This document shows positions 1 through 64,000 of a stretch of DNA of 64,000 nt, one piece after another. The translations under genes and the position numbers were made by a program. The notes beneath the pieces were generated by a model that did no database searches, had not been told where the DNA came from, and was given only the letters and a program-made list of their open reading frames with translations. Numbering within the stretch: the stretch's first letter is position 1; the number at the start of each line of letters is the position of its first letter. Source of the stretch: a virus; IMG/VR virus record IMGVR_UViG_3300045988_159911, one strand, 5' to 3'.

Positions 1-306
1 GCTTTTTCATCAATGTGTTCTGGCAGAGGAAGCTGTACCATTACGCCGTGAATATCGTCACGATAAGCAAACCTTTCTACTGCCGAGATAACATCCTCGG
101 TGGTCGAGGTACTTGTCATATGTAAAGTCTCGCTGTGAAAACCTACTTCATCGCAAGCCTTGCATTTATTGTTGACATAGGTCATTGATGCAGGATTATC
201 ACCAACAACAATGACAGCGAGGCCGGGTGTGAAGCCAAGCTCACCTACGCGCTTACGAAGGTCGCGTCTAATATGCTTTGAGAGTGCTTTACAATCAATA
301 ACCATA
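1..306 (-). CDS. folD: Methylenetetrahydrofolate dehydrogenase/cyclohydrolase FolD, N-terminal part only; the gene runs off the window start
   Basis: Reverse-strand translation from the ATG at 306 gives MVIDCKALSKHIRRDLRKRVGELGFTPGLAVIVVGDNPASMTYVNNKCKACDEVGF...VMVQLPLPEHIDEK, matching the FolD N-terminal pattern (GxTPxLAVIxVGDxPAS, QLPLP). Confidence 0.6.
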
Positions 307-309
307 GGC

Positions 310-492
310 TTACACCGACTTGATATAGAGCCCACAATGGCACACACCCTCGCCCATCTCACGGAACTCCTTGCACATACACTTTGTATCCTCGTTCTTT
401 ACAAGACTGCAGGGGCAATAGCCGCCATTATCCTTCAACTTACGCTTGATCTCAGCGGCGTACTCCTTATCGGGGGTTACTGTGATACGCAT
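310..492 (-). CDS. Small Cys-rich protein with a CPC...CxC...CHC arrangement, resembling the ferredoxin-thioredoxin reductase catalytic subunit
   Basis: 60 aa containing GGYCPCSLVKNEDTKCMCKEF...GVCHCGLY; ATG at 492. Confidence 0.35.
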   Translation of the reverse strand: MRITVTPDKEYAAEIKRKLKDNGGYCPCSLVKNEDTKCMCKEFREMGEGVCHCGLYIKSV

Positions 493-758
493 GACTTCTT
501 CTCCTCTCTCAGCTCGTCAAGGAAATCTGACAGCGCCTCATACTCTTCGTCGGTAATATCTTCCATGAAGATGTTGTCATTGTAACGGACATATCCGCAC
601 TGCTTCAGGAAGATGTTGAACTGCTTACCGATCACATCAAGCTCCGTTTCACCGAGGTCGGAGAACACTTCGACAGAGGACTCCTGCGAGAACCTGTCGT
701 TAAACTCGTTCACCAAATGAAAGCCGATAGTCAGCTTGTTGTCCTTATCCATACACAT
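477..758 (-). CDS. Hypothetical acidic protein
   Basis: 93-aa ORF in the same minus-strand gene array, ending 4 nt before the next ORF. Confidence 0.35.
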   Translation of the reverse strand: MCMDKDNKLTIGFHLVNEFNDRFSQESSVEVFSDLGETELDVIGKQFNIFLKQCGYVRYNDNIFMEDITDEEYEALSDFLDELREEKKSCVSQ

Positions 759-764
759 TCTCCT

Positions 765-989
765 TTACTTGTCCTTGTCTTTTACAATGCTGACCGCAAT
801 AGCTCCGGCAACAATTAGGGCAATAATACCAATGAGCTCAGACACAAAGAGCGGCGACATAACCCAATACCACTTCCATGTGATCACATCGCAGGCGCGA
901 AGAACACAGAACAGCATGGTAAGAAAGTAGCAGAGATCGTGGACGGCCTTACCAAGCGAAGCCCCTACGCTTTTATTCTCATTTCTCAT
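765..989 (-). CDS. Small membrane protein
   Basis: 74 aa with two hydrophobic helices (LCYFLTMLFCVLRA, LIGIIALIVAGAIAVSIV). Confidence 0.35.
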   Translation of the reverse strand: MRNENKSVGASLGKAVHDLCYFLTMLFCVLRACDVITWKWYWVMSPLFVSELIGIIALIVAGAIAVSIVKDKDK

Positions 990-1003
990 ATTTCATATCT
1001 CCA

Positions 1004-1489
1004 TTAGCTGATTTTTACAGCATACTGATTGTCAGACACAAGGTTTACGCCAAGCACCTCGTCTCGATGCGGCGTTTGATTGGGGCGAAAACGCCCAAAT
1101 TTGATGATGATATTCTCAAACTCAGAAAGCAGCTTAACCTCATCTTCAACTTCATCCTGTGTATAGCCAGTGTAGATGACAACATCATCGTTACAGTTAA
1201 ACACATTGCGAAGCATCCAAATAAGCTTACGAACTTCCTTCACCTGTTCAAAAGGCTCCAAGCCGCCAATCACGATTGCATTTGTCAATGGATTGGCGAG
1301 ATACCTCATGCAGATTTCCCTATCAGATAGAACGACGGGGGCGCAGGAGCGCCACCCGTCATTTTGACATACGGACAAAGGAATACCCGCTTCGGTACAA
1401 CATTTGCCATTGCATGAGATTGTGCCAATGAACATAGAGGGTTTTCTGTAGTTGACGAAATCTTCATCAACGATTGTTTTTACCCTCAT
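1004..1489 (-). CDS. nrdG: Anaerobic ribonucleotide reductase activating protein, NrdG-like
   Basis: GGLEPFEQVKEVRKLIWMLRN...VVIYTGYTQDEVED resembles the T4 NrdG core (GGDPL...WVWTGYKLDEL). Cys cluster CNGKCCTEAG. Start at the internal ATG 1489, which overlaps the nrdD stop as ATGA. Confidence 0.55.
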   Translation of the reverse strand: MRVKTIVDEDFVNYRKPSMFIGTISCNGKCCTEAGIPLSVCQNDGWRSCAPVVLSDREICMRYLANPLTNAIVIGGLEPFEQVKEVRKLIWMLRNVFNCNDDVVIYTGYTQDEVEDEVKLLSEFENIIIKFGRFRPNQTPHRDEVLGVNLVSDNQYAVKIS

Positions 1490-3402
1490 TCTTTCATTGC
1501 CTCCGCATAGGAATACCACTGGCGAGTGTTAAACTCACGGAAGCGGTCTTTGGAATATGCTCTTGAGGGAACGAGGTAACCAACGATTCGCTGATATGTA
1601 TCAAATACAGGTTCACCACAGACAGGGCAATGATCTGTGCCAACAAAGCCGTGATGGTTCTTGCACTCGTTGATGCGTGTGTTGAATGCAAAGTAAATTA
1701 CACCAGACTGCGCGATCTTGTTGAGCATCTGCCAAGCGGTATCTGTATTGGGGAAATTTGCCTCCAGATTGATGTGTGCAATACTACCACCGGAACACTT
1801 TTCATCCAGAATGGAGCAAAGGCGCAGCTTCTCCTGAATGGTGCATTTCTCAGACAGAGGAATCCACTGGTTTGAGTAAATAAACTTCTCGTCCAGATCG
1901 TAGATCACATTGTCCTTCTGGCACAGAATGATAGCAGCACGCTCTGCAGGAACGCTCTCAATATTGAAAGAATAGTCATCGGTGAAGCTATCCTTGACTT
2001 CATTGAGAACCTCGAAGATTTTGCTTGCGAATGCAACACCCTCATCAGTATAGCTCACATAACCGAACTCGTCGGTAGTTGTGTAGCCAAACTTTTCGAT
2101 AACCTCGTACAGACCGAGAATACCCATTGTGCAATACTGCTTATCCATCTCAACTGCACCGTCCTGATAGTTGGGAAGCAGACCCTTTTCCACATTACGC
2201 GCAATGATGTGGCGCACGGTATCAAGAGTCTTGCAGCAAAGCAGAGCACGCTTCTTGAGCAGAGCAAGATATTTCTTCTCGTCACACTCAGTCTCAAGAG
2301 CAATACGCATCAGATTGATGGTGTTAACCTTGACAGAACCGATGGACAGTGCAGTACCACCGATGGAGTTGATAAAGGCGTTCAGCTTGGAAGTGTCAGA
2401 CAGCAATCTGCAGCAGTTTGAGAGTGTATTGACATCTCCGCTGATGAAGAAATTGCTGTCATTCCAAGTGGTATTATGGTCAGAGCACCAACGGGCAAAC
2501 TCTTCGTCCACAAACTTACCGTCTCGGTACAGCAGGCTGTAGGTCAGCACAGGGAATGTAAACATATTCTCGCTGCGGATCTGCGACACAACTTCCATAA
2601 ACATCTTCTGGTGTTCGATCAGTTCTTCCACGCAGTCGATGACATAAGTACCATCGGGATACTGTACGCCGCCAAACAGGGACTCAATGTAGTTATGGTC
2701 AAAGATAGATACATTGACAAAAGCGGTCTGGTCGATACGCATGAAAGGCTGATTGAGACGATAGATGAACTTCTGGAAGCACTGACGGATATAGTAGTCT
2801 TTATCCTTGATGATATATCCGTTTTCACAATCCTTCTTCCAGAAGTAGTAAGTCCAGATCAGCACATTGGGGATGCCGACGGCACCGGAAGAACGATTGC
2901 TCATGTAGCTGATATACTCAATCACATCGTCCATAAATGTGGTGAGGTGTTTGGGTGCCTGATTGTTATAGTTCTTGAGGAAGAACAGACCTTCAGTTGC
3001 CAGGCGAGTCAGATCATAAGCGTAGCAATAAGGCAGATATGTAGAAGTAGATGCATCGTGTAGATAGAAGCCGCCATTGTATTCGGTTTCCAGCCACTCT
3101 TTTGCGGTACGCAGATTATAGCGTTTCTTCATCTCATAGAAGATTTTGTTGAATGCAAACAGCTTGTCCAGAGACTTACCCTTTTCATTCAGCAGGCTAC
3201 GGATATCCTTGTTTGATGCGTTGGCATTAGCATCAATAGTAACATCTGCAACATTCTTATCGATAAACCCATCGATAAAGTCGGAGAAGTTAAGCTGAGT
3301 TTCATGGAAGCCGTTAAGGAACTCAAAGTCTTCTCCGTATCGTTCGTTCAGCGCATACATCGCTTTTTCAAAGTCTTTGTTCATTTTAATAGGAATGTTC
3401 AT
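1486..3402 (-). CDS. nrdD: Anaerobic ribonucleoside-triphosphate reductase NrdD
   Basis: 638 aa; C-terminal zinc and glycyl-radical region GFVGTDHCPVCGEP...RIVGYLVPSRAYSKDRFREF is typical of class III RNR. Confidence 0.85.
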   Translation of the reverse strand: MNIPIKMNKDFEKAMYALNERYGEDFEFLNGFHETQLNFSDFIDGFIDKNVADVTIDANANASNKDIRSLLNEKGKSLDKLFAFNKIFYEMKKRYNLRTAKEWLETEYNGGFYLHDASTSTYLPYCYAYDLTRLATEGLFFLKNYNNQAPKHLTTFMDDVIEYISYMSNRSSGAVGIPNVLIWTYYFWKKDCENGYIIKDKDYYIRQCFQKFIYRLNQPFMRIDQTAFVNVSIFDHNYIESLFGGVQYPDGTYVIDCVEELIEHQKMFMEVVSQIRSENMFTFPVLTYSLLYRDGKFVDEEFARWCSDHNTTWNDSNFFISGDVNTLSNCCRLLSDTSKLNAFINSIGGTALSIGSVKVNTINLMRIALETECDEKKYLALLKKRALLCCKTLDTVRHIIARNVEKGLLPNYQDGAVEMDKQYCTMGILGLYEVIEKFGYTTTDEFGYVSYTDEGVAFASKIFEVLNEVKDSFTDDYSFNIESVPAERAAIILCQKDNVIYDLDEKFIYSNQWIPLSEKCTIQEKLRLCSILDEKCSGGSIAHINLEANFPNTDTAWQMLNKIAQSGVIYFAFNTRINECKNHHGFVGTDHCPVCGEPVFDTYQRIVGYLVPSRAYSKDRFREFNTRQWYSYAEAMKE

Positions 3403-3412
3403 AGTTCACCTC

Positions 3413-3613
3413 TCACTGTTTATTGACCCATTCGTTCGCCTGCCCAAAGGCAAGCAGTTCGCCGTCAACAGACAGGACGGGAACTTGACTGATGCCCATT
3501 GCAAGCATCTTGTCTACGGAGTTTTCTTCCGCATAAGCGATAGATTTGGCGTCAAGCTTCTGCTTCAGCACACAGCAGCGAGGACAGCCATTTGAATAAA
3601 GAATTACTTCCAT
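3413..3613 (-). CDS. nrdH: Glutaredoxin-like protein NrdH
   Basis: MEVILYSNGCPRCCVLKQKL...VPVL thioredoxin fold with a CPRC active site. RBS TAGGAGG upstream of the ATG at 3613. Confidence 0.7.
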   Translation of the reverse strand: MEVILYSNGCPRCCVLKQKLDAKSIAYAEENSVDKMLAMGISQVPVLSVDGELLAFGQANEWVNKQ

Positions 3614-3624
3614 ACGCATTCCTC

Positions 3625-4329
3625 CTATACTTCGTCTGCCCACTGGCTGATCCAGCTACGGTAGTTCTGCGTCAGTTTGCAGATTGCCACCCTGTCCTTT
3701 TCTTCAAAGTGTTTGATATAGGTGGTAAAACCGCTGTCCTCTGGATTGTCCAGATCGCACTGAAGCTCGTGACCAATCACGATGACCTTTGCCTTTTTGC
3801 CAATGCGGGTAAGAACCTTTTTAAGCTGCGGAACTGTGAAGTTCTGCGCTTCGTCGATAATAATAACGGCGTTGTTCAGATTGGAGCCGCGCAGGAATGT
3901 ATCAGTAATACAGGTTACAAACCCTGTGCCGTTCTTCTGATTGACCATACTGTCCGTGTTAATGGCAGTATTGATATTTACATTGCACTCCACCAACGCC
4001 TGATAAAGTGCTTCAAAGTACACAGACGATTTCTCTGTGATTGTACCGGGAAGCCAACCTTGCTTACGCTCTCCATATGGAGACATGATGTAGATCAGCT
4101 CGTCAAAGAACCCATAATGAACAAGCAAGTTTGCAACACCAACGGCGATGGTGGTTTTACCTGTACCCGCCTTGGCATCAACAAACACAATGTCAATGTC
4201 TGGGTTCCAAATTGCATTTGCAAAAGTGAGCTGTTCTTCATCAAGCTGCAGCCCATAAAAAGCATCGCCAATAGACTTAGGCGGCCTATCGGACGAGAAA
4301 TCGGTTGTGTTTTTCTTCTTCGATGCCAT
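3625..4329 (-). CDS. phoH: PhoH-like ATPase
   Basis: Walker A VFVDAKAGTGKTTIAVG; PhoH-family layout. RBS AAGGAGG before the ATG at 4329. Confidence 0.75.
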   Translation of the reverse strand: MASKKKNTTDFSSDRPPKSIGDAFYGLQLDEEQLTFANAIWNPDIDIVFVDAKAGTGKTTIAVGVANLLVHYGFFDELIYIMSPYGERKQGWLPGTITEKSSVYFEALYQALVECNVNINTAINTDSMVNQKNGTGFVTCITDTFLRGSNLNNAVIIIDEAQNFTVPQLKKVLTRIGKKAKVIVIGHELQCDLDNPEDSGFTTYIKHFEEKDRVAICKLTQNYRSWISQWADEV

Positions 4330-4342
4330 GAGTCTGCCCTCC

Positions 4343-4987
4343 TTAAATGATGTCGTTGATTGTGCAGTCCTCACCAATGATATAGTCGGTTACGCCGAGC
4401 TTCTTTGCTTCATCAGCGAACATATACCATTCCTTACGCATCTGTGAATCGTACATTTCAGAGGTAATCTCTGTTCTGGAGAGCACATACTGCTTAATGC
4501 GCTCTTCCATTCGCTTGTTAAACTCCATCTGATCCTGAGCCTTTGCACCGGAGTTATAGATAAACTGGGAACCGTCGTGCATCAGGAACTTTGCATGGGG
4601 CATTGCAAAGCGCTTGTGACCGGCAAGACCGATCAGAAAACCCATTGAATACTGATATCCCTGATTGATAACATAAACAGGAGTTTCACTACTGAGAATC
4701 ACATCAATCAGCGCAAAACCTGCATCAACATCACCACCATTGGAAGTGACATACAAAATGATAGGCTTGCGGTCTTCACGGGCAACCCCCATGTCCTCTC
4801 TGTTGATCTGCATGATGTGACGAATGGCATCATCAACTGTCTCCTGACAGATGTTTGTTGAAATGAACAGCTTACGCTGTTTAAGGTCTCTCAGATAGAA
4901 AACATCTTCAACAAAGCCACTCTTAAGCAGTGCCTCTTCAAACTCGATTTCGATATCGTAGTAGGTATCCGAGTTTCTCTTATCCAT
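4343..4987 (-). CDS. ClpP-family serine protease
   Basis: ILYVTSNGGDVDAGFALIDVI...YSMGFLIGLAG...AKFLMHDG matches ClpP Ser/His motif spacing. RBS AAGGAGG. Confidence 0.6.
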   Translation of the reverse strand: MDKRNSDTYYDIEIEFEEALLKSGFVEDVFYLRDLKQRKLFISTNICQETVDDAIRHIMQINREDMGVAREDRKPIILYVTSNGGDVDAGFALIDVILSSETPVYVINQGYQYSMGFLIGLAGHKRFAMPHAKFLMHDGSQFIYNSGAKAQDQMEFNKRMEERIKQYVLSRTEITSEMYDSQMRKEWYMFADEAKKLGVTDYIIGEDCTINDII

Positions 4988-5006
4988 AGTAATTGCCCTC
5001 CTTGTG

Positions 5007-5564
5007 TTATCTCTGCGAAAGCTCGCAGATTTTCGTATATGCTTCGCTCCAGTTCATAACGCGAGTTATGCCGTTTGCTTCGGCATTAAACTTGCGGTTG
5101 TGCGGAGCATCCATCAGCAGCTTTTCATAACTGCCGCCAACCAAATTATGTACTCCATCATCTACGAGCACATCGCCGTTAACGAGCTGTTTATGTGCTG
5201 TGATAATGACATCGTCCCATGTGAACATGGGGAAATAACGAAACAGGACATTGTCCATTTTGGATTTAAGTGCCCTGTAGTCAGATGTTGTAACAATTAG
5301 GACTCTGTGACCATTGTCCTTTAGCTTTTGGAGATACTTTGCGGCATCCTCAAAAGGTTTCACCGTCTTCCAGAAATCGTCCTCATGTAATGGTGCATAT
5401 ACCTGTGATTGGGGAATTTCGGGGAAGAACAAAGATACATCCCATTCGGTCACATCGTCCTTTTTCACGGATGTACCGTGATGTGTGTTGAGATAGTCGA
5501 CCCATGCTGTAAGGAGACCCTCAATTGTGTCGTCCATGTCAACAAGCACAGTCAAATTCTTCAT
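5007..5564 (-). CDS. 5'(3')-deoxyribonucleotidase, HAD superfamily
   Basis: MKNLTVLVDMDDTIEGLLTAWVDYLN carries the HAD motif I (DxDxT) in an NT5C-like context. Internal ATG at 5564 has RBS GCGAGGTGG. Confidence 0.55.
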   Translation of the reverse strand: MKNLTVLVDMDDTIEGLLTAWVDYLNTHHGTSVKKDDVTEWDVSLFFPEIPQSQVYAPLHEDDFWKTVKPFEDAAKYLQKLKDNGHRVLIVTTSDYRALKSKMDNVLFRYFPMFTWDDVIITAHKQLVNGDVLVDDGVHNLVGGSYEKLLMDAPHNRKFNAEANGITRVMNWSEAYTKICELSQR

Positions 5565-7098
5565 GTTCCACCTCGCAATACTCAGGAAGATTTGCTCTAA
5601 CCAAAGCGGTTGCAACAGGTGGAGTAACTGCGTTTCCACATCTTGCTACCTGCTTTGTCTTGGAATATGCGTGACCGTCAGCGTCTCTGTCGATGATATA
5701 TTCTTCCGGGAAGCCCTGTGCATTGAACAACTCACGGGGCTGAAGCATTCTCATACGAATATCGGTAATTATGTATTCTTCTCCATGAATGGTAACGAGC
5801 GCAAAACGGTCTCGCGTTGTTACGGTGTCCAATGGCTCGTCCACGGGTTTTGCGGCGCCATTAGAGAAATACTTTACAAGGAATGCCTGCACTTCTGCAT
5901 GATGTGCTCCGCTGCAGGATACCGTTGTCAAAGGTTCGTCAATCAACTGCCCGTCCATATTGTTGCGAAGCGTGAGAATATGTGCAGTGACAAGACTGTT
6001 GTGGTCTTTCGCTGTCACAGTATCCAGAGGAGTATCTGCTGCAGTTCCTGCGCCGTTGTAGTAACCGGCATAATTCTTCATCACATAGGCAACAGACAAC
6101 GCATAGCGCGGACTTGTATCGACTGTCATAAGCGGCTCTGTCAGTTCTTGCCCACGAACCTCAGCATCAGATTGTTCGCTATGATACTGGATCAGCGTAG
6201 GTGCAACTGCCGGCTGCTCGCCAGAGTTAATGATGAACGGATTGGGGTTGTCGATAACAAACTTTTTGATACCTCTTGCGATACGACGCATGGTGTTCTC
6301 CGCCAAAGGTTTGTCGCGTTCAAAAATGCTCTGTGCAGGGATGCTCCAATCGATACATTCTGCGGCAGTTCTGTAGGGTTTCAGCTTGCCAGACTTAACC
6401 TCTTTGCTATTTTTGGGTGCGTGGGTAGGCTTTGCCCAAACGATAGGCTTACCATCACATCGAGCAATCATATAGAATCGTGTTCTTGTTGTGGGTGCGC
6501 CATAATCGCATGACATTAGCTCGCGGTACTCAACCTTATACCCAAGGCCATTGGAGAGCTTGTCTGCTTCTTCGCTATCAATGTCAATACGGAGAGCATT
6601 ACAACACTCAATAAAAGCGGGGTGTTCTTTGCTCAACCCCGTTGTTAGAATTTTGATAAACCCATTAAAGGTTTCTCCACTTCTCTCTTTAATAGGGCGG
6701 TTATCTTCACCAAGAGGGCACCATGTCTGGATCTCAGGGACATTCTCCAACATAATGACTCTTGGGCGAACCATAAGTGCCCATCTGATGGAAACCCATG
6801 CAAGACCACGAATGTTGTTATCCACGGGTTTACCACCCTTGGCACGACTGAAATGTTTGCAGTCTGGAGAGAACCATGCCAAAGCAACAGGTCTGCCCTC
6901 GCAAGCTTCGATTGGGTCTACTTCCCAAACATCTTCACAGTAGTGTTTGCTGTTGGGGTGGTTTGCTCTGTGCATGGCAATAGCGTCAGGATCATGGTTG
7001 ATAGCAATGTCAACATTTCTGCCGATTGCAATTTCAATGCCGGTTGATGCGCCGCCACCGCCTGCAAAGTTATCTACAAAAATCTCGTTTCTTCTCAT
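5539..7098 (-). CDS. DNA (cytosine-5)-methyltransferase
   Basis: Motif I FAGGGGASTGIE; PC-like motif FSPDCKHFS; ENV motif IMLENVPEI; motif VIII TTRTRFY; motif X GNAVTPPV. Start ATG 7098 with RBS AAAGGGG. Confidence 0.8.
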   Translation of the reverse strand: MRRNEIFVDNFAGGGGASTGIEIAIGRNVDIAINHDPDAIAMHRANHPNSKHYCEDVWEVDPIEACEGRPVALAWFSPDCKHFSRAKGGKPVDNNIRGLAWVSIRWALMVRPRVIMLENVPEIQTWCPLGEDNRPIKERSGETFNGFIKILTTGLSKEHPAFIECCNALRIDIDSEEADKLSNGLGYKVEYRELMSCDYGAPTTRTRFYMIARCDGKPIVWAKPTHAPKNSKEVKSGKLKPYRTAAECIDWSIPAQSIFERDKPLAENTMRRIARGIKKFVIDNPNPFIINSGEQPAVAPTLIQYHSEQSDAEVRGQELTEPLMTVDTSPRYALSVAYVMKNYAGYYNGAGTAADTPLDTVTAKDHNSLVTAHILTLRNNMDGQLIDEPLTTVSCSGAHHAEVQAFLVKYFSNGAAKPVDEPLDTVTTRDRFALVTIHGEEYIITDIRMRMLQPRELFNAQGFPEEYIIDRDADGHAYSKTKQVARCGNAVTPPVATALVRANLPEYCEVEHEEFDCAC

Positions 7099-7099
7099 G

Positions 7100-7672
7100 T
7101 TATGCCCCTTTATATCCCGCAACCTCATTACCCCAACAGTCGAAACCGTTTCGCTCTGTGCGGGCATACAGTTCGATTTTCTTTGCATCGGGATACAAGC
7201 GGTTGATAATCTCAAAAGAAACTTCCGGTTTCTGACTGTGGCGCTTCACCTGTTCTGTAAAAACAGAATGAATCTTGCCACGCTCGTCTTTGTCAACCGG
7301 AAGAAGTTTACCTTTATACATATAGAGCAGATACTCGTGACCGAAACGGATGGTAAAGGCGGCGGGAATCCCCGTCACCTTGTTCCATACCATTCTTGCG
7401 TGGAGCTTATAACCCAGATCTCTTGCGATCTGCTCTGCTTCAAACAGGTACTTATCAATCGTCCACAGGAACAGAACGGCGTTGTCTTCCGTATGCTCAT
7501 TTGCCTTTGCCAAATGCTCTTTAATTTCTTCGAGCGTGCATACAGGGTAATCCAAAGGCTCGCCGCTTGAGTTCTTGCGTACTGATTTCTTACCGCCCTT
7601 ACTCTGTTTCCAAGGCGGGTCGGCAACGATCAGATCATACTTTTGATCTGTGTCATAAATATCCACGAACAT
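7100..7672 (-). CDS. N6-adenine DNA methyltransferase, MT-A70-like
   Basis: MFVDIYDTDQKYDLIVADPPW... carries the DPPW catalytic motif. Confidence 0.7.
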   Translation of the reverse strand: MFVDIYDTDQKYDLIVADPPWKQSKGGKKSVRKNSSGEPLDYPVCTLEEIKEHLAKANEHTEDNAVLFLWTIDKYLFEAEQIARDLGYKLHARMVWNKVTGIPAAFTIRFGHEYLLYMYKGKLLPVDKDERGKIHSVFTEQVKRHSQKPEVSFEIINRLYPDAKKIELYARTERNGFDCWGNEVAGYKGA

Positions 7673-7675
7673 GAC

Positions 7676-8239
7676 TTAACCCCCGATCTCAGCAAAAGAG
7701 AGCTGATGGCAGCCATTGATCTCTGTGATCAGACCAGAAATGGTGTCACGCAGGTCGTTAAGTGTTCCGTAGTTATTGATGTAATGGTCGGGCAGAACAT
7801 TATCCAAAGCTGTTTCAGACGGATGTTTCTGCTGCTCAGGCGTAAGAGGACTGACGAAGTTCTGACGGATAACACGCATATGAATAACATCAAATCCATG
7901 TTCCTTCAGATAGTCGACCTCGTTGGGAAACCTGCTGTCAGGGATCAGCACATAATCCCATTCGCCATCAAAGAACTTAAGGATATCGGCAACAAATGAA
8001 ACCCAGTAGTCGGGCTCCTGTCTGCGAATCACATCGGTTCCGATGCGTTGCAGAAGACTTCTGCCATAGACATCCTTTTCACCATTCCAATCGAAAAATG
8101 TTTTGCATATGTATTTGACCAGATCGCCGTAATGAGCAATCAGGACTTTATATCCATCAGCCTCCAACATCATCTTGAGCAGGCTGGCTGAGGTATCCTT
8201 TCCATGTTGAGCCTTGCCGGAAATACAGATTACTTTCAT
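7676..8239 (-). CDS. P-loop kinase, phage dNMP kinase-like
   Basis: MKVICISGKAQHGKDT Walker A. The ATG at 8239 overlaps the upstream stop (ATGA). Confidence 0.45.
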   Translation of the reverse strand: MKVICISGKAQHGKDTSASLLKMMLEADGYKVLIAHYGDLVKYICKTFFDWNGEKDVYGRSLLQRIGTDVIRRQEPDYWVSFVADILKFFDGEWDYVLIPDSRFPNEVDYLKEHGFDVIHMRVIRQNFVSPLTPEQQKHPSETALDNVLPDHYINNYGTLNDLRDTISGLITEINGCHQLSFAEIGG

Positions 8240-8919
8240 GCTGTCACCTCGCGGCGCGGCATCATACCGCAGGTGTACTTTTCCTTGCAGAAGCCATACA
8301 GTTTGCACTTAGGCATAAAGTAATGGTCAACAAGGTAAGCCCATTCTTCTGAATACTCACGCAGAGCGTTGCACACATCACCAAAAACCTTGCGGTACTC
8401 GTGATAAGCTCTCGTACACATTCTCTGGTGAGACATATCGATCAGATTGCGAGCGTTGTGCTTACAAACAATCTTTGTTTCCATGCCGAGAGGAAGACCC
8501 AAAGCGGAGTCTTCGCGGGGAACACCCAGTGACTCAAGCTCCTGCAGTGCATTTGTGATATACAGCATCAAATCATCATAGACTGCCAACGCGGCTGCAT
8601 TCTTTTCGATGTTGGGCGGTGTGACATAGTCAAAACCCTTTTGGTAGTTGATGTATCTTGTGCTTGCCTGCAGACGAGTAGGAGCGCCACCAATGTGTGT
8701 GTACCACTCGCGAATTACTCGTGCAGAGTAACCATCGAGAACCATGTAAACATCGGGGAACTCAATCGTTCTGCCGTGGTCGTTCTCAAGGCACTCAATG
8801 CCTCGCTTATAGTTCTTCTTCTGGTCTGTTGTATCTGCGCCCCAACAATAGCCGGCTTCTGCGCCAATCATGCTAATAGGGTTCTTAGTTGTGTAGTCCT
8901 GGATAATGACTTTTCCCAT
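8236..8919 (-). CDS. ThyX-like (flavin-dependent thymidylate synthase fold) protein lacking the canonical RHR motif
   Basis: Blocks align with ThyX (ISMIGAEAGYCWG, STRY, GVPRE...LPLG...NARNL...R.YHEY), but the RHR position reads THI. Start ATG 8919 with RBS AAGGCAGG. Confidence 0.45.
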   Translation of the reverse strand: MGKVIIQDYTTKNPISMIGAEAGYCWGADTTDQKKNYKRGIECLENDHGRTIEFPDVYMVLDGYSARVIREWYTHIGGAPTRLQASTRYINYQKGFDYVTPPNIEKNAAALAVYDDLMLYITNALQELESLGVPREDSALGLPLGMETKIVCKHNARNLIDMSHQRMCTRAYHEYRKVFGDVCNALREYSEEWAYLVDHYFMPKCKLYGFCKEKYTCGMMPRREVTA

Positions 8920-8980
8920 GAAAAACCTGCCTTTCTTACAAACAGATGGATGAAAAAACGAACGGCTGCAAAACCGTTCG

Positions 8981-9274
8981 TTAATCATCTGCTCCATATT
9001 TTGCTACATAAGCATTGTTCTTGAACTCAATGCTCGCCTCGCGATCAAGCCACTGTTGATCGAACTGACTCCAAATAGGAATTGGTCTTCGGATAGTCAC
9101 CTTGATAGGCTCATTGGAAGCTGTCGCCTGTTCTACCAGTGCGATAAATCTCTGTTCCAACATAATCCTTGGTGCTTCCATTTCTTGCCGCTGCGTCACA
9201 TACGGCGTGGTAACTTCAAAGATGCAGTAGAAAACCTCAAGCTTCTCATGCAACGGCATTGAAACCACCACCAT
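8981..9274 (-). CDS. Hypothetical protein
   Basis: 97-aa ORF in the minus-strand array. Confidence 0.3.
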   Translation of the reverse strand: MVVVSMPLHEKLEVFYCIFEVTTPYVTQRQEMEAPRIMLEQRFIALVEQATASNEPIKVTIRRPIPIWSQFDQQWLDREASIEFKNNAYVAKYGADD

Positions 9275-9722
9275 TCAAAACGGACATCAGGTCATCTTCA
9301 TTGATATCGGCAAGCTCTTCTTCCTTTTGAGCCGCCGTATTCCATTGTCCGTAGTAATATCTCTCAAAGCCTTTGGGCGGTACAAGATCATCGACAATCA
9401 AGTCATTGTAAGGACGACGCGCCCACCACTGTGTTTCATAAACAGGTTTGTAATAATTTTCATCCGGCTCATTGAATACATAGATCTTGTCGTCTTCCAA
9501 TACATTTGGATTGTGAATAACCTGAATAGGAATGCCCATAAACCTGGCAACATACCCATCTCTGTTGATGTTAGGCTCCAAATATCTATCGGCACCCCAA
9601 TCGTCTGTAGCTTCGCGGCGAAGTTTTTCAAATGCTGCTTCACCGCAAAGAATCTTTGTAGGCGCTTTACCTGTCCCCGCCTCGAACTTATCAAGCATGA
9701 GAATAAGTTCGTCTGTCATCAT
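9246..9722 (-). CDS. Hypothetical protein
   Basis: 158-aa ORF, tightly packed with its neighbours. Confidence 0.35.
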   Translation of the reverse strand: MMTDELILMLDKFEAGTGKAPTKILCGEAAFEKLRREATDDWGADRYLEPNINRDGYVARFMGIPIQVIHNPNVLEDDKIYVFNEPDENYYKPVYETQWWARRPYNDLIVDDLVPPKGFERYYYGQWNTAAQKEEELADINEDDLMSVLNGGGFNAVA

Positions 9723-9934
9723 ACGGTATCACCATCCTCCAACGGTGACACTTTACATTTGGGGAGAATATATGTATCCATCAGTTCATCAAAGCAGTCG
9801 CAACACATATCGACCTGAATGCGGTCGCCGTCAAACTTACTGCCGTAACCGACATGGTAGTGGAGACCAAACCCTTCCTGCTGATCCCACATATCAAACT
9901 CTTTGCCGCAAATGTTGCAAATCGTCTTGTTCAT
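9719..9934 (-). CDS. Small zinc-finger-like protein
   Basis: 71 aa with CNICGKEF...CCDCFDE cysteine pairs. Confidence 0.3.
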   Translation of the reverse strand: MNKTICNICGKEFDMWDQQEGFGLHYHVGYGSKFDGDRIQVDMCCDCFDELMDTYILPKCKVSPLEDGDTV

Positions 9935-9983
9935 CTCGCAAATCCTCCGTTAATTTATCTATGAAACCACAGTTTCATAAGTA

Positions 9984-10628
9984 TTACTGAGATACCTTAT
10001 TGACCGCTGTGCAGTCGGTAACGGCGGATGCCCAAGCTTCGTCTACAACACCCATTGCACGGTAGCTACTTGCAGCGCAGTTGATAGAATCATAAACTGC
10101 CTTTGTGCCAAGACTGTCTGCGGTGTAGGTTGCTGCCATATCAATGCCGATACGGGAAGCTTCCTCAACAGCATCCATATTGGCGCCAAGGAAAATAAAC
10201 TGCCAACCATGACCCTTTGTCTGGTGCTCAATCATGCGCTGAATAGTGGACTTGTTATATGTATGGCTGGAATTTTCCTGTCCGTCTGTGGTAATCACAC
10301 ACAGAATATTCTCAGGTCGCTCTTCAACGGGAGTGTCATCGATACGACCCTGTACTTCCTTGATGGTTTCACCAATAGCATCGAGCATGGCTGTCATGCC
10401 AGATGCTACATACTGCTTCCTGTCCATCGCAGGAACTTCGCGAATATCAATGTGATCGTGAAGCTTTACACGGTCTGTACTGAACAAGACCGTTGTCAGA
10501 TATGCCTCACCATCAAGGCTTTTCTGGTTCTCAACAAATCCATTAAAGCCACCGATGGTATCGTCAACAAGGTTCTGCATAGAACCACTCTTGTCGATAA
10601 TAAAAATGATCTCAGTTAAGTTTTTCAT
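9984..10628 (-). CDS. von Willebrand factor A domain protein
   Basis: IFIIDKSGSMQNL is a MIDAS DxSxS motif in a vWA-length protein. Confidence 0.55.
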   Translation of the reverse strand: MKNLTEIIFIIDKSGSMQNLVDDTIGGFNGFVENQKSLDGEAYLTTVLFSTDRVKLHDHIDIREVPAMDRKQYVASGMTAMLDAIGETIKEVQGRIDDTPVEERPENILCVITTDGQENSSHTYNKSTIQRMIEHQTKGHGWQFIFLGANMDAVEEASRIGIDMAATYTADSLGTKAVYDSINCAASSYRAMGVVDEAWASAVTDCTAVNKVSQ

Positions 10629-11028
10629 CGCTGTATTCCTTTCTTTTCACTCTAACGGTTGTTCTTTCCCAACCATCAGTAACAAACGACAAGCTGATTT
10701 CGCGTGTGTCGTAATCTTCCTCTTTGTCGATCAAATCGCTCATAACTTCAAACTCCACCATCGCTCTCACATAGTTCCTCAGATTGCCGTTATATTCTTT
10801 ATCAAGGATCTCACGCATAGTACGCACACGGTTGTATGTCGCCATTCTGCTGGGATCTTCATCGTAGTATTCGTTTCGCCAATACTCCGATGCAAACTGG
10901 TCAAGGTATGCCTGTGCTTTCTTTTCCCAAAAAACCTTTCCGCTTCTTCGATACCGATAACGAATAAACGGCAGGTTGGGGTAAAGTTCGGACAGGTAAC
11001 ATTTATACTGAACTTCGTATGTCAACAT
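10612..11028 (-). CDS. Hypothetical protein
   Basis: 138-aa ORF. Confidence 0.35.
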   Translation of the reverse strand: MLTYEVQYKCYLSELYPNLPFIRYRYRRSGKVFWEKKAQAYLDQFASEYWRNEYYDEDPSRMATYNRVRTMREILDKEYNGNLRNYVRAMVEFEVMSDLIDKEEDYDTREISLSFVTDGWERTTVRVKRKEYSDEKLN

Positions 11029-11039
11029 ATTGAAACCCC

Positions 11040-14000
11040 TTAAACGAGCAAATGCTCATAGTCGAGAAGCTGAAAGTATTTTCCATCTCGCTCCCATCGC
11101 TTACAGACAATGATGTCATCCTCGCGGATAGGATCTTTGTCAAATTTTCTCTTAAACACTGTCATTCGGCTTTCTTTACCACTGCCGATAGACTGTGTTA
11201 GAACGCTATAGCCAAAAACTTCGTTGTCCCTTTTGCGGCGCACAGGATAGACACCAGTAATCAACAACTTGTTTCTGTCTGTCTCTTTGCCGGAAACATA
11301 CCCTGCATAACCCATGATATCCTTGAAGTTTTTTGCTTTCAGCGGAATGCTTAAATCATTTACCCCAAGAGTCTTTAGTTTCGCCTCACACTCACGGATA
11401 ATAGCCATAACATCGAGAAGCGTGTAACTCTTTGCTTCTTCTCCCTTTTTGGTTTTGCCGTTGGCATAACGCTTGACGATTTCCTCAAACTGTGTGCCGT
11501 CGATGCGGTCTTTCTTTATTTGCTTTGCCTCGCCTTTTTTGAACATCTCAAAAATATCGTTGATGGCGAAAAGCTCTCTCTGGTTACCGAAGTCAGAGAA
11601 GAAATCCAGCTTAATAAGAATGTCAAGCTGTCGTGAGTCAAGCGATGTCTTGTGAGTAATATCGTACAGCAGTTCAGAAAACGAATTATATGTATTGGTC
11701 TGAGAGAGTTCGTACAGCTCGTCCGCAGCCGCCTTACTCATATATTTAATGGAGCTCAAGCCTTTGGCGATAACATTTGCTTCTTTGTTATAAAAGTAAT
11801 CGCTTCTTGAAAGACCCCATTTAGGTGAAACAACCTTGATACCAACCTTAGAAGCATAAAGCGTAATGGAAGATGTTTTCTCTTTGTTGTCACCAAAAAT
11901 GTTGAGTGCTGCCGTTAGGAACTCAAGAGGGTGATAGTGTCTAAGATACCCGCAGATATATCCGATGGACGAGTATGCGTCTGAGTGGTTCCATGAAAAA
12001 CCATAAGCAGATGCATCAAGGATAATCTGAAGGAATGGTTTGATAATATCCTCGCATTGTTCCGCAGTCATGCTGTATTGTTCCGAACAATATCTGACAA
12101 ACCTTTCCTCAATTTCAGGAAGCAGCGTCTCTGTGCCTTTTTTCTTAGCAATGGCACGGCGAACATTATCAGACTCTGCAGCAGAATAGCCACAGAATTT
12201 AACGAGGAACTGCATGATTGTTTCCTGCATTGCAATTCGTCCTGCTTCTGGTGAAAGGAATTCATTGAGTGCATCAAAACCATTATCGTAAAACTCACCC
12301 ATTGCAACGCTGTCTCGGAAACTTGCACAAGCGGGTCGCAGCAAACCATTGCCGAATGACATCCATTTCAGCATGGAGAAGTTCGGTATCTTGGACTGTG
12401 CGATTGCCAATGTGGCGTCAGACATAAAGCGTTTCATATACTGTTGTGCGCTGTTGGACTCCCACTGGAAGATAAGCGTTGTGTCATTTCGGATACTTTT
12501 CCAAACATCCATATCTTCCATATCCGTGTTATCAGGTGTTAAACGCTCAATACCAAGCATTTTACAGGTGTCATTGATAACGCCGATATTATCCAGACCG
12601 AGAATGTCCAACTTGACATACATCAAGTCGTCCAGTTCCTTCATGTTAATCATGGAAACAGGATAATCGGAAGTAGATACACTGCAAAGACCGACTGTCT
12701 CCTCAATGGGCAGATCGCTGATCAGAACGCCACTTGGGTGGGTGCCAATGGAAACGATAGTACCATTGACGATATCCACATACATGAACACTTCTGGGTA
12801 ATCTTCTCGCGCCTTTTCCTCGTGAAGCTCAGCCTCATTGCAAATCTTATCTGCAATTTGGATATAATTGACCTCACGGTTATCTCGGTATAGAGCGCGA
12901 CATACATCTCGAATTGCACCCCTCAGCGCAATGGTGTTAAAGGTGATGATTTCTGCCGAGCGTATGTTCGGAAGGTTCATCTTATCTCTGAGCAAGAACT
13001 GTTTGACCTTATCTCTATCCTTGCCAGAATAGTCAGTATCAATATCCGCATTGGTGACACGAGACGGGTTCATAAAGCGGAAGAAGTTAAGACCGTACCG
13101 CATACTGTCCATCTGCGTAATACCAAGCAGATAAGCGATCATACTGCCAGAAACAGAGCCACGACCGTATCCGCACTGAATATCGTTTTCTCGTTCCCAC
13201 TCACGCAGATAGGTCTGCAAGAGCATGAAGTCAATTGACTGAGTAGCTTGATAAACCTTAAACTCCTCGTTTAGGACATCTCTCAGCTCTCTCTCATCAT
13301 GATTTTTTAGAGCGTAAGGGTGGTTGTTCATTGCTTCAAGAACCTTTTCCTTGAACGCTTTTTCGGGGTGTTCATAGATGTGTGGATACTTTGTTCCACG
13401 GTCAAGAGAGAACTCTTCAACCATATCCGCAAGAACATTGGTGTTTTCAATCGCCTGCAGATAAACCTCTTCGGGCAGAGAAGCTTGAACTCGGTATGCT
13501 TCAACAAGCTCGTCATAGGTTTTGAACTTCAGATCCCACCGTTCCTCACCATCGAAGAAGATATCCTTTGAGGTTTGCAGGATGCTTCTGCCTTTCTCAT
13601 GCACCTCGTTAAGAACATGAGTATCGGTGCCGGCAATCAAAGGGATGCCTGTCTGCTGACTTAATCTGTAAAGCCTGCGATTGTAGGAAACCTGACGATC
13701 ATCCATGTGGTGTCCGACTTCAAGAAAGCAGCGGTGCTTATTCTTGACCAGAAATTCAAGAAACCTTTCTTGTGTGTCGTCGTCGCCTTTTCCAAAAACA
13801 CCGCCGATGCAAGCTGTCGTAATCAGAATGTTATCTGATGTAGCAAACAGCTCATCGAAAGAAATTCGGGGAACATAGTAGTAATGGTTGTCTTTTCGGT
13901 TAAAGCTACCGGAGATCAGGCGGTTAAGCTCAAGAAATCCCTCGTAGTTTTTAGCCATAAGCACACAGTGCAGATTATCTCTGACCTTCTCTTCCAAAGT

Positions 14001-14228
14001 TGTTGTGAGATATGCTTCTGCAGAGTGTGCGTACTTCATTCCGGCAGCCTCGATTGCAGACTTCTTATGCCACCACTCCATGACACTCCCATGCTCGGAA
14101 AAGGCGAGAGCCCTCATTCCACACTCTTTTGCACGCTCTATGTATTCGTGATACTTTGTAACGCTATCGATGTTGGTGACAGCGTTGCTCAGGTCTGAGT
14201 GAAGATGGTAGCAAAAATAATTGCCCAT
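11040..14228 (-). CDS. dnaE: DNA polymerase III alpha subunit (DnaE-type, PHP domain)
   Basis: 1062 aa; N-terminal PHP domain HLHSDLSNAV...ERAKECGMRALAFSEHGSV; size and layout of a PolIII alpha. Confidence 0.8.
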   Translation of the reverse strand: MGNYFCYHLHSDLSNAVTNIDSVTKYHEYIERAKECGMRALAFSEHGSVMEWWHKKSAIEAAGMKYAHSAEAYLTTTLEEKVRDNLHCVLMAKNYEGFLELNRLISGSFNRKDNHYYYVPRISFDELFATSDNILITTACIGGVFGKGDDDTQERFLEFLVKNKHRCFLEVGHHMDDRQVSYNRRLYRLSQQTGIPLIAGTDTHVLNEVHEKGRSILQTSKDIFFDGEERWDLKFKTYDELVEAYRVQASLPEEVYLQAIENTNVLADMVEEFSLDRGTKYPHIYEHPEKAFKEKVLEAMNNHPYALKNHDERELRDVLNEEFKVYQATQSIDFMLLQTYLREWERENDIQCGYGRGSVSGSMIAYLLGITQMDSMRYGLNFFRFMNPSRVTNADIDTDYSGKDRDKVKQFLLRDKMNLPNIRSAEIITFNTIALRGAIRDVCRALYRDNREVNYIQIADKICNEAELHEEKAREDYPEVFMYVDIVNGTIVSIGTHPSGVLISDLPIEETVGLCSVSTSDYPVSMINMKELDDLMYVKLDILGLDNIGVINDTCKMLGIERLTPDNTDMEDMDVWKSIRNDTTLIFQWESNSAQQYMKRFMSDATLAIAQSKIPNFSMLKWMSFGNGLLRPACASFRDSVAMGEFYDNGFDALNEFLSPEAGRIAMQETIMQFLVKFCGYSAAESDNVRRAIAKKKGTETLLPEIEERFVRYCSEQYSMTAEQCEDIIKPFLQIILDASAYGFSWNHSDAYSSIGYICGYLRHYHPLEFLTAALNIFGDNKEKTSSITLYASKVGIKVVSPKWGLSRSDYFYNKEANVIAKGLSSIKYMSKAAADELYELSQTNTYNSFSELLYDITHKTSLDSRQLDILIKLDFFSDFGNQRELFAINDIFEMFKKGEAKQIKKDRIDGTQFEEIVKRYANGKTKKGEEAKSYTLLDVMAIIRECEAKLKTLGVNDLSIPLKAKNFKDIMGYAGYVSGKETDRNKLLITGVYPVRRKRDNEVFGYSVLTQSIGSGKESRMTVFKRKFDKDPIREDDIIVCKRWERDGKYFQLLDYEHLLV

Positions 14229-14229
14229 G

Positions 14230-15219
14230 CTATCTCAACCTCCCCCTTTCTTCATACAGTGTTTTGAAAACCTCGTATCCTTTGTCGACCGGAGCATCCT
14301 TATCTTCAAGTAGCTCCCGTCTGTTTCTAACCCATTCAACCTTCACATAAGGCAAAAGCTTTTTGATGTTCACATCATCCCGGATATCGACCTCGGCATC
14401 GAGGGCGAATACAACTGTGATTCCTAAACGAATCAGCAGCTTAAACTGGTAGGGGTTAAGATGTGAAGTCAAAATTGCACCGGTGTTTTTGATGCCCCAA
14501 CCGTCTGCAATCATCACTGACTTTGCGCCTTCAAACAAAATGATTTCTCGCTTCTTCAAGATTTCTTCTTTGTTTTCTGCAAAACCATAAATCGTATCGA
14601 GAATGCCAAGCGGTTTGAAATAGGTGTATTTGCGCTGTTTGTTCGCTTTGTAATTCGGGTCTAAAGTTCTGCCGCACACATTGATAATGTCACCTTGCAT
14701 ATTGCGAATTGGGTAAACAATACGGTCAGAAAATGGATCGTAGCGAACAGAAAACCTTTCCATAGACTCGGGTGTAATACCCTCGTCTCTCCAGACAGAT
14801 AGCTTATTTGGATTGCGTTCGTAGCGGTTCATATAATCTGCCGGCAGGATTGTGCTCTTGTTTTCTTTTTCTTTCTTTTGGTGGCGCTTAAACTTCTTTG
14901 CCACTGAGGTTGCAAGAAGTCTTTGTGACGAAGTGGACGGATCGTCGTCACGGATGTTTGCGTATTTTTTCAGAATCTGCAAACCCTCCATAAACTCGCA
15001 TTGGTGATACTGCCGGATAAAATCCAACACATTTCCACCTTTGCCAGATGAAAAATCGTAAAACCTCTGCTTGTCCACATTGACGGAGAACGAGGGTGTG
15101 TTTTCTTCCTTCAGCGGAGACAAACCCCAATACTCTCCATCCTGCCTTTCCTCAAGTTCGCAGAACTGCGAGATATAAGACAGTATGTCTACCCGTTCAA
15201 TGATTTCAGAGACTTCCAC
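14230..15219 (-). CDS. DnaG-like DNA primase (Toprim domain)
   Basis: Toprim motifs EIILFEGAKSVMIADGWG and VVFALDAEVD. N-terminal region resembles a degenerate primase zinc-binding segment (NTPSFSVN...GKGGNVLDFI). Confidence 0.55.
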   Translation of the reverse strand: MEVSEIIERVDILSYISQFCELEERQDGEYWGLSPLKEENTPSFSVNVDKQRFYDFSSGKGGNVLDFIRQYHQCEFMEGLQILKKYANIRDDDPSTSSQRLLATSVAKKFKRHQKKEKENKSTILPADYMNRYERNPNKLSVWRDEGITPESMERFSVRYDPFSDRIVYPIRNMQGDIINVCGRTLDPNYKANKQRKYTYFKPLGILDTIYGFAENKEEILKKREIILFEGAKSVMIADGWGIKNTGAILTSHLNPYQFKLLIRLGITVVFALDAEVDIRDDVNIKKLLPYVKVEWVRNRRELLEDKDAPVDKGYEVFKTLYEERGRLR

Positions 15220-15231
15220 ACCCTCACCTCC

Positions 15232-15513
15232 TTAGTCGTCGTCTTCCATGTCACTTGGACAAAAAGCGAATTGAATTTCAGAAAGTCTGTGATAATAAAT
15301 CGACTTTGATCGGCAATCCTCTTCTCTGTCGTCATATCCTCTCATGCCAATCAAGATATCTCCATTGGGCAGCTCAATAACCTGCGAGAACCATTCGTAA
15401 GAACACTCCTCTTCTGATTCTGGATCTTTGTCATACCAGACACGAAACAGTTTGCTCTCAACACCTTCGTCCAAATACCAGGTTAGAAAGTCGCCAAAGT
15501 ATCCATTTCCCAT
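15232..15513 (-). CDS. Hypothetical protein
   Basis: 93-aa ORF. Confidence 0.3.
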   Translation of the reverse strand: MGNGYFGDFLTWYLDEGVESKLFRVWYDKDPESEEECSYEWFSQVIELPNGDILIGMRGYDDREEDCRSKSIYYHRLSEIQFAFCPSDMEDDD

Positions 15514-15522
15514 TTGTCCTCC

Positions 15523-16854
15523 TTAATACGGCATTTGAACCGTATGTTGCTTAGCTTCCTCATACGAAATGAGGTTGCCTTGGAAGTTTAAGTCTATGTA
15601 TTCATCCTGCGACATCTGAGCGCCATTGCGGTTCAGAATGATTCGCAGTTTTTTATTGCCGCATTCTGCTCCATCCGCTTCGATCTCATCAGGTGTCTTA
15701 TCCTGAATGATCGCGATGGTTGAAGCATTACGACCGATCTTAGCACTGTCTGCAACCTTTCCGTTGACAGTTGCTTGTGCCGCACCGATGCCGGCAATAT
15801 TCATATCACCGCAGATTTGGTTTTTGACCATGTCAACCAATCTGCCGAGTTCCTGATAGCTTGCAAAAGCATCGCCCTCGCCCTTACCCTTGAAGTAATC
15901 TACGATAAGAACATCAATGCCCTGCGTATGCTTAACCTTTTTGACTGCCGTATAGATGCTCTGTGCATCGAACATCGGCATATAAAGATGTGTGAAGCTT
16001 TTCTTCTTAAGCCACTCCAAACACTTGCTGATTCGTTCCTCTTCCTCTTGTGAGTAGTTACCACTTCTTACTCTGCTAAACTCAATCTTCGCCAAATGAG
16101 AGAGGAGTCGGCAGGTAAACAGTCGTGAGTTAAGCTCACTGTCGATATACAAGACCTTCTTGCCTTTTTTCAAAAGGTCTACCGCACAGTTAAGGAGCAT
16201 CATGCTCTTACCCTGTTTTGCTTCTGCTGCAAAAACCACAAGCTCACCAGGTTCAATGCTCACATACTGATTGAGTGTCGGGAACTTAAAAGGGATACCG
16301 GACATTCCATTGCGCTGTCTTGCCTTGATTTCTTCCCAAAGGCCATCGACAACATCTTTGAACTGAGGAACCTCGGTAGCTGTTGAATACTCCATCATCA
16401 CATCGTCCAGTGTGGAGTAAATCTGTTGCTCGATCTCGTTCTCGGTGCTATTGAAACAAAGCCGCTGACACTCAACAAGCTTGTTGTATGTGTCTCTGCG
16501 GAATGCTGCGTTCAGTACCGCATCAGAAATCATCTTATACTCTTCGACTGAGTCTCTTGCGATGCTGTGAGCATTGTCAATAAACTCGTCGATTGCGGGG
16601 ACGGAAAGAATCGTTGCAGCCTTTTCGCGTGTCGCTGCCTTTCCGTTTAGGATATTGGTAATGTTGTAGGAGTCGATTTTCTCAATTCCCATCTTTGCCA
16701 GTTCACAAATAGCATAGTACATATAGGCATTCTGGTCATTTGTGAAGTGGTGCGGTGTAAGCTGTTCCGAATAGAAAACAAATTCGGGATGCAGAATCGC
16801 TGATGCAATTACACCGGCTTCGCTTGCAACATCGTTAATGTCACAAACATTCAA
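15523..16854 (-). CDS. DnaB-like replicative helicase
   Basis: 443 aa; RecA-like C-terminal domain with a Walker A-like AEAKQGKSMMLLN and a DnaB-like N-terminal domain. Confidence 0.65.
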   Translation of the reverse strand: MNVCDINDVASEAGVIASAILHPEFVFYSEQLTPHHFTNDQNAYMYYAICELAKMGIEKIDSYNITNILNGKAATREKAATILSVPAIDEFIDNAHSIARDSVEEYKMISDAVLNAAFRRDTYNKLVECQRLCFNSTENEIEQQIYSTLDDVMMEYSTATEVPQFKDVVDGLWEEIKARQRNGMSGIPFKFPTLNQYVSIEPGELVVFAAEAKQGKSMMLLNCAVDLLKKGKKVLYIDSELNSRLFTCRLLSHLAKIEFSRVRSGNYSQEEEERISKCLEWLKKKSFTHLYMPMFDAQSIYTAVKKVKHTQGIDVLIVDYFKGKGEGDAFASYQELGRLVDMVKNQICGDMNIAGIGAAQATVNGKVADSAKIGRNASTIAIIQDKTPDEIEADGAECGNKKLRIILNRNGAQMSQDEYIDLNFQGNLISYEEAKQHTVQMPY

Positions 16855-16866
16855 GGCTACACCCCC

Positions 16867-17637
16867 TTATTTACTCATGGCGAAGTATTCGCATTCATCG
16901 CAGAAATCGCAGAGATAACGACACTTCCAGAAATCTAACTTTGGTGACCAATCTTCGTTGTTGGTAATGGTCTCAATACTGTCTGCAGCCCACTGCTTTG
17001 CTCGTTCCAATTCTTCTTCCCGAAAGGGCTCGGAAATCAACTGACCTGTTCTGTAACAATTGAATTCCAACCGCGCAGGATAGCAGTGAAATGTGTCTTT
17101 GATCGGAATGCTGTATAAATAAAGCTGGCGAAGATACTCGTCCAGCTCAGCATCAGATTTGGTTGGCTTCTTTCGTTTGGAACGCTCTTTTAGTGCTCGT
17201 GACTTATTGTCCACCAGAATGATACCGTCTTCATCTTTGGCAACACAGTCAATGATGCCAGTGAACGGCTTGTCTCCGATCTTAAATTCCACCTTATGCT
17301 CTACACACAAGGGGTCTGGATAGGGGAACTTGATATCGCTTAGATAAGAGAGACCCTGTTCAAAATAGGATTTGAAGATGTCTCTGTTTGGTGCGATACC
17401 ACGAACCTCCCTTTTGAACCGAGCCAGATACTCACCAACAAGTTCGTCTTTTTTAAGCTTGCCGGTGAGATACTGCTCGATCAGTTTATGTATGAATGAA
17501 CCATAGTCCGAAAAGAACAACGGTTTCTTTGGCGTATGCTTAATATAGTTAAGTAGGAAAGCATACGGACACATCTCAAATTGATTGATACGAGAATAAG
17601 ACCATGTGAAATCAGAGATGATGTTTGAATATTTCAC
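16867..17637 (-). CDS. PD-(D/E)xK nuclease, Cas4/RecB-like exonuclease with a 4-Cys cluster
   Basis: N-terminal CPYAF; C-terminal CRYLCDFCDECEY; central IIDCVAKDEDGIILVDNKS nuclease motif. Confidence 0.55.
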   Translation of the reverse strand: MKYSNIISDFTWSYSRINQFEMCPYAFLLNYIKHTPKKPLFFSDYGSFIHKLIEQYLTGKLKKDELVGEYLARFKREVRGIAPNRDIFKSYFEQGLSYLSDIKFPYPDPLCVEHKVEFKIGDKPFTGIIDCVAKDEDGIILVDNKSRALKERSKRKKPTKSDAELDEYLRQLYLYSIPIKDTFHCYPARLEFNCYRTGQLISEPFREEELERAKQWAADSIETITNNEDWSPKLDFWKCRYLCDFCDECEYFAMSK

Positions 17638-17653
17638 AAGTCATCACCACCGA

Positions 17654-18043
17654 TTAGAACGGCAGATCGTCTTCGTCAACTTCGCCCTCTTCAGCAAGAG
17701 CAGCCTTTTTCTTGGTTGTGGGAGTAGCAGTGCCTGCAGTGGGAGTGGAACCGTCAGCCATCTCAAAACCAAAGACCTTGTAGTTGACATACTCAACCTT
17801 CTTTTCCTTATCGTAGGTTGTGCCAACATCACACTCCAGAATCTTGATGCGATCCTTTTCCTTCAGATGTGCAGCCATCTCATGTGCCTGACCAATAAAG
17901 GTGCAGAAACCAGAGAAATCCTGCTCATACTCGTCTGTCTTCTTGTTCTTGCGGCTGGAAGAAAGACGAACTCGGGTGGTGCTGCCGGACTTGCTCGGCT
18001 CAGCAGACCACACTGTCATATAACCGCCCTGTCGAAAACCCAT
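17654..18043 (-). CDS. SSB-like protein with an acidic C-terminal DDLPF tail
   Basis: C-terminus EEGEVDEDDLPF matches the SSB tail. True start is probably the internal ATG (MTVWSAEP...). Confidence 0.5.
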   Translation of the reverse strand: MGFRQGGYMTVWSAEPSKSGSTTRVRLSSSRKNKKTDEYEQDFSGFCTFIGQAHEMAAHLKEKDRIKILECDVGTTYDKEKKVEYVNYKVFGFEMADGSTPTAGTATPTTKKKAALAEEGEVDEDDLPF

Positions 18044-18046
18044 AAC

Positions 18047-18763
18047 TTATTCCTCCTTGTTGTTTGTAATCTCAGCCTTCAGCGCGTTCAGAAGTTCTGT
18101 TGCCACGACAGGAGACTCGATTGCGTAGTAGTTTGCGGTTGCCTTACCGTTTTCCTTGACATACTTCTTGGTGAGTGCAACAATCTTCTGTTTATCATCA
18201 GGATTTGCGGCGAGATGATCGGTTACCAGCTTGTGGATCTGGTCTACGATCTTTTCTGCAATCAGACGATCTTCCTGATTCTCGGCCTCGCGCTGACGGC
18301 TACGCCAGTTATCGGGGTCGTCATCGGATGTTGCAACATTGAAATACTTCAACAGGAAGTAACGGGAAGCATAAGTAAGTGCAGAGCCAAACGCCTGACT
18401 GGCATCTGACTGAGAGCCAACGAAGAGCCAGGGAACAACAACGCGATCCTCGGGGTTCTCGTCATTGACCCAAATCCAGTCCATGTCTGCACGAACCATG
18501 ACCTCATTGATGTGCTCTTCGTAAGTTTTTCCGTCCTTGGTAGCCTTTGTCTTGGTGTAGTGATAGGGTTCTACAACGGCGGAACCGTGAGTGATGTTGG
18601 GGATCAATGAGACACCATATTTCCCCATTAGACCTGTGATTTTGGAGAGGATCTCTTCCTCATCCACATATGTATAGCCGTAACCCTTGCGGTTTTTCTT
18701 TACGACTTCGACGGGCTTGCGGATCTTGGCAAGCTTCTGATAGATGTTCAAAACCTCTGACAT
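18047..18763 (-). CDS. ERF-family single-strand annealing protein
   Basis: SQAFGSALTYASRYFLLKYFNVATSDDD matches the ERF core (QxxGSxxTYxRRY...DDD); N-terminal NRKGYGYTYV. Confidence 0.7.
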   Translation of the reverse strand: MSEVLNIYQKLAKIRKPVEVVKKNRKGYGYTYVDEEEILSKITGLMGKYGVSLIPNITHGSAVVEPYHYTKTKATKDGKTYEEHINEVMVRADMDWIWVNDENPEDRVVVPWLFVGSQSDASQAFGSALTYASRYFLLKYFNVATSDDDPDNWRSRQREAENQEDRLIAEKIVDQIHKLVTDHLAANPDDKQKIVALTKKYVKENGKATANYYAIESPVVATELLNALKAEITNNKEE

Positions 18764-18765
18764 AT

Positions 18766-19335
18766 TTACTCCTTCTTCTCGACGATAAAAGTAGCTGCTT
18801 CATCAGCAACATGGATGAGCCAAGCAAGAGGAAACTGCTCGAAAGCATTTCCAACATCCTTGTTGCCATCCCATGACGCCATGTGGCAGTTGATTGAAAC
18901 AGCTTCTTCCGGTGTCAGGTTCATAAAGTTCTGAATGATAAACACCGACTTGCTGCCGTGCCCACCGTAACAAAGCTTTTCTTTGATTGAGTAGGCATCG
19001 TAGCTTTCCCACTGACCTGCGCTGTTCTTTCTGTTGCGCTTTTCGGTCGTGTAGAAATTGACCTTACAAAGATCGTGAAACAGTGATACGATACGGATCG
19101 TGGACTCGCTAACACTGACACTGTCACCGTAAATCTCCAGCAGACGCTTCAGCTCGTCGTATACATTCAAAGAATGCTCCAACAAACCTCCGGCGTAATT
19201 GCCGTGGAACTTGGTGCTTGCCGGCGCCGAATAGAAATCGCTCTTTTCAAGCCACTCCATCAGCTCGTGCATACCGTCGCGGTCAATGTCATTGCACAGC
19301 GAAATAAAACGCTCCTTGTTGGTCATGGCGACCAT
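18766..19335 (-). CDS. HD-domain phosphohydrolase
   Basis: FHGNYAGGLLEHSLNV...LFHDLCK carries the H...HD metal-binding motifs. Confidence 0.65.
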   Translation of the reverse strand: MVAMTNKERFISLCNDIDRDGMHELMEWLEKSDFYSAPASTKFHGNYAGGLLEHSLNVYDELKRLLEIYGDSVSVSESTIRIVSLFHDLCKVNFYTTEKRNRKNSAGQWESYDAYSIKEKLCYGGHGSKSVFIIQNFMNLTPEEAVSINCHMASWDGNKDVGNAFEQFPLAWLIHVADEAATFIVEKKE

Positions 19336-19346
19336 CTCCTTTCATT

Positions 19347-19688
19347 CTAAAATCTGAGTTTCTCGGTATACCGAACTACACAGTTCAAAACTTCATAATC
19401 GATACCCGGCTCATGCAAAACCTTGTGGAAAGCATGACCACGAGCATTCTGACTTGCGCTGAGAACTTTGATATAGCTCCCATTTTTGAACTCTATAAAA
19501 GAGCTGTTGGCATTTCTTACTGCTCGATGTGTTGCTTTCTGTTCTTCTTCATCCATGCTCTCAAGCAATTCCAGACAAACGGATAACCTGTTGGCCTGTG
19601 TTCTGGTGAAGATACCGACACAAAACCTTTCCTTGTTCGCACATTCGCGAACTGCGGTAAGCATGGTGAGATAATTGAGTTCCTGCAT
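19347..19688 (-). CDS. Hypothetical protein
   Basis: 113-aa ORF. Confidence 0.3.
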   Translation of the reverse strand: MQELNYLTMLTAVRECANKERFCVGIFTRTQANRLSVCLELLESMDEEEQKATHRAVRNANSSFIEFKNGSYIKVLSASQNARGHAFHKVLHEPGIDYEVLNCVVRYTEKLRF

Positions 19689-19814
19689 CGTGTTCTCCTT
19701 GCCAAATGCGTGTTTTATATGGATTATAGAAATACTGCACCTATCGGACTTAAAGCCGATTTCAAGCCATTAACAGGTGTCACCAAAACGAAAGACTTTG
19801 GAAAACTTACTGCT

Positions 19815-20009
19815 TCAAAGCTTGATAAACTTCTTTTCAAGAGCCTGCGGATTCTTATCCTTGCCGAGCTTTACAAACTTGCCGTCCTTCAGCTCATAGA
19901 GGAAATAGAAATCTCTTGCCGGCTTTGAAGTTGTGATATAACGAAGATTGTGGTCTTTGTCATAATGACCGACCCAAACAATTTCTCCCTTAGGATACTG
20001 ATATTCCAT
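19815..20009 (-). CDS. Hypothetical small protein
   Basis: 64-aa ORF. Confidence 0.25.
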   Translation of the reverse strand: MEYQYPKGEIVWVGHYDKDHNLRYITTSKPARDFYFLYELKDGKFVKLGKDKNPQALEKKFIKL

Positions 20010-20042
20010 CTTGTCGCCTCATATTTAAGTATTGATATGCAA

Positions 20043-20075
20043 GAAAAAGAAGAGGTCGCGAAACCTCTTCTTAAA
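20043..20075. terminator. Bidirectional rho-independent terminator
   Basis: 8-bp stem GAAGAGGT/ACCTCTTC with loop CGCGAA, flanked by an A-run and T-rich sequence. Confidence 0.5.
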
Positions 20076-20094
20076 CCGCTGTTCAGTTTATGCC

Positions 20095-20508
20095 CTACTT
20101 TTGAAAGATGAGCGTTACCCCCAACGGGATGTCGTACAGAATCCTTTCGCCGTCATAATCCAAAAGCTTCTTTTCATCGTTTTCTGACACAAGTTCAATA
20201 AAAGTGTCTTCGACGATATATGTGCCGGTTACTTCAAATGCTTTTCCGTTTTCACTACGAACCATGTGGACTGATCCGTCTTTTGTAAACCTTAGAGTGG
20301 TTTCGCTCCATTCAAGTAGAGAGTAACCACATTGCTCACAGAGATCCATAACATCTGATGCGTCATACACTGTGCCATCATACTCATATTCGCTTACTTT
20401 CCAAGTGCCTGACACAGACGAATCTGTCTTCGTGCAAGAAGCACATAGTACCAAACAGATGAAGGTTAGGAACACTACAATTATTTTGTTACGCAACATT
20501 GTAGTCAC
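20095..20508 (-). CDS. Lipoprotein
   Basis: Signal peptide plus lipobox (LVLCASC) at the N-terminus; 137 aa. Confidence 0.5.
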   Translation of the reverse strand: MTTMLRNKIIVVFLTFICLVLCASCTKTDSSVSGTWKVSEYEYDGTVYDASDVMDLCEQCGYSLLEWSETTLRFTKDGSVHMVRSENGKAFEVTGTYIVEDTFIELVSENDEKKLLDYDGERILYDIPLGVTLIFQK

Positions 20509-21462
20509 CTACCTTGTAAACGCCGCTTTCCAACACTCGTAGTCGTCTTCAAGATCACGACGAATACCGTTGGCAAGCTTATTCCTGGTGTAGTTACGGT
20601 GGTACTGGTGGTCTGTTTTACCCATACGCTCAACAATGAATGCGTCGAAATTCACTGGCTCTCCAAACCTTTCCATCTCATAGGTCTTATAGAAGAGGCC
20701 AGACAGACGGATTTTACCATACGATGTTTCAATACCTTCGGCCTTAAACTTCTTACCAATGACTGCCCTTATGGTAGTGAGCTTGATCTGAGCGGAACGA
20801 ATTCCTCTCAAAAGATGCTCGCCCGGATACCTGTTACGATACCCACCCTGCTTACCATCAGTATAGTTTGGGTTAACATAGCGAAACTCTGTAGCGTTGC
20901 AGGCCATCTTAAAGGCAGGAACTGCTTCACGATAGATCTCATAAGACTTTCCGCCATGTTCAATCGTCATGGTGTCAAAGTCTACTTCATCGACTGTTAC
21001 CTCAATCGCTTCTGCTTCTTCAATGCCTGCAAAACCCATCCAGAGATAACATCTGTATAGACAGTCTACTGTTTCGCTTGCTACCGGTTCAAAGATCTTA
21101 TTGAGTATGGCTTCGAGATGGATTGGAGAAGCTATCATCATGCGTTTCATCTTCTCGTCCATCTCAGTTTTCAGCTCATACACATCGCTACAGGTAGGAT
21201 AACCTTGTTCTTTGCACCAGCCGACATACGATCTCAAAAAGGCTATGGTTGAGTCCGTCGTTCTTGTACGGGAGCCAAACTTCGCATTAGCAATAGGCTG
21301 TAGGATGTCCACAGTAAGTTCGCAGAGATCCTTTTCCTCTTTCTGCTCATAGGGCTCTATGGTGTTGAACACAGACTTGCCAAAGTCTACTGAACTTCTC
21401 ATTTCGGTCAAAAACCGCATCTTTCGCTCTTCGTTATACATGGGAACCTCCTTACGCAGCAC
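20509..21462 (-). CDS. Hypothetical protein; weak, divergent resemblance to a tyrosine recombinase
   Basis: 317 aa with faint integrase-like blocks (SAM-like N-terminal domain, HLLRGIR, HQYHRNY), but the catalytic Arg is absent. The call is not secure. Confidence 0.25.
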   Translation of the reverse strand: MLRKEVPMYNEERKMRFLTEMRSSVDFGKSVFNTIEPYEQKEEKDLCELTVDILQPIANAKFGSRTRTTDSTIAFLRSYVGWCKEQGYPTCSDVYELKTEMDEKMKRMMIASPIHLEAILNKIFEPVASETVDCLYRCYLWMGFAGIEEAEAIEVTVDEVDFDTMTIEHGGKSYEIYREAVPAFKMACNATEFRYVNPNYTDGKQGGYRNRYPGEHLLRGIRSAQIKLTTIRAVIGKKFKAEGIETSYGKIRLSGLFYKTYEMERFGEPVNFDAFIVERMGKTDHQYHRNYTRNKLANGIRRDLEDDYECWKAAFTR

Positions 21463-21886
21463 AACAGTTCAGCCGGACGGCTGCCTGCCATACCTCCAGC
21501 AGATCGCTCTCGTTCAGAAACGAGATAGCTGCTGTGGCAAGCAGGTTCGCTGCTGCGATTTTCTTCATATACTCGTCGGGAAGTCTTGTCAGAAACTTTC
21601 CGATCCTCGCCTTAGACATTTTTTCGGGGTTCTCACACAAAACCATGCTGTCTCTCCGCAGACCGGTGTCTGCAGCGAGCACGACCACATGGGTCGGCTG
21701 GTTTGTTTTCTTGATAGAGCTGGTGAGTGGAAGTGCAATCACATTAGGGCTGTGTGCATTACCGACATTATTCTGAAACACCACGCCAGGTCTCCATCCG
21801 CTTTGCTCGTTCCCGCTACCCTCAAACTTCATCAGGTAGACATCTCCGATCACCGGAGCCATACTACTCTGCCGATTCTCGCTCAT
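21452..21886 (-). CDS. mazF: MazF/EndoA (PemK) family endoribonuclease toxin
   Basis: VIGDVYLMKFEGSGNEQSGWRPGVVFQNNVGNAHSPNVIALPLTSSIKKTNQPTHVVV...GLRRDSMVLCENPEKMSKARIGKFLTRLPDEYMKKI aligns closely with B. subtilis EndoA ([59 protein letters not shown]...). RBS GGAGGA lies 8 nt before the ATG at 21886. Confidence 0.8.
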   Translation of the reverse strand: MSENRQSSMAPVIGDVYLMKFEGSGNEQSGWRPGVVFQNNVGNAHSPNVIALPLTSSIKKTNQPTHVVVLAADTGLRRDSMVLCENPEKMSKARIGKFLTRLPDEYMKKIAAANLLATAAISFLNESDLLEVWQAAVRLNCCAA

Positions 21887-21934
21887 TCTTCAGTTCCTCC
21901 TATGTCGAGTCCTCTTTCCTCCTGTTGTGACCCA

Positions 21935-21963
21935 ATTATAGCACGAACTGACGCGTATGTCAA
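21935..21963 (-). promoter_or_regulatory. Consensus sigma-70 promoter driving the mazF-like gene
   Basis: Minus strand reads TTGACA, a 17-nt spacer, then TATAAT. The -10 element is about 49 nt upstream of the mazF ATG. Confidence 0.6.
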
Positions 21964-21981
21964 TACTTATTTATGAAGTTT

Positions 21982-22311
21982 TTAGTAGCATTTCAAAGAA
22001 AATTTTACGGGGACAGGCGCATTTGCCAGAGAATGGTCGTTGCACAAGAGGATAAAACCCTTTTCTTTGGCGTTAGAGCCATGTTTTTTGATGGTTTCCA
22101 CATGGCTAAGGCATAGTTTCGCATCACTATTTTTCAAGGCGATATAAGGTGATGCAGACAGACTTATGGCAATGTGGTCAAAGTGGATAGAGAAGCTTAA
22201 CGGCGTAAGCGGATCTTCGTATGTAAGGAGAAAATGGTTGTACGGCTCTGTTTCGGTTCTAAACCGCCCCAGAGAAATGGTAGAATTCATGCAGCATACC
22301 TCCAGAAGCAC
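21982..22311 (-). CDS. Hypothetical protein, divergent from the repressor gene (cro-position gene without an evident HTH)
   Basis: 109-aa ORF transcribed away from the repressor. Confidence 0.3.
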   Translation of the reverse strand: MLLEVCCMNSTISLGRFRTETEPYNHFLLTYEDPLTPLSFSIHFDHIAISLSASPYIALKNSDAKLCLSHVETIKKHGSNAKEKGFILLCNDHSLANAPVPVKFSLKCY

Positions 22312-22485
22312 TTGATTTTTCGCGGCTATCGTGATACACTACAAGCGTTAAGCTGCATATGTGGTAGTGTGCAACTTAGCTTGCAGTTCCTTGCGAGCTG
22401 CAATACCAGGTTTTGATACAACGACCTGGACTTTCCTTGAGGGCGGGCATTTCGGTGCTCGTCCTCTTCTTATATGTACTACAGC

Positions 22486-22560
22486 TCTTGACACAAACAG
22501 TCTTTTGTGATAACATAGCCATATCAAACAACTGTTTGTGTTCCCTATATTAGCACAAGC
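22486..22560 (+). promoter_or_regulatory. Repressor promoter with two palindromic operator-like sites
   Basis: TTGACA, 17-nt spacer, TAACAT. Two palindromes, CAAACAGTCTTTTGTG and CAAACAACTGTTTGTG, overlap and follow the -10 element. Confidence 0.5.
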
Positions 22561-22607
22561 AGGAAATCATGTCAAGACCTTGATAGTCTCAAAATTAGGA
22601 GGCAGTT

Positions 22608-23402
22608 ATGAATTTTAGTGAAAACTTAAAGAGCATCCGAAGCGATGCCGGAATGACACAGAAATCCCTTGGCGAGAAGATCGGCGTTACTTCGGTCACT
22701 ATCGGGAACTGGGAGCGTGGCGTCCGGCAGCCTTCGTTTGAGCTGCTTCCCAAACTCGCAGACGCTCTTGATACAAGCGTTGATGCGTTGCTTGGAAAAC
22801 ATAGAACCGCCAGGAGGAACCTTGCGGAAGAGGAACTATTAGCAAACTACAGACAACTTGACGCACACGGTCAAAAACTTGTTCGTATCATATGCAACAC
22901 AGAACTTGAACGGTTAAAGCCGCGCAAACCAGAGGTTATTCGGTTCCAAGAGAAGAAACAGGAGAGAAAGGTCGCCAGAAAACACAATCGATACATCCCG
23001 TTTTACCTTACACCACCCGCAGCGGGCATTGCTGTTCCGCTTGAGGGCGATGAATTTGAGATGCTTCTGGCTGACGACTCTGTGCCGACAGATGCAGACT
23101 ATGCCGTTTGCATTTCTGGCGACAGTATGGAACCTTATATCCATGACGGAGAAATGGTGTTTGTTAAAGAGACGCAGGAATTATACGATGGTGATGTCGG
23201 TATTTTCTGTGTAGATGGCGCAATGTATTGCAAACAATACTATGTTGACGAAGAAAGAAACCTACACTTGCTGTCTGCAAACCCAAACAGGATAAACGCA
23301 AACATCTATGTAGATGGCGAAAGCGGGTCTTCTGTTAAATGCTGTGGCAAGGTTTTGCTTGGTAAGACAATACCGTTGCCTGATTATTTTGAAGAAGATT
23401 AA
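22608..23402 (+). CDS. CI/LexA-like repressor (N-terminal XRE HTH plus C-terminal S24 peptidase)
   Basis: N-terminal HTH (LKSIRSDAGMTQKSLGEKIGVTSVTIGNWERG); C-terminal AVCISGDSMEPYIHDGEMVFVK...CKQYY with the S24 Ser/Lys dyad. RBS AGGAGG. Confidence 0.85.
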   Translation: MNFSENLKSIRSDAGMTQKSLGEKIGVTSVTIGNWERGVRQPSFELLPKLADALDTSVDALLGKHRTARRNLAEEELLANYRQLDAHGQKLVRIICNTELERLKPRKPEVIRFQEKKQERKVARKHNRYIPFYLTPPAAGIAVPLEGDEFEMLLADDSVPTDADYAVCISGDSMEPYIHDGEMVFVKETQELYDGDVGIFCVDGAMYCKQYYVDEERNLHLLSANPNRINANIYVDGESGSSVKCCGKVLLGKTIPLPDYFEED

Positions 23403-23403
23403 A

Positions 23404-23432
23404 GAAGAGGGGTGCAAACCCCTCTTTTTTAT
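23404..23432. terminator. Bidirectional terminator between convergent genes
   Basis: AAGAGGGGTgcaaACCCCTCTTTTTT hairpin plus T-run. Confidence 0.5.
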
Positions 23433-24082
23433 CATGGTATTGAGCAACTCCCCAACACTTCTTTTCTGTCAAATTCAAACATACGCTCTCCATTTGCAGG
23501 ATCATTTTGGTGCTGCGGATGGGTTCCTTCCCAATAATACGCTTCTTTTGCAAGGTGCTGATGATAATAAAGCTTAACCTTGGCACCCTGCAGGCGCATT
23601 AACTTCAAAATTGTTTCAGCATACTCATAGGCACTTTCTCCCAAGTCGCGGGTTCCATTTCTCACATAGGCTTTATACCCAAAGGTAGCGGCCAGCATAG
23701 AGACTTTTCCCCTATTTGCGAGCATAATATCCAAAGCTATCGTTTGATTTTTTCTCAAAATCTCACGAGCCTGTTTATGATTAACAACCCCTACGATCTG
23801 ACTTTCATTCAGTACAAAATCCCCATCTAACAGATACCGCCAATGTTCCATAGTTGAAAGCACTTTGGAGATCTCCTCGCGTACCGCTGTATAGTTGCGC
23901 TCATCTGCAATACAGCGTTCCAACCTCGCTTCAAGATCCTTATCAACATAAAGGTCTTCCCAATCTGAAATTATACTATCTCGTTTGCTCTTTTCGCGAT
24001 CAAATGCAGCGGCTTTGGACTTATCGCTACCTACTTTGCATAGTACAATCGCAATCAGAACCAGTGCTAAAATCAAACTCAT
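23432..24082 (-). CDS. Membrane-anchored hypothetical protein
   Basis: N-terminal transmembrane helix (MSLILALVLIAIVLC) followed by a soluble domain; 216 aa. Confidence 0.35.
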   Translation of the reverse strand: MSLILALVLIAIVLCKVGSDKSKAAAFDREKSKRDSIISDWEDLYVDKDLEARLERCIADERNYTAVREEISKVLSTMEHWRYLLDGDFVLNESQIVGVVNHKQAREILRKNQTIALDIMLANRGKVSMLAATFGYKAYVRNGTRDLGESAYEYAETILKLMRLQGAKVKLYYHQHLAKEAYYWEGTHPQHQNDPANGERMFEFDRKEVLGSCSIP

Positions 24083-24097
24083 ATGGTAACTCCTTGG

Positions 24098-24328
24098 TTA
24101 TGCGATAGCTCTGTCGATGTGATCTTTTGCTTCATCAATGCTACTGATAGCATCTTCCAAATGATCGATTGCTTCTTCCATTGCTTCGCATCTTTCGCTG
24201 CTCTGGAGGTTTTCCGGCATATTATCCAGTGCATCCTGTTCTTCATCTTTGGCGTCTCGAATCAAGTCAATTGCCATATCGAGATAACTTGCGGCAATCT
24301 TAATGGATGAACGACGGCGCTTATTCAT
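24098..24328 (-). CDS. Small acidic helical protein
   Basis: 76-aa ORF. Confidence 0.3.
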   Translation of the reverse strand: MNKRRRSSIKIAASYLDMAIDLIRDAKDEEQDALDNMPENLQSSERCEAMEEAIDHLEDAISSIDEAKDHIDRAIA

Positions 24329-24331
24329 GCG

Positions 24332-24700
24332 TTACACCGCCTTCCAAAGACCTGCTACACTCACCTCAATAATCAAATCTCCGCTCTTGGAAGCGGAGAC
24401 ATCGATTGAGTCAACCATCGCCAGTAGTTCTGAGAACAGGTCAAGTCCCTCTCGGAACAGATCTACGGCAGGAACCTCCGCCACAATTTTTACTTTGTCA
24501 ACACCACAAACATCGGTGTTCTTGATACCGCCATCATTCTGGAGAGCAAACTTTCTGAACTTTTTATAGGTGTTCAGCACACGCTTATACACCTCGTTGT
24601 TCATAGTGTATTTGCCCTCGTATTCTGCAGCGACAGCTTCAATCTTTGCCGCCACAGGTGCTGCAATGTCGACGGTTACTGTGAAATTCTTTTCAGACAT
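24332..24700 (-). CDS. Hypothetical protein
   Basis: 122-aa ORF. Confidence 0.35.
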   Translation of the reverse strand: MSEKNFTVTVDIAAPVAAKIEAVAAEYEGKYTMNNEVYKRVLNTYKKFRKFALQNDGGIKNTDVCGVDKVKIVAEVPAVDLFREGLDLFSELLAMVDSIDVSASKSGDLIIEVSVAGLWKAV

Positions 24701-24765
24701 AGCATCTTCCTCTTTTCTTGCATACTCTTATATTATAGCCGAAATTACGGTATTTTTCAACCGAA

Positions 24766-25425
24766 TCACAGCATTACAAGGCACTTGATATCCAGTTTAA
24801 CAGGAGCGCCCTTAGGCAGCATAGAAGCAAGAGAATTACAAATCATCTCTCTGTTAAAGTTGCCGGAGAAACTCAGTGTAAACTCCGTCATGGCCATATC
24901 AGGTGACTGCGTCGCGTTATCCAGATCAATAAACGCTTCAGTCTTAGCCGGCTCCTGTTCTTTCTTTGCCACTACAACTTCTTCCTGAGGAGCAACTACA
25001 CCGCAAAACTCTTCAAAAGCCTTACGCTTTTCCTTGGACATACGCTTACCAGGAGAGAAGCGGATACCAATTTCCTCGTGCCCACAGTGCTTTGTTACCG
25101 TCTGAGGAGTAATACCAAACATCTTTGCCAAATCAGAAGCAGTTGTCTGGTATTCGTCAATCAGATTGAGCAGGTATTCCTTCTGGATATGTATAGGGAG
25201 TTCACAAAAATCTTGCCACATAATGGGCTTTCTAAAATTATAGGTCACTGTTTTACCACACCTTTCTAACCACTGTTTATGCGTCAGACGATCTGAGCTA
25301 AGATTGCATTTCTTGCTCTTACTGCCGCGCTTGCGATATCTTGCTTGGTTTGCAAGCTTTTTCTTTTCTCTTACATCATCATTGAATATCCAATCAACGC
25401 GTTCTACTTCCTGCATAGGCAACAC
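24766..25425 (-). CDS. HTH-containing DNA-binding protein
   Basis: Putative HTH ASDLAKMFGITPQTVTKH; basic N-terminus. Confidence 0.4.
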   Translation of the reverse strand: MLPMQEVERVDWIFNDDVREKKKLANQARYRKRGSKSKKCNLSSDRLTHKQWLERCGKTVTYNFRKPIMWQDFCELPIHIQKEYLLNLIDEYQTTASDLAKMFGITPQTVTKHCGHEEIGIRFSPGKRMSKEKRKAFEEFCGVVAPQEEVVVAKKEQEPAKTEAFIDLDNATQSPDMAMTEFTLSFSGNFNREMICNSLASMLPKGAPVKLDIKCLVML

Positions 25426-25428
25426 CTC

Positions 25429-25842
25429 TTAAGAAGATTGATAGCTGTACACCCCTTTGCGTGTATCAGCGCTTTCTCTGCCAGCGCAGAGCTTTGACGG
25501 ATCAAAATCCTCGTAGGTAATAACGGCAGGACAATGCTGACACTTGCCTTCGAAAAAGTAGGCATCCCAAAGATCATCGCCGCTTTCACCCTCACCGTGC
25601 AGACAGAAGAGGAGTTCAGGAAAACGCTTGGAGAGAAGACACATATCTTCTTCCCAATCGTACCACTTGGCATTTGCATAGTATCCATACTCAATATCGC
25701 CGCCGCCATCGAAGATGTTCATCTTTTCGATTTCATCTTCAAGACTTACAAGTGTAATATGAGGAATAGTTGCAGTTGTGTAAGAGTCGGCGCCAACCGT
25801 ACAAATTGACGCTGTAAGTGTGTAATCGGTGTAGTAACCCAT
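25429..25842 (-). CDS. Hypothetical protein
   Basis: 137-aa ORF. Confidence 0.3.
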   Translation of the reverse strand: MGYYTDYTLTASICTVGADSYTTATIPHITLVSLEDEIEKMNIFDGGGDIEYGYYANAKWYDWEEDMCLLSKRFPELLFCLHGEGESGDDLWDAYFFEGKCQHCPAVITYEDFDPSKLCAGRESADTRKGVYSYQSS

Positions 25843-25845
25843 AGT

Positions 25846-26988
25846 TTATCTCCTTTGCAGCTTCTTCACTGAATCTGCGATGACATGAGCTGCCTCGCAA
25901 ATCTCCTCGTTCGTTGTAAACACAGAAAATGAAACACGGATTGAACTTCTCGCCTCATCGTCTGACAAACCAATCGCAGTCAACACATGGCTTGGAACTG
26001 CAGAATGGGCAGAACAGGCAGAGCCGGCAGATACAAAAATTCCTTTATTGTTGAGTAGAAGGAGCAAAGTTTCCCCATCCACTCCATCAAAGAAAAGATT
26101 GACTGTTTTTGAACCATCATGGGGGCAACCGTTAATCTGAACCTCACCCAGTTCTTTGGTGAGTTCACTCAAGAAAAGCTTACGCTTGTCTGCATTCTTC
26201 TGTTTGCTTGTAGGATCTTCGAATGCGGCCTCGGCAGCTTCTCCCATGCCGACAATAGACGGAACATTTTCCGTTCCAGACCGAAGCGTCTGCTCCTGAC
26301 CTCCGCCAAGAATGATTGGTTGAAGAAGTTCTTTGTGTTTTGCGTATAAAAAACCCACGCCCTTTGGAGCGTGGAACTTATGACCGGAGACTGAAAGAAA
26401 ATCGATATGATCCCTTTCCACATCAATATCCATATTGCCATATGCCTGGACACAATCTGTATGGAAGAAGATGCCATACTTCTTACACTTTGCTCCGATC
26501 CTCTGGATGTCATAGGAATTTCCCGTTTCATTGTTGACTGCCATCACGGACACAAGACCGGTATTTTTCCTAATCTTCCTGGTGAGTTCGGCGGTATCCA
26601 ATTCACCGTCTTTACCCATAGCCAAATACTCGACTTCAAAACCACTATAAAACAGGTATTTCATAGCCTCCAAAACGGAGGGATGCTCTACCGGAGTAGT
26701 AAGCACATGAGTTTTTCCAATGGATTCGAGGTGTTTTGCCAAACCCACGATTGCCAGTGTGTTTGCTTCTGATCCACCAGAAGTGAAGATAATATCTTCT
26801 GGGTCAGCATTGATTGGCCTTGCACACTGTTCCCTTGCTTTCTGCATTGCTTTTGCCGCATCTGCTCCCATCGTGTGAATGCTTCCTGCGTTACCATACA
26901 TTTCTGTGAAATACGGGAGCATAGCATTTACCACTCGCTGAGAGACCTGTGTGGTTGCGGCATTATCCAAATAGATCGTGGGAACCAC
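25846..26988 (-). CDS. Cysteine desulfurase (NifS/IscS-like, class V aminotransferase)
   Basis: SGHKFHAPKGVGFLY PLP-lysine motif; N-terminal LDNAATTQ; C-terminal SAGSACS catalytic-cysteine loop. Confidence 0.8.
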   Translation of the reverse strand: MVPTIYLDNAATTQVSQRVVNAMLPYFTEMYGNAGSIHTMGADAAKAMQKAREQCARPINADPEDIIFTSGGSEANTLAIVGLAKHLESIGKTHVLTTPVEHPSVLEAMKYLFYSGFEVEYLAMGKDGELDTAELTRKIRKNTGLVSVMAVNNETGNSYDIQRIGAKCKKYGIFFHTDCVQAYGNMDIDVERDHIDFLSVSGHKFHAPKGVGFLYAKHKELLQPIILGGGQEQTLRSGTENVPSIVGMGEAAEAAFEDPTSKQKNADKRKLFLSELTKELGEVQINGCPHDGSKTVNLFFDGVDGETLLLLLNNKGIFVSAGSACSAHSAVPSHVLTAIGLSDDEARSSIRVSFSVFTTNEEICEAAHVIADSVKKLQRR

Positions 26989-26994
26989 CTCCCA

Positions 26995-27483
26995 TCAATG
27001 GTTATCGTTATCGGTGTGCAGCGTTACACCGGCACCGAAGATAAATTCCTTGATGTCGGTATTGTACTCATGCAGGAAATCATCCAGAGTACGATAATCT
27101 TCGCGACTCTGATGGTCAATATAACCATCTGAAGGATCAAGCCAAAGCCCCTTGCAGTTTGCATATTCTGCAACGACCTCATTGATACGGTCAAAATCAC
27201 GCGTTTCAATGAAGTTCTTAATATCCTCTTCGTTGGTTACATCATCATAGCACGACTCGTTACAGCCATTCAGGCAGCGAGCCATTGTCAGCAGATAGCT
27301 CAATCTGGTTTCCTGATCGGTGTAGTCCCAGACCTCCCAACCAAACTCGCCAAACTCTGCATGGACATATCCGTCCTCGCTGACATACAAATAATTGGTG
27401 GACAATCCCTTACTGTGGTCAACGGTCACAGAATGGGTGCTACTGGAGTTTGTTTCAAAAACTCCTCTGCGAATTTGTTTCAT
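26995..27483 (-). CDS. Member 1 of a paralogous family with the conserved N-terminal motif RRGVFETNSSSTHS
   Basis: MKQIRRGVFETNSSSTHSV...; paralogs at 42898..43194 and 43359..43916. Confidence 0.5.
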   Translation of the reverse strand: MKQIRRGVFETNSSSTHSVTVDHSKGLSTNYLYVSEDGYVHAEFGEFGWEVWDYTDQETRLSYLLTMARCLNGCNESCYDDVTNEEDIKNFIETRDFDRINEVVAEYANCKGLWLDPSDGYIDHQSREDYRTLDDFLHEYNTDIKEFIFGAGVTLHTDNDNH

Positions 27484-27737
27484 TACTTTTCAGCCTCCTT
27501 TACATCAAGCTGTGCGGCAAGATCCAAGGCGCGGCACTTCCAGGCATCTGCATCTGTAACTACGCAATCCTCTCCGACTGCCAAGCCAACAACTGCTTCG
27601 TCCTGATAATGGTTGTCCTTAAAGAACGAAACCCTCAGCTTCATAGGCTCCTGAGTGTCGTCGTAGTCTACAACAATGCTGTCGCATCCCGCAGCCTTGT
27701 TCGGGTCGATGTTCAATTCTCCAATTCGTCTGTACAT
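27483..27737 (-). CDS. Hypothetical protein
   Basis: 84-aa ORF. Confidence 0.3.
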   Translation of the reverse strand: MYRRIGELNIDPNKAAGCDSIVVDYDDTQEPMKLRVSFFKDNHYQDEAVVGLAVGEDCVVTDADAWKCRALDLAAQLDVKEAEK

Positions 27738-28213
27738 TCTTTGTAATACTCCTCTATCGGCATAGATTCATAATATCCGGTGGTCTCACCGTTCTTACCC
27801 TTGGGAACACAGTCATCGCAAAATGGACAAATCCAGTCTAAGGTGATACGGGTTGCAGGCTTACCACAGCGAATGCAAGTGTAAGCCGAAAGGTTTTCGT
27901 ACTTGGGGATAATCTCTCGCAGCATCTTCTCGGTACAGCCGTGGTCATACCATCGCAGAGCACCAAACTTTTCTTTGATTTGAGTGATACGGTACTTATC
28001 AAGATACCCAATTTTGACCAGCTCCTGTCGGATCTCCTCACACATCTGCTCGCCAAATGCAATTCGCCATCCATCGGGCATAGCATCAAGCTCGGTGTAT
28101 GAATAGTCGTAGTCTTCAGGAACTTTATCCGTCCACCGATTATGCGGCAAAAGGAACGGGTATCTCTCAATGAGCTTTTTGTTCTGTTCCTTTGTCATAT
28201 CCATCGTTATCAC
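27713..28213 (-). CDS. Cys-rich hypothetical protein
   Basis: 166 aa with CIRCGKP...CPFCDDC. Confidence 0.35.
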   Translation of the reverse strand: MITMDMTKEQNKKLIERYPFLLPHNRWTDKVPEDYDYSYTELDAMPDGWRIAFGEQMCEEIRQELVKIGYLDKYRITQIKEKFGALRWYDHGCTEKMLREIIPKYENLSAYTCIRCGKPATRITLDWICPFCDDCVPKGKNGETTGYYESMPIEEYYKECTDELEN

Positions 28214-28219
28214 CTCCGT

Positions 28220-28711
28220 TTAATACAGCGTCCACCAGTAGTCAAAGCACTTTCTGTACTGGTTTCCGCGATAAACCTCTTTGCTTCTGCGGACAATTTT
28301 GTTGGAGTAACGCTTCCAATATCTTTGGGCGTTGGAATTCTTGGGGTACTTGATGTACTTGCCAACAGGCTGCCATTTGCCGTCCACCCAGTCCCAATCT
28401 ACATACCCTGCCATAGGGTTGTATCCGCAGTGGTTGATGATCCACATCAGATCATCTCTATGTTTGATTGCCATTGTACGGCGGTACTCCATTCCGGTTT
28501 TGCGTTTACCCTTTTTCTTCTTGCAGGGCTTGTCCACATATGCGTCTTCGCAGCAACCGCTGATAAAGAACTCTGTCTGTACTTTATCGCATCCACAGTA
28601 TTCAAACTGGGGATCGTATCCGCCCTCTTTGGCGGCACGAAGACGGTGTTCAACACCTTCGCTGATCGGACATTCATCGCAGGCAAAATAACAGTTGCCA
28701 ACATCGATCAT
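28220..28711 (-). CDS. Cys-rich hypothetical protein
   Basis: 163 aa with multiple Cys pairs (CYFACDEC, CGCD, CC...C). Confidence 0.35.
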   Translation of the reverse strand: MIDVGNCYFACDECPISEGVEHRLRAAKEGGYDPQFEYCGCDKVQTEFFISGCCEDAYVDKPCKKKKGKRKTGMEYRRTMAIKHRDDLMWIINHCGYNPMAGYVDWDWVDGKWQPVGKYIKYPKNSNAQRYWKRYSNKIVRRSKEVYRGNQYRKCFDYWWTLY

Positions 28712-28731
28712 TGGAGCACCTCCTTTTAGGT

Positions 28732-29250
28732 TTACATTACGATTCCTGGATCGTGATCACAGGCATCTCTGCATGACCACTCTCTTTCGTTGCCAAAATT
28801 CATCACACACTTGTAGTGTTCAGATGCCAAATTATCAATGAGGCAGTCATTGTTCAGAACAGCATCTTTGCTTGTTCCTCTTTCCTCGAAATATGTATCA
28901 TCTTGATTGGAGAGATAGGAAATGATATCGTGCTCGGCTTCATCTCTCGAAAAACCAAAACCCTTTCCATAGAACTTGCGAAGAGAACTGATACGCTCCA
29001 GAACATAGGTCGTATTTGCCGTTTCAATGGAAAGAATTTTGCCGCCCTCTGACTCACTCCAGTCAACAACCGTTGAAGTGTGAAGACGATGGAATCTTCC
29101 CATATCGTATTCTGGTTCAAACTTGATAAAACCGCGCTGACCCTTTTCAAGCGCAATGATATAACAGCGGCGGCCAAGAACATCGTAATGGATTTCTTTC
29201 ATCACGCCATCCTTGGGCTTTACCTCTTTGAAAACATAATCGTTACACAT
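28732..29250 (-). CDS. Hypothetical protein
   Basis: 172-aa ORF. Confidence 0.35.
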   Translation of the reverse strand: MCNDYVFKEVKPKDGVMKEIHYDVLGRRCYIIALEKGQRGFIKFEPEYDMGRFHRLHTSTVVDWSESEGGKILSIETANTTYVLERISSLRKFYGKGFGFSRDEAEHDIISYLSNQDDTYFEERGTSKDAVLNNDCLIDNLASEHYKCVMNFGNEREWSCRDACDHDPGIVM

Positions 29251-29262
29251 TTGGGCACCTCC

Positions 29263-29703
29263 TTAGCCACATCCGACCACATACAGATCATTGTTAATGA
29301 TTTTCTTGATCTCCTCTTCGGTCATATCAGTAATCTTCTGCACCGCTTTGATGATACGGTCAATGACCTCCTGCTCAGTCTGAGGTTCATTGGAAGTGTG
29401 GTGCCAAGGCATAGACGGAGGATAGTAGAAGTATGCTGTACCATCGCCATCGTCACCAAAGGTAAGGGAATCTGTATCATCACAGTGACACAGGACATCG
29501 GCAAGATTCTCAAAACCGTTGCCGTAGTAATACTCCTCCATATCGAAAGAAGAGAAATCACCCGTAAGAACCATATCTTTCAAATCTGCCTCTTCGGGAA
29601 ACTGCTCGGAAAAGAACCGCGCCGCCTTTTCCTTGTTGATATGAGACTCAATATCTGCCGCATTGAGGCCAACACCTTCAATCATCCAGTAACTTACGCT
29701 CAC
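29263..29703 (-). CDS. Hypothetical protein
   Basis: 146-aa ORF. Confidence 0.35.
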   Translation of the reverse strand: MSVSYWMIEGVGLNAADIESHINKEKAARFFSEQFPEEADLKDMVLTGDFSSFDMEEYYYGNGFENLADVLCHCDDTDSLTFGDDGDGTAYFYYPPSMPWHHTSNEPQTEQEVIDRIIKAVQKITDMTEEEIKKIINNDLYVVGCG

Positions 29704-29718
29704 TCTGAAAATTCCCCC

Positions 29719-30120
29719 TTACCAGTTGTCATAGTCGGTTACATTTTCTTCCGTGCCGCAAACAGGACACTTAATGGAAATCGCTTCACCAATGCCTGTG
29801 CCGGCCAGTTCAAACAAAAATGTTCCTGCATTTTTGCAAGAAGCGTAGTGCGCTTTTCGGAACTCTGCAATACGCTTCGCCTCCTTGTCAGAAAGCTCAT
29901 GCAGACTATGGCCGCGATAGAATGCAGCCAGTTCATTGGCTTTCTGGATTTCTTCATCTTTGTTCCACTCGGAAAGCTGTTTACGAAGGTCTGCACTTTG
30001 TGCTTTCACACGGTTGTATTCCTGTCGAATTTCCTCCAGAAGCTTGTCAAAATCCTTGAACAGGAACGAGGAAATATCAACCTCTCTGCCGTTAATGTTC
30101 ATTGAAAACCACCTGTTCAC
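29719..30120 (-). CDS. Hypothetical protein with a C-terminal zinc ribbon
   Basis: 133 aa; CKNAGTF...CPVCGTEE. Confidence 0.35.
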   Translation of the reverse strand: MNRWFSMNINGREVDISSFLFKDFDKLLEEIRQEYNRVKAQSADLRKQLSEWNKDEEIQKANELAAFYRGHSLHELSDKEAKRIAEFRKAHYASCKNAGTFLFELAGTGIGEAISIKCPVCGTEENVTDYDNW

Positions 30121-30694
30121 CTTTCTTCAAAGTCCAACAACCGCCACTGACAGATGCACACTCAGTACAGTTACCAGCACATTCTACCGCGCCATCTCTT
30201 GCAGTTGTGGAACCATCGCGATAGCGCACATGAGCTTCGGGTAAAGAAAAAGGGTTGATCATTTCAAGACCAACCCATCCGCTGAACACCATATGCAGAT
30301 TTTTCGGAAGCTCACCATGAGCTGTTATGTATTCGTTTACGATCTCAAACTTCTTTGTGAAGCAGAGGATATCGCAATGTTTCTGGCGGGTTGCTACCTC
30401 AACCATTTTGTCGAAGTAGTCCTTATTCGGAATATCGCCGGATACATGAAATCGGAAGTATCGTGACAACATGATCGTTGCTTCGACCTCTCGCCAATAA
30501 ATATCAGGTGCCTCAATCAGCACCTGAAGGTTATTCTTATATGCCTGCGCTACCGTTCTTCTGATCTTCTCCAGCTTCCTGGCGTAGCACTTCTTCTGAC
30601 AATCACAGGCTCTACAAGTCACTACAGCGGGGAGCGACACGCTCTGGATCGCACCCATCTTTGAGTTACCTTTACTGATGCTTACTACTCCCAT
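30092..30694 (-). CDS. Cys-rich hypothetical protein
   Basis: 200 aa; CRACDCQKKC near the N-terminus and CAGNCTEC near the C-terminus. Confidence 0.35.
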   Translation of the reverse strand: MGVVSISKGNSKMGAIQSVSLPAVVTCRACDCQKKCYARKLEKIRRTVAQAYKNNLQVLIEAPDIYWREVEATIMLSRYFRFHVSGDIPNKDYFDKMVEVATRQKHCDILCFTKKFEIVNEYITAHGELPKNLHMVFSGWVGLEMINPFSLPEAHVRYRDGSTTARDGAVECAGNCTECASVSGGCWTLKKGEQVVFNEH

Positions 30695-30887
30695 CTACTT
30701 CACCTCGCTTATCGTCAAGATGGAAATGCTTTTTGAAAATCTCCATCATCTCGTCGTCTTCAATGTAAAAAGGATCTTTTGTCAGTACATTCATAATCAA
30801 CTGACCGAATCTCCAATCGGGGCACTGACTTTCCCAAATGTCGGCAAGCTGATTGCAAAACTTACGAATACGCTTAGGATCTCTCAC
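30672..30887 (-). CDS. Hypothetical small protein
   Basis: 71-aa ORF. Confidence 0.3.
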   Translation of the reverse strand: MRDPKRIRKFCNQLADIWESQCPDWRFGQLIMNVLTKDPFYIEDDEMMEIFKKHFHLDDKRGEVDGSSKHQ

Positions 30888-30947
30888 GGGTTACCTCCTC
30901 TCAGGTGTAAGAAACTCTGATATAAACCTATTAAAAGGTGCAAGTTA

Positions 30948-31808
30948 TCACAGCCACCGCTCAACATAGTCGCGGTCTTGTGTGAAAATCGGAGGCTCAT
31001 TGTCGATAATCCATTTGCGTCTGGAAACCGTGATGGTCTTACCAGGATTATTCTGGTCAGGCATATTGATTTCCTCAGCTTGCCTATAGCAGCAAGAACC
31101 TCTCTTGCAATCCACGGGGAAATCGTTCCAGTTGATACCATGTACCTGCCACAGCATCTCCTGAATCATGTTTGTGGTCTTCTTATGAAGCTGATTGGCG
31201 CTGAAATACGCTTGTCCAACAGCCTCGATACTGTTTCTGGTGGCATCCTGCTGTCGCCAAATCAAGCAGTTGCAAACTTCATCCTTGGGGACTGAGAATG
31301 CACGAGAATCAAAAAGAGCGCCCTTATTCAGCGCCCTCTTCAAGGTTTCTGCGTATTTGTTCAGCTCCTTTTTGATCTCAGGATCTTCGCTATACATACC
31401 ACTCAGTACATCTTCCCGATTGAAATAATCGTCGATGTTCTGATAGAGCGCTTTGTTAAAAGCCAGGGTTGCCAGCGATGCTGAGATGCTGCACATCTTC
31501 TGGAGGTTATATCCAAACCACGCATCGGTTGTGATGGTCGCGTAGTCCGTCAAAACCAAAGTGATTTCGTCAGACTGTGTGTAGCCAAATACACAACCCT
31601 GAATATTGGCGCAGAGACTTTGCATGGTCTGTTGCATGGTTTTCATCAAGATAGAATCAAAAGGCTTTTTCATGCCCTTTGTAAAGGTGTGAAACGCCTT
31701 GCCGTCAATGCGGATCACAACTGGGACTCTGCGTGTCAGATAGCTACGAGAGATATTTTCATAGCTCTCTTTCATACGGTCACCCAAAGAGTCCTTCTTA
31801 TTGCTCAT
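30948..31808 (-). CDS. Thg1-like tRNA-His guanylyltransferase family protein
   Basis: MKESYENISRSYLTRRVPVVIRIDGKAFHTFTKGMKKPFD...FGYTQSDEITLVL matches the Thg1 N-terminal signature (RxDGxxFHxF...KPxD...SDEIS). Confidence 0.65.
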   Translation of the reverse strand: MSNKKDSLGDRMKESYENISRSYLTRRVPVVIRIDGKAFHTFTKGMKKPFDSILMKTMQQTMQSLCANIQGCVFGYTQSDEITLVLTDYATITTDAWFGYNLQKMCSISASLATLAFNKALYQNIDDYFNREDVLSGMYSEDPEIKKELNKYAETLKRALNKGALFDSRAFSVPKDEVCNCLIWRQQDATRNSIEAVGQAYFSANQLHKKTTNMIQEMLWQVHGINWNDFPVDCKRGSCCYRQAEEINMPDQNNPGKTITVSRRKWIIDNEPPIFTQDRDYVERWL

Positions 31809-33150
31809 CGCTGCACCATCCTTTCATAATCAAATGTTTAATGATTGCGGGGCGCTCGTTTTCAAGGTTACCACTGATGACAGCATCAAGAACCTCATTT
31901 AGAATTCGCCCAACATCTTTACCCTCTTTTACATCGCAGAGGTTCATAATGTCATACCCGTCAATGACCAGATCCTTCAGCTTAAAGCATTGGTTCTGCT
32001 CAATGATTTCGCTTGCCATCATGCCAAGAGCGATACATCTGTCAATGCGAGACTCTTGCGTATCTTTTCTGTGAGCCAGAATATCTGCCATGCGAATATC
32101 AAGAAGTCGCATAAACTGCTTTTCACCGACTTTATTGAGCCATCTACGAACCGTTTTGGGAGTAGGCTCAATAACTGCATCGTGATATAGCACCAGTTCA
32201 AGAATGTCATCTCGCGATTTGTTATCAAAGCGAAGTCTTGTCAGGACTTTTTCTGCAAGGTCATGGCTGAAAACCCCATGACCGTAGAAGTGCCCACCAT
32301 TGTGATCTTCTGTATAACAGCATGGTTTACCAATGTCGTGAAGCAGAAGTGATACATTTACCACCGGATCTGTGGCGTCGTAGTTTGCAACCGCATGAGC
32401 AATATGGTCGTAAATCGTAAACTCATGGAATCGATTGTTCTGGTCAAATCCAATACAAGGCTTAAGTTCAGGAATAATCGTTGCCATCACATCGCTATAT
32501 TCAAGCAGGATATTGAGAATACCCTTGCCGGCCAGCATCTTGCATAGTTCTGACTGGATGCGCTCTGCAGCAATGTTCATCAACCTATCTTTGTTTTGGT
32601 GAATGGATCTTGCTGTTTCTTCGGCAATAGAAAAACCGTATACAGATGCAAATCGCATTGCTCTAAGGATACGCAGAGCGTCCTCTCCAAACCTGTCGTC
32701 TGGATTTCCAACACAGGAAATAACACCACGCTCCAAATCTTCGTTTCCACCAAAAGGATCGATCAGACCGTTATGGTTGTATGCCATTGCGTTAATGGTG
32801 AAGTCTCTGCGAGCCAGATCTTCCGCCACATTTGTTACGAACCTTACCGAATCGGGGTGGCGGTTATCTGAATATTCGCCATCCACTCGAAATGTAGTGA
32901 CCTCATACTGCCCATCGTCCATTACGATGGTTACAGTACCGTGCTTCAATCCTGTCTCGATAACACGCTTGTCACAAAAACTGTATAGAATTTGTGACGG
33001 GGAGGCAGATGTACACACATCCCAATCCTTAGGCTCGACGCCAAGCAGACTGTCTCTTACACAGCCACCGACCACATATGCGTCATATCCTGCCTGCTGT
33101 AGGGTATGGGTAATAATTTGGGCACCCTGAGGAATATGGATATCACTCAT
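31798..33150 (-). CDS. cca: CCA-adding tRNA nucleotidyltransferase with a C-terminal HD domain
   Basis: GGCVRDSLLGVEPKDWDVCTSASP head motif; RxxRF motif; HD motif (LLHDIGKP). Confidence 0.8.
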   Translation of the reverse strand: MSDIHIPQGAQIITHTLQQAGYDAYVVGGCVRDSLLGVEPKDWDVCTSASPSQILYSFCDKRVIETGLKHGTVTIVMDDGQYEVTTFRVDGEYSDNRHPDSVRFVTNVAEDLARRDFTINAMAYNHNGLIDPFGGNEDLERGVISCVGNPDDRFGEDALRILRAMRFASVYGFSIAEETARSIHQNKDRLMNIAAERIQSELCKMLAGKGILNILLEYSDVMATIIPELKPCIGFDQNNRFHEFTIYDHIAHAVANYDATDPVVNVSLLLHDIGKPCCYTEDHNGGHFYGHGVFSHDLAEKVLTRLRFDNKSRDDILELVLYHDAVIEPTPKTVRRWLNKVGEKQFMRLLDIRMADILAHRKDTQESRIDRCIALGMMASEIIEQNQCFKLKDLVIDGYDIMNLCDVKEGKDVGRILNEVLDAVISGNLENERPAIIKHLIMKGWCSDEQ

Positions 33151-34165
33151 TGATCGCCCTCCTGTTTACTTCTACCACAAACTCTTCAACACGCTTCATA
33201 TTGGGTGTTGCCGGCAGGTCAGTGTTTTCCTTGGCATACTTCAAACGCTTCTCGTAGCTATTCACCAAGTCGAAGAATTCCTGCCTATATGAACCGTCTT
33301 CTCTCTGGAATTTGCCATTACGAATACTCAGCAAAAACTCCCGATCTCCGTAACGGTAGGTATTGATCTCACCCTTTTCCAGAATGTCAAGGCACATCAT
33401 GTACAGACGGATTAGGTGCATGGCGTGCTTGTTGAGATGGTTGTCGTCCTTTTTACGATTTCGATGGTTCAGCTTTTCATAGTTGCCAATGACATTGGAA
33501 AGCGTATTTATCATCACGCTAAAATCTCTTGCAGGGAACTTGTCGATGTGAATGTTGCAAAAGACTTCTCGATCCAAATCATCGCGTGGACTTTCATCTG
33601 TAAACAGGGTAATGCCGCCGCTATCCATCACAGAATAGCGGTCTGCGAAAGCCTTAAAAGAACGCTCCATTGCACTTCGGATATGTTCTTCGGTATCCGC
33701 CTGACACATTTTATCTCTTGCCAGAGCATTCTGCAGGCGTCGTAGCTGCTGTGTTGCATACCCGCCAAAAGAATTAACTGCCTTCTGAGAAAGGAAGAGA
33801 TCGCGGTTGTCAATCATCATCTGTCCAGCGTCAGAGATGTAAAAATAATGCTCTGGCTTGCAGCCGAGCATCTCAATGGTGTTGGGGTTGCAGTTAAGCA
33901 AAAGACCAATCAGTTTATTAAACCCGTAGATCGTGGTGTCGGTCTGTGTGTGTACGACCTGCTCAAAGTTCGTGAGGCCGAGGATATCGCTTTTGCTGTT
34001 CATTGCACACCCTCGAATATCGACATCCGAGGTTTCAACATTCGTTCCGTAGGCGTAACTCCCGCCCAGTGTCAGAAACATGATGCGATCCTTGAGATGT
34101 GGGTTGGTTCGCAGAAAATCATATTCTTCGCTTGCCACCATCTCTTTAATTTGCTCAATCGTCAT
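33143..34165 (-). CDS. Pol-beta superfamily nucleotidyltransferase, possibly an RlaP-like RNA-repair-associated enzyme
   Basis: TLGGSYAYGTNVETSDVDIRG carries the GS...DxD minimal nucleotidyltransferase motif. Overlaps the cca start by 8 nt, so the two are translationally coupled. Confidence 0.55.
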   Translation of the reverse strand: MTIEQIKEMVASEEYDFLRTNPHLKDRIMFLTLGGSYAYGTNVETSDVDIRGCAMNSKSDILGLTNFEQVVHTQTDTTIYGFNKLIGLLLNCNPNTIEMLGCKPEHYFYISDAGQMMIDNRDLFLSQKAVNSFGGYATQQLRRLQNALARDKMCQADTEEHIRSAMERSFKAFADRYSVMDSGGITLFTDESPRDDLDREVFCNIHIDKFPARDFSVMINTLSNVIGNYEKLNHRNRKKDDNHLNKHAMHLIRLYMMCLDILEKGEINTYRYGDREFLLSIRNGKFQREDGSYRQEFFDLVNSYEKRLKYAKENTDLPATPNMKRVEEFVVEVNRRAINE

Positions 34166-34701
34166 ACGCTCCTCCTTCCTTGGTATGTTTCGTATAATGC
34201 TTTCTGTGGCGCATACTCACCAAAGAGTTCAATCTCTTTTGAGAGCCTTGCCTTGACAGCATCTTCTTTGAATTTGTATCTCCCTATGTAAACGCGCTTG
34301 CCGTTGTATGAGATATTAGCAAGCCACATTCCGCGTTCCTTATCGTAGAAAACACCCGTTACGCCGGAAGTGTTGGTGGAATAAAGACCACGGTTGCGGT
34401 CGTTCTCTGTAAACGCACAGCGTCTCAGATTGCGCTTGCGGTTATCTTTTCTATTCTTGTCGATATGGTCAACTATCTCTCCGGGCTTAGCGTGCATCAC
34501 AATCCTGTGGAATCTGGAGACCTGATAACGACCGAAATAGTAATAGCCGCATACGAGGTATCCATCTTTATCGGGATACCAGTTGCGGCTTTGGATCAAA
34601 TGCAGATCGTCGAGATCAAACAGATATTCAGATGTTCCGAGGTGAAGAATACCGTGCGTTGAAAGAAGCTCAATTCGTTTCTGGGCGGCTTTCATCTCCA
34701 C
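34162..34701 (-). CDS. HNH homing endonuclease with an AP2 DNA-binding domain
   Basis: HNH region RFHRIVMHAKPGEIVDHIDKNRKDNRKRNL; AP2-like region SGVTGVFYDKERGMWLANISYNGKRVYIGRYKFKEDAVKAR. Confidence 0.65.
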   Translation of the reverse strand: MEMKAAQKRIELLSTHGILHLGTSEYLFDLDDLHLIQSRNWYPDKDGYLVCGYYYFGRYQVSRFHRIVMHAKPGEIVDHIDKNRKDNRKRNLRRCAFTENDRNRGLYSTNTSGVTGVFYDKERGMWLANISYNGKRVYIGRYKFKEDAVKARLSKEIELFGEYAPQKALYETYQGRRSV

Positions 34702-34979
34702 TTACCGTCAAAACTCTCTCCGGTTGAGTAGCCATCCGCATCATAGTAGTTGACACGAACCCAGCCGTTTTCCTGCTCAGTTTTCAAAACCATGCCGGTT
34801 TTAGAAACAGACAGATACACGGTTTCGCCGTCAGAGTTTTCTCCTGTAAACATAGTATCGCTGTCAGCGTACTGCTGAATAATTTCTTTTCGTCCTTCTA
34901 CCGTATCAAAACGGCAGGACAACTCATTTGGGATCTTCATGCCTATCACCCCCTTGTGTCCAGTGTACCGTGTAGCCAA
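34692..34979 (-). CDS. Hypothetical protein
   Basis: 95-aa ORF. Confidence 0.3.
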   Translation of the reverse strand: MATRYTGHKGVIGMKIPNELSCRFDTVEGRKEIIQQYADSDTMFTGENSDGETVYLSVSKTGMVLKTEQENGWVRVNYYDADGYSTGESFDGKWR

Positions 34980-35203
34980 TCGCTGTGTGTCCAGTACACT
35001 AAGTAGTTCTCGTTTTCGTATTCAAACCTTACAATCTCTTCCTCAAGACTGTAGTAATCTCCATCGAGAGAGATCAGCTTTTCACCGTCCCACTGGCAAT
35101 ACCCAAAGAGAATACCGTCTTCACACTCGTCAAACGGATCATTGGTTCTTGCCATAATGGTTTCAACCGGTTTACCTTTGGTGAGAATATCTCGCAACTT
35201 CAT
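34946..35203 (-). CDS. Hypothetical protein
   Basis: 85-aa ORF. Confidence 0.3.
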   Translation of the reverse strand: MKLRDILTKGKPVETIMARTNDPFDECEDGILFGYCQWDGEKLISLDGDYYSLEEEIVRFEYENENYLVYWTHSDWLHGTLDTRG

Positions 35204-35206
35204 TGC

Positions 35207-35506
35207 TTATACCTTACCATCTTCACAACAACGCCATTCGTCATAGCAGGCCGGCGACATACCCTCGTATTCGTCACCGCTATGGTCGATTGCCCACTGA
35301 ACAAGATACCTAAGATAGCGTTCCCATTGAACATCACCATCTACCAATGCCCAATCGCCCAGAGACACACCGCTTTGTTCAAGCCACCCGAACTCCCGCT
35401 CCAGAAAATCTCCAGGAGCGGATTCTTCGTGGCCATTGGTTTCGTCGTATCTTGAAGCAACACCCTCGTCAAAGCCGAGGATCGCAACAAATTCTCTCGT
35501 AACCAT
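35207..35506 (-). CDS. Hypothetical acidic protein
   Basis: 99-aa ORF. Confidence 0.3.
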   Translation of the reverse strand: MVTREFVAILGFDEGVASRYDETNGHEESAPGDFLEREFGWLEQSGVSLGDWALVDGDVQWERYLRYLVQWAIDHSGDEYEGMSPACYDEWRCCEDGKV

Positions 35507-35529
35507 TTACAATCCTCGCTCTCTTTAGA

Positions 35530-35985
35530 TTAGGCGCTGAGAGTTTCACGGTAAGCTGCAAGCAGCTCAGCCATCTCAGGGTTGGTGTTGGCGATAGTCT
35601 GATAAACCAGAAGTTCCTGACTATCCTTGACCATCTTATCCATCTTCTTTTTCAGGGCAGTACGGTTGGAACGCATCTCGCAGCGCTTCTCATAGGCCGC
35701 AAGATCAACCTTGCAGAGAATTTCTGCAGTAGGAGCGGTGCCGGCATATTCAGCAGTAGGCTCAATACCAACAACCTTGACTACGCCGTAGTTGCCGGTG
35801 CCATAGCCGTTGTTGGATTTAACCAGTGCGTAGTCTCCAACCTCAACCACGCGATCATAGAGAGCAAAGTGATACACTTTTGTGGTGTTCGTACCCTCAA
35901 TGAACTTTACAGATGCAACTTCCTCATAACCATTCATAGCCATAGGTAAATCCTCCTTAATAATGTATGTAATTACTGACATCAA
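35530..35985 (-). CDS. Hypothetical protein
   Basis: 151-aa ORF. Confidence 0.35.
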   Translation of the reverse strand: MMSVITYIIKEDLPMAMNGYEEVASVKFIEGTNTTKVYHFALYDRVVEVGDYALVKSNNGYGTGNYGVVKVVGIEPTAEYAGTAPTAEILCKVDLAAYEKRCEMRSNRTALKKKMDKMVKDSQELLVYQTIANTNPEMAELLAAYRETLSA

Positions 35986-36012
35986 GCACAGGTTTGTCGA
36001 TATTTATTGACA

Positions 36013-36612
36013 TTAGCAAATCCAATGAATAACCATATCTTCGCCATCGTCATTGGTACGAACTCCCGACGGATGGCTGTCGATAAAGTCAATCAGATCT
36101 TCAATATCCGCAAACGGCACAGCATCCAGGTCGTACTTGCAGACCGCAAGATCTTCGAGCTGAAGGTCTTCTTCATCGCAATATTCCTCAAAATATTCTT
36201 CGGGCATATCAAACCATGCGACATCAAACTTGAAAGTTTCAGACCCAAGGTCGATGGTAACACGACCTTCTTCCCACTTTCTGGTCTCCTCTTTTCCGCT
36301 TTCGGTTACCGAGATCAAACCATTGTTGCGATTGGTGCAGTCTTTGAATTCAAAGCCGCCGAATTTTTCTGGCTGTTTTTGAATTTCTGCTCGTTCAGTC
36401 TCGTTGACACCACCACCGGTTGCCTCCAGAAGTTCAATCGCCATCTTCAGGCCAACGATTGCCTCAGAATCGTAGTAGGAATCAATGATATGCTTAGTAA
36501 GATTAAGGGCGGAACCCGTATAGGCAGACCAGTGATAGTAACAGTTTGCCAACGAGGTTTCGCCGTTTACGATCTCAATATTCAATCTCTGACCCATAGG
36601 GCACCCTCCCAT
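36013..36612 (-). CDS. Hypothetical protein
   Basis: 199-aa ORF. Confidence 0.35.
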   Translation of the reverse strand: MGGCPMGQRLNIEIVNGETSLANCYYHWSAYTGSALNLTKHIIDSYYDSEAIVGLKMAIELLEATGGGVNETERAEIQKQPEKFGGFEFKDCTNRNNGLISVTESGKEETRKWEEGRVTIDLGSETFKFDVAWFDMPEEYFEEYCDEEDLQLEDLAVCKYDLDAVPFADIEDLIDFIDSHPSGVRTNDDGEDMVIHWIC

Positions 36613-36615
36613 CTT

Positions 36616-36822
36616 TTATCCAAAGAAGTATCGCTGCGGGACGCTTTCTTCTCCGTTATTTTCTTGAGTAGACCAAGCAGAACCGCATTTTCTGCAGCTA
36701 TAAAGCCGTTCCGTAAGACCGGAAAGCGACTCGTCAGACCCGATCACACATTCGCACATGATTGGAAAACCACATTCGGGACACACCTTATCCATACCGT
36801 CCTGAATTTCGATTTTTCTCAT
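36616..36822 (-). CDS. Small zinc-ribbon protein (internal start of a longer ORF)
   Basis: MRKIEIQDGMDKVCPECGF...CRKCGSAW. The upstream part of the 142-aa ORF overlaps the 36833..37054 gene in another frame. Confidence 0.3.
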   Translation of the reverse strand: MRKIEIQDGMDKVCPECGFPIMCECVIGSDESLSGLTERLYSCRKCGSAWSTQENNGEESVPQRYFFG

Positions 36823-36832
36823 ATTTCCTCCG

Positions 36833-37054
36833 TTAGTGGCGGTATATATCCGTCCACTCTGTTTTACTCCAGTCGATTTTCTGACCGCACTCTTTGCAGA
36901 ACTTATCTGTATGTGTCGACCAGTCATCTTCACCATTGCCGGTAATAATAAAACCACCAACCTCAGTGCCACAAACTGGGCATCCAAAGTAATGGTGGTG
37001 AACCGCATTGCTTCCTGCGTTGCATAGAACGGGAGACAAACCATTATTTTTCAT
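36833..37054 (-). CDS. Small zinc-ribbon protein
   Basis: 73 aa; CPVCGTE...CKECGQK. Confidence 0.35.
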   Translation of the reverse strand: MKNNGLSPVLCNAGSNAVHHHYFGCPVCGTEVGGFIITGNGEDDWSTHTDKFCKECGQKIDWSKTEWTDIYRH

Positions 37055-37058
37055 TGAC

Positions 37059-37544
37059 TTAACCTTTCATCATCTTGAGAGGTAGCAATACAGTTGTACG
37101 CTCTCTCATCCACGGTTTATCGGCTGGCACAAAATCGCCGTCATATTCTGTTAGGACAACGAAGTTCCCGACAATGTATTGAATACTATCTCCAGACTCC
37201 GGTGCCCCGGTATTTTTATTGTAGGTTTGAGCCAAACACACCTTTCGAACACACCTATCCATTGTCTCTCTGATAAAATACAGCGTGCCATCGTGAATAC
37301 AACTTTCAGATGTGAAGTAATCGAAATCTGCATTGCCATCAAAAGAAATACTGACATCAAAGCAGATTTCAGTTTCACCATCAACCTTTCCCTCAAAGAA
37401 AAAGTTTCTGGCACCGTGAAGATATTCATCAAAGATAGCTTCGGTTTCATAATCTTCAGCAGCATTATCCCAACTGCGGTCTGCGTAACTTGAACGATAG
37501 GCATTTTGTGCCGTTGCTTTGCAGAAATCAAGTGACTTACTCAT
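37059..37544 (-). CDS. Hypothetical protein
   Basis: 161-aa ORF. Confidence 0.35.
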   Translation of the reverse strand: MSKSLDFCKATAQNAYRSSYADRSWDNAAEDYETEAIFDEYLHGARNFFFEGKVDGETEICFDVSISFDGNADFDYFTSESCIHDGTLYFIRETMDRCVRKVCLAQTYNKNTGAPESGDSIQYIVGNFVVLTEYDGDFVPADKPWMRERTTVLLPLKMMKG

Positions 37545-37554
37545 ATACTCCTCC

Positions 37555-37830
37555 TTACTTCTTCATGTGATAATGCCACACAAATCCATAAGCATCCTGG
37601 ACGGTTTTAACATACTCGACCTTATCCATAACCTCGGGCGGAATTTCCCATCCTGTTCCGATTGGAATCAATTCCACCTCCACTTCTGGAACCGAGTCAT
37701 CGGTTAAAATCCAAGCAGTTACAACAGAACGCTGAACCTGAATGTCTAACAAGCGGACGAATCTGCACTTAATTTCCGTAGGTACTTCTCCATTATACAG
37801 AGGATATTTCAGAATCCTTTTAGCGTTCAT
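37555..37830 (-). CDS. Hypothetical protein
   Basis: 91-aa ORF. Confidence 0.3.
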   Translation of the reverse strand: MNAKRILKYPLYNGEVPTEIKCRFVRLLDIQVQRSVVTAWILTDDSVPEVEVELIPIGTGWEIPPEVMDKVEYVKTVQDAYGFVWHYHMKK

Positions 37831-37845
37831 AAAATCAGCCTTTCA

Positions 37846-38121
37846 TTACCAAAATCTCACTTTTTTCACATCGTTTTCCTCAAGAAAATCAACGCCGCCA
37901 AAGTACCGACATTTATCACACGCGTCTTCGTGTTCAACATCAAAATTATACTTTGCTTTTGGGCATACACTGAGGAAATCATCTGTCTCTAAAATGCGAA
38001 GCGCATAACAAAAGTGGGAATGATCTTCATTTGTCCATGATGAACTTTTTATTCGCACACAAGGAAAACGAATTTTATGTATCGCTGCACGAATTGCAGA
38101 ACGCAATATCCAAAGCTTCAT
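37846..38121 (-). CDS. Hypothetical protein
   Basis: 91-aa ORF. Confidence 0.3.
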   Translation of the reverse strand: MKLWILRSAIRAAIHKIRFPCVRIKSSSWTNEDHSHFCYALRILETDDFLSVCPKAKYNFDVEHEDACDKCRYFGGVDFLEENDVKKVRFW

Positions 38122-38160
38122 TTTGTGCCCTCACTTTCTGCACCGAATTGCATAAACTTC

Positions 38161-38499
38161 TTAAAATACAGGTCTTTGTGCATCACAGATAATCTTGTGA
38201 AACTCCTCTTCGGAAATCTCATATTCATCATTTTCAAAGTGTTCTTTGAATGCTCTGTTCAAACCGATGCAAATATCCTCTGCGTACTTGGCAAACTCCG
38301 CATGAATCATTGCCATCACCCTATCGCCAAGAGTTCGATAATCTATGGCCTCATGCACCTCATGCATATTAGGGTGCGCCCATACTGCATCAACATCGGC
38401 GCGGATGTTTGCCTGCTGTTCTTGTATGTCATACACTCTGGCTTCAACATCGTAAATAAGCCCTTGCAGGCGGTCAAAATCTTCAGGCATTAGTACCAC
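38161..38499 (-). CDS. Hypothetical protein
   Basis: 112-aa ORF. Confidence 0.3.
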   Translation of the reverse strand: MVLMPEDFDRLQGLIYDVEARVYDIQEQQANIRADVDAVWAHPNMHEVHEAIDYRTLGDRVMAMIHAEFAKYAEDICIGLNRAFKEHFENDEYEISEEEFHKIICDAQRPVF

Positions 38500-39044
38500 T
38501 CCCAGTAAAAGAGTGCTTCCTCCTCGTCGGGTTCGATTGCTTCAATTCGATCCTCGGGGAAAGCCTTGTTGAACGCCAGGAGCATTGCACCGGAAAGAAT
38601 GTAGAAACCTGTATTTTCTACATCTTCCTCAATGTGCTCGTGGAACCAATCCTGAATGTCGTATGCTTTGCGCCAGTATCGAATTTCTTCGGAGTCACAC
38701 ACAAAACGCTTTTCCACGCGTTCAACAGTGTATTTGCGTTCAATATCCTCGTTGGAAATTTCCACTGTCTTTTTGGTTTCCCGGTCAGTGATTGCGATAC
38801 GATAGGCGCTCATCATGCTGATGTAGGAATCGTCTGACAGCTTATAATCCTTTCGGATCTTTTCCATATCGTAATACTGACTTCTGACCTGAAGCTGCTG
38901 AACATACGGAGCAAGCTGACGGTACATCGGTTCCTTCAGTTCATCCTCATCCAGGATGATGCCGCTGATATCCACGCGGTCATAAATTACGGAGTCATCC
39001 ACATGAGGTTTGGAGATCCGGCGAATTTCCATATCCAGTCCCAT
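38490..39044 (-). CDS. Hypothetical protein
   Basis: 184-aa ORF. Confidence 0.35.
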   Translation of the reverse strand: MGLDMEIRRISKPHVDDSVIYDRVDISGIILDEDELKEPMYRQLAPYVQQLQVRSQYYDMEKIRKDYKLSDDSYISMMSAYRIAITDRETKKTVEISNEDIERKYTVERVEKRFVCDSEEIRYWRKAYDIQDWFHEHIEEDVENTGFYILSGAMLLAFNKAFPEDRIEAIEPDEEEALFYWEWY

Positions 39045-39619
39045 TAGTAATCCTCCTCTCCATCCTCATCATCGCCAATGAAAACTACATAGGCGAAATC
39101 GACCTTGCCATCAATGCCGATATGGTAAATGCATGGGTAGCCGCCATCACCATAACCGGAACTGGTGACTACACCATCTGCGAATACGCCGGCTTTGGCT
39201 CTTGACAGTGTAATGTTGCACATCTTGTCATACCAGTCGTCATCTTCACCGCCGTTTCTGGCAATGAAATTGTTGTCATCATAGAAACCCGCCTGACCAC
39301 TATCGACGCCGGTTTCAAAATCTGCAATTTTCCAATCTGTTGAAAGCAGAGGAGACAGCCCATCTGCCGTGTTGTTGATTGTTTTTGTCTCCAGAGGAAG
39401 TGTGCAATCTTTGTGTTTTACTGCGAGAACCGCTACGCGGTCGCCCCACCCTCTTGTTGCCTCATTATCGAGGGTCAGAACTGCCGCCTCCCAAATACCG
39501 GGCTTGGTATCCAGAACACCGCTGCACCAAACATCAGGCTTGTAACAGGGATCGCTGACTCTCATTTTCCCCGCAATAGAAAAGTTGCCGAGCTGTGTCA
39601 ATTCAGTTTTGTATTTCAT
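39044..39619 (-). CDS. Hypothetical protein (start trimmed to the internal ATG)
   Basis: MKYKTELTQLGN... is preceded by RBS GGAGGTG. The longer ORF N-terminus is actually the terminator hairpin. Confidence 0.4.
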   Translation of the reverse strand: MKYKTELTQLGNFSIAGKMRVSDPCYKPDVWCSGVLDTKPGIWEAAVLTLDNEATRGWGDRVAVLAVKHKDCTLPLETKTINNTADGLSPLLSTDWKIADFETGVDSGQAGFYDDNNFIARNGGEDDDWYDKMCNITLSRAKAGVFADGVVTSSGYGDGGYPCIYHIGIDGKVDFAYVVFIGDDEDGEEDY

Positions 39620-39650
39620 CCTTACACCTCCGCATATGTAAAAAGTCGAG

Positions 39651-39706
39651 AGATAAAAAAGACCCGAACAGATCATGTAGTGAATGGAACTCATGTTGTT
39701 CGGGTC
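39651..39706 (-). terminator. Rho-independent terminator on the minus strand
   Basis: 10-bp stem GACCCGAACA/TGTTCGGGTC followed by TTTTTTAT on the minus strand. Confidence 0.55.
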
Positions 39707-40187
39707 TTGATGTCGAATATTAAATTGTTTGTTCGGTTGCCTTGTTCAGAACGAAAGCTTTCTATGCCTTACAGCCAATTTGAACTGACACGAAGTCAGG
39801 CATTAAGTTCAGAACTTACTAAGTAAATTATAGGGAGAATCATTCCCAAATAGTTTTCTTCATTTACAAACGACGCATGGCGAAACGCATCTCGTAAGCG
39901 GCAATTCTGGAACGAATTGTTGAACTGTCGGGCTGTGCATAGATCGCTTGGCGAATAACAAAAACTCTTGAATAGCGGATGTTGTTCCTCCAAGATAGAG
40001 CCTTGAAAAAGCAAGGCGGCTTTTACATCCATTTCAAGTGGATTATGTTATATTAAACGACCAAAGTCGGTGAGTACAGGTACTCGGGTTCGCAGCGTTA
40101 TACTTCATCTGCGACTGAAGCGACTGATAAGTCAAAGTCCACTTTCGCCCTGAACAAGACAACCGAAGTTGTCTGTTCGATTATGCA

Positions 40188-40817
40188 TTAAGCAGCAGGA
40201 GTAAGAAACTGCTCAATGGCATCCTCGAAGGAATCGTTGACGCTGTAATTGGGGTTGTAATCCACCGCCAGCTCAACCATTGCCTTATCAATGGCGGTGG
40301 ACGCTTCGTCGGCGCACTGGATCAGCTTCTTGCTGATACCCTTGACCTTATTGCGGTCAAAGTCGATGGTAGTCACTTCCTTAACCTCGTAGGCATACTG
40401 AACCTGATTGCCTTCGGCGTTAAACTTGTAGGCATATGCTCTGGTCATACGCTCGGAAGGCTTCATATTGCCCATACGAGACAGTGTGGCAGCCACACTC
40501 TGACGAATACGATTGTTGGCAACCTCAGCATCAATGTCAATACTGCAGCCCTTCTTGGCTTCGCTGATCGCCTTGGTCAGCTTCTGCTTCTCGCCAATCA
40601 GATGCTGCAGAAAATCAACCATCTGATTTGCAGTGTAAGCCAAAGCTCTTTCCGCAGACAGATCAATGGTTTCGTTTTCCGCATCGGGGTTTGCCTTCTT
40701 ACGCAGGTGCTCCTGCACCGTCTTTGTGGTGTACTGACCGCCGTTCAGATAACTGGTGGTGGCGGAGATCAGTTCGTTCAGATAATTCTGATATCGAAAA
40801 GCTTCTTTCAAATACAT
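40188..40817 (-). CDS. Hypothetical protein
   Basis: Starts at the internal ATG 40817 with RBS GAGGAGGAATAAAGGA. The upstream part of the 321-aa ORF overlaps a separate gene in another frame. Confidence 0.4.
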   Translation of the reverse strand: MYLKEAFRYQNYLNELISATTSYLNGGQYTTKTVQEHLRKKANPDAENETIDLSAERALAYTANQMVDFLQHLIGEKQKLTKAISEAKKGCSIDIDAEVANNRIRQSVAATLSRMGNMKPSERMTRAYAYKFNAEGNQVQYAYEVKEVTTIDFDRNKVKGISKKLIQCADEASTAIDKAMVELAVDYNPNYSVNDSFEDAIEQFLTPAA

Positions 40818-40821
40818 TCCT

Positions 40822-41139
40822 TTATTCCTCCTCTTTATTCTCGATAGGGCGATTGAGTCTGATTTCACTGAGCTTGTAGTATTCAACGAAATCAAATGCT
40901 GTGATGTTGTAAGGATCGCAATCATCAACCGGTTGGAAACCCAACAGGAAATCTCCGTCACCGAGCGGGATACAATCCTTGATAATGCCGACATTGGCGT
41001 GTGTGTCTTCAAAAATGCTCTCGTCCATAAAGCATTCTTTTTGTTCATAGGGTGTAAATACACGCCGGTAAATCCAATAGCGGAATATCTCACCCTCATG
41101 TGCCTTGATAAAAGCGTGGAAGTCTGTGTATGTATCCAT
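40822..41139 (-). CDS. Hypothetical protein
   Basis: 105-aa ORF. Confidence 0.35.
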   Translation of the reverse strand: MDTYTDFHAFIKAHEGEIFRYWIYRRVFTPYEQKECFMDESIFEDTHANVGIIKDCIPLGDGDFLLGFQPVDDCDPYNITAFDFVEYYKLSEIRLNRPIENKEEE

Positions 41140-41153
41140 TCAGAGCCCTCCAA

Positions 41154-41489
41154 TTAGAAATTAACGCAATCACGAATAATGTGTTCAGCATGAAGCTCGT
41201 CTTCATCTGCCACAGAGATCCATGTCTGCCAGTTATATTTGTCTGTAACATCTCCGGTGATGTCATACACACGACCATCAATCTGACAGCCAAAGTGATT
41301 TTCAATCTGATCATACATAATTTCTACATCTTCATGCCAAGCGTCAATATCATAGAATCGCTCCTGAAGAATATATGCAAACCAGAAACAACAGCCGCAG
41401 GTAAAAGTATCAATGGTTCCCTGGTTCTTACCGCCCTGCGTAAAACGGTTAATGAACCCCATTACCTTATCGCGCCTGTCCATCAGCAA
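41154..41489 (-). CDS. Hypothetical protein
   Basis: 111-aa ORF. Confidence 0.35.
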   Translation of the reverse strand: MLMDRRDKVMGFINRFTQGGKNQGTIDTFTCGCCFWFAYILQERFYDIDAWHEDVEIMYDQIENHFGCQIDGRVYDITGDVTDKYNWQTWISVADEDELHAEHIIRDCVNF

Positions 41490-41950
41490 TGATAATCAAC
41501 AACGCCGCCAATGAAATAAGTCTCTCCGTCCTTTACCAGACGCATGAAGTTGTCCAGAGTATCGAGGAAGCCATCATCGCAATAGACATAGAAACCATAG
41601 CGGTCACTGTAGGCTTCCCTCAGATTGAAGAGAACCGAATCAACGGAGTAACTGGAAACAAAATCTTCAAAAGTGGTTCCAGAAAGTTTTTCTGCTGCCT
41701 TGATAAAAGCTTCGTGCTTTTCTTTGAAGTATCTGCGAACATCAGAGGAGAAAGTCAGCTTGTCCCCATCGACTGTGGCAATATCACCGAGCGCAGCAGT
41801 CATCAGCCAATCAATGTCGTCTTCACGACTACAATCATCGCTGGTGTAATCCGCAACCGAATTGGTAAACCACTCAGGGGTACAATCGCTGTCAATGCGT
41901 TCTTCCTCGGGAACGACCTCTTTTTCGATCTGAAAAATTCTGCTATGCAA
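41483..41950 (-). CDS. Hypothetical acidic protein
   Basis: 155-aa ORF. Confidence 0.35.
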   Translation of the reverse strand: MHSRIFQIEKEVVPEEERIDSDCTPEWFTNSVADYTSDDCSREDDIDWLMTAALGDIATVDGDKLTFSSDVRRYFKEKHEAFIKAAEKLSGTTFEDFVSSYSVDSVLFNLREAYSDRYGFYVYCDDGFLDTLDNFMRLVKDGETYFIGGVVDYHC

Positions 41951-41952
41951 TC

Positions 41953-42771
41953 TTACCCCTCCTTTGTCTTTAAGAATTGGAACATCTCCGTGATGTTGTT
42001 GGTGACAGGGAAACGCTCTGTGCTACAAGAGTTTCTTGCAAATTGGCCGGAAACTGCATCCACATACATAGAAGCAGAACTTAACTCGCCCTCTCTGCCA
42101 TCGTCTCCCATATAGAAAATCTTCCACTCTTCTTCAGACATCAGTCGCTTGACATCAAGCTGAGAAATTGCCAGATTGTCAAAGCTTACGGTCTTGAACC
42201 AACCGTTTTTGATAATCTGCGGAAGATATTCATACATATCATGCATTTTGTTGTCGACGATCTGACCAACCTTCATATGGTGGTCAGCGCCGCGTCGGAA
42301 ATCCTTATATCCAAGGATCAGGATCTTCAGCTCACGGTTGCGTTCCGAAAGCCAAGACACCTGTTCCATACTAACAATGCCGTTGATGATGTGAATAACA
42401 GCATTGGGAAACTTGGAAACTTCATCCGCAAAACGGTAAGTGCTTTCGCGATCTCCGCCGGTATAAGAAATTCCCAAGCCATAAATAAACCCTTGCTCCG
42501 TCAGTTCGAGAAGCAAGGGAATGTTTTTCAGAAAATGAACTTCGTTGACCGTCACATTTGCTATCAGCTTGCGCTTCTTCAGCAAATGCAGAAACGGGAT
42601 AAAATCTGGGTGCGAGAGCGGGTTGCCGCCGCCAATCGCCAGTTCCGTAAACTCGTGGAGAGAGTCAAGAAACGGCAGGTTGAGGATATCACCGTGCTTG
42701 CCATCCGGCCTGGAATCCTCATGGCACATAGGGCAACCCATATCGCAAGCGTTGGTGATTTTGATATCCAT
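41953..42771 (-). CDS. Radical SAM enzyme
   Basis: CDMGCPMC is a CxxxCxxC motif near the N-terminus; a GGGNP glycine-rich motif follows. Confidence 0.6.
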   Translation of the reverse strand: MDIKITNACDMGCPMCHEDSRPDGKHGDILNLPFLDSLHEFTELAIGGGNPLSHPDFIPFLHLLKKRKLIANVTVNEVHFLKNIPLLLELTEQGFIYGLGISYTGGDRESTYRFADEVSKFPNAVIHIINGIVSMEQVSWLSERNRELKILILGYKDFRRGADHHMKVGQIVDNKMHDMYEYLPQIIKNGWFKTVSFDNLAISQLDVKRLMSEEEWKIFYMGDDGREGELSSASMYVDAVSGQFARNSCSTERFPVTNNITEMFQFLKTKEG

Positions 42772-42783
42772 CGACTCAGGGAA

Positions 42784-42885
42784 TTAGGCATCAAAGAAGT
42801 CCAGATCGTTTTCTCGGATCTTGGTGCCGTCGGAGAGTATCGTCACGCTATAGTTTCCATTTTGATATTGACCCAAGATACTCAT
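42784..42885 (-). CDS. Mini-ORF (33 aa) directly upstream of, and in frame with, the radical SAM gene
   Basis: ATG at 42885 with RBS GGGAGG gives MSILGQYQNGNYSVTILSDGTKIRENDLDFFDA. A single TAA stop separates it from the in-frame radical SAM ORF. Confidence 0.3.
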   Translation of the reverse strand: MSILGQYQNGNYSVTILSDGTKIRENDLDFFDA

Positions 42886-42897
42886 ACACAACCTCCC

Positions 42898-43194
42898 TTA
42901 ACCGTCTCTTCCGTAGGTGCCAAAGGCAACCATCTTATCACCACTCGGCGTAGTAAAGCGATGGGAATAAACATCAAGTGAGTACCATCTGTTATCGCCG
43001 AGATTTTCGTAGGTGCAATACTGACCGTCTTCATCCTCAGTGAGGATAGAGGATTTCGGAACCAGCTTTTCGCCCCAACTGTCATACATCAGCTCACCGC
43101 GCTTAAACTTCTCATACTCGTCTTCGGTGCAAATGGTGATGCTATGAGTGGAACTACTGTTCGTTTCGAACACGCCGCGTCTAACCTGCTTCAT
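42898..43194 (-). CDS. Member 2 of the RRGVFETNSSSTHS family (short form)
   Basis: MKQVRRGVFETNSSSTHSI...; only the N-terminal 18 aa are shared with the other two members. Confidence 0.45.
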   Translation of the reverse strand: MKQVRRGVFETNSSSTHSITICTEDEYEKFKRGELMYDSWGEKLVPKSSILTEDEDGQYCTYENLGDNRWYSLDVYSHRFTTPSGDKMVAFGTYGRDG

Positions 43195-43358
43195 TATTCC
43201 AATCCTTTCTTTCTGGTGGTGTCCTTTTCTCGATTACGGTCATATGCCTTTTTATTCGGGACGGACTGTGTTACTGGGCGAGCGCAAGTCCAGAAGTTCC
43301 GAAACTTTTTAGCATACTCTTTCTTCTGATTTTTCTCAGTCATGTGCTCGCCTCCATT

Positions 43359-43916
43359 TTAATTTCCTTTGTAATACTCCTCGTGAGGATAAAGTGCATG
43401 GATATCTACATCCATATCACTATTATCGTTTCCGGTGAGTACAAAACTGTCTTCAGAGAAGAGATACCGCAAAAGGCGCCCCTTATTACTTGTAGTCTTA
43501 TCCACAAACCTTTGGTGATCATCTTCACCGCAGTGGTCTACACTTGCATTTACCACATAGGAACCGCTTCCGTAATTGTGGTATACAGCCTCGTCGAACT
43601 CACACTCGACACCAACACTGTCAAGAGTTTCCATGATAAACGCCATGACATCTTGTGCTTTTTCTCTGCTGTAAAGACTCAGAAAACTGGCATAAAGATA
43701 TGCCGCCTTTTCTTCAGGGGTGTCAAGCCGATCAAAACCCCAACCAAAATCTTCACATCGGAAGATAAGTTTGGCAGGGTAAGAAAGTTCCGTGTTACGA
43801 TTGGTTGCAATACAGATGCTGTGGGTGCTGCTGGAGTTTGTTTCAAAAACACCGCGCCGTTCCTGTCTCATTAGGTTTCTCCTCTCGTTCGTATTTGAAA
43901 AGAATTCGTAATCCAT
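43359..43916 (-). CDS. Member 3 of the RRGVFETNSSSTHS family
   Basis: ...RQERRGVFETNSSSTHSI... with further similarity to member 1 (FGW, LTGNDN versus LHTDNDN). Confidence 0.5.
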   Translation of the reverse strand: MDYEFFSNTNERRNLMRQERRGVFETNSSSTHSICIATNRNTELSYPAKLIFRCEDFGWGFDRLDTPEEKAAYLYASFLSLYSREKAQDVMAFIMETLDSVGVECEFDEAVYHNYGSGSYVVNASVDHCGEDDHQRFVDKTTSNKGRLLRYLFSEDSFVLTGNDNSDMDVDIHALYPHEEYYKGN

Positions 43917-44032
43917 TATATATCTCTTAGTGTTCTGTAAGAGATTATGATGCAGAAGAACACACGAAGTGATCTCCGCACGATCCTTTAGGATCGAAGC
44001 AGATCACGAGTGTGAAAAGTAACAAAACCTTA

Positions 44033-44052
44033 CTTCGATTTACAATACGAAG
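44033..44052. repeat. Hairpin CTTCG-ATTTACAATA-CGAAG, copy 1 of the conserved-loop hairpin family
   Basis: Perfect 5-bp stem with the conserved 10-nt loop. Confidence 0.5.
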
Positions 44053-44263
44053 CGACTGCCTCTATGTATTGACTGTGTATGGCAGACCATGTGCATTATA
44101 AATTCTTTTCGGTTGTTTATCGTTCGCAACCTGAATAAAGTGCTTTTGGATCTATCAAGAGCTTTTTGAGACGCCTCGTCGCGAAAAGCTCTTTATCGAT
44201 TCAAAACATCTTTATTTGCAGCGGGGCATGGGGTTTACCCCAGATAAGCTTCTCAACCCTTTA

Positions 44264-44283
44264 CTTCGATTTACAATACGAAG
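44264..44283. repeat. Hairpin CTTCG-ATTTACAATA-CGAAG, copy 2
   Basis: Identical hairpin about 230 nt from copy 1 in the same intergenic region. Confidence 0.5.
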
Positions 44284-44334
44284 CCACCCTATGTATTAAA
44301 GAAATGGGTAAATGTCCGTTGCAAACGCAAAATA

Positions 44335-44928
44335 TTACTCGTGGAAGTGGAACATAACCTCTTCCATTTTGCCAGGTCTTAAAGCCGAAACATAGATCTT
44401 ATCGAAAGCCCATGTTCCAACCTCGGGATCGTCTCCCCGGTAATCGCCACCGCCCTGACCGTTGCCGATACTGGTGAGCAGAGGCAGAGGATTGATACAC
44501 CAACCCTCTTTGTCTTTGTTTTCTGCCACATACTTTTCCATGTCGATGTAGCAATTTCTTGTAATGTTCACAATGAAGCAATCCGCCTCATCATTGGAAA
44601 GCTTGTACTGCGGCAGCTTTCTATCAATCGGCGTGATAACCTCTTTTCCATCACTCCAGAGAGTATTGTAGAGCCGCATGAAATCCTTGCGGTCTGTGAT
44701 AAAAGCATCGCTGAAGCAACACTCATCATCAACTACGCTGTCAGCATAATCGCCGACCCACGCCAGTCGCTGAGGGGTGCCGTCAAGGTTCTGAAGAACT
44801 GCGTTAACGAAATCATTTCCAACCCAGGAATGTTCCATGAGCTTCAGACCGTTGCCGTAATCGTGAGAATAGGCAGTCTGTTTGGTTCCGTCGTCTGCAA
44901 TCAAGAGTGGCTTGTAATACTGACCCAT
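44335..44928 (-). CDS. Hypothetical protein
   Basis: Internal ATG 44928 with RBS AAGGTAGG gives MGQYYKPLLIADDG... Confidence 0.4.
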   Translation of the reverse strand: MGQYYKPLLIADDGTKQTAYSHDYGNGLKLMEHSWVGNDFVNAVLQNLDGTPQRLAWVGDYADSVVDDECCFSDAFITDRKDFMRLYNTLWSDGKEVITPIDRKLPQYKLSNDEADCFIVNITRNCYIDMEKYVAENKDKEGWCINPLPLLTSIGNGQGGGDYRGDDPEVGTWAFDKIYVSALRPGKMEEVMFHFHE

Positions 44929-44969
44929 AGTGAAACCTACCTTTCTTCCTCGCTTTTGAAAAATCGTAA

Positions 44970-45056
44970 TGGTACGGATAGTGGGACTTGAACCCACACA
45001 TCATTGCTGACATTAGCACCTGAAGCTAACGCGTCTGCCAATTCCGCCATATCCGC
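44970..45056 (-). tRNA. tRNA-Leu(CAG), type II
   Basis: Reverse complement is GCGGATATGGCGGAATTGGCAGACGCGTTAGCTTCAGGTGCT...GGGTTCAAGTCCCACTATCCGTACCA, close to E. coli tRNA-Leu(CAG); CCA is encoded. Confidence 0.75.
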
Positions 45057-45229
45057 ATATTTCTTTGGTCGGCTTCCCGCTTAGATTGTCACATCGTCTA
45101 CTTGAGAGTAAAGGTCTCGTTCGCAAACAACCGTGTATACCCGATTGCTCCGCAGTTTTCAGCGGACATTTTCATTCTCTGTGTGGTAAGCCGATAATCG
45201 CACACATCATCTGGGAGCTACCCAGCCAC

Positions 45230-45320
45230 TGGCGGAGCAGATAGGACTTGAACCTACACACCCTTTCGGGCTACTCACGGTTTAGCAAACCGCTGCCTTA
45301 CCAATTAGGCTTACTGCTCC
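45230..45320 (-). tRNA. tRNA-Ser(GCT), type II
   Basis: Anticodon loop TTGCTAA, long variable arm, T-loop GGTTCAAGTCC, CCA encoded. Confidence 0.75.
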
Positions 45321-45324
45321 ATAA

Positions 45325-45400
45325 TGGAGCTGGTGGACGGATTCGAACCCCCGACCTACTGATTACAAATCAGTTGCTCTACCGACTGAGCTACACCAGC
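45325..45400 (-). tRNA. tRNA-Thr(TGT)
   Basis: GCTGGTGTAGCTCAGTCGGTAGAGCAACTGATTTGTAATCAGT...GGTTCGAATCC...CCA. Confidence 0.8.
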
Positions 45401-46015
45401 ATCTCTTTGTAGGGTTTTTCGCGCTTCTGCAGATTTCCACGCCTTGTCCTTACCGTTTATCCCTATTGCCACATGGGATCACAGACCCTAAACACTTCTG
45501 CTCTATGCCGGTTGTGTTCTGATACCGGAAAACATTCTGGGGACTTTATTTTGCCTTGTTGCTCCAGCCCTCAAGGGTAACTCGGCAAGTGGCTTGCCTA
45601 TTTGGATCTTGGTGCCATCATCTCAGCCATACACTCCGGCCTAAACCTAAGTTTGCCAGAACCTCTCCAAATGCTCCTATGTATGCCGTCCTCGCCTCTG
45701 ACTGAAATGATGTGCCGACACCTTCCATACCGTCTCACTTGCAAAATAAAACAAACTACGAACGGGGTGTGGTAAGCACATACCACCCAAACCTCTGCTT
45801 AGTCCCGCCGGTTCTGGTTTACGACATGGTTTGGTGCTCATGCCCTTGAGCTATTAGGCTATTTAACTATCTCTCACCGGCTTGATTTGCTTTTGTTGAG
45901 GCGGTGCCAGAGCACGCTGCTCATATCCCGTTATCTTCCGCCCATCGTAGTCGATGACCCAGCCACTATATATCATTTCAAGTGGGCTTTTCCCATACCG
46001 CCTAAAGCGTATGGC

Positions 46016-46125
46016 TGGTGGAGAGGGATGGATTCGAACCACCGAAGCTTAATTGACCACACGGCGCCCCAAGTCAAAAAGCGGAGATTTACAGTCCCCG
46101 ACTTTGGCCACTTGTCTACCTCTCC
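46016..46125 (-). tRNA. tRNA-Tyr(GTA)-like gene with an abnormally long (about 39-nt) variable region
   Basis: Canonical acceptor stem (GGAGAGG/CCTCTCC), anticodon arm GGGGA-CTGTAAA-TCTCC and T-arm GGTGGTTCGAATCCATC plus CCA are all present. A 39-nt variable insert makes the whole 110 nt. Confidence 0.4.
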
Positions 46126-46283
46126 ATGTGTTTGCCAGCTCCTGCACCTTGTACTTCGGCATCGTCACTGGTAAAAGGATTACGGTGCAGGCACCGTCGT
46201 TCCCCAAAGGCTAACCCTTTTCCGCAGGATTTAATAAAGCATACGCAATGAGCTATTAACTCACTGACCGCGACTCACTTACT

Positions 46284-46359
46284 TGGTGGAGATGGTCGGG
46301 ATCGAACTGGCGACCTCCTGCTTGCAAGGCAGGCGCTCTCCCAACTGAGCTACATCCCC
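46284..46359 (-). tRNA. tRNA-Ala(TGC)
   Basis: GGGGATGTAGCTCAGTTGGGAGAGCGCCTGCCTTGCAAGCAGGAG...CCA; the G3:U70 Ala identity pair is present. Confidence 0.8.
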
Positions 46360-46473
46360 GTATGAAATGATTGTTTTATACACTGTAGATATATTGCAAA
46401 CCATGCCGTAAAGCCCAAAATCAAGGGCTTTACTGACATAGTTAAAACGAAAGATTTTTGGTTTTCCTCCCGT

Positions 46474-46983
46474 TCAGCGCTTGGACACCCGCTTATCCTG
46501 CACCAGACGCTTGAACTTTGTGCCACTTGCTTCGATGTATTCGTCGATCAATTTGCTCTGACTTTTGGTTTCAGCATAAGCTGTGATGGTAAGGGTTTTG
46601 CGCTCCCAATCCATTGTGTAGCTATCACTCGCCACATTGGTAATCTTGTTCTCTGCCAAGAAATCTCGGAGCTTCATCATTTCCTCTTTATCATCTGACA
46701 TGATGACATTCACATAGGTTTTCTCTTTGGAAAACTTATTGTTGAACGCAACTGCCAAACAGCACCCTACGCCGCTTGCAATGGAGACCACTACAAGAGC
46801 GAGGGTGCTGTCGGTAGTTACGATATCTTTCGTGATGCTAAGGTAGATGAAGTTTGACAATCCAAGAGCTAAACCGGCGAGAACACATCGGTTTCTTTGA
46901 ACCAAAATGGTCTTTGCTGTCCCCAGTGCATTATCGAAAACTTTTGCGACGAACAGCGCCGCCAGATATAACCATGATGTCAT
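46474..46983 (-). CDS. Membrane protein (possibly DUF2179/UPF0316-like)
   Basis: N-terminal transmembrane helices followed by a soluble C-terminal domain; 169 aa. Confidence 0.4.
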   Translation of the reverse strand: MTSWLYLAALFVAKVFDNALGTAKTILVQRNRCVLAGLALGLSNFIYLSITKDIVTTDSTLALVVVSIASGVGCCLAVAFNNKFSKEKTYVNVIMSDDKEEMMKLRDFLAENKITNVASDSYTMDWERKTLTITAYAETKSQSKLIDEYIEASGTKFKRLVQDKRVSKR

Positions 46984-47016
46984 TCTCTCATCTCCTCTTC
47001 ATCAAACTATGTATGC

Positions 47017-48510
47017 TTAGTGCTTGTCAGCAATCGCGCCGCCCAGCATACCGGACAGCACGGCCATCAGATCCAGGCCGGTTGCATCCTTGAAACCATC
47101 CTGAACCTGCTTCATGCCGGTGGTAACGGCGCCGGTCAGAGTGGAAGTACCACCCTCGTAGATGGTCATGTTGTCGATACCCTCCATAGGCTTAGCAACG
47201 GCAGCGGCAATCTCAGGCATGGTCTTGACATACTCCATTGCCACATCCAGAACCATCTGCTGCTTAGCAGCGTCGCCGTATTCCTTCATAGCTTCTGCCT
47301 TCTTCAGAATGCCTGCAGCCTCAGCCTCTGCCTTAGCCTGAATGGCCTCGGCTTCAGCACGACCCTTGGCAGCGATACCGGCAGCTTCGTTTTCCATTGC
47401 CACACGAGCAGCTTCGGAACGAGCCTTTTCAGCAGCAGCTCTCTGCTCTGCCTCAAACAGCTCTGCAGCAGCCTGCTTCTGACGCTCGAACAGCTCAGCC
47501 TCAGAAGACTTCTGAACCTCATACAGCTTTGCATCAGCTTCCTGCTGTGCAGCGTACTTATCGGCCTCAGCCTTCTTCTTGATCTCTGCATCCAAAGAAC
47601 GCTCACGGATAGCAACCTCGCGCTCCTTCAGTTCGATTTCCTTTTCCAGACGAGCCAGGTTGGCTTCGGCTGTCTTGGTTTCGATGGATGCACGCTGCTC
47701 CTGCTCCTGAATTGCATAGGCAGCATCTGCTTCTGCTCGCTTGGCGTCCTCAATCTTCTTCAGCTCAGCCATCTGAATGGCAAGCTCGTTCTGACGCTTA
47801 GCAATCTCCTGATCGGACTTAACCTGAGCCTCGTTGGCAGCCATAGCAGCCTGAGCCTGAGCAATAGCAATCTCCTTCTCTGCCTGAGCCTTGGAAATTG
47901 CGGCGTCCTTGGAAATCTGAACAGTGTTCTCCAGACCGAGGTTGTCGATCACGCCGTTGCGATCCTTGAAGTTCTGAATGTTAAAGGTAGTCAGCTCCAG
48001 ACCCATATCGTTCAGGTTGGGAGTAACATTCTCAATGATACGCTCGGCAAAAATCTTCTTGTCACCCTGGATCAGTTCCTTCAGAGTGGTCTGAGAAATG
48101 ATCTCACGAATATTACCCTCCAGAACAGGAGTAATGATTTCGCGAATCTGATTGGGATTATAGCCAAGGAATTTAGAGGCTGCGACCTTCAGCATATCAG
48201 GATCTTTAGCGATGGACACATTGGCTACTGCGTCAACCATAATGTTGATAGCATCCTTGGTGGGGATCTCATCGCGAGAAGTGAAGTCAGACTGAATGTT
48301 TTCCAGAGACATATAGTCGACACGCTGGATGATAGGAATAACCAGTGCGCCCTGACCGATAATTGTTCTTGCACCACGGGGGCCGGTGATGACCATTGCC
48401 ACATTGGGAGGTGCTTTCTTATACATAACCTTGCCAATGAAGATCAGAAGAATGATTGCGACAAGGATGCCGACACCGGCGGTTGCGTAAGGCAAAATCA
48501 TTTCGAGCAT
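47017..48510 (-). CDS. Flotillin/SPFH (band 7) family protein, FloT/YuaG-like
   Basis: N-terminal transmembrane anchor, SPFH domain (VMVITGPRGARTIIGQGALVIPIIQRVDYMSLENIQ) and a long EA-rich coiled coil (AEAEAIQAKAEAEAAGILKKAEA). Confidence 0.65.
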   Translation of the reverse strand: MLEMILPYATAGVGILVAIILLIFIGKVMYKKAPPNVAMVITGPRGARTIIGQGALVIPIIQRVDYMSLENIQSDFTSRDEIPTKDAINIMVDAVANVSIAKDPDMLKVAASKFLGYNPNQIREIITPVLEGNIREIISQTTLKELIQGDKKIFAERIIENVTPNLNDMGLELTTFNIQNFKDRNGVIDNLGLENTVQISKDAAISKAQAEKEIAIAQAQAAMAANEAQVKSDQEIAKRQNELAIQMAELKKIEDAKRAEADAAYAIQEQEQRASIETKTAEANLARLEKEIELKEREVAIRERSLDAEIKKKAEADKYAAQQEADAKLYEVQKSSEAELFERQKQAAAELFEAEQRAAAEKARSEAARVAMENEAAGIAAKGRAEAEAIQAKAEAEAAGILKKAEAMKEYGDAAKQQMVLDVAMEYVKTMPEIAAAVAKPMEGIDNMTIYEGGTSTLTGAVTTGMKQVQDGFKDATGLDLMAVLSGMLGGAIADKH

Positions 48511-48553
48511 TAAGTTTTCTCCTTTATATTCTTGTGATTGGTGACTACGGATT

Positions 48554-48967
48554 TCACTTCTTTACTACCACATCGTTCTCACCCCTTCCAAGTACGCGAG
48601 GGTAATAGACCCTGTTCTCCATCTTCTCTTCGGCTTTTCTCGTTTTGCCGAGAACCTCTTTGAGAAGATTGACTAACTGCCGACCCTTGTCTGTATTTAG
48701 ATACTGAACCAATGGTTCAAGAATCATCGTGGTGTCCTTATGTTCGCGCCGCTCCTGCCGGCACTTTGCAAGTTGCGTTGCGATTTTTGCTCGCTCCTCG
48801 TATTTCAATCCGTCAAGTTCCAGGCTGTGCAGATAATCCTGTGTGAGCTTGTCCATCTCAACGATCTTATCGCTATTCCATTGGTAGTCCTTGATGGCTT
48901 CATCAAACATTCTGCAGACGCTGCTGATGTTTTCGGAGAATGATGGGTTTTGCTTCTGCTTTTTCAT
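48554..48967 (-). CDS. Hypothetical protein
   Basis: 137-aa ORF. Confidence 0.35.
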   Translation of the reverse strand: MKKQKQNPSFSENISSVCRMFDEAIKDYQWNSDKIVEMDKLTQDYLHSLELDGLKYEERAKIATQLAKCRQERREHKDTTMILEPLVQYLNTDKGRQLVNLLKEVLGKTRKAEEKMENRVYYPRVLGRGENDVVVKK

Positions 48968-48969
48968 AC

Positions 48970-49653
48970 CTACACACCTCCGAGCGGGAGAACCCTACGA
49001 TAAAGAGCTGTGTGTCTATCATCAATGTCTAAGTCGACATGATAGTGACCAAAATACCAATGCTTAAACCTGCAATTTTCCTCTACAAACTGCAGAAAAC
49101 TGGTGACCGCGTCGTTCTCATACCAACTTGCAATTTTGGCCTGTATGCTTTTGGATGCACAATGCGTAACTATGTAATCAACACACCAGTTGTGCTTTTC
49201 GAGCGTTTCAACAGCGTGTTCGAACTCTGCTTTGCTCGGGATTTCTTCTTCCCACCAAGATATATTTGGCTTTCTCAAATGCTTGTCATGAGATGATGCC
49301 CCGCCCATGCAGAACACCTTAGCTCCATCAATTTCAAACACCTCGCCACGCATCAAATGAAACAAGCTTGGCTGAATTTGGTGAACTGACCCGCCATACT
49401 GATTTACAATGGGGAACTCTGCGAGCATTCGGTGGTTTTCATGGTTGCCATCCACAAAAAGAGTGGTGAATGATTTTTCTTCGTACCACTTCTGCCAGTA
49501 TCGGTCACATTTCGACCCGTCCCAAACACAACCAAAATCCCCGCATACAATTAGGGAATCGTTTTTGCTCATGGACTTTTGTTGAGGGAAGTTTCTCATT
49601 GCAAGCTTATGAATGTCGATATCTCCATGAGTATCGCCAGTGATATAAACCAT
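48970..49653 (-). CDS. Calcineurin-like metallophosphoesterase
   Basis: MVYITGDTHGD...VCGDFGCVWDG...VDGNHENH metallophosphatase motifs. Confidence 0.7.
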   Translation of the reverse strand: MVYITGDTHGDIDIHKLAMRNFPQQKSMSKNDSLIVCGDFGCVWDGSKCDRYWQKWYEEKSFTTLFVDGNHENHRMLAEFPIVNQYGGSVHQIQPSLFHLMRGEVFEIDGAKVFCMGGASSHDKHLRKPNISWWEEEIPSKAEFEHAVETLEKHNWCVDYIVTHCASKSIQAKIASWYENDAVTSFLQFVEENCRFKHWYFGHYHVDLDIDDRHTALYRRVLPLGGV

Positions 49654-49677
49654 CCGTTCACCCCTTTCCTTTTCGTT

Positions 49678-50010
49678 TCATCTGTAATCTACAAGTACAC
49701 CCGTCTTCTTGAGGAAGCTCTGGAGGGACTCCTCGTCGAGAGCTGAGGCTTCGTGAACCGTGAGTTCGGGATTTCGCATCGGGTCGGTGAGCGAGAAAAC
49801 CCTTGTAGTTACAGGGGTTTTCGAGTGTTTCCGAGTGAGGAAATTTATTTATTTCCTGACCCTGCGAGCAGTGTCATCTCTTGCGCCGGGCGGATTCGCT
49901 GGAGGCGCCTGCCGCAGCGGCGTGCCCCTGGTATTTCCCCCCGGCCATTCGTAACTCCGATTTACAATACGGAGCATTAACTGAAACAGTTAATAATGCA
50001 TTACAGATGA
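49678..50010 (-). repeat. Inverted-repeat-bounded structured intergenic element, copy 1 (about 333 nt)
   Basis: Perfect 11-bp terminal inverted repeats: tcatctgtaat at 49678-49688 and attacagatga at 50000-50010. Contains the GGTATTTCC...CCATTCGTAAC-hairpin-...ATGCATTACA module. Confidence 0.55.
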
Positions 50011-50022
50011 TATTTTCTGGAT

Positions 50023-50577
50023 TTATCTCCAGTGAATTAGATACAAACTGTATTCCTCAGACTCAAGATCCTCGGCGAGTCTGAAGCCGATTGCTTCATA
50101 CTGTGCCCAAATCGCAGACCAGTCGATATAGTCCGTGATTTCGTCTTTGCTGATAAAGTCGAGGATTTCCTTGGTGATACCTGTGTCGAAAGGAACGCCA
50201 AGTTCGGTAGCTATGTAACAGGCGGCGAGTTCTTCGTTACCCATTTTCCAAGTGACCTCGGAAAGATCTTCAAACATGAAGTCATTTTCTTTGATGCGGC
50301 GGACAAATTCTTCGTCTTCAAGTTCTCCATCAACGGCATCCATAATCAGCGCAAGAAGTTCAGCCGTCATACCGGGATTCTCGCTGTTGATGTCGTCAAT
50401 AACTTCATTCAACTCCCAAACATCCATCGTTTGGATACCGGGAATAGACGGCGTACTGTCGATGATGACATACTCGTTTTGGCGATTCAGTTCAGAGCGA
50501 ATATTAGATGGGATCGTGACAGTCTTATCCGCGCAACCGTCATCCCAGTCCTGCAGTTCAAGTTCCAGTTTAATCAT
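50023..50577 (-). CDS. Hypothetical acidic protein
   Basis: 184-aa ORF flanked by the repeat elements. Confidence 0.4.
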   Translation of the reverse strand: MIKLELELQDWDDGCADKTVTIPSNIRSELNRQNEYVIIDSTPSIPGIQTMDVWELNEVIDDINSENPGMTAELLALIMDAVDGELEDEEFVRRIKENDFMFEDLSEVTWKMGNEELAACYIATELGVPFDTGITKEILDFISKDEITDYIDWSAIWAQYEAIGFRLAEDLESEEYSLYLIHWR

Positions 50578-50606
50578 TTGCCATCACCTCTTATTGTTTT
50601 GTTTGG

Positions 50607-50949
50607 TTTCTTTGTAATCATTACATATATATCCTGATTCCCTTCAGTGCGATCATCGCTGGGATGCCAATCCCAGTTCTGTCGTCATCTGATGTGATTT
50701 GGACTTCTTGCAGTTGGGAAACCACCTAATTCCGAGGTCTTAATTGGTGTTTTGCACGGAATTATTTATTTAGTCTTGGTTCAACCGCCGGAGACTGGGT
50801 GCCTCTTGAGGTGTTAACGCGTTGACGGCCGGCGGAGCTGCGGGCGTCACCAGTGGTGGGCTATGTATTTCCTCCCGACCATTCGTTACTTTGATTGACA
50901 ATACAAAGTGCTACTTGCCAAAGACAAACAGCTATGCATTACAAAGAAA
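50607..50949 (-). repeat. Inverted-repeat-bounded structured intergenic element, copy 2 (about 343 nt)
   Basis: Perfect 12-bp inverted repeats: tttctttgtaat at 50607-50618 and attacaaagaaa at 50938-50949. Both arms carry the same substitution (CTTTG instead of ATCTG), so they have covaried. Confidence 0.55.
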
Positions 50950-50955
50950 TTTGGT

Positions 50956-51150
50956 TTAGAATATTGCTTGTTCGTACTGTGCTTGGGTTATTTCGCCGTT
51001 CTTGCAAAGAGCGTCAATCCAGCACGACCACTCAAACTGAACCTTACAGTAGTCGTCCTGACGCGCTCTCAGGTAGGCTTTATAGTCACCGCCGAACGCT
51101 TCGTCGATGAATCTTCTTCTCAGGGTTTTTCGTCTTTGGCGTCTATACAT
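50956..51150 (-). CDS. Hypothetical small protein
   Basis: 64-aa ORF. Confidence 0.3.
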   Translation of the reverse strand: MYRRQRRKTLRRRFIDEAFGGDYKAYLRARQDDYCKVQFEWSCWIDALCKNGEITQAQYEQAIF

Positions 51151-51839
51151 TATCCGTTGTCAACCTCCTCGGCAAAGAAAGTTTCGTTCATATATGCCAG
51201 AACACGGTCGGCATATCCACTCGTGCCCGGGCTACCAGTGTTATAGCAGGTAAGGGCAGACTCGACCGACCCGTACTTTTCTATCAATTCGGCAAGCAAA
51301 TCGCATCCGACTCTGAAGTTTGAAAGAGGATCGGAAAGGTCTGTCACACCAAGCCGCTCCATTCTTTCCTGGTGCCAACGAGGCTGAACCTGCATATACC
51401 CGATGCTGTTTCCATTGTCGCCATTTACATTCCTGTATGTGGACTCACGGAAAATAACCGCCAAAGCAAGCTCATAAGGGCAGCCTGTTTCTTCACAAGC
51501 TGCCCATACAAGTTTCTGCAATTCATATTCAAGGGAAATATTTTCGTAGTATCGAAATGTCTCTTCCGGTTCCGGTTCTGGGGTGGGCTCTGAAACTAAC
51601 ATGGTTTCGCGTGGAATATACACCGGTGGAACAACCATCGGTTCAAGTTTTAATGGAATAGTTTCGTATGTATCGCTGATAGCAGGAGTTGGGATTTCCG
51701 GCTCAGCATCTGCAGCCGGATTTGAAAGGCCACATAAAACCACGGTTACGAATGCCAGAAAAAGCAGCATTGCGATGATATGCGGAAACCGTCTGTGAGA
51801 ACGGCGCCGTCTTCGTCTTTTCTGATACAAGGGTAACAC
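51150..51839 (-). CDS. Lytic transglycosylase (SLT domain) with an N-terminal membrane anchor
   Basis: AVIFRESTYRN...SIGYMQV SLT catalytic motif; N-terminal transmembrane helix. Confidence 0.6.
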   Translation of the reverse strand: MLPLYQKRRRRRRSHRRFPHIIAMLLFLAFVTVVLCGLSNPAADAEPEIPTPAISDTYETIPLKLEPMVVPPVYIPRETMLVSEPTPEPEPEETFRYYENISLEYELQKLVWAACEETGCPYELALAVIFRESTYRNVNGDNGNSIGYMQVQPRWHQERMERLGVTDLSDPLSNFRVGCDLLAELIEKYGSVESALTCYNTGSPGTSGYADRVLAYMNETFFAEEVDNG

Positions 51840-51864
51840 TCCTCTCTTGTGACCGATGCTGAAA

Positions 51865-53010
51865 CTACTGGTTGAGATCCTCGCTCATGCTTTTCATAAC
51901 ATCGGTGTGGAACTTCTCATTGTTGTACTTGATTACGCTATCTACATACTCTTTTTCGACCATGCTGTAATAGTTGACCAAACCACGCAGAACCTGTACA
52001 TCGTGCAGATCCCAATGGCGACCATTCTGCCGGTCGAGAATGTAGTTGCAAATCATTGCCCGCAAGCGCTGTTTGTTCTTATAACCAATGGTGATCTCAT
52101 TATCCTTATTGAGCATCACACCGAGGTTCCAATTACTTCCAGCGCGTGAGCCATAGCGCGTCTTTTCGTCTTTGATCTTAAAAGGAGCACCAAACTCTGC
52201 GAGGGTAGAATTGATAAAGCCGATGATTTCATCCTTATCAAAACCCTTACGGCTTGAAAAGAGAGAGTCATCGGCATATCTGGTATATACATAATGATTT
52301 CCATTGAAGTCGCGCAGGCAATTGTTGATACGATGGTCAATGGGAATCATCATCAGATTCGTGAGCATAGGGGAAATAGGTGTTCCCTGCGGGAGACCAC
52401 CGTTCAGGAAACACAGATCCAACGCTTTTTCCAAAGCATCAAATCCGCGCTGAGATTTTACGATCTCGCTAAATGGAAATACTTTGGAAAGCATAGACAT
52501 CAGGAACTTCGGAGTTGTGCTGCCAAAGAAGTCAGAGAAGTCGGTCTTGAGGAACCAATGACTCTCATTCTTCTGATGACGCTTTACCGCGTCGATGGTA
52601 GATCTTCCGGGAACATAAGCAAATGCGCTGGTATGATACAGCGCAAACATCTGGGTTTCAAAAATCGTTTTCAGATTTCTGAGCGCATTCATCAGCGCTG
52701 GCTGCGGCGCATTGATCTCACGCAAGCCACCGGACTTCTTAGGGATATAGAACTTATCGTAGAGGTCGCTGCGCTTTGCCTCGTAAAGTTTAGCGTTCTG
52801 CTTGCAAAACTCTTCCAAGGTTACGACCATTGCATCAATATCAAAACGCTCAAGGAACTTGGGGTTCAGAACTTTGGAAAAGTAAGTTCTTGTGTTGGTC
52901 TCATTGGGGTTGACCATGTTGGCGAGATTGACATTCCCCGAAATAATTTCATCAAATGTGATCTGATGGAAAATCGGAGACTGCATCAGCGTAATGTAAG
53001 GCACTTCCAA
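51865..53010 (-). CDS. Reverse transcriptase, retron/DRT-like (not DGR-type)
   Basis: RT motifs IPKKSGGLREINAP, LKTDFSDFFGS, GLPQGTPISPMLTNL (QGxxxSP) and YTRYADDSLFS (YADD). The ORF begins at a TTG; a GTG at codon 3 sits 7 nt after RBS GGAGG. Confidence 0.8.
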   Translation of the reverse strand: MEVPYITLMQSPIFHQITFDEIISGNVNLANMVNPNETNTRTYFSKVLNPKFLERFDIDAMVVTLEEFCKQNAKLYEAKRSDLYDKFYIPKKSGGLREINAPQPALMNALRNLKTIFETQMFALYHTSAFAYVPGRSTIDAVKRHQKNESHWFLKTDFSDFFGSTTPKFLMSMLSKVFPFSEIVKSQRGFDALEKALDLCFLNGGLPQGTPISPMLTNLMMIPIDHRINNCLRDFNGNHYVYTRYADDSLFSSRKGFDKDEIIGFINSTLAEFGAPFKIKDEKTRYGSRAGSNWNLGVMLNKDNEITIGYKNKQRLRAMICNYILDRQNGRHWDLHDVQVLRGLVNYYSMVEKEYVDSVIKYNNEKFHTDVMKSMSEDLNQ

Positions 53011-53031
53011 ACCTCCTTTTTCATTATTCGT

Positions 53032-53358
53032 ATCTGTAATCTACATACTCTGTGATGAGATGACCAGATCAGCTCAGGATACTCGTAGATCTTCAGATTC
53101 CTGGATTCGGACATCTGATGGCTATGAAGTAACGGTGAACTCCTGGTTGTGCAGGTAATGAGTCTTGGATTTCCTGTGGTTCCTTAAAGTTTTCTTCAGG
53201 AGACACTGATGAAACTCTTGACTTTTGCTGTATAACCTGCGATGCTGCGACCGAGTCGCTGCAGCGTTTCTGGGTAGCCGGGTATTTCCCGTCCACCATT
53301 CGTAACTTTGATTTACAATACAAAGCACTTCCTATTCGGGAAGTAATGCATTACAGAT
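53032..53358 (-). repeat. Inverted-repeat-bounded structured intergenic element, copy 3 (about 327 nt), directly upstream of the reverse transcriptase; candidate msr/msd-like ncRNA locus
   Basis: 9-bp inverted repeats: atctgtaat at 53032-53040 and attacagat at 53350-53358. Shares the conserved module and hairpin with copies 1 and 2. Confidence 0.5.
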
Positions 53359-53363
53359 CTCGT

Positions 53364-54245
53364 TTACATCTTTTTCAGAATCGCAAAGAACTCCTCTTCA
53401 TCAATCTCGATGATCTCCTGTGGAGCACTGAGAACCTCATAGTACCCATCGCCGTCAGGCTCATCTGAGATTAGGATTTCAGGATTGAGTTTCAAAGCTG
53501 GGCGCACCCCCACACAATCGCCGCAAGCATAGGCATCGCTGAAATCGCCATCGCGATTAACGCAACGCACATTGTACGAGTCGCCAGAGTTCGGGGAGCG
53601 CAGGTAGTAGTACCACTCCTCGTCTTCATATTCGGGCTTGTCATTATTGGGAGTATTGGCGTACAGTTCGGGAGAGAACAGGCAAGCTCTGTTTGCACCG
53701 TCCGCAAACAAATCCCAAACCTCGCCCTCCTGAATGCGGTTTTCAGTTCCACCGCCCACATTGGTTCTGGAGGGCATGAAAACCTTAGCATAAATGGTTT
53801 CATACTTTTCGCCACCAGTAGGAATATCCTTGGTAGGCAGCGCCGTTTTGATCTCGGACTCCTCAATGGCTTCGACTTCCCACTCCTCAAAGTAGTGCAG
53901 GAAACCAGGCTTTTGAACATAACCGTAGCGACCATTGTACATCAGGCGATCTTCAGGAGCCGTGTCGTGTTCGTGTGTCGGACGGAACCAGTCGGTGCCC
54001 TCGGCATTCAGGAACTGATGGCCGTTACTTAAGGAGTAGCGGTTGTTACCGTAACTCCTGCGGTATTCGTCGGGGTTATCGGACTCTTTTGCATCAAATG
54101 CACACTGATCTTCCATAAACTCGGTCAAGATCGTGCCGTCGCGATGAGCCTTTACCCAGCAAATCTTATGCGGCATCTCACCGCTGACGCTATAAGCGCC
54201 GAACTTCAGTTTTGCCCCGATGGGCAGGTCTGCGATAGTAGGCAT
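53364..54245 (-). CDS. Hypothetical protein with a DUF1566-like C-terminus (possible adhesin or receptor-binding domain)
   Basis: C-terminus WYYYLRSPNSGDSYNVRCVNRDGDFSD...GVRPALKL resembles the VRCVR/GVRP signature. Confidence 0.35.
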   Translation of the reverse strand: MPTIADLPIGAKLKFGAYSVSGEMPHKICWVKAHRDGTILTEFMEDQCAFDAKESDNPDEYRRSYGNNRYSLSNGHQFLNAEGTDWFRPTHEHDTAPEDRLMYNGRYGYVQKPGFLHYFEEWEVEAIEESEIKTALPTKDIPTGGEKYETIYAKVFMPSRTNVGGGTENRIQEGEVWDLFADGANRACLFSPELYANTPNNDKPEYEDEEWYYYLRSPNSGDSYNVRCVNRDGDFSDAYACGDCVGVRPALKLNPEILISDEPDGDGYYEVLSAPQEIIEIDEEEFFAILKKM

Positions 54246-54269
54246 AACCGCTACTCCTTTCGTATTTAT

Positions 54270-54947
54270 TTAGAACGCATCAACCGTGTGACCAAAAGCG
54301 TCGATCAAGATCAGCTTACGCAGATCGCCGCCCTTGACAAAATTGATGAAGTTGGAGACTCCGCAAGCAACAATCATTCTGACCGTCGGAACCACGGACA
54401 GAGTGACATTGCAGGCAGAAACAGGAGTCTCTTCCTTAGCCTCCTCGTGAGAGAATGCCATGCTCTTGATGAAATCCTCAACCATCTTCTGGTTGTCCCA
54501 AGCCGCAGCATAGTGCTGGGCGTCAGTCAGTCTCATACGGAAGTCAAACATTCCCTTGACATACTGATTTTCCTTGCACTTGGTGGCAATCTCACGGCGG
54601 AGGTCGATATTATCCACGCAGAGGAAAACATAACCGGAAAGCCGCTGACCTGTCCAACCATCGGGAACCAACTTAAGCTCCTCCGCGCAATCGGGATTGA
54701 TCTCACACAGGTAATCAGCAAGCGCCTCGATCTTCAGCTTGCCGATGTCGGTCTGACGGAACATCTGGTTTGCGATGTTATGCGCCTCAACCTTGTCGAA
54801 ATCGTAAAGAGTAATTTTGGTGATACCGAACCGAACCAGATTTTCTGCGACGGTCGATCCGATTGCACCGCAGCCGATGATATGCACACGAGAGGTCAGC
54901 ATATCAGGCTTGAAAAAGTCGTAAGACTTGGACAAATCCATAGCCAT
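54270..54947 (-). CDS. E1-like enzyme, ThiF/MoeB family
   Basis: VHIIGCGAIGSTVAENLVRFGITKITLYDFDKVEAHNIANQMFRQTDIGKLKIEALADYLCEINPD shows the Rossmann GxGxxG motif and the ThiF signature. Confidence 0.7.
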   Translation of the reverse strand: MAMDLSKSYDFFKPDMLTSRVHIIGCGAIGSTVAENLVRFGITKITLYDFDKVEAHNIANQMFRQTDIGKLKIEALADYLCEINPDCAEELKLVPDGWTGQRLSGYVFLCVDNIDLRREIATKCKENQYVKGMFDFRMRLTDAQHYAAAWDNQKMVEDFIKSMAFSHEEAKEETPVSACNVTLSVVPTVRMIVACGVSNFINFVKGGDLRKLILIDAFGHTVDAF

Positions 54948-54968
54948 TTGGTCAGTCTCCCTTCTTAT

Positions 54969-55838
54969 TTATTTCTGAAAGCGACCATAGTCATAGATGC
55001 CGTACTGATCGTCGTCATCATCGTAGCCGCCATAATTGTATCCTTTGCCGGAACTTCCGATGTCGGGCTTATCCTTCTTGCCTCCCTTGGGCTTACTCTT
55101 GGTCTTGTCGGAACCGGCCTGAGCCTGGAAACCCGTCTGCTGCTTGCCATACTGGTAGCCACCCTGTCCGTACTGGCCTCCGCCGTACTGATAGGTCTTG
55201 GTCTTGACCAGCTCCTTGGCATCCTTGACAAAAGCATCCAAGTCGCAGCCTTCGTCGCCAATGTAGATCTCGACATCGCCAGTTTCATATAGCGTATTGT
55301 TCGCCAGGTCATAGATCTTGATGGTCTTTTCAAACTTCTTGTTCCAAATCATAAAGATGTAGAACATATCATCATCGATCTGGCTTAGGATTTTCTCCTG
55401 ATGAGTGATATCCACCGGGGACGGGCTGGTAGAGTAATTCACATGGGAATGACCCTGCATACGGATGTTGTTAAACACATCATCGTCGAACTCGTACAGC
55501 CAAGTCTGATACGGAATCTGTTCCGTATTGGCTGTGCCGCCAGTAACGATCTGGGGGTAAACCATAATGTCGGTAATATAGAACCGGTTAGGTTCCTTTT
55601 CATCACGGAAAACCACACCGTGCCAAGCAACCTCCGTTTCAAATCCCTGGATAAGCATAACCATCTTGGCGTATGCAACGGGAGAAAAGACAACCTGAGC
55701 CTTTTCGTCGCCCTCCCACTTGAAGTTCTTGGTATAGTTGACTTTTCCGTCAGACATTTTTGCCTTCTTGACGGTCTCGACGAACTCTTTCGTGATCGTA
55801 GCAATCAGCTCGTCGGTAAGCTTAATCGGCTTACTCAT
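54969..55838 (-). CDS. JAB/MPN (JAMM) metalloprotease domain protein with a Gly/Tyr-rich tail
   Basis: E...HSHVNYSTSPSPVD matches the JAMM motif HxHx7Sx2D. C-terminal low-complexity tail YQYGGGQYGQGGYQYG. Confidence 0.6.
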   Translation of the reverse strand: MSKPIKLTDELIATITKEFVETVKKAKMSDGKVNYTKNFKWEGDEKAQVVFSPVAYAKMVMLIQGFETEVAWHGVVFRDEKEPNRFYITDIMVYPQIVTGGTANTEQIPYQTWLYEFDDDVFNNIRMQGHSHVNYSTSPSPVDITHQEKILSQIDDDMFYIFMIWNKKFEKTIKIYDLANNTLYETGDVEIYIGDEGCDLDAFVKDAKELVKTKTYQYGGGQYGQGGYQYGKQQTGFQAQAGSDKTKSKPKGGKKDKPDIGSSGKGYNYGGYDDDDDQYGIYDYGRFQK

Positions 55839-57348
55839 GTGCTTCCTCCTTTTTCTTTTGCTTTTCCGCATCTTGTGCCTCCAACCACTTCACTGCATCC
55901 AGAGGCGTTGCGGTAGAACCATCGGGCATCTGGATAATCTTGCCCACATCGTTTGCACAAATCTTCTGCATGAAGAAAGTACCCGTGTTGGCTTCAGTAA
56001 AGTTAGCATTCGTAGCAGACGCGCAACAATTGCTAACCGCAGCAACATAGTCGCGATTAACCATTGCTCTTCTGATATACGACTCGTTATTACCAAGGCA
56101 ACCATAAACCTGAATGTGCTGATTAGGAACATGGTCTACAAGGATTTCCGCCGGATAATTGTAGTTTCTAAGACCATAGTAACCACCGTTTGCGAAGTTC
56201 AAACGGTATGCGGCACATACACGAAGCTTCAGAACCTCATCAAGGAACAAAGCTTTAACCAGACGATGGATACGCTCGTCTGTCATTTCTTTGTTCTGAT
56301 ACTTGCCATGTGTCTCATAATGGCGATAGAAGAAGCTTTTGCCAAACTTATCCAAAGCAGTTTCGACCACTTCCGGATCATAGCTGGAAATCGTAGTTTC
56401 TACGATAAACTCAATTTCGCCGCCACTAACACGAACAAGGTTCAACGATTTATTACAGAGAAAATATTCCATAAACTCCGTATCTTCGCCATTATCCCCG
56501 TCGCCTCGTATCTTAGCGATCAAACCCAATTCCTGAGTAGTAAGGTCTGAAATCTGCACATACAGGTCGCGGAACTGCTGCTCCAATCGCTCCAGACGAT
56601 TGCGGTTGTCCGTAATCTGCCGCTGAACAGCCTGAAGTTTGTCCTTTTCAAAGGCATTCTCAAAACCACGGAGCATATTGCGAACTGCCTGCGTTCTGAA
56701 ATCAAACTTCTTAGCGAATTGTTCAATCAGCTCGGTATAATCAGGAGCATAACGCTTGGTGAGGGAACGGATCAGCGCAACCTCTTCGTCGTTGAAGGGG
56801 TTTTCGCGTACATACCAGGGCATATAGCGGGGAATCAGAGACTGCAACAGGTGCCATCTCTTGATATCCAGCTTTTCAACGAAAATCAGAACGGACTTAC
56901 GCTCCTCGCTGATGAACACCCGGGCGCGAACCTTGCCGTTCTGTTCCAGAAACTTAGATACATCGGGCAGAGCGATAAAAGCATTGCCCAGTGCGGCATT
57001 TACACCGCCATTGTCGATAGCAGCGAAGCTTGCGGTGTTGCCCTCTTCGTCACCATCAAAAGTGTGAATATGCAGAGCACCGGGAACTGCAGACATAATA
57101 TCGGTATTTCTCAGGAATGCACGGACGCAATCCTTAGCAGTTGCTCCGTCAATTTCATACTTACCATAACGAGAGGCAGTAACGCGAAGCAAAATGGACT
57201 CTTCTTTCGGAACCCTTTTGTACATAAGGGCTCGCAAGGTCGCCAGAAAAGAGGTATCGCCTCTAAAGTCCTGCCCATTGATGTTTTGGAACAGACCATC
57301 GGCGACCTGTTTGGTGAGAGTCAGAACAGAAAGAGTTTTGTTAAACAT
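55831..57348 (-). CDS. Large hypothetical protein (505 aa) in the E1/JAB cluster; possible E2-like Cys segment
   Basis: HVPNQHIQVYGCLG weakly resembles the UBC HPN...GxxC motif. Confidence 0.3.
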   Translation of the reverse strand: MFNKTLSVLTLTKQVADGLFQNINGQDFRGDTSFLATLRALMYKRVPKEESILLRVTASRYGKYEIDGATAKDCVRAFLRNTDIMSAVPGALHIHTFDGDEEGNTASFAAIDNGGVNAALGNAFIALPDVSKFLEQNGKVRARVFISEERKSVLIFVEKLDIKRWHLLQSLIPRYMPWYVRENPFNDEEVALIRSLTKRYAPDYTELIEQFAKKFDFRTQAVRNMLRGFENAFEKDKLQAVQRQITDNRNRLERLEQQFRDLYVQISDLTTQELGLIAKIRGDGDNGEDTEFMEYFLCNKSLNLVRVSGGEIEFIVETTISSYDPEVVETALDKFGKSFFYRHYETHGKYQNKEMTDERIHRLVKALFLDEVLKLRVCAAYRLNFANGGYYGLRNYNYPAEILVDHVPNQHIQVYGCLGNNESYIRRAMVNRDYVAAVSNCCASATNANFTEANTGTFFMQKICANDVGKIIQMPDGSTATPLDAVKWLEAQDAEKQKKKEEAHE

Positions 57349-57418
57349 AGCCTGCTCCTTTACTCAATGATTAAGGGCACCCACCGTATTTCAGATGGGT
57401 GCCCCAGCCGATATGTAA

Positions 57419-57661
57419 TTAGGCGTTGTCAGCCTTAACGACATTGAGCAGGAAGCACTTGTCGTGACCCTCAGTGCCGTCGTAGCCGAAGTCGGCAAAA
57501 GTCTTGTTCAGGTCGCCGGGGCCGAGAGTGGAACCATCCAGAGTGGTCATGCCGGAGGTGTAGTCGATGCCGGCCTGTTCCATAGCAGCACGCAGGGTGG
57601 TATCAGGGGTATAGTTCTCAGAGGAACGCTTCAGGTTGTTACCAATAGTGACACGGATCAT
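57419..57661 (-). CDS. Small protein (80 aa), possible beta-grasp fold
   Basis: MIRVTIGNN... has a beta-grasp-like N-terminus, but there is no C-terminal GG. Confidence 0.3.
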   Translation of the reverse strand: MIRVTIGNNLKRSSENYTPDTTLRAAMEQAGIDYTSGMTTLDGSTLGPGDLNKTFADFGYDGTEGHDKCFLLNVVKADNA

Positions 57662-57757
57662 AATGATTTCTCCTTTTTATTCATCAGATTTTGTTTGTGA
57701 AACTTGAATTTGGTTAGGAGCTGGGCGGTTTGCCCGCCCAACCCCAAGCTGCTTTAC

Positions 57758-58159
57758 TTAGCAGGCAACGGTGATGCACTCGCGAACCGCAGCCTTCTCA
57801 GCAGCGACAGCGTTGACGGCATCCTCGAACTGAGCCTCGACCTGGTTCAGCATGGTGATAGCCTTACCGATCTTCTCGGCAGCGTAGTCGACCGCATTGG
57901 CGGTGCCGGCAGGGATGGGCATGGTGATGGAAGCCAGCTTCTGATCGTCGTGAGTGACGGAAGCGAACACCGCACCATTACCGTTGATGACACCAGTGCT
58001 GCCGGAAGCGACACGGAAAACCTCGGACTTGTTGCCGTCCTCGTCGCGCTCGTACAGACGCAGTGCCTTGGGGCGATACTTCTCCAGATCCTTGATTGCC
58101 TCCAGAGTCTTGCTGGAAGTGATGACGATGGAGTCGCCAGCGATAGTGATTTTTGCCAT
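57758..58159 (-). CDS. Hypothetical protein
   Basis: 133-aa ORF. Confidence 0.35.
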   Translation of the reverse strand: MAKITIAGDSIVITSSKTLEAIKDLEKYRPKALRLYERDEDGNKSEVFRVASGSTGVINGNGAVFASVTHDDQKLASITMPIPAGTANAVDYAAEKIGKAITMLNQVEAQFEDAVNAVAAEKAAVRECITVAC

Positions 58160-58328
58160 AGTGAAATCTTCCTTTCTGTTCTGGGCTTTGCCCGATTTGA
58201 ATTATGTATTCCGTTTGCTTGAACCTTGCGGTTCTCCCCGCCCTGAACTTGCAGAGAATGGTTATCTGCGGAAGTGGAACCATTCAGGACATGAAAACCC
58301 CGCAACCTGTTGGCTACGGGGTGTGCTA

Positions 58329-58553
58329 TCAGTCATACATCTCGATATCTTTCGTATTTTCGTTGGCAATAGTTACGATGCCATTGTCTTCCGTCACATA
58401 GACCTCAATGCCACTATTCGGAAAACTCCAGATATCACGATGAGCATGGTTGTAATTGTGTCGGTCATACCACGAAACATCTATGTCGAGCTCACTATTT
58501 TCATCAAACTCTTTGAGTTTCTCTATAAGTTGACCTACGGTTTTTATGCTCAT
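58329..58553 (-). CDS. Hypothetical small protein
   Basis: 74-aa ORF. Confidence 0.3.
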   Translation of the reverse strand: MSIKTVGQLIEKLKEFDENSELDIDVSWYDRHNYNHAHRDIWSFPNSGIEVYVTEDNGIVTIANENTKDIEMYD

Positions 58554-58798
58554 ACCGACACCCCTCTCCGTATCAACTCCTGCTTGAACTCATCACGACG
58601 CTTTGCAGTCGTAATGTAAATCCCGTAAGCGTAGCTTGTACCGGTGCCAATGTGCCTTGCATCAGAACTATACTTGGTATAGGCAATGTACAGCAGGTCT
58701 GTTGGAAAATCCGAAGCGGGGATATCGTGATGGCGAGCCATTCTTGTTGCTTCTTCAAACTGAGAAGCAGAGCACTCAAGATAGTTAAGCATCAGCAC
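58550..58798 (-). CDS. Hypothetical small protein
   Basis: 82-aa ORF overlapping the stop of its neighbour. Confidence 0.3.
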   Translation of the reverse strand: MLMLNYLECSASQFEEATRMARHHDIPASDFPTDLLYIAYTKYSSDARHIGTGTSYAYGIYITTAKRRDEFKQELIRRGVSV

Positions 58799-59168
58799 AC
58801 CTCACTTTCATGTATTGAGGATAGTCGCATGGAAGATTTCTCAGAAACAACCAAAGGAATGTGTCAATGGTCATGGTGTACTCTCTTGGATACACTTCAA
58901 TAACAGAAATTCCTCTTGTTGCTCGAACTACCTTAACCATTCCGGCTACAAGATACGCATTGTAGATTTGTGGATCATCTTTTCGTCTGAAGTTTTTAAT
59001 AGAGCCGTAACGCTCCAGTCTTTCCCATGCGGTCATACCGTAATTACTTGGATAATTCGGATACCTAAGCAACTCAGCCATGTCAAACACCTCACGAATG
59101 AGACGGGACACCGAAGAGTAACCCCGTTTTCTTTTGCTCTGGATATGAGCTATAATCAAATCCCTCAA
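58785..59168 (-). CDS. Hypothetical protein
   Basis: 127-aa ORF. Confidence 0.3.
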   Translation of the reverse strand: MRDLIIAHIQSKRKRGYSSVSRLIREVFDMAELLRYPNYPSNYGMTAWERLERYGSIKNFRRKDDPQIYNAYLVAGMVKVVRATRGISVIEVYPREYTMTIDTFLWLFLRNLPCDYPQYMKVRCADA

Positions 59169-59325
59169 GTTGGCACGAGGGGATAAGGCGCTCTATACCA
59201 TCGCTACATACACAGATTGCGATACCAGGGTCTTCAGTCCACTCTTTGAACTCTGCCGTGTATTTTGCATATCCTTTAAGGCTACGGCAGTAAAAACCAT
59301 TGTACTCAAATTTTTTGACACGCAT
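59092..59325 (-). CDS. Hypothetical small protein
   Basis: 77-aa ORF. Confidence 0.25.
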   Translation of the reverse strand: MRVKKFEYNGFYCRSLKGYAKYTAEFKEWTEDPGIAICVCSDGIERLIPSCQLEGFDYSSYPEQKKTGLLFGVPSHS

Positions 59326-59339
59326 ATTATCACCATCCC

Positions 59340-59840
59340 TTATCCAGCCGCCAGAATGGCATCGAAATCATTTTGGTTTATTTCTGGGGAGTACACATCG
59401 GAAAATGTGCTTCCTGTCCCGGGGAGAGAAAACAGCCATTCCAAAACATCAAGCGGAACTTCTTCTTTGAGCCATGCAGTTCCGTATCTGTATCCGCCAT
59501 CGATCAAAAGATTGATACTTTCGAGCATCTTGCAGGCGCCATGATAACTCGGATCGTCGGCGGTCGGGCGCCACTTGCGAACCGCTTCTTCTTGCTTTGG
59601 CGTGCCGGCTCTCATATCGTTGAGGTGCCAACGCTGCCAAGCTTGCTTCAAGCGGAAGCAATCCTTTCTCGTGAACCCATAAGCAGGATTGTCTTTGGTT
59701 AGGTATTCGTAAACCTGACCAGAACCATGTCTGCCAGAACCGACAAGAGAAAGCCGTCCGTCAGCTCTATAGGTTATTGTGACCTTCATAGAGGTTGTGG
59801 GCTGAATAACTCGTCTAAATACTTCCGTCAAGTTCTTCAT
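59340..59840 (-). CDS. Hypothetical protein
   Basis: 166-aa ORF. Confidence 0.35.
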   Translation of the reverse strand: MKNLTEVFRRVIQPTTSMKVTITYRADGRLSLVGSGRHGSGQVYEYLTKDNPAYGFTRKDCFRLKQAWQRWHLNDMRAGTPKQEEAVRKWRPTADDPSYHGACKMLESINLLIDGGYRYGTAWLKEEVPLDVLEWLFSLPGTGSTFSDVYSPEINQNDFDAILAAG

Positions 59841-60012
59841 ACACCTCCCTCATGTTGTCAGCGCTGAACTGAAACACACCGTTGAGGAAAACCTCAATGT
59901 GCTCACGAACCCATCTGATTTCGTACATAAGATTTCCTCCTTTTCCTCTTTGGTGAGATGGCTCTTTTTCTGCGTTGAAAATACAGAGATTCTTTTTAAG
60001 GGTGACACCCCG

Positions 60013-60050
60013 AAAACCCGCATGAACACGGGCTTTTCTTTTTATTTTGC
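60013..60050. terminator. Weak bidirectional terminator-like hairpin
   Basis: AAAACCCGcatgaacaCGGGCTTTTCTTTTTATTTT. Confidence 0.35.
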
Positions 60051-60082
60051 GACCGGAGTCGTCGCAAAACCGTTTCGGTCTG

Positions 60083-60134
60083 CTCTGCATTTACACGGGC
60101 TTGCAACCGTTTTGGAAACCCAAAGCTGCATTAG
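60083..60134 (-). repeat. Conserved-flank, covarying-hairpin motif, copy A
   Basis: CTCTGCATTTACACGGGCTTGCAACCG, hairpin TTTGGaaacCCAAA, then GCTGCATTAG. Confidence 0.45.
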
Positions 60135-60214
60135 ACCAGGCGGGAAACCGCCTGACCGTAGAAAGGAAAGGAAGCCGAAAGCCAAAGCATTCAGCAAAAG
60201 TCGCCATGTGGCGA

Positions 60215-60303
60215 TGGCGGAGAGGGTGGGATTCGAACCCACGGAGGTTTTACCCTCGCCGGTTTTCAAGACCGGTTCCTTAAACCAGCTCGAACACCTC
60301 TCC
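60215..60303 (-). tRNA. tRNA-Ser(TGA), type II
   Basis: ...GGAACCGGTCTTGAAAACCGGCGAGGG...GGGTTCGAATCCCACCCTCTCCGCCA, similar to E. coli tRNA-Ser(TGA). Confidence 0.75.
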
Positions 60304-60307
60304 TTAT

Positions 60308-60535
60308 TCAATAGATGGCGACCGTTTTGGTGAACAGAAGATACAGACCCAGGGGAGCAGTCAGCAGAACTGCGGTTGCATCTTTATCTTCAACCGTGGT
60401 TCCCTGAGAAGCTATGTAAATGAGCAGGATGCTCATGGCGATCAGCGCCAAACCATAAAGCTTCTGGATAAACAGCTTCTTGCGACGGATCTGATTGCGG
60501 GTTCTCTTACTAACAGCTTGCGTGCTCATTTTCAA
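60308..60535 (-). CDS. Small two-helix membrane protein
   Basis: 75 aa with LALIAMSILLIYIA and LLTAPLGLYLLF helices. Confidence 0.3.
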   Translation of the reverse strand: MKMSTQAVSKRTRNQIRRKKLFIQKLYGLALIAMSILLIYIASQGTTVEDKDATAVLLTAPLGLYLLFTKTVAIY

Positions 60536-61026
60536 ACCTCCTCAGAATACGGATACTGAATAACTTTGTCCCCATCAACGATGGGGTGACGAATGGAAAA
60601 CCCATATGCGTCGTAGAGATATTCCTCAAACGCAGATGCGATTTCCTCAATGCAGTCATCATCGAAGCACTCGTCCGGTTCGCACTCCAACAGAACGGAG
60701 AGGTAATCAATGGTTGCGCTGTGGATTTCTCCAAGTCGGTCAAGGTCTTCTGCATCCAAAACCTCATCGCTATCGGTTTCGCAGATGTAGAGATTGAGAA
60801 GCTGCGAGTAAACCTTTTCGATTTCAGCTTCAGAACTTGCTTTGGCTTCGTATTCAACGACTCCGTCCACTTCAACCGTGAAGTAAGGCAAACCCTCTTC
60901 CTCGGTGATGTAAACCTCGGCGCTAACCTCTGCTTCATCAGCGACCAAGCGATATTCGCTCTGCAGGGCAAACCGATTTTCGTTGTAGAACTTTCGGATC
61001 TCGCCAACAGATACAATCGCTGCCAT
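60532..61026 (-). CDS. Hypothetical acidic protein
   Basis: Internal ATG 61026 with RBS AAAAGGAGGTG gives MAAIVSVGEI... Confidence 0.4.
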   Translation of the reverse strand: MAAIVSVGEIRKFYNENRFALQSEYRLVADEAEVSAEVYITEEEGLPYFTVEVDGVVEYEAKASSEAEIEKVYSQLLNLYICETDSDEVLDAEDLDRLGEIHSATIDYLSVLLECEPDECFDDDCIEEIASAFEEYLYDAYGFSIRHPIVDGDKVIQYPYSEEV

Positions 61027-61065
61027 CTGAACACCTCCTTTTCCTGTTAAATTCAAAACTTTCCA

Positions 61066-61111
61066 CTCTGCATTTCTCATGCGGGCTTGTGACCGCCATT
61101 GGCTGCATTAG
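61066..61111 (-). repeat. Conserved-flank, covarying-hairpin motif, copy B
   Basis: CTCTGCATTTCTCATGCGGGCTTGTGACCG, hairpin GCCAttGGC, then TGCATTAG. Confidence 0.45.
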
Positions 61112-61337
61112 AAAACCCCTCTTGAGAACAGGTAAGCAGCCGATTCACAAGAGGGGAATTTCCCCCGCGTTCAGGTGTTAATGCGGGATTGTTTAATCAA
61201 TCATAAACTTTAATCATTTGGATAACACCTGCCCAAAGCAAGAGGTCAGCGCTAACCCCTCACTCTCCGCATTTCGGGAATCTTTTCGCATACGGTACGC
61301 CGCGTCAAGGCTCGTCGCGGAAAACCCTGCCAGGGAT

Positions 61338-61410
61338 GTGACATGAGCAAGGCTCGAACTTGCGACACGCCGGTCATATCCGGCTGCTCTACCGACTGAG
61401 CTATCATGCC
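61338..61410 (-). tRNA. tRNA-like gene, putative anticodon TAT (Ile-AUA?), with a non-canonical G32-A33 anticodon loop
   Basis: GGCATGATAGCTCAGTCGGTAGAGCA-GCCGG-GATATGA-CCGGC-GTGTC-GCAAGTTCGAGCCTTGC-TCATGTCA. The acceptor, D, anticodon and T stems are all perfect, but the loop lacks U33 and no CCA is encoded. Confidence 0.4.
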
Positions 61411-61625
61411 ATAGCAGGAGAAGCGTGAACTTTTGCCAAAGCCTCCAGAGCCTCAAAACTCTCTACGACGGTTTTGTGAGCGCAGGCAATCGCACAACGA
61501 TCACAGTCAATGTGCATACCGCGATTACAGCACACATTGCAGGAGTAACGGAAACTTCCTTGTGCTTTTCGCTTACTGGTCGCGCCGTACTGAATTTCGA
61601 CACCGATTTCTTCAAATCTGGTCAT
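61404..61625 (-). CDS. Small Cys-rich protein
   Basis: ATG 61625 with RBS AAAGGAG gives MTRFEEIGVE...CNVCCNRGMHIDCDRCAIAC. Confidence 0.35.
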   Translation of the reverse strand: MTRFEEIGVEIQYGATSKRKAQGSFRYSCNVCCNRGMHIDCDRCAIACAHKTVVESFEALEALAKVHASPAMA

Positions 61626-61913
61626 CGTAACAACTCCTTTCGTATTGAATTTTGAAACCTGGGAGACGCGCTCCACCGACCGCCATTGTGGCGGTTATCG
61701 TCTTAATTTTCAAAGACTCATCAGGGTGGCTCTACCCACGGCAACAAAAGGAGCAAGGCAAATTGTTTTCTGTTTGAGAACTTGTCTGCCTCTGCACACT
61801 TGCGAGGAGATTACAAGTCGGTTTAATTCATAAGACCTTGCAGCTTTCGTTTTCCGTTTTTGGGCATAAAAAAGACCCTCCAGAGAAACCGGAAGGTCTT
61901 GATAGGGAAAAGC

Positions 61914-62300
61914 TTATTCAGTTGTTTTGAAAACGCCCTTAACCGTTACGGACGCTCTAACGGTGCCGTCATTCAACGGCAAAATCTCGAATGTGTTGCA
62001 TCTGCTCAAAACCTCTTTGAGCCTCAAAGCTCCATCCTTGTCCAGGTGGATCGCAGGAACTTCAACGGTAACGCTTCCAGAGGTAAAGTTCGGGAACAGC
62101 TTCAGCTCCGGCAGAGTTCCAATCAGGCTGGAAACCTCAGTGAAAACCTGGCTCAAAACCTCATACCGTTCCGGGACAATTTCCTTGTTCTCATTGCCCT
62201 CGGTCACAGCGGAATACAACAAGGCTTCAAAAACCTCGCCAAACTCGTACAGATTTCTCACACTCCTCTCGTTTTTCAAATCGTGCTTATTATAGCACAA
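61914..62300 (-). CDS. Hypothetical protein; start uncertain (non-ATG), ORF as given in the track
   Basis: 128-aa ORF beginning at a TTG. A sigma-70-like promoter overlaps its 5' end, so the true start is downstream. Confidence 0.3.
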   Translation of the reverse strand: MCYNKHDLKNERSVRNLYEFGEVFEALLYSAVTEGNENKEIVPERYEVLSQVFTEVSSLIGTLPELKLFPNFTSGSVTVEVPAIHLDKDGALRLKEVLSRCNTFEILPLNDGTVRASVTVKGVFKTTE

Positions 62301-62317
62301 ATCGGATCGTTTTTCAA
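62289..62317 (-). promoter_or_regulatory. Sigma-70-like promoter (TTGAAA, 17 nt, TATAAT) on the minus strand
   Basis: Minus strand reads TTGAAAaacgatccgatttgtgcTATAAT, lying 17 nt downstream of repeat copy C. Confidence 0.5.
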
Positions 62318-62333
62318 TTCAAGACCCTGCCCA

Positions 62334-62388
62334 CTCTGCGTTTACACGGACTTGTGACCGTTTGCAAAACCTTTGCAAGTCGCATTAG
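62334..62388 (-). repeat. Conserved-flank, covarying-hairpin motif, copy C
   Basis: CTCTGCGTTTACACGGACTTGTGACCG, hairpin TTGCAAaaccTTTGCAA, then GTCGCATTAG. Confidence 0.45.
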
Positions 62389-62422
62389 GCGCGGAGAGCC
62401 GAAACCCTCCGCGTTTGGGGAT

Positions 62423-63262
62423 TTATGCGGCAGCTTCAGCCTTCTTGACAACAACGGTCTCGGCTTCAGCAACCTTCTTGGAAGCCTTGGGCTTGGTCTG
62501 CTTGGCGGTTTCGGTCTTAGGTTCGGAACCTTCAGCCACATTGGAAGTGCGCTTGTGGTCGACACCGTAAGTGCCATTGGTAACTACGCGATGGAACACA
62601 TCCATCAGCAAGCTCTGGAGGATGGTGTGCTTGGAACAGATAACCCTCAGAGCGGTCTTGTTGTTCTTCTTGGCGTAACAGAGCCAGATGTAAGCCAGGT
62701 CGTGGCTGTTCACGCGACCTTCGCCTTCGGAAAGAGAGTCCAAAACCTTCTGGATGTGCTTCACGCACTGGGTATCGGAAGTCGGGGTCTTGCCAAGGTC
62801 GATTTCGGCAGCCAGTTTATCCATGCTATAACTGTCGTCGATGGATTTCATTTCCTTTGCGGAAACCCCAAGCTCGGTGGCAGCCTTGAGGGTCAGGCGC
62901 TTGTTAAGAGCCTGCATCTCATAGAACCAACCCATGTCCAGGCTCTTGTACTCGCAGAACTTGCGGAGGTCAATCTGAACCATACGCTCAGACTTTTCGA
63001 CGCCGGTCATAACGCCGTCCTCGGAGATCTTCTTGTGGGAAATGGTGGTGAAGTGGTGCTGCACGAGTGCTTCGTGAACATCAGCACAAGAAGCGAAAAC
63101 CTCCTTCTCACGAAGGGCGCGGTAATCGTTCTCGATGTTCTTCAGCTCGGTAAGCTTGCCCTCAACCTCTGCGGCGGTGCCTTTGGCACAAATCTTGTTG
63201 ACCTCGGCGATTTTCGCCTCATAATCGGCAAGAAGTCGGGCTTTAATGTCTTTTGTTGCCAT
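62423..63262 (-). CDS. Hypothetical protein with a basic Ala/Lys-rich C-terminal tail
   Basis: 279 aa; tail KPKASKKVAEAETVVVKKAEAAA. RBS AAAGGAG. Confidence 0.4.
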   Translation of the reverse strand: MATKDIKARLLADYEAKIAEVNKICAKGTAAEVEGKLTELKNIENDYRALREKEVFASCADVHEALVQHHFTTISHKKISEDGVMTGVEKSERMVQIDLRKFCEYKSLDMGWFYEMQALNKRLTLKAATELGVSAKEMKSIDDSYSMDKLAAEIDLGKTPTSDTQCVKHIQKVLDSLSEGEGRVNSHDLAYIWLCYAKKNNKTALRVICSKHTILQSLLMDVFHRVVTNGTYGVDHKRTSNVAEGSEPKTETAKQTKPKASKKVAEAETVVVKKAEAAA

Positions 63263-63830
63263 AGTTCTTACTCCTTTATGGTTTATTTATGGGCAAGCCC
63301 ATAATGAAGCGCAGTAACCCTTGTGGAGCTACTGCGCTCGATATAGACTTGCGTAGCAAGGGCAAGCCCCTGCGCGCATAAACTTTTTGGTTGACAAATC
63401 ATGCTCGCTCAAGTAATTCCCCTGGTCGCCTTACACCTGCGCTATACACCTCCTTGAAGCTTTCACGCATAACACCCAACTCTACCACGATAGAGGCATC
63501 CTTGATACCTAAACCGCTTAACGGCTTTATCAAATGCTGCTCAGAAACCAGGCTGCATAAGTGAGCCAACACTTATTCACTTGCGCTTATTCATATCGCT
63601 CAAAGGTCATAGTGACTATAACCTATTGCCGAGAACTCAATACTACCCGCGTTCAGTATCCGCGCACTCTGAGCCTAACTCTCAGAATTTTTGGCTGACC
63701 TTCTCTTATGGCGGTTGAAGCCGCACTCGTGGTAAGAGTACCCTTCTTTTGGTGGCAAAAGTACCCCTTGTGTATGCCCATCAAGGTGGCGCGTTGGATC
63801 GCTCAACCAAGTAAAAACCTGGTCGAACCA

Positions 63831-63888
63831 CTCTGCATTTATACGGGCTTGTGACCGTTCGCCGGAAACCTCCGGCAAGCTGCATTAG
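63831..63888 (-). repeat. Conserved-flank, covarying-hairpin motif, copy D
   Basis: CTCTGCATTTATACGGGCTTGTGACCG, hairpin GCCGGaaacctCCGGC, then AAGCTGCATTAG. Confidence 0.45.
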
Positions 63889-63921
63889 TTCTTTGGGTCT
63901 TTCCGTGTGCGCTTTTGCGCT

Positions 63922-64000
63922 CGTTTCGGTTGCCCCATATACACGCACACGGCTGTATGTCACCCTGTGCGGTGTGGCTGTCCGTTTCGGTTGCCCCATA
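63922..64000. repeat. Direct repeat, two copies of the 18-mer CGTTTCGGTTGCCCCATA about 60 bp apart at the window edge
   Basis: Copies at 63922-63939 and 63983-64000, in a noncoding region. Confidence 0.4.

Follow-up and report, generated by a model that had tools for sequence, protein, structure and literature searches.

A tailed MazF-like toxin gene heads a conserved operon with an MrpR/SroF-like repressor gene and may act in the lysogeny switch of gut Clostridia phages

A gene for a MazF-family toxin, with a strong predicted promoter of its own and no recognisable antitoxin gene, lies in the repressor region of the phage DNA studied here. What would such a toxin do there, and how would it be tolerated? 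We addressed these questions in a 64,000-nt stretch of viral DNA (IMG/VR record IMGVR_UViG_3300045988_159911; called the window here). The initial annotation had placed a stand-alone toxin gene at 21452-21963. The ORF is real, but its strand had to be corrected: the gene lies on the minus strand and runs from 21886 to 21452 (stop codon included), encoding a protein of 144 aa.

The assignment to the EndoA/MazF family was borne out by profile searches and by the predicted structure. PF02452 (PemK_toxin) matches residues 14–113 of the protein with 79.4 bits (cut-off 23.1; E 2.8e-22), and PHROG 1936 ('MazF-like growth inhibitor') matches with an E value of 1.4e-24. The top sequence match in the PDB is B. 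subtilis EndoA/MazF (ndoA; PDB ID: 4mdx; E 5.7e-18), which is 40% identical. The AF2 model (pLDDT 76) matched 4mdx_A in Foldseek with a target-normalised TM score of 0.82 (39% identity), and it has the SH3-like barrel of the MazF/CcdB fold. Residues R32 and T55 correspond to R25 and T48 of the B. subtilis protein (R29 and T52 in E. coli), which we take to be the established catalytic Arg and Thr of MazF. Both are invariant in alignments of 27 and 61 sequences, and the pair E27-Q28 is invariant in all 61 members of the aligned family. Strong purifying selection acts over the whole MazF core. Judged by its sequence, the phage protein is homologous to MazF-fold RNases and keeps the catalytic residues intact. 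It shares with the B. subtilis enzyme (4MDX, 4ME7) the fold, the GSEQ.G.RP motif and the Arg25/Thr48 equivalents. It differs in an N-terminus that is approximately 8 residues longer, in the β5–β6 segment (LCENPEKMS, invariant in the phage family, vs LLEQIRTID in B. subtilis) and in an additional C-terminal helix. The gene is also phage-borne, lacks a mazE upstream and has a repressor gene downstream.

Alignment with the B. subtilis protein stops at F123, and residues 124–144 (..LNESDLLEVWQAAVRLN..; codons at 21455-21517, minus strand) extend beyond it. An extra C-terminal segment of about 30 residues had been noted before; it exists and is conserved, but it measures 21 residues. The AF2 model has a helix at residues 126–140 (block pLDDT 94/86), and the conserved positions are L129, L130, W133, S/A136, V/I137, L139 and N140. 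W133 is found in 60/61 aligned MazFs and N140 in 61/61. These two residues are spaced like the Y and N of the EndoAI helix. The tail is specific to the subfamily. The nearest MazF matches in GenBank phages reach no more than about 44% identity and lack it, and a BFVD fold search returned generic PemK-like matches only. The best GenBank 'phage' match over the tail region, MT836918, is in fact a standard chromosomal mazF of 116 aa beside acpS, and a Paenibacillus homologue (L124) with a different tail and without an MrpR-like gene was uninformative.

The toxin gene is not stand-alone. Across approximately 110 related viral and MAG loci, it is the first gene of a conserved bicistronic operon, followed by a co-oriented gene (310 aa in the window) at a distance of −8 to +45 nt. 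The two genes directly adjoin in 76/79 viral loci and in 37/40 genome or MAG loci with downstream DNA. The exceptions among the latter are L106 and two distant homologues, and L106 is the sole non-adjacent case within the tailed-MazF subfamily of MAG loci. The family comprises around 50–60 representatives at 50% identity and more than 100 loci, and the public collection contains the exact MazF of the window in 397 blocks.

The downstream gene (20509-21441, minus strand) had been treated as an anonymous 317-aa protein overlapping mazF by 11 nt. The overlap is an artefact of a GTG start. The ATG at 21441 is the likely start, giving 310 aa and a 10-nt gap, with an AAGGAGG Shine–Dalgarno (SD) sequence that overlaps the mazF stop; public gene callers agree. 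PF22822 (MrpR_N_CB) matches the protein with 43.9 bits (cut-off 27; E 3.8e-11) and is present in 90/90 homologues. With the AF2 model (pLDDT 92.5), which has the two-domain fold of tyrosine recombinases, Foldseek returned YopR (8bj6), SroF–DNA (9rd5) and MrpR (8a0a) on top; ranks 1–7 were all YopR, SroF or MrpR, above XerA. A profile of the family searched against the PDB gave E values of 2.4e-7 for SroF, 2.5e-5 for YopR and 0.024 for XerA. By alignment, the Arg-I position is G(I/L)EE, facing sGLAHSE of YopR, the box II region reads (I/R)RLSG, and a conserved Y301 parallels Y304 of MrpR (residue table in PMC10516654). The catalytic Arg-I and His/Arg-II thus appear to be lost and the Tyr kept. 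From its profiles and its model, the 310-aa protein is a member of the MrpR/YopR/SroF integrase-fold repressors and is not the integrase of this phage. MrpR itself is a dead recombinase that serves as a repressor (PMC10516654). In the window clade only, a third gene follows (20095-20508, minus strand). Its product of 134–137 aa (called as 134 aa in public contigs) has a hydrophobic signal at the N-terminus, a Cys and a weak Lipocalin_4 match (E 0.0095), and is possibly an exported protein or lipoprotein. A terminator-like hairpin with a T-run (20047-20072, minus strand) is the probable end of the transcription unit.

Such an operon could be a toxin-first type II toxin–antitoxin (TA) module, with the MrpR-like protein as the antitoxin that binds MazF (perhaps through the C-terminal helix) and autoregulates the mazF promoter. 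Inactivation of the repressor or loss of the prophage would then free MazF and cause addiction, abortive infection or host shut-off. HigBA, MqsRA and HicAB are toxin-first modules of this kind, and the phage operon resembles them in its order (toxin gene 5' of the gene for a DNA-binding partner), its tight bicistronic layout and its own promoter. The near-universal adjacency, the spacing typical of TA pairs, a partner from a DNA-binding family as in type II antitoxins, the conserved extra helix as a possible docking surface and the failure to find another antitoxin all suit this explanation, and the downstream partner evolves faster (mean identity 42%, vs 64% for MazF). Unlike the partners in those modules, however, MazF and the 310-aa protein show no co-evolution signal: their divergence is nearly uncoupled (r = 0.23, partial 0.09) despite the conservation of MazF and its tail. 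YopR and SroF share the N-terminal motif that the 310-aa family conserves, so this motif is not specific for MazF. The known MazF antitoxins are never of integrase fold and never encoded downstream; to our knowledge, no MazF-family toxin has a downstream antitoxin and no antitoxin has an integrase fold. In SPβ, MrpR/SroF represses without a toxin partner (PMC10516654). We consider a toxin-first TA module unlikely, though deserving of some weight.

The promoter of mazF (P_mazF; 21935-21963, minus strand), originally described as near-perfect, is of the sigma-70 type and matches the consensus at 12/12 positions. The hexamers TTGACA (21963-21958) and TATAAT (21940-21935) flank a 17-nt spacer that carries TG. 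It is the sole perfect TTGACA-17-TATAAT in the window, in which three promoters with at most one mismatch were seen vs 0.42 expected. At the equivalent site upstream of mazF, TTGAC[A/T]-17-TATA[A/C]T is found in nearly all clades. P_mazF is predicted to be a strong, constitutive-type promoter. The GGAGGA ribosome-binding site (RBS) could also be confirmed, 8 nt 5' of the ATG, and the distance of about 50 nt from promoter to ATG is 48 nt when measured from the −10. P_mazF shares no convincing repeated 12-mer with other parts of the window, and no operator-like sequence is common around P_mazF. A dispersed repeat is present at 44–53 kb of the window.

The searches for an antitoxin in the window agree with the initial annotation, which had reported none of the MazE/EndoAI type upstream. 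There is no real ORF between promoter and ATG. Re-inspection at a lower size cut-off (at least 25 aa) gave no MazE-like ORF and only a mechanical 26-aa TTG ORF, which starts at the TTG within the −35 hexamer and therefore lies upstream of the transcription start. By Pfam and PHROG, no MazE/AbrB/RHH/Phd-type antitoxin is adjacent to mazF or among the 32 small proteins of the window, and Pfam, PHROG and motif searches revealed no MazE-, AimX- or YosL-type antitoxin elsewhere in it. Rfam, searched for a type III antitoxin RNA or riboswitch, returned tRNAs only. The upstream co-transcribed MazE or PemI of canonical mazEF/pemIK modules is absent from the phage locus. The tail was also considered as a fused MazE-like inhibitory helix, and this is unsupported (hhalign probability 0.08%; no MazE similarity). 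In SPβ-like phages, the sro operon is spared by MazF (bioRxiv 10.1101/2025.11.27.690993). The prediction derived from SPβ/phi3T that UACAU would be avoided in the mazF–mrpR operon failed, with 72 sites observed vs 66.8 expected (synonymous-shuffle z +0.5); in this the phage MazF differs from that of B. subtilis. An unbiased 5-mer depletion and strand-asymmetry test of the operon and of all phage genes revealed no strand-asymmetric motif avoidance, and the signals in the scan were generic (off-frame stops, internal GGAGG and palindromic restriction-type sites).

The earlier statement that no small ORF lies upstream holds for the gap between promoter and ATG, but further 5' there is a conserved gene that is not MazE-like. 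This gene, orfX (21982-22290, minus strand; 102 aa from an ATG with a GGAGG SD), ends 18 nt 5' of the mazF −35, with no terminator between the two genes. It is an orphan at the Sar/cro position, with no match in Pfam, PHROG, PADLOC or the PDB. Its positional family was found in about 75/78 viral loci, and the window clade can be aligned to other clades (hhalign 85%, E 6.5e-6). orfX evolves fast, with a mean identity of 27%. Its divergence tracks that of the MrpR-like protein (r = 0.61, partial 0.59, Mantel p 5e-4) among clade representatives that are related and not fully independent. MazF itself co-diversifies only weakly with either of its conserved neighbours (r 0.23–0.26).

Two lines of evidence suggest that orfX is under SOS control. 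In the window, it faces a divergent CI/LexA-like repressor gene (22608-23402, plus strand; 264 aa, HTH_3 and Peptidase_S24 by Pfam and PHROG), whose translation contains an Ala-Gly site and the GDSM / GKV Ser-Lys motifs. Such a repressor is present in about 55/80 viral loci. A promoter scan placed P_orfX (TTGACA-17-TAATAT; 22547-22575, minus strand, leftward) approximately 250 nt upstream of orfX, face to face with the rightward P_CI (TTGACA-17-TAACAT; 22488-22516, plus strand). A 17-nt inverted repeat (ACACAAACAGTCTTTTG / CAAACAACTGTTTGTGT; 22491-22541, 88% complementary) lies across both promoters and is a probable operator. In relatives, Cheo-type LexA boxes occur 5' of orfX at promoter cores (0.89/kb vs a background of 0.043/kb). 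They were found in 9/17 clades without CI vs 0/15 with CI (p 0.001; the clades are related and not fully independent), the other 8/17 having no recognisable box upstream of orfX. The pattern was replicated in MAG loci (6/13 vs 0/14, p 0.006). The LexA-box promoters lie at −170 to −270 from orfX, the same distance as P_orfX. We predict that SOS control is exerted through the divergent phage LexA-like repressor in this window and through host LexA boxes in the CI-less relatives.

This makes orfX a candidate for an antirepressor induced by SOS, for a factor that counteracts MazF, or for both. A role as an acidic DNA mimic of the Sar kind was rejected, as the median pI of 7.6 is not acidic, and a search for Sar/YopT homology gave no PDB profile match to 9rgl or 2dlb. 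Could orfX instead be an SOS-inducible antitoxin in canonical gene order, neutralising MazF when the prophage is induced, in the way AimX and YosL act on host MazF in phi3T, with the mrpR-like gene merely a neighbour? The two genes share a strand, orfX lies immediately 5' of mazF and no terminator separates them; the position of orfX is kept in most loci, and SOS control would suit a need to silence MazF when lytic growth begins (PMC10769878). Some association with MazF also remains, though it is weak (partial r 0.16, p 0.025). Against this, the strong promoter between the two genes would allow the toxin to be made without the antitoxin, and orfX is highly variable next to the conserved MazF and tail, its divergence following that of the repressor and not that of MazF. 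Features of MazE, AbrB or RHH proteins are absent from orfX, as are an acidic or disordered C-terminus and a M-x3-Y-x-E-M helix of the AimX type. The gene is also missing or unrecognisable in three loci (L061, L071 and L074) and around eight MAG loci that retain mazF–mrpR. We judge an antitoxin role of orfX to be improbable.

Between orfX and mazF, an inverted repeat pairs an SD arm that contains the mazF RBS (ATAGGAGGAACTGA; 21890-21903, minus strand) with an anti-SD arm (TCAGTTCGTGCTAT; 21938-21951, minus strand) in the spacer and −10 of P_mazF, upstream of the predicted +1. The RNA duplex of the two arms has a ΔG of −15.8 vs −5.9 for shuffles (z −5.2). Among 30 related, not fully independent clade representatives, the mean z is −1.55 (Wilcoxon p 8e-6) and 14/30 fall below −1.64; the pairing is weak or absent in roughly one clade in three. 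A hairpin that buries the mazF SD is present in both the MFE and centroid structures of the predicted read-through RNA, and the SD arm folds as unpaired in the RNA begun at the predicted P_mazF +1. Because the partner is the spacer and −10 of the gene's own promoter, only transcripts begun upstream (read-through from orfX) can mask the SD. In one clade (L055), the pairing falls within the P_mazF transcript.

This gating bears on whether mazF is an antitoxin-less takeover nuclease or an abortive-infection/exclusion moron unrelated to the repressor, acting in a doomed cell or at low dose. PHROG classes the family as 'moron / MazF-like growth inhibitor', the match being at the level of the family HMM, PemK-like proteins with assorted extensions, often C-terminal, are common in phage proteomes, and mazF has its own promoter. 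Morons are patchy, however, and mazF is fixed between orfX and the repressor gene throughout the family, in an operon with probable translational coupling to a repressor-family gene. The fixed synteny, the specific conserved tail and the RBS gating all set it apart from the PHROG 1936 morons. The RBS would be masked precisely in SOS-inducible, lytic-phase transcripts, the opposite of what a takeover enzyme needs, and PADLOC found no defence-system match for MazF, the MrpR-like protein, orfX or the 137-aa protein. A free-standing moron or takeover enzyme seems quite improbable to us.

A further possibility is a domesticated, non-toxic MazF fold that serves as a structural co-repressor or as an RNA/DNA-binding partner of the MrpR-like repressor. 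Its obligate linkage to the repressor, the new conserved helix and the lack of an antitoxin would fit, and SPβ-like phages do need a second, poorly understood repressor (SroE), encoded just 5' of sroF (bioRxiv 10.1101/2025.11.27.690993). The invariance of Arg, Thr and E-Q in 61/61 sequences favours retained RNase chemistry, and the purifying selection on the core likewise speaks against domestication, which we regard as very improbable.

The initial annotation had put the toxin beside a repressor switch. The region is indeed a repressor region, but 'beside' understates the arrangement, as mazF sits between the predicted SOS-controlled orfX and the MrpR-like repressor gene. Because it shares an operon with the repressor gene and has an SOS-controlled gene upstream, the toxin looks built into the dormancy/induction switch rather than stray. 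By analogy with SPβ-like phages, our preferred reading, to which we assign a probability of roughly 0.5, is that mazF is the first gene of a lysogen-expressed mazF–mrpR/sroF-like operon in an SPβ-like switch and that MazF favours lysogeny. In the lysogen, P_mazF would yield MazF and the MrpR-like repressor. Upon DNA damage, the SOS-controlled promoter would fire and orfX would be made, likely as the antirepressor that belongs to this repressor; its location and regulation resemble those of Sar in SPβ-like phages. Transcription continuing past orfX would occlude P_mazF and hide the mazF RBS, turning off new MazF synthesis, and through coupling the synthesis of the repressor would be shut off as well. 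MazF, as a sequence-selective RNase, may disfavour lytic or incoming-phage transcripts and so stabilise lysogeny or immunity. A strongly expressed MazF without an inhibitor is normally toxic, which counts against this reading. The lysogen may tolerate it because its specificity is narrow, because autoregulation keeps its dose low, because the MrpR-like protein, orfX or host MazE binds it, or owing to the C-terminal helix. More tentatively, and with less confidence than in the reading as a whole, the captured MazF could be an antitoxin-less lysogeny or immunity effector in a SroF-type switch, made only from its own promoter and silenced by SOS read-through.

The closest known parallel is the sro switch of SPβ and phi3T. 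In phi3T, the host MazF promotes lysogeny, and the phage proteins AimX and YosL block it (PMC10769878; bioRxiv 10.1101/2023.04.27.537455). SroF is inactivated by a small LexA-controlled antirepressor encoded nearby (bioRxiv 10.1101/2025.11.27.690993). Both systems have a dead integrase-fold repressor of the same family, a small SOS/LexA-controlled gene that adjoins the repressor gene and, by correlation, co-varies with it, and a MazF nuclease tied to the lysis–lysogeny decision (PMC10769878; bioRxiv 10.1101/2025.11.27.690993). They differ in that MazF is encoded here by the phage within the repressor operon and there by the host, so that the phage protein may be a phage-owned counterpart of the host MazF co-opted by phi3T. 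In addition, orfX is neither related to Sar nor acidic, many members here carry their own LexA-like repressor, and these phages have gut Clostridia (Oscillospiraceae, Ruminococcus and similar) as hosts instead of Bacillus. Homologues of SroA–E, AimX and YosL were not recognised near the mazF locus, nor was an AimR-sized TPR gene found among the annotated ORFs of the window. Integration is assigned to a separate recombinase: the true Xis–Int pair (a Tn916-Xis-like gene and a 422-aa Phage_integrase) lies approximately 25 kb from the mazF locus, at the prophage end. Because this pair adjoins bacterial argG/argH on a 385-kb scaffold, we take the phage to be a temperate phage of about 120 kb; a contig of 122 kb has a circular-type junction.

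MazF toxins and SroF/MrpR repressors are each already known, and the literature searched held no description of a phage MazF fixed in a master-repressor operon. If our reading is correct, the link between MazF and lysogeny, so far seen in Bacillus arbitrium phages that borrow a host toxin, would reach abundant human and animal gut prophages, in which the host-MazF dependence of the arbitrium phages would take a phage-owned form in cis. The locus would also be a natural example of toxin retention in which no canonical antitoxin is present, and the anti-SD sequence embedded in the promoter would be a simple regulatory device by which translation is set by the transcript start site. The loci also indicate that integrase-fold repressors with co-evolving partner genes under predicted SOS control are widespread beyond Bacillus, with an SOS input that is interchangeable between host LexA and a phage LexA-like protein.

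The 144-aa product of mazF (21886..21452, minus strand) belongs to the MazF/PemK family on the basis of its HMM matches, fold and catalytic residues, in agreement with the initial annotation. It matches Pfam PemK_toxin (E 2.8e-22) and PHROG 1936 'MazF-like growth inhibitor' (1.4e-24), and the nearest solved structure is that of B. subtilis EndoA/MazF (4mdx; E 5.7e-18, 40% identity). Its AlphaFold model (pLDDT 76) aligns structurally to 4mdx_A (TM 0.82). R32 and T55 correspond to the catalytic Arg and Thr of MazF (R25/T48 in B. subtilis, R29/T52 in E. coli) and, like E27-Q28, are invariant across 61 family members. RNase activity is predicted from these sequence features, and the invariant catalytic residues contradict a role for MazF as a non-catalytic co-repressor, which we consider highly improbable. 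The C-terminal extension noted earlier is present, at 21 residues beyond B. subtilis MazF rather than about 30. The best 120 of 1816 homologues in a large protein database are all ~141-147 aa, which makes the extension a trait of the subfamily; an exhaustive profile search gave, at E≤1e-30, 50 representatives of clusters at 50% identity, and ~60 representatives align through the tail. No similarity between the tail and MazE was found. The β5-β6 segment is unlike that of B. subtilis MazF, and cleavage specificity is therefore probably different. UACAU is not avoided in the mazF-mrpR operon, so that a concrete Bacillus-derived prediction fails, and scans of the phage as a whole detected no motif avoidance specific to one strand.

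The gene has its own promoter, P_mazF (21963-21935, minus strand), with the arrangement TTGACA-17-TATAAT and an extended -10 TG. It is the sole perfect TTGACA-17-TATAAT in the 64-kb window, where matches with ≤1 mismatch number 3 against 0.42 expected. A GGAGGA RBS lies 8 nt 5' of the ATG, and nothing translatable is found between P_mazF and the start codon. The earlier description of a near-perfect promoter, this RBS and a gap free of small ORFs is thus upheld (12/12 match). The 11-nt overlap reported with the downstream gene is an artefact of a GTG start choice; with translation from the ATG at 21441, behind an AAGGAGG SD, the product is 310 aa long and 10 nt separate the two genes, and public gene callers agree. 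The proposal that mazF stands alone did not survive comparison with related loci. Of 80 IMG/VR viral loci, 79 include downstream DNA, and every one of these has the 310-aa gene after mazF in the same orientation, at a distance of -8 to +45 nt in 76 cases. Across the viral loci, identity falls to 22-39% for the 310-aa protein and is still 53-77% for MazF. MAG loci show the same gene order, with the exception of L106 and two distant homologues. In L106 (8001-8414), the tailed mazF is kept and the downstream gene is lost; two tandem paralogues of that gene follow mazF in L112 (3451-5335). In a Paenibacillus sp. genome (L124, 7950-8572), MazF has a distant homologue of 150 aa (35% identity) whose C-terminal extension is different and whose stop codon is overlapped by a 57-aa ORF; this locus has neither an upstream mazE nor an MrpR-like gene and may be another unconventional MazF arrangement.

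The 310-aa protein belongs to the MrpR/SroF repressor family, and its repressor function is predicted from sequence and model. It carries an MrpR_N_CB domain (PF22822, E 3.8e-11), and its AlphaFold model has a pLDDT of 92.5. The first seven PDB fold matches comprise YopR (8bj6, 8bpz), phi3T SroF-DNA (9rd5, TM 0.58), MrpR (8a0a) and SroF-Sar (9rgl), with XerA and integrases ranking below these seven. The family profile against PDB sequences gave the same order, with SroF at 2.4e-7, YopR/MrpR at 2.5e-5 to 2.4e-4 and then XerA at 0.024. An N-terminal (M/L)(Y/F)N.E.K..(F/Y) hallmark is common to the 310-aa protein and YopR/SroF/MrpR. MrpR is catalytically dead with its Tyr retained (PMC10516654). 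The 310-aa protein appears similar in sequence, with G(I/L)EE at the recombinase Arg-I position and the conserved Tyr, Y301, kept. It is not the phage integrase, as a separate Tn916-Xis-like gene and a 422-aa tyrosine integrase are present.

Upstream of mazF lies orfX, a 102-aa ORF that ends 18 nt upstream of the P_mazF -35. A same-strand ORF of 100-135 aa precedes P_mazF in ~75 of 78 viral loci and ends 100-150 nt short of IG(D/E)VY, a motif conserved close to the N-terminus of MazF; in L113 (9382-9702) orfX has moved downstream, on the opposite strand. The window orfX matches that of other loci in profile-profile comparison (85%, E 6.5e-6). The family is not acidic, and no relatives were found in Pfam, PHROG, PADLOC or PDB. 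In the window, orfX has the promoter P_orfX (22575-22547, minus strand; TTGACA-17-TAATAT). Opposite it is the promoter of a divergently encoded repressor of the LexA/CI-like type (HTH plus Peptidase_S24), in which Ala-Gly, GDSM and GKV motifs are present; both promoters are covered by a 17-nt inverted repeat. These two promoters (22488-22575) are face to face, not back to back, and their predicted start sites overlap by ~17 nt. A terminator-like hairpin (22439-22466, plus strand) lies inside the long orfX leader. Approximately one third of the relatives are without the LexA/CI-like repressor gene. In 9/17 of the clades that lack this gene, compared with 0/15 of those that have it (Fisher p 0.001), LexA boxes of the canonical Firmicute type, cGAACnnnnGTTCg, are located at the core or +1 of strong promoters that lie 170-270 nt 5' of orfX. 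Box density is 0.89 per kb upstream of orfX and 0.043 per kb elsewhere, and the MAG loci replicate the pattern (6/13 vs 0/14, p 0.006). LexA boxes in some relatives and a LexA-like repressor in the others suggest that orfX is under SOS control by two interchangeable routes.

In a set of 28 clades, orfX diversifies together with the MrpR-like protein (Spearman 0.61, or 0.59 with MazF partialled out; Mantel p 5e-4), and the coupling of MazF to either is weak (0.23-0.26). Mean identity is 64% for MazF, 42% for the MrpR-like protein and 27% for orfX, and mazF sits between the other two genes. These values bear on two candidate antitoxins. The operon geometry would suit the MrpR-like protein as a downstream antitoxin, and the lack of co-evolution with MazF makes this unlikely. 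We regard orfX as an antitoxin as quite unlikely; gene order and SOS logic are consistent with it, but a strong promoter intervenes before mazF, and orfX is extremely variable and tracks the repressor. A search for a canonical antitoxin, an AimX-type helix, a known defence system and a known RNA found none of these. The initial claim that no MazE-type antitoxin gene is encoded upstream is supported, and the locus is accordingly not a canonical mazEF operon.

The mazF SD arm ATAGGAGGAACTGA (21903-21890, minus strand) is complementary to an anti-SD arm, TCAGTTCGTGCTAT (21951-21938, minus strand), inside the P_mazF spacer/-10. At -15.8 kcal/mol this duplex is more stable than shuffled sequences (-5.9; z -5.2). 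Most clades show the same design in sequences of their own, the anti-SD typically being ACTCC within or just past the -10; among 30 representatives the mean z is -1.55, with 14 below -1.64 (Wilcoxon p 8e-6). The anti-SD arm is upstream of the predicted start site, and RNA from P_mazF thus leaves the SD free (MFE -5.3, z -0.16). Read-through RNA from orfX holds it in a hairpin (MFE -23.5), and no terminator was found between orfX and mazF. We infer that MazF is translated from P_mazF transcripts and not from SOS-induced read-through, and the coupled repressor probably shares this gating. A lytic-phase takeover or moron role for MazF is contradicted by this RBS masking in the inducible transcript and by the fixed synteny, and we judge it very unlikely.

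On a 385-kb scaffold (L131, 14571-21917) the phage ends with the Tn916-Xis-like and integrase genes, and the bacterial genes beyond them (aminotransferase, argG, argH and argD-like) form an arginine-biosynthesis cluster beside which the prophage is integrated. In a 122-kb contig this integrase lies directly beside lysin genes. The two positions of the integrase show that the element is a temperate phage of ~120 kb. Among its genes are those for DNA Pol III alpha, primase, DnaB, NrdD, ThyX, methylases and tRNAs, and MAG assignments point to gut Clostridia (Oscillospiraceae, Ruminococcus, Acutalibacteraceae) as hosts. It also encodes a reverse-transcriptase-like protein (51865-53010; possibly of a diversity-generating retroelement), an SPFH/flotillin-like protein (47017-48510) and a NifS-type class V aminotransferase (25846-26988). 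ACGT and GGWCC are absent from the window (1-64000; 0 vs 185 ± 12 and 0 vs 79 ± 10 expected), and CCWGG, TTAA and CTAG-containing 5-mers are depleted; this palindromic, strand-symmetric avoidance points to strong restriction-site avoidance. A dispersed intergenic repeat, ACT[TC][CT]GATT[TG]ACAATAC[GA][GA]AG, occurs at 44023-44056, 44254-44287, 49945-49978, 50879-50912 and 53296-53329. It has a 5-bp stem with covarying positions (CTTCG/CGAAG, CTCCG/CGGAG, CTTTG/CAAAG) and a constant loop, and could be a phage promoter, an operator (perhaps an SPBRE-like target of the MrpR-like protein) or an RNA hairpin. Seven tRNA genes (44973-46359 and 60218-61410), a CCA-adding tRNA nucleotidyltransferase (31798-33150) and a Thg1-like tRNA-His guanylyltransferase (30948-31808) form a tRNA supply and repair set that may be relevant to a phage with an RNase toxin.

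The gene architecture of the locus is near-certain, and we put the probability that the mazF-repressor operon is part of a lysogeny switch, its functions being inferred, at about one half. In the lysogen, P_mazF would drive MazF and the MrpR-like repressor and, in the window clade, also a small exported-looking protein, up to a terminator at 20072-20047. DNA damage would induce orfX, which would most likely antagonize its cognate repressor; the read-through transcripts would also occlude P_mazF, and MazF synthesis would stop. In SPβ-like phages, SroF has a LexA-controlled, specific antirepressor, Sar, and host MazF spares the sro operon (bioRxiv 10.1101/2025.11.27.690993). The window switch appears from its sequence to be alike in having an SOS-controlled small partner that co-varies with the repressor. 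It differs in that orfX, the antirepressor candidate, is no Sar homologue and in that the family often encodes its own LexA-like protein; the main difference is that the window phage carries MazF in cis. In phi3T, host MazF promotes lysogeny, and AimX and YosL must block it for lytic growth (PMC10769878; bioRxiv 10.1101/2023.04.27.537455). A pro-lysogeny RNase role for the phage toxin, by analogy, is a tentative proposal. MazF/PemK toxins and MrpR/SroF repressors are known kinds, and a literature search found no paper describing an operon of the two; in the reading proposed here, a phage MazF inside the repressor operon would have a role comparable to that of host MazF for SPβ/phi3T.

Follow-up and report, generated by a model that had tools for sequence, protein, structure and literature searches.

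A conserved N-terminal peptide shared by diverse phage proteins encoded next to a radical SAM enzyme

Introduction

The radical SAM enzymes SuiB and SkfB modify the peptides that they bind, in the SuiB/SuiA (streptide) and SkfB/SkfA (sporulation killing factor) systems, respectively. Their partners are short peptides in which a leader precedes a variable core. Protein substrates are known as well: a single anaerobic sulfatase-maturating enzyme (anSME) serves many sulfatases via a common motif, and in the PFL/PFL-AE and GrcA systems the enzyme that acts on a protein is a small radical SAM enzyme lacking auxiliary clusters.

Here we describe a phage module that is abundant, occurs in very different large phages and carries no functional annotation. 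The window, that is, the whole stretch of viral DNA analysed (64,000 nt; IMG/VR record IMGVR_UViG_3300045988_159911), contains three genes whose products share an N-terminal peptide, two of them close to a radical SAM gene. On balance, we favour the view that this is an uncharacterised phage system in which the radical SAM enzyme recognises, and probably chemically modifies, the peptide shared by the family proteins.

Results

Three genes of the window encode the same N-terminal peptide

The three paralogous ORFs singled out in the initial annotation are present where it had placed them, all on the minus strand (Table 1), with one adjustment: the third ORF does extend to 43916, but the true start of its product is most likely the ATG at 43871, since homologues of ~170 aa begin with MRQERRG and an AGGAG precedes that ATG. 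A stretch of 14 residues, RRGVFETNSSSTHS, beginning at residue 5 of the likely protein, is identical in members 1, 2 and 3, and over 300 ORFs on other contigs carry motifs of this type, so that the identity cannot be due to chance. The peptide is written with different codons. Over the 14 motif codons, members 1 and 2 differ at 10, members 2 and 3 at 10 and members 1 and 3 at 6, and every difference is synonymous (e.g. AGT AGT TCC versus TCC AGC AGC), with zero amino-acid changes. This bears out the earlier suggestion that selection acts on the peptide rather than on a copied block of DNA.

Table 1. Features of the window discussed in the text
Feature	Position	Strand	Basis or remark
NifS/IscS-type cysteine desulfurase, directly downstream of member 1	25846..26988	-	PF00266 E 1.9e-83; TIGR03402 NifS E 4.7e-121
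Member 1, type-A family protein, 162 aa	26995..27483	-	phrog_28997 E 7e-8, full length
Radical SAM gene, RiPP-maturase-like, interrupted	41953..42885	-	CX3CX2C = C-D-M-G-C-P-M-C
272-aa radical SAM ORF restarting at Met	41953-42771	-	Remainder past the TAA
In-frame TAA, GAA→TAA at Glu34 of the radical SAM protein	42784..42786	-	Comparison with P0122
N-terminal radical SAM fragment, 33 codons	42787-42885	-	Cut off by the in-frame TAA
Member 2, type-B family protein, 98 aa	42898..43194	-	phrog_28997 E 1.4e-5, residues 3-24 only
49-aa basic ORF between members 3 and 2	43194..43343	-	ORF list, sequence
Member 3, type-A family protein, 170 aa	43359..43871	-	phrog_28997 E 3.6e-22, full length

Members 1 and 3 also have FGW and a (T/G)NDN motif in common, as had been noticed. 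In member 3 the N-terminal MRQERRGVFETNSSSTHS is followed by FGW, DH, GNDN and a C-terminal YYKGN, and 1,526 homologues of ~170 aa starting with MRQ were found. Member 1, a solo copy ~15 kb from the radical SAM gene, groups with the type-A bodies (see below) and stops just past TDNDNH, without the YYKGN tail. Member 2 continues after the motif with C..EYEKF..GEL, an acidic insert and the C-terminal SGDKMVAFGTYGRDG. It matches the type-B HMM with an E-value of 3.5e-37, and the possibility that it is a truncated pseudogene was rejected, as its C-terminus is common to a cluster of 44 unique type-B proteins of 92-137 aa; member 2 is full length for its own subfamily. The small basic ORF preceding it, whose TAA stop overlaps the ATG of member 2 (TAATG), is of uncertain coding status: it had no family match in profile searches, and its sole weak homologue lies in locus L155 (55% over 40 aa, E 0.29). 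A family HMM run on the window retrieved exactly the three members and no others. Scans for promoters and terminators gave no excess over shuffled sequences.

The motif heads a large phage family with diverging bodies

Rather than the three-member family initially proposed, the window proteins are part of a very large family of phage proteins that has been clustered before, as phrog_28997, and counts ~5,300 cluster representatives at 50% identity; relatives of the radical SAM enzyme number more than 7,800. The module is carried by Lak megaphages of Prevotella, by Microcystis phage Ma-LMM01 and by gut Clostridia phages. Among 185,579 species genomes it was found in only 64 contigs, almost all from metagenome-assembled genomes. 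It is essentially confined to phages. phrog_28997 has no name and is placed in the category 'unknown function', and annotated phage records list its members as 'hypothetical protein'. In Ma-LMM01, the family protein gp130 and the radical SAM protein gp128 belong to phrog_28997 and phrog_16999, respectively, and neither entry description mentions the other. Searches of the three window proteins against Pfam, NCBIfam and PADLOC gave no matches, nor did a profile search of PDB sequences, even at an E-value of 10; BFVD yielded only one further uncharacterised family member and a possible fusion to a radical SAM domain. A 20-kb portion of the window had no megablast match among phage genomes, the motif string was absent from the searchable literature, and other literature queries returned no relevant result.

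The family consensus at the N-terminus is M-K-x-x-[IV]-R-x-x-V-F-E-T-N-S-S-S-x-H-[SA]. In a set of 159 unique N-termini, R(-4), F, E, T and H(+8) show 97-100% conservation, even though the search pattern did not prescribe them. As the initial annotation had it, the proteins diverge beyond this segment: the motif heads two major types of body, A and B, as well as four small groups without detectable BLAST similarity in the body, with overall lengths of 92-267 aa. A comparison of type-B with type-A bodies by hhalign gave a weak local match between the C-terminus of B and the 'P..F..EFGW' hairpin of A (E 0.039), which is suggestive of a common origin but is not proof of it.

Type-A proteins have further invariant residues, namely D112-H113, N148-D149-N150, a C-terminal YKGN and an invariant Gly. 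The AF2 model of member 3 has a pLDDT of 89.8, that is, a confidently folded domain, whereas residues 1-4 and 9-11 are below 50 and the first strand starts from residue 15. This predicts an exposed, flexible motif, the state expected of a segment entering the active site of another enzyme, though low confidence at the N-terminus can also stem from a missing ligand or oligomer. The same features could be read differently. The motif could be an N-terminal active-site loop (a Ser/His nucleophile, or metal or anion binding) of small hydrolase-like enzymes, with the radical SAM enzyme acting in the same pathway and never touching it. The additional invariant D-H and N-D-N motifs and Gly of type A, and the position of the motif directly before the first β-strand of a confidently folded domain, are what such enzymes might show, and an active site could be built from the polar residues of type A and the N-terminal Ser/His. 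The motif itself would then be catalytic, which would count against its modification. We regard this reading as distinctly unlikely. Analogies with glycyl-radical enzymes, Ntn-hydrolases, pyruvoyl enzymes and SGNH-hydrolases were considered and dismissed, as the order of motifs or the fold is wrong.

The picture of a precursor with a conserved leader and a variable core, which had been raised at the outset, fits these data poorly, given protein lengths of 92-267 aa and the confident fold of type A, the sole type modelled. Classical RiPP precursors, i.e. long precursors releasing an excised, small modified peptide natural product, would account for several tandem precursor-like genes adjoining a SuiB/SkfB-like enzyme. 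Nevertheless, the invariant part is N-terminal and only ~18 aa long, the rest of type A has conserved residues of its own, no hypervariable core lies beside the conserved segment, and no recurrent protease, transporter or immunity gene was found in the neighbourhood clusters. This interpretation is therefore very improbable. The invariant segment itself is most likely the site of action, and not a disposable leader.

Family genes are tightly linked to a single radical SAM gene

The surroundings of the family genes were surveyed in 156 related loci, representing 109 non-redundant groups. One to seven motif-headed genes stand in tandem per locus and, in the first 86 loci, all motif ORFs lie on the strand of the matched family gene. 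A radical SAM gene was found within 300 nt of the array in 79 of the 109 groups and within 1.5 kb in 11 more, the gap typically being 0-25 nt; only nine groups lacked it despite adequate flanking sequence. The check for synteny with the radical SAM gene in relatives, as proposed in the initial annotation, is thus strongly positive (90/109). Furthermore, the 24 reference phage records containing the family (15 Lak megaphages and 9 Microcystis Ma-LMM01-like phages) are exactly those in which the radical SAM protein was found at 80% coverage or more. At most one full-length radical SAM ORF occurs per locus, in every locus listed, and two contigs encode a natural radical SAM–family fusion of 453 aa in which the motif is internal. 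The family and one dedicated radical SAM enzyme form a conserved two-component module. Of the functions first suggested for the peptide, a recognition tag for the neighbouring radical enzyme is best supported, because of this synteny and the shared set of reference records. Some family genes stand alone at a distance from the radical SAM gene, as member 1 does, and argue against a role of the motif as substrate.

Linkage of this kind could also arise if the family proteins were interchangeable accessory or specificity subunits, whose motif docks into the radical SAM enzyme and whose bodies recruit the actual targets, be these proteins, RNAs, DNA or metabolites. No modification of the family protein would then occur. 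The tight adjacency, the single enzyme per one to seven paralogues, the common tag on differing bodies and the fusion are all compatible with such adaptors. Types A and B, moreover, usually co-occur, with B between the type-A gene and the radical SAM gene in all locus layouts read, an arrangement that could reflect a defined multi-subunit complex. However, for docking there would be no need to keep seven polar residues in a row (E-T-N-S-S-S-x-H) almost unchanged in phages of cyanobacteria, Bacteroidota and Firmicutes alike, and the closest structural relatives of the enzyme modify the peptide bound. We therefore consider adaptors rather unlikely.

Nor does the linkage sit well with a signal for virion targeting or processing, by which the peptide, like the capsid-targeting sequence of T4 internal proteins, would be cut by a prohead protease after V-F-E, the bodies being packaged and injected effectors. 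A conserved N-terminus on variable bodies and tandem polymorphic arrays do recall the T4 internal proteins, and V-F-E presumably resembles the T4 gp21 site [LIV]-x-E. Yet the near-obligate adjacency of the radical SAM gene would be left unexplained, conservation runs well beyond the putative cut site (N-S-S-S-x-H), and the motif is internal in the fusion. Targeting signals, moreover, co-evolve with the scaffold and protease of each phage, yet the motif does not vary between unrelated phage lineages, and the family genes of the window and of Ma-LMM01 lie among non-structural genes. We give this explanation very little credence.

The radical SAM gene of the window lineage is interrupted

The neighbouring enzyme has the CX3CX2C [4Fe-4S] motif and the partial TIM-barrel core of the radical SAM superfamily, and matches phrog_16999 ('Fe-S oxidoreductase'). 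Its closest structural relatives are SuiB and SkfB. In the radical SAM alignment, C47, C51 and C54 are the only invariant cysteines, and outside CX3CX2C there is no invariant or nearly invariant Cys that might ligate SPASM/twitch auxiliary clusters. No RRE domain was recognisable by sequence. This departure from the nearest structural relatives speaks against the modification of the peptide.

What had been described as a separate 'mini-ORF' turned out to be the beginning of the radical SAM gene: its first 33 codons, ended by an in-frame TAA. The otherwise identical 310-aa homologue P0122 has GAA (Glu34) at this site: the window reads ...FFDA*FPESMDIK and P0122 reads ...FFDAEFPESMDIK. The 272-aa truncated product is on record from four contigs in three sources, so the TAA is not a read error of the window. 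Recoding of stop codons, an idea prompted by the common frame of member 2, the 'mini-ORF' and the radical SAM ORF, was ruled out: the TAA of member 2 is followed by GGGAGG and an ATG, radical SAM homologues begin with MSILGQ, and the intact homologue has GAA at the position of the TAA. No suppressor tRNA was present among the six tRNAs. With a nonsense codon near the 5′ end of the gene, the module may be impaired in this phage lineage, or may be run as a split or truncated enzyme. In the window lineage the enzyme gene is broken but none of the three family genes is, a further point against modification of the peptide.

A cysteine desulfurase is an occasional neighbour

Member 1 was originally described as abutting a cysteine desulfurase gene, and in locus L140 a 66%-identical member 1 orthologue likewise adjoins NifS, with the gene order of the window. 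This association is not general, since just 6 of ~156 loci have NifS within a few kb, two of the six being from the same phage group as the window; NifS homologues near the module were seen only in L140, L083, L155, L075 and L065. NifS might supply Fe-S clusters to the radical SAM enzyme, but the association is only occasional.

Discussion

In the reading that we favour, the radical SAM enzyme would be a stripped-down relative of the peptide-modifying RiPP maturases. It would bind the exposed N-terminal segment of each paralogue and, by means of a 5′-deoxyadenosyl radical, modify one of the residues of E-T-N-S-S-S-x-H-S. A single maturase would serve one to seven substrate proteins, whose variable bodies may bear different activities or specificities, a logic like that of anSME and its sulfatases. 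From the features described above we infer that the motif is both binding and modification site, and the chemistry and biological role are likewise inferred from them. More specifically, and with somewhat less than even confidence, we suggest a phage-specific system of protein maturation. In it, a minimal radical SAM enzyme devoid of auxiliary clusters would introduce a novel modification, perhaps a Ser-derived carbonyl or an intramolecular cross-link, into E-T-N-S-S-S-x-H. A large and diversifying family of small phage effectors, whose fold is not represented in the PDB, would thereby share a new functional residue or cofactor.

If the radical SAM enzyme does modify the invariant peptide, the reaction would be new to post-translational chemistry, and folded proteins bearing an N-terminal modification tag would make up a new class of radical SAM substrates. 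Thousands of 'hypothetical' phage genes would gain a function, and the enzyme and its tag would form a compact pair of possible biotechnological use.

Several known systems resemble the module in part. The T4 internal proteins have a conserved N-terminal peptide, variable bodies and tandem polymorphic arrays in phage genomes. The T4 system has no radical SAM enzyme, however, while the motif described here is conserved across unrelated phages and past any plausible cleavage site, and no link of the family genes to head genes was seen. A link to thymidine hypermodification was dismissed, as the radical SAM protein gp53 of phage M6 is spore-photoproduct-lyase-like and belongs to another family. 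The αββα sandwich of Ntn-hydrolases and pyruvoyl enzymes, with the nucleophile at the start of the central strand, was not found in the family, nor was the (C/S)-x-(P/A)-x-R motif in an alkaline-phosphatase-fold sulfatase that characterises the substrates of anSME. The PFL/PFL-AE and GrcA systems are similar in that their enzyme, too, is small and devoid of auxiliary clusters and acts on a protein, as is proposed here, and in that an invariant Gly, within F-G-W/Y, is present in the family; the RVxG[FWY] glycyl-radical motif, the Gly_radical domain and a PFL-AE-type activase are nonetheless missing.

Also among the nearest described systems are SuiB/SuiA and SkfB/SkfA, from which the module differs in several respects. 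The enzyme lacks auxiliary-cluster cysteines and an RRE recognisable by sequence; its partners are proteins of 92-267 aa, the type modelled being a folded domain, instead of short peptides; the conserved element is an invariant 18-aa segment instead of a leader preceding a variable core; and the module is essentially confined to phages. The family proteins do not resemble RiPP precursor peptides, which are short and combine a leader (or follower) with a variable core that is excised. What the module does have in common with RiPP and protein-maturase systems is the co-localisation of the genes for the maturase and its putative substrates, seen here in 90 of 109 groups and, in addition, as a fusion of the two.

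The conserved N-terminal peptide and its gene family

The three ORFs of the initial annotation were recovered as described, all on the minus strand, and are listed in the table with the other features discussed here. A 14-residue peptide, RRGVFETNSSSTHS, is identical in the three proteins (members 1, 2 and 3), and MKQIRRGVFETNSSSTHSITIC is the 20-22-mer version of the N-terminal motif segment of the family. Homologues of member 3 are ~170 aa long and open with MRQERRG, and AGGAG lies 5′ of the corresponding ATG; on these grounds 43871 is the most probable true start of member 3, and with it the peptide begins at residue 5 in each of the three proteins. Of the 14 codons of the motif, 10 differ between members 1 and 2, 10 between members 2 and 3, and 6 between members 1 and 3. 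All these differences are synonymous, which bears out the earlier claim that selection acts on the peptide. The three genes start in a TAATG context (27481-27485, 43192-43196 and 43869-43873). In the case of members 1 and 2 this TAA terminates an upstream ORF (27483-27737 and the 49-aa ORF, respectively), which suggests that these two genes may be translationally coupled to the ORFs preceding them. Weak similarity to the 49-aa ORF (55% over 40 aa, E 0.29) was found upstream of the family array in one other contig (L155).

Features of the window discussed in the text
Feature	Coordinates	Strand	Remarks
Member 1	26995-27483	-	162-aa ORF, type A
GP88-family protein (PF17338)	30092-30694	-	Cys-rich N-terminus
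Thg1-like tRNA-His guanylyltransferase	30948-31808	-	
CCA-adding/poly(A)-polymerase-family enzyme	31798-33150	-	HD domain
RlaP-family nucleotidyltransferase	33143-34165	-	
HNH-AP2 homing-endonuclease-like protein	34162-34701	-	
DUF4241 protein	39044-39694	-	
YunG-like phage protein	41154-41489	-	
Radical SAM (rSAM) gene	41953-42885	-	GAA→TAA nonsense codon at Glu34, 42784-42786
Member 2	42898-43194	-	98-aa ORF, type B
Very basic 49-aa ORF, candidate gene	43194-43343	-	between members 3 and 2; MTEKNQKKEYAKKFRNFW…PVTQSVPNKKAYDRNREK…; stop overlaps member 2 start (TAATG)
Member 3	43359-43916	-	likely start 43871; type-A motifs
~205-aa protein (MGQYYKPL…LKLMEHSW(V/I)GN.F)	44335-44997	-	5′ end overlaps tRNA-Leu
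Six tRNA-like genes	44970-46359 and 60215-61410	-	Leu-CAG, Ser-GCT, Thr-TGT, Ala-TGC, Ser-TGA and an odd call (61338-61410) with a two-base 'anticodon'

In the 64-kb window the family HMM detected these three members and no others. Each of the proteins matches phrog_28997, a PHROG in the category 'unknown function', and none has a match in Pfam, NCBIfam, PADLOC or the PDB sequences. The description as a three-member family did not stand: member 3 has 1,526 relatives in a 90%-clustered protein collection, and a profile built from 46 members retrieved 5,330 representatives at 50% identity (2,476 of them at E ≤ 1e-10), and almost every match starts within residues 1-3. The reference-phage records with the family number 15 from Lak megaphages, which are unannotated, and 9 of the Microcystis Ma-LMM01 type, in which it is labelled 'hypothetical protein'. 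Only 64 contigs from 185,579 species genomes carry it, almost all of them MAG contigs. The family is carried essentially by phages. In the searchable literature the motif string does not appear.

From 159 unique N-termini out of 323 ORFs, the consensus M-K-[RK]-Q-[IV]-R-x-[GNS]-V-F-E-T-N-S-S-S-[TV]-H-[SA]-[IL] was derived. Counting the Phe as position 0, R(-4) is conserved in 100%, F in 97%, T in 98% and H(+8) in 99% of the sequences, all of them positions that the search pattern left free, and the Phe lies 8-9 residues past the initiator Met in 298 of the 323 ORFs. As an explanation of such a segment, a T4-like capsid-targeting leader is highly improbable.

Behind the motif, two major body types were distinguished on sequences from which the motif had been removed. 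Type A (141-267 aa), which includes member 1, has as invariants beyond the motif G43 (in F-G-W), Y58-L59, D112-H113 and D149, the last within a nearly invariant N-D-N, and usually ends in YYKGN. Type B (92-137 aa) is characterized by C..EY..W..GEL, a variable acidic insert and a C-terminal SGD.VVAFG.YGYD. Since type-B bodies form a group of their own, member 2 is an ordinary type-B protein, and its interpretation as a truncation was rejected. Four further small groups have bodies without similarity detectable by BLAST. When B and A bodies were compared profile against profile, a single weak local match (E 0.039) emerged, of the B C-terminus against the 'P..F..EFGW' hairpin of A, which suggests that a minimal core of motif, strand 1 and FG(W/Y) hairpin may be common to both.

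An AlphaFold2 model computed from the type-A alignment was confident (pLDDT 89.8, pTM 0.86). Mean pLDDT was 45 over the first ten residues, with values below 50 at residues 1-4 and 9-11, and strand 1 begins at residue 15; the model thus predicts that the most conserved part of the protein is an exposed N-terminal segment with little order, running into strand 1. The alternative that the family proteins are autonomous enzymes, with the motif as their active-site loop, appears improbable.

Association with a radical SAM gene

The loci collected around family genes comprised 85 from IMG/VR, ENA and JGI and 64 from genome or MAG contigs; ORFs were called, and all neighbours were clustered. The dominant cluster was the rSAM family to which the window's gene belongs, found in 76 of the 86 first sources (the 85 loci and the window) and in 49 of the 64 genome/MAG contigs. 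When 156 loci were collapsed at 80% identity, the rSAM gene lay at most 300 nt from the family array in 79 of 109 groups, within 1.5 kb in 11 more, and farther away in one; it was absent in 9 groups with a flank of at least 1.5 kb and in 9 with a short flank. The gap is typically 0-25 nt, and the rSAM gene lies downstream of the array in 79 of the groups and upstream of it in 8. The 24 reference-phage records that bear the family coincide exactly with the 24 in which the rSAM is found at 80% coverage or more; the order in Ma-LMM01 is gp130 (type A), gp129 (unrelated) and gp128 ('Fe-S oxidoreductase').

Family genes form tandem arrays of 1-7 copies (one copy in 32 loci, two in 49, three in 16, four in 4, five in 5, six in 2 and seven in 1), on one strand throughout the array in the first 86 loci, and every locus listed has at most one full-length rSAM ORF. 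In the layouts read, the usual order is type A, optional extra paralogues, type B and rSAM. In two loci (L061 and L062, both 4109-5470) the two components are naturally fused in a 453-aa protein, with the rSAM N-terminal and the family protein C-terminal. The fusion keeps the motif internal (…KQRRVVRHSLFETNSSSIHS…), with the rSAM directly before it and the family body behind. The leader/core organisation suggested earlier was not supported, and a classical excised RiPP is very doubtful. As an account of the adjacency and the fusion, a model in which the family proteins are docking adaptors is unlikely.

Several individual arrangements were also observed. A second fusion may be represented by BFVD A0A6J5LQS4 (461 aa, 'Radical_SAM domain containing protein'). 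An rSAM orthologue of 691 aa (L119, 3629-5704) owes its length to an intein with a LAGLIDADG homing endonuclease (PF14528, PF14890). In one phage group (L003/L004/L014, 6522-10591) a cassette for NAD salvage, comprising an isochorismatase-family nicotinamidase, a PRPP-synthetase-like protein, a NAMPT-like protein and NAD synthase, lies between the type-A and type-B genes; in L003 an IS110-family transposase occupies the expected rSAM place behind the type-B gene. The ~205-aa MGQYYKPL protein, which has no Pfam match, recurs in 12 loci of closer relatives (e.g. L009, 4939-5553), where its gene lies 5′ of the array; the start of the window's copy is probably further downstream, as its 5′ end overlaps tRNA-Leu.

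The interrupted rSAM gene and other genes of the window

Member 2, the 'mini-ORF' and the rSAM ORF share a single reading frame. After the TAA of member 2 come GGGAGG and then an ATG, at which rSAM homologues start, reading MSILGQYQNGNY…. An intact 310-aa homologue (P0122), identical across the 272-aa ORF, reads …FFDAEFPESMDIK where the window has …FFDA*FPESMDIK. The 'mini-ORF' is thus, by comparison with these homologues, the first 33 rSAM codons, severed by the GAA→TAA change, and the 272-aa ORF restarts at a Met four codons past the nonsense codon, giving a form of the enzyme without residues 1-38. Stop-codon recoding was ruled out by the GGGAGG and ATG, the homologue starts and the sense codon of P0122. 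Records of the exact 272-aa product (P0121) exist for four contigs and come from three data sources, which shows the TAA allele to be real; intact and shortened versions are both in circulation.

Member 1 stands alone as a type-A copy, some 15 kb away from the rSAM gene, and the gene that follows directly downstream encodes a NifS/IscS-type cysteine desulfurase. A related phage (L140) has this pair in the same order (66% identity), and four more distant loci (L083, L155, L075 and L065) also carry NifS no more than a few kb from the module. The arrangement would be in keeping with sulfur supplied by the phage to the Fe-S enzyme. The association is occasional and not defining, and the general Fe-S/NifS link proposed initially finds no support in so few loci. 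Tabulated genes at 30948-34165 form a run for tRNA maturation and repair, and a Thg1 gene is near the module in L001/L002 too. No suppressor tRNA was seen among the six tRNA-like genes. Apart from those tabulated, neighbours between member 1 and the member 2/3 region had no Pfam match.

Proposed function and relation to known systems

In the rSAM family (~300 aa, >7,800 relatives) CX3CX2C (C47, C51, C54) is invariant. A GGGNP motif for SAM binding is also present, and an N-terminal extension of 38 residues is strongly conserved (Y7, N9, Y12, G20-T21-K22, R24, P36-E37-S38). No other cysteine is conserved, so SPASM/twitch auxiliary clusters are absent. Sequence comparison recognises no more than the generic rSAM core. 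The closest structural relatives were the streptide maturase SuiB (274 of 310 residues aligned, score 17.8) and the sactipeptide-type maturase SkfB (264 aligned, 17.5), that is, enzymes that modify the peptide they bind, followed by BlsE (14.6), anSME (14.2), EpeE (14.0), ChlB (13.9), viperin (13.8), MoaA (13.5), PqqE (13.1) and pyruvate formate-lyase activase (9.7). Speculatively, the conserved N-terminal sheet of the enzyme could be a minimal peptide-binding element.

We propose that the rSAM would recognise the exposed N-terminal segment of the family proteins and most likely abstract a hydrogen inside E-T-N-S-S-S-x-H-S, thereby installing a modification; the motif would be recognition element and site of chemistry in one. 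This is suggested by the peptide-selected segment on diverse bodies, the tandem copies, the adjacency, near-obligate across very distant phages, the fusion and the structural relatives. That the two components are functionally coupled is very probable; for the more specific statement, that the rSAM recognises the motif and modifies a residue in it, we lean towards acceptance. The earlier idea of a recognition tag beside a radical enzyme remains the best-supported reading, with the rSAM within 1.5 kb in 90 of 109 groups.

The phage rSAM of thymidine hypermodification, M6 gp53, is spore-photoproduct-lyase-like (PMC8989533) and unrelated to the enzyme of the window. The best functional analogy is anSME, a single enzyme that acts on many sulfatase paralogues by way of one short motif. 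Sulfatase motif, sulfatase fold and SPASM domain are all missing from the phage module, so that this is analogy and not membership. Abundant and specific to phages, the module represents a previously undescribed variant on the theme of an rSAM maturase with its substrate.

Follow-up and report, generated by a model that had tools for sequence, protein, structure and literature searches.

Conflict between phages and their hosts over tRNA has been studied mostly as cleavage in the anticodon loop, and the known answers of phages are healing and ligation or the supply of replacement tRNAs. What, then, is the use of three overlapping nucleotidyltransferase genes carried next to one another by a temperate phage of uncultured gut Clostridia? 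The window analyzed here, a 64-kb stretch of DNA, is a portion of a genome of about 110–120 kb. The trio, which lies on the minus strand, opens with a gene for a long divergent RlaP-like Pol-beta nucleotidyltransferase (33143–34165; 340 amino acids), followed by one for a predicted CCA-adding enzyme of class II that carries an HD (HDIG) phosphohydrolase domain at its C terminus (31798–33150; 450 amino acids) and one for a Thg1-like protein (TLP) of the bacterial type (30948–31808; 286 amino acids), by family a template-dependent 3′–5′ nucleotidyltransferase. The initial annotation had described three consecutive overlapping genes of these families; the open reading frames lie exactly where it had placed them, all three assignments agree with Pfam, PHROG and NCBIfam matches, and the signatures quoted for the first protein (GS as G35 S36; DxD as D47 and D49) and the third (RIDG...FHTF and SDEI) are found. 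We consider that the trio is a tRNA end-repair or end-maintenance module, probably serving counter-defense, and give this reading a probability of roughly 55%. The families, the intact catalytic residues, the co-orientation and overlaps of the genes, their conserved linkage and the lack of a nearby ligase support it; from them we infer which substrates the enzymes use, in what order they act and that they serve counter-defense. The cluster DNA has no near match among 50,697 phage records, and the closest cultured relative by DNA polymerase, Clostridioides phage pCD1602_4 (46%), is not a close one.

Is the third enzyme a Thg1 or a TLP? It matches the Thg1 model PF04446 with 101.9 bits (cutoff 29.2) and PHROG 4717 with an E-value of 1.5e-88. 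Its closest solved relative is the TLP of Bacillus thuringiensis (BtTLP; 4kgk), to which it aligns over nearly its full length (1.2e-56), while E-values against eukaryotic Thg1s reach only 1e-5 to 1e-7. The stretch HINNLYN, which recognizes the anticodon of tRNA-His, marks a Thg1 as opposed to a TLP. In the alignment to the Thg1 structure 5xox, the eukaryotic HINNLYN stands opposite DATRNSI in the phage protein; with this stretch absent and BtTLP nearest, the protein belongs to the bacterial TLP type. The catalytic carboxylates, on which the initial annotation had made the assignment depend, are intact: D35, D80 and E81 align with D30, D75 and E76 of BtTLP (numbering of PMC3701042; D29, D76 and E77 in hTHG1), and E17, R33 and K44 are likewise conserved. 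Thus the phage protein resembles BtTLP in all the catalytic and nucleotide-binding residues checked and in having no tRNA-His motif. It differs in a 38-residue insertion (about 126–163) between the palm and C-terminal parts, and in being encoded by a phage beside 3′-end transferases. TLPs including BtTLP repair 5′-truncated tRNAs of many kinds in vitro (PMC3701042).

The second enzyme has a PolyA_pol head domain (PF01743; 129 bits, 1.5e-37), PolyA_pol_RNAbd and tRNA_NucTran2_2 domains and an HD domain (23.1 bits; cutoff 22). The head of class II enzymes is characterized by motifs A–E (GGxVRD...DxD, RRD, DxxGGxxDL, EDxxR and ERxxxE). Among 24 phage homologues, the head stretches GGCVRD, DWD, RRDFTINAM, DPFGG..DL, EDALRI.RA.RF and ERI..EL are at least 95% conserved, as are the HD-domain residues H..H..H, LLLHDIGKP, GGHF.GH, YHD and ADI.AH. 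Domain matches, motifs A–E and the retained metal-binding HD residues together fit the description of a full-length CCA-adding enzyme with an HD domain. The match to NCBIfam NF009814 "CCA tRNA nucleotidyltransferase" is barely over the cutoff (292.5 bits versus 290), the protein is far under the cutoffs of the PcnB models, and its best solved relatives are the CCA-adding enzymes of Planococcus (6ibp, 8e-59) and Geobacillus (1miv, 1e-55). Sequence is no safe guide to whether such a protein adds CCA or instead poly(A), A or CC, and this one is best called a predicted CCA enzyme. The HD domain of E. coli Cca removes 2′,3′-cyclic or 3′-phosphates, and by analogy that of the phage enzyme may be a phosphohydrolase. 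The two enzymes share the class II head motifs A–E and an HD domain with the conserved metal-binding His/Asp set, and NCBIfam NF008137 matches residues 108–340 of the phage protein. Unlike E. coli Cca, the phage enzyme has a head nearest to those of the Bacillales type (6ibp, 1miv), and its 121 bits are far under the 451-bit cutoff of the E. coli Cca equivalog.

The RlaP family was reportedly defined by Burroughs and Aravind in 2016. The first protein of the trio matches the RlaP model PF10127 with 57.9 bits (cutoff 23; 1.6e-15), the match being confined to model positions 18–141 of 249; the same model is present in all 120 database homologues among the matches listed, and PHROG 388 "nucleotidyltransferase" covers the protein in full length (1.9e-54). 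Its Pol-beta catalytic set is complete, with hG[GS], DxD and a third Asp. Across 62 homologues of 33–63% identity, no substitution occurs at G35 or D76, conservation of S36, D47 and D49 is 90% or higher, and K246, H247, H250 and R253 vary little or not at all. An AF2 model (pLDDT 93) consists of a nucleotidyltransferase domain and a helical domain, and its closest solved folds are small-molecule or protein nucleotidyltransferases (KNTase/ANT(4′), LinB, DrrA and HalB). The only match of the sequence in the PDB, to a ryanodine receptor, was dismissed as spurious. Membership in an antibiotic-resistance (ANT/KNTase, LinB) or an Abi/defense family, the alternative that the initial annotation had raised, was not found. 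Canonical RlaPs, which occur in RtcB operons and include T4 NrdC.11 (PMC12776372), have in common with the phage protein the Pol-beta core in an N-terminal nucleotidyltransferase domain and a Pfam match above the cutoff, and their C-terminal helical domain and cleft may be similar too. However, an hhalign comparison with canonical RlaP (94.5% probability) extends over residues 27–140 only, so that just the first 120 residues or so of the phage protein align with it, and the canonical RlaPs found here have about 270 residues, about 70 fewer than the phage protein. It is filed as RlaP-like, of a divergent branch. The substrate of the nucleotidyltransferase had been called unknown, which is no longer the case for RlaP: Pseudomonas PfRlaP and PaRlaP add one or two NMPs to RNA 3′-OH ends and favor cleaved tRNA (preprint PMC12776372). 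Since the RlaP model matches only the N-terminal half and no RlaP structure was found in the PDB, the phage protein could act on another substrate than the Pseudomonas enzymes do.

How tightly are the three genes bound together? The stop codon of the RlaP-like gene and the start codon of the CCA gene lie within an 8-nt overlap, AATGAGTGA, and the end of the CCA gene overlaps the start of the TLP gene by 11 nt. Each start has a GGAGG-like ribosome-binding site located within the preceding gene, and no intergenic promoter or terminator consensus was found within the trio. Independent gene calls on metagenome contigs gave identical products. Overlap is frequent among the genes of this phage: with open reading frames called from the first start, 29 of the 104 adjacent pairs on the minus strand overlap. 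By itself it is therefore weak evidence for functional coupling. Conserved linkage is stronger evidence. In all 36 related phage loci with enough sequence, the CCA gene directly follows the RlaP-like gene, and 34 of them keep the 8-nt overlap; CCA enzyme identity ranges from 59 to 98%, and the loci at 59–72% are among those that keep it. The TLP gene lies 0–2.5 kb from this pair and shifts its position, giving three gene orders: RlaP–CCA–TLP, TLP–RlaP–CCA, and TLP separated by 2.4 kb from RlaP–CCA. In most of the phage relatives a calcineurin-type metallophosphoesterase and a cysteine desulfurase homologue are encoded between the TLP and RlaP genes, as in the relative L021 (TLP 8001–8834, Metallophos 9434–10024, Aminotran_5 10071–11285, RlaP 11290–12312). 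At about 27 related loci the TLP gene has neither RlaP nor CCA gene inside 8 kb; four or more of them are second copies, their contigs bearing the cluster as well. Recurrent clustering in unrelated phages was considered and rejected: the TLP gene is solitary in BSP38 and Fnu1, and so is the CCA gene in Lak-B1, with no partner inside 24 kb. In Clostridioides phages the RlaP and CCA genes are non-adjacent.

In genomes of Lachnospiraceae and other Clostridia, the slot after the long RlaP gene is taken by a canonical RlaP at 63 of 78 loci; in bacteria, then, the long form is the partner of canonical RlaP and not its substitute. The order RtcB–Band7–long RlaP–RlaP, with RtcB two genes upstream of the pair, occurs at five of the 78. 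The long RlaP thus usually has a second RNA 3′-end transferase as its partner and in some cases a link to an RNA ligase. Among its distant representatives, one 9-kb contig holds no partner transferase and the other contigs are mostly 1–2 kb, which limits a rule of constant partnership to the phage clade and the Lachnospiraceae branch.

An outline of how the module may work is as follows. The three genes would be expressed together from a single transcript. The HD domain of the CCA enzyme, acting like that of E. coli Cca, would clear 2′,3′-cyclic or 3′-phosphates left by a nuclease. The long RlaP-like enzyme could then lengthen a trimmed RNA 3′-OH end by one or two nucleotides without a template, an activity known from canonical Pseudomonas RlaPs only, and the class II enzyme would restore C74-C75-A76. 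Where the 5′ strand of the acceptor stem has been shortened, the TLP would fill it in again by 3′–5′ synthesis on a template, as BtTLP and other TLPs do in vitro. In this way host and phage tRNAs might be kept chargeable when, in the course of infection or of prophage induction, host nucleases or toxins act on tRNA ends.

Counter-defense by tRNA end repair had already been suggested for this locus, and it stands as the best-supported inference, but not as a new idea: RlaP, CCA-adding enzyme and Thg1 have been proposed to serve jumbo phages in RNA repair after attack by host nucleases, some of the systems using calcineurin-like and HD domains for the phosphatase step (Iyer et al., 2021; PMC7824862). 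The present phage resembles those described by Iyer, Anantharaman, Krishnan, Burroughs and Aravind in the three families and in being rich in tRNAs. In their account RlaP is distributed as RNA ligases are, and each enzyme is treated as a component on its own, whereas here a temperate phage of about 110–120 kb has a contiguous coupled trio with a divergent long RlaP and no ligase within the searched range. Each enzyme type is known from phages; the tightly coupled ligase-free arrangement has not been described before. As a compact three-protein system, the trio would be suited to studying repair of both the 3′ and the 5′ end of tRNA. That the cluster has end-extending enzymes alone, kept coupled throughout a clade of abundant gut phages, points to damage at the acceptor end as a separate battleground, and a divergent RlaP branch that usually has a second RNA 3′-transferase beside it is relevant to the unsettled role of RlaP.

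A more specific version of this module can be put forward only tentatively, at odds well short of even. The long RlaP would be a "pre-CCA" extender, always accompanied by a second terminal transferase, and the TLP would fill the opposite strand, so that both strands of the acceptor end are rebuilt independently of a ligase. The long RlaP may restore discriminator or stem nucleotides beyond the reach of the CCA enzyme, and its partner, canonical RlaP in Lachnospiraceae, may have been replaced in situ by the CCA enzyme in phages. If this is true, hosts among the gut Clostridia would attack the acceptor ends of tRNAs by a class of mechanism as yet unrecognized.

Could the enzymes simply look after the tRNAs of the phage? 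The CCA enzyme and TLP would then mature or quality-control these tRNAs and boost late translation, with no link to host defense, which would make the trio an ordinary finding. Such a housekeeping role was put forward by authors of Bacillus phage genomes (PMC6292376), and organism counts place TLP, CCA and RlaP-like genes mainly in large tRNA-rich phages. The window contains seven tRNA or tRNA-like genes, all on the minus strand. Five, found by ARAGORN and Rfam, form a cluster: Leu(CAG) at 44970–45056, Ser(GCU) at 45230–45320, Thr(UGU) at 45325–45400, a Tyr(GUA)-like gene with a 37-nt variable arm at 46019–46125, and Ala(UGC) at 46284–46359. They are possible substrates of the trio. A Ser(UGA) gene lies at 60215–60303, and an odd tRNA-like gene at 61338–61410 has an abnormal anticodon loop of 6 nt and no encoded CCA, as this explanation would have it. 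However, CCA is part of all five clustered genes, whose acceptor stems are paired throughout, and over the whole set CCA is encoded in six of seven and the 5′ end is paired in seven of seven. The enzymes are thus unneeded for routine maturation of those six tRNAs, and the suggestion that they support aberrant tRNAs of the phage itself finds little in these genes. Editing of 5′-mismatched phage tRNAs by the TLP, as in protist mitochondria, was likewise rejected, the acceptor stems all being paired. Moreover, a host with CCA-less tRNA genes must already own a CCA enzyme, and the constant pairing with the RlaP-like gene is left unexplained. Housekeeping is therefore rather unlikely.

Alternatively, the RlaP-like enzyme may restore nucleotides lost at an anticodon cut before a ligase from another part of the phage genome or from the host seals the break, the CCA enzyme and TLP being mere neighbors that act independently. 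Repair of cuts by anticodon nucleases of the PrrC/RloC type requires an RNA ligase. The RlaP family has been defined through its association with RNA ligases, and in vitro RlaP replaces a nucleotide lost from the anticodon loop (PMC12776372, PMC7824862). Besides the five cellular loci with RtcB, KptA is encoded 5 kb from the RlaP-like gene of a Clostridioides relative and an Rnl1-type ligase 4 kb from the TLP gene of Stenotrophomonas phage RAS14. Against this, no RNA ligase, polynucleotide kinase or KptA was found in the 64-kb window or in 10 kb past either end, the part of the 110–120-kb genome that was searched, and none of them among the larger open reading frames of one representative relative. 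Among the neighbor families that recur at the remaining 73 cellular loci, none is ligase-like. Ligase association is the origin of the RlaP name and not a biochemical criterion, hence the filing of the protein as RlaP-like; canonical RlaP goes with an RNA ligase, whereas the conserved 8-nt coupling ties the long RlaP of this phage to a CCA enzyme. Anticodon sealing is thus improbable, and the suggested countermeasure against PrrC and RloC does not fit a region in which no ligase was found. In our preferred reading, end repair, the trio is like the T4 Pnkp/Rnl1 pathway a phage-encoded response to host tRNA damage. In T4 the ends of an internal break are healed by a kinase-phosphatase and sealed by a ligase, and the present cluster comprises end-extending transferases and a phosphohydrolase domain only.

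That the three are accessory genes brought together by descent or hitch-hiking in an early-gene region, with a small molecule, a protein or a signaling nucleotide as a possible non-RNA substrate of the RlaP-like enzyme, would agree with the common overlaps in this genome, the variable and often solitary TLP gene, the lack of clustering in Lak and Clostridioides phages and the solved folds nearest to the RlaP-like protein, but is highly improbable.

The co-oriented overlapping array exceeds the three genes and runs on into unrelated ones. A cysteine desulfurase (class V aminotransferase) gene at 25846–26988 on the minus strand (Aminotran_5, 2.3e-82) has a loose connection to the trio. Directly upstream of the RlaP-like gene, and overlapping its start by 4 nt, is an HNH-AP2 homing-endonuclease-like gene (34162–34701, minus strand; Pfam AP2 and HNH_3; PHROG 99 HNH endonuclease, 3.3e-36). 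Its location varies among the relatives, and it belongs to the same co-oriented array but probably stands outside the functional module.

The initial annotation placed the three ORFs correctly to the nucleotide: they are arranged head to tail on the minus strand, and consecutive genes overlap at their start and stop codons as described there. The RlaP-like gene (33143-34165, minus strand) encodes a 340-aa protein matching Pfam RlaP (PF10127; 57.9 bits, cutoff 23) and PHROG 388, 'nucleotidyltransferase'. Its stop overlaps by 8 nt the start of the CCA-adding enzyme gene (31798-33150, minus strand), the 450-aa product of which has a PolyA_pol head (1.5e-37), RNA-binding and tail domains and an HD domain, and barely reaches the NCBIfam equivalog NF009814 for CCA tRNA nucleotidyltransferase (292.5 bits vs 290). 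The stop of this gene in turn overlaps by 11 nt the start of the Thg1-like protein (TLP) gene (30948-31808, minus strand), encoding 286 aa with a match to Thg1 (PF04446; 101.9 bits, cutoff 29.2) and PHROG 4717. Every start codon has its own ribosome-binding site of the GGAGG type, located within the gene ahead of it, and no promoter or terminator consensus was found between the three genes. The array extends past them: an HNH-AP2 homing-endonuclease-like gene (34162-34701) lies ahead of the RlaP-like gene and shares 4 nt with its start, and downstream of the TLP gene come small genes.

The best-supported reading of the trio, to which we give a probability of roughly 55%, is that of a co-expressed tRNA end-repair module. 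Terminal phosphates would be removed by the HD domain of the CCA-adding enzyme, a step for which the activity of the HD domain of E. coli Cca is the basis; the RlaP-like enzyme would extend a shortened 3′-OH end by one or two nucleotides, the CCA-adding enzyme would rebuild the CCA, and TLP would restore the 5′ strand by synthesis templated on the 3′ strand. Each proposed activity is documented for a relative, that of RlaP relatives in PMC12776372, and is attributed to the phage proteins by analogy. We infer a counter-defence purpose for such a module, which agrees with the RNA repair proposal for jumbo phages (Iyer et al., 2021; PMC7824862).

The best solved relative of the phage TLP is that of Bacillus thuringiensis (BtTLP; 4kgk, E 1.2e-56), whereas eukaryotic Thg1s match it at 1e-5 to 1e-7 only. 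Its identification as a Thg1-like protein is borne out by the catalytic carboxylates, which are all kept: D35, D80 and E81 align with D30, D75 and E76 of BtTLP, which are essential (PMC3701042). E17, R33 and K44 are also aligned with functional residues, the HINNLYN stretch of eukaryotic Thg1 reads DATRNSI in the phage protein, and the phage protein differs from BtTLP in an extra 38-residue insertion. It is a bacterial-type TLP, a type that repairs 5′-truncated tRNAs of many kinds in vitro (PMC3701042). The CCA-adding enzyme is nearest to those of Planococcus and Geobacillus. Motifs A to E and the A-B loop are present and at least 95% conserved among 24 phage homologues (59-98% identity), in which the His and Asp residues of the HD domain (LLLHDIGKP, GGHF.GH, YHD, ADI.AH) are as conserved as motifs A-E; full CCA addition is a prediction from sequence. 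The RlaP-like enzyme belongs to a large family (5,593 clusters at 50% identity). Its catalytic residues are those of the Pol-beta set (G35, S36, D47, D49 and D76), and a patch of K246/H247/H250/R253 is also conserved. In the confident AF2 model (pLDDT 93) an NTase domain precedes a helical domain.

Among the alternatives, service of the phage's own tRNAs is the most probable. The window holds seven tRNA or tRNA-like genes. However, CCA is encoded in six of the seven (Leu, two Ser, Thr, Ala and Tyr-like) and the acceptor stems of all seven are fully paired, so the trio is not needed for their routine maturation, and these features favour repair over maturation. The tRNA-Tyr(GUA)-like gene (46019-46125, minus strand; CCA encoded) is 107 nt long with a 37-nt variable region, and was detected by Rfam (38.1 bits) and missed by ARAGORN. 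The only gene without CCA (61338-61410, minus strand; Rfam 51.4 bits) is a possible pseudo-tRNA or unusual decoder, its anticodon loop (AUAUGA) being 6 nt long.

Classical break repair, with a ligase encoded at an unlinked site, fares less well. The RlaP preprint (PMC12776372) describes RlaP solely within ligase operons, and in Stenotrophomonas phage RAS14 an Rnl1-type ligase lies 4 kb from TLP. When every ORF of the window was scanned with Pfam, no RNA ligase, polynucleotide kinase or KptA was detected, and none of these was found among the genes called up to 10 kb beyond either end.

Mere co-location is the weakest alternative. Neighbouring minus-strand ORFs often overlap in this genome (29 of 104 adjacent pairs), so that overlap alone says little about function, but a CCA gene follows the RlaP-like gene in all 36 loci with enough downstream sequence (34 from IMG/VR and two MAG contigs). 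The two genes share the 8-nt overlap of the window in 34 of these 36, despite divergence of the proteins to 59-72% identity. The position of TLP is less fixed than this pair, with three arrangements among the 66 related loci retrieved from IMG/VR with TLP as the query. The window order, with TLP after the CCA gene, recurs in L006-L009 and L018; TLP is directly ahead of the RlaP gene in L068; and in about 30 loci it is 1.6-2.5 kb upstream of the RlaP gene, the gap being filled in the representative examined (L021, 9434-11285) by a calcineurin-type phosphoesterase and a cysteine desulfurase. In the window the phage cysteine desulfurase is encoded at 25846-26988 (minus strand), and most relatives have it, together with the phosphoesterase, in the interval separating the TLP gene from the RlaP-like gene; a role in tRNA thiolation or in Fe-S enzymes is possible. 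About 27 loci have TLP with neither an RlaP nor a CCA gene inside 8 kb, and at least four of these TLPs are second copies on contigs that also hold the cluster. A distance of about 40 kb separates this second paralogue from the cluster, and its neighbours include a radical SAM gene and a DNA methylase (L043, 7917-8855; others in L042-L051); the contigs are those of L021, L022, L028 and L041.

No clustering was found outside this clade in the phages examined. Bacillus phage BSP38 and Fusobacterium phage Fnu1 each have a TLP gene that stands alone, the CCA gene of Lak-B1 has no partner inside 24 kb, and Clostridioides phages have their RlaP-like and CCA genes at separate places. Clostridioides phage pCD1602_4 has two short RlaP-like fragments only (L152, 1524-1782), probably a decayed copy; its CCA gene, about 12 kb away, is intact.

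Lachnospiraceae and other Clostridia carry homologues of the long RlaP (about 50% identity) on their chromosomes. Canonical full-length RlaP immediately follows the long form in 63 of 78 chromosomal loci (L074-L151), as in Hungatella hathewayi (NZ_CP102274; pair at L108, 7884-9831; canonical RlaP at 9001-9831, PF10127 301 bits); therefore the bacterial long RlaP has a second RNA 3′-end transferase as its partner. Clustering of neighbouring ORFs revealed that this pair alone is conserved, the rest being unrelated housekeeping genes. RtcB precedes the pair in five loci (L112, L133, L142, L145 and L147), and in three of these (L142, L145, L147) RtcB and the pair are separated by an ORF of 367 aa, which in L142 was confirmed as Band_7/SPFH. 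A flotillin/Band_7 (SPFH) protein is also encoded in the window, adjoining the tRNA cluster (47017-48510, minus strand). The slot after long RlaP is thus occupied by canonical RlaP in bacteria and by the CCA-adding enzyme in the phage clade, and the literature searched makes no mention of how long RlaP is partnered.

All three families, their occurrence in phages and the repair interpretation have already been published. What is new is that a clade of abundant gut phages has the three genes contiguous and translationally coupled, that the RlaP-like and CCA genes are strictly coupled without a nearby ligase, and that the partner is swapped between bacteria and phages. To a specialist the cluster is suggestive more than surprising; as a compact system, it lends itself to tests of the in vivo role of RlaP-type enzymes.

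The window genes are almost all on the minus strand and include those for a DnaE-type DNA polymerase, primase and DnaB helicase, besides NrdD/NrdG, ThyX, PhoH, ClpP, ERF, a PD-(D/E)XK nuclease and a reverse transcriptase. There was no DNA-level match in the phage collection, and the closest cultured relative by polymerase is pCD1602_4 (46%). The exact RlaP-like protein was found on 21 metagenome contigs, the largest of 105 kb, with the same gene order in independent gene calls. On a 384-kb contig with an identical NrdD, an integrated form runs through dUTPase, Xis and integrase into bacterial argG/argH (L159, 14571-21917). Among named relatives, this ArgG is closest to those of MAGs assigned to Clostridia and 'Candidatus Aphodomorpha', and the junction indicates insertion into an uncultured Clostridia chromosome. 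On a 122-kb contig the same integrase is followed by phage lysis genes. Assemblies ERZ28615283, ERZ27229424 and ERZ28019354 hold contigs of 105-122 kb. The window is therefore part of a temperate phage of about 110-120 kb from uncultured gut Clostridia.

Past the right end of the window (L157, 1-9138) are encoded a sigma factor, a tyrosine integrase, a YonV_C protein and an 893-aa RdRP-family (PF05183) protein resembling the YonO-type RNA polymerase of SPbeta. The reverse transcriptase (RT) of the window is encoded at 51865-53010 (minus strand; RVT_1 7.6e-19, PHROG 2825), and in the episomal form of a relative (L160) an RT gene is also close to the lysis genes. A MazF/PemK-type endoribonuclease toxin homologue (21452-21886, minus strand; 6e-21) adjoins an MrpR-like recombinase gene (20509-21462), near a LexA/CI-type repressor (HTH_3 and Peptidase_S24; about 22608-23402, plus strand). 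A three-gene run (53364-55871, minus strand) encodes a DUF6273 protein, a ThiF/E1-like protein (54270-54947) and a protein (54969-55871) with an HxHx7Sx2D JAMM-like motif but no Pfam match, and may be a ubiquitin-like conjugation or deconjugation set. Finally, the N-terminal motif RRGVFETNSSSTHS is nearly identical in three otherwise different minus-strand ORFs (26995-27483, 42898-43194 and 43359-43916), which form an uncharacterised paralogous family.
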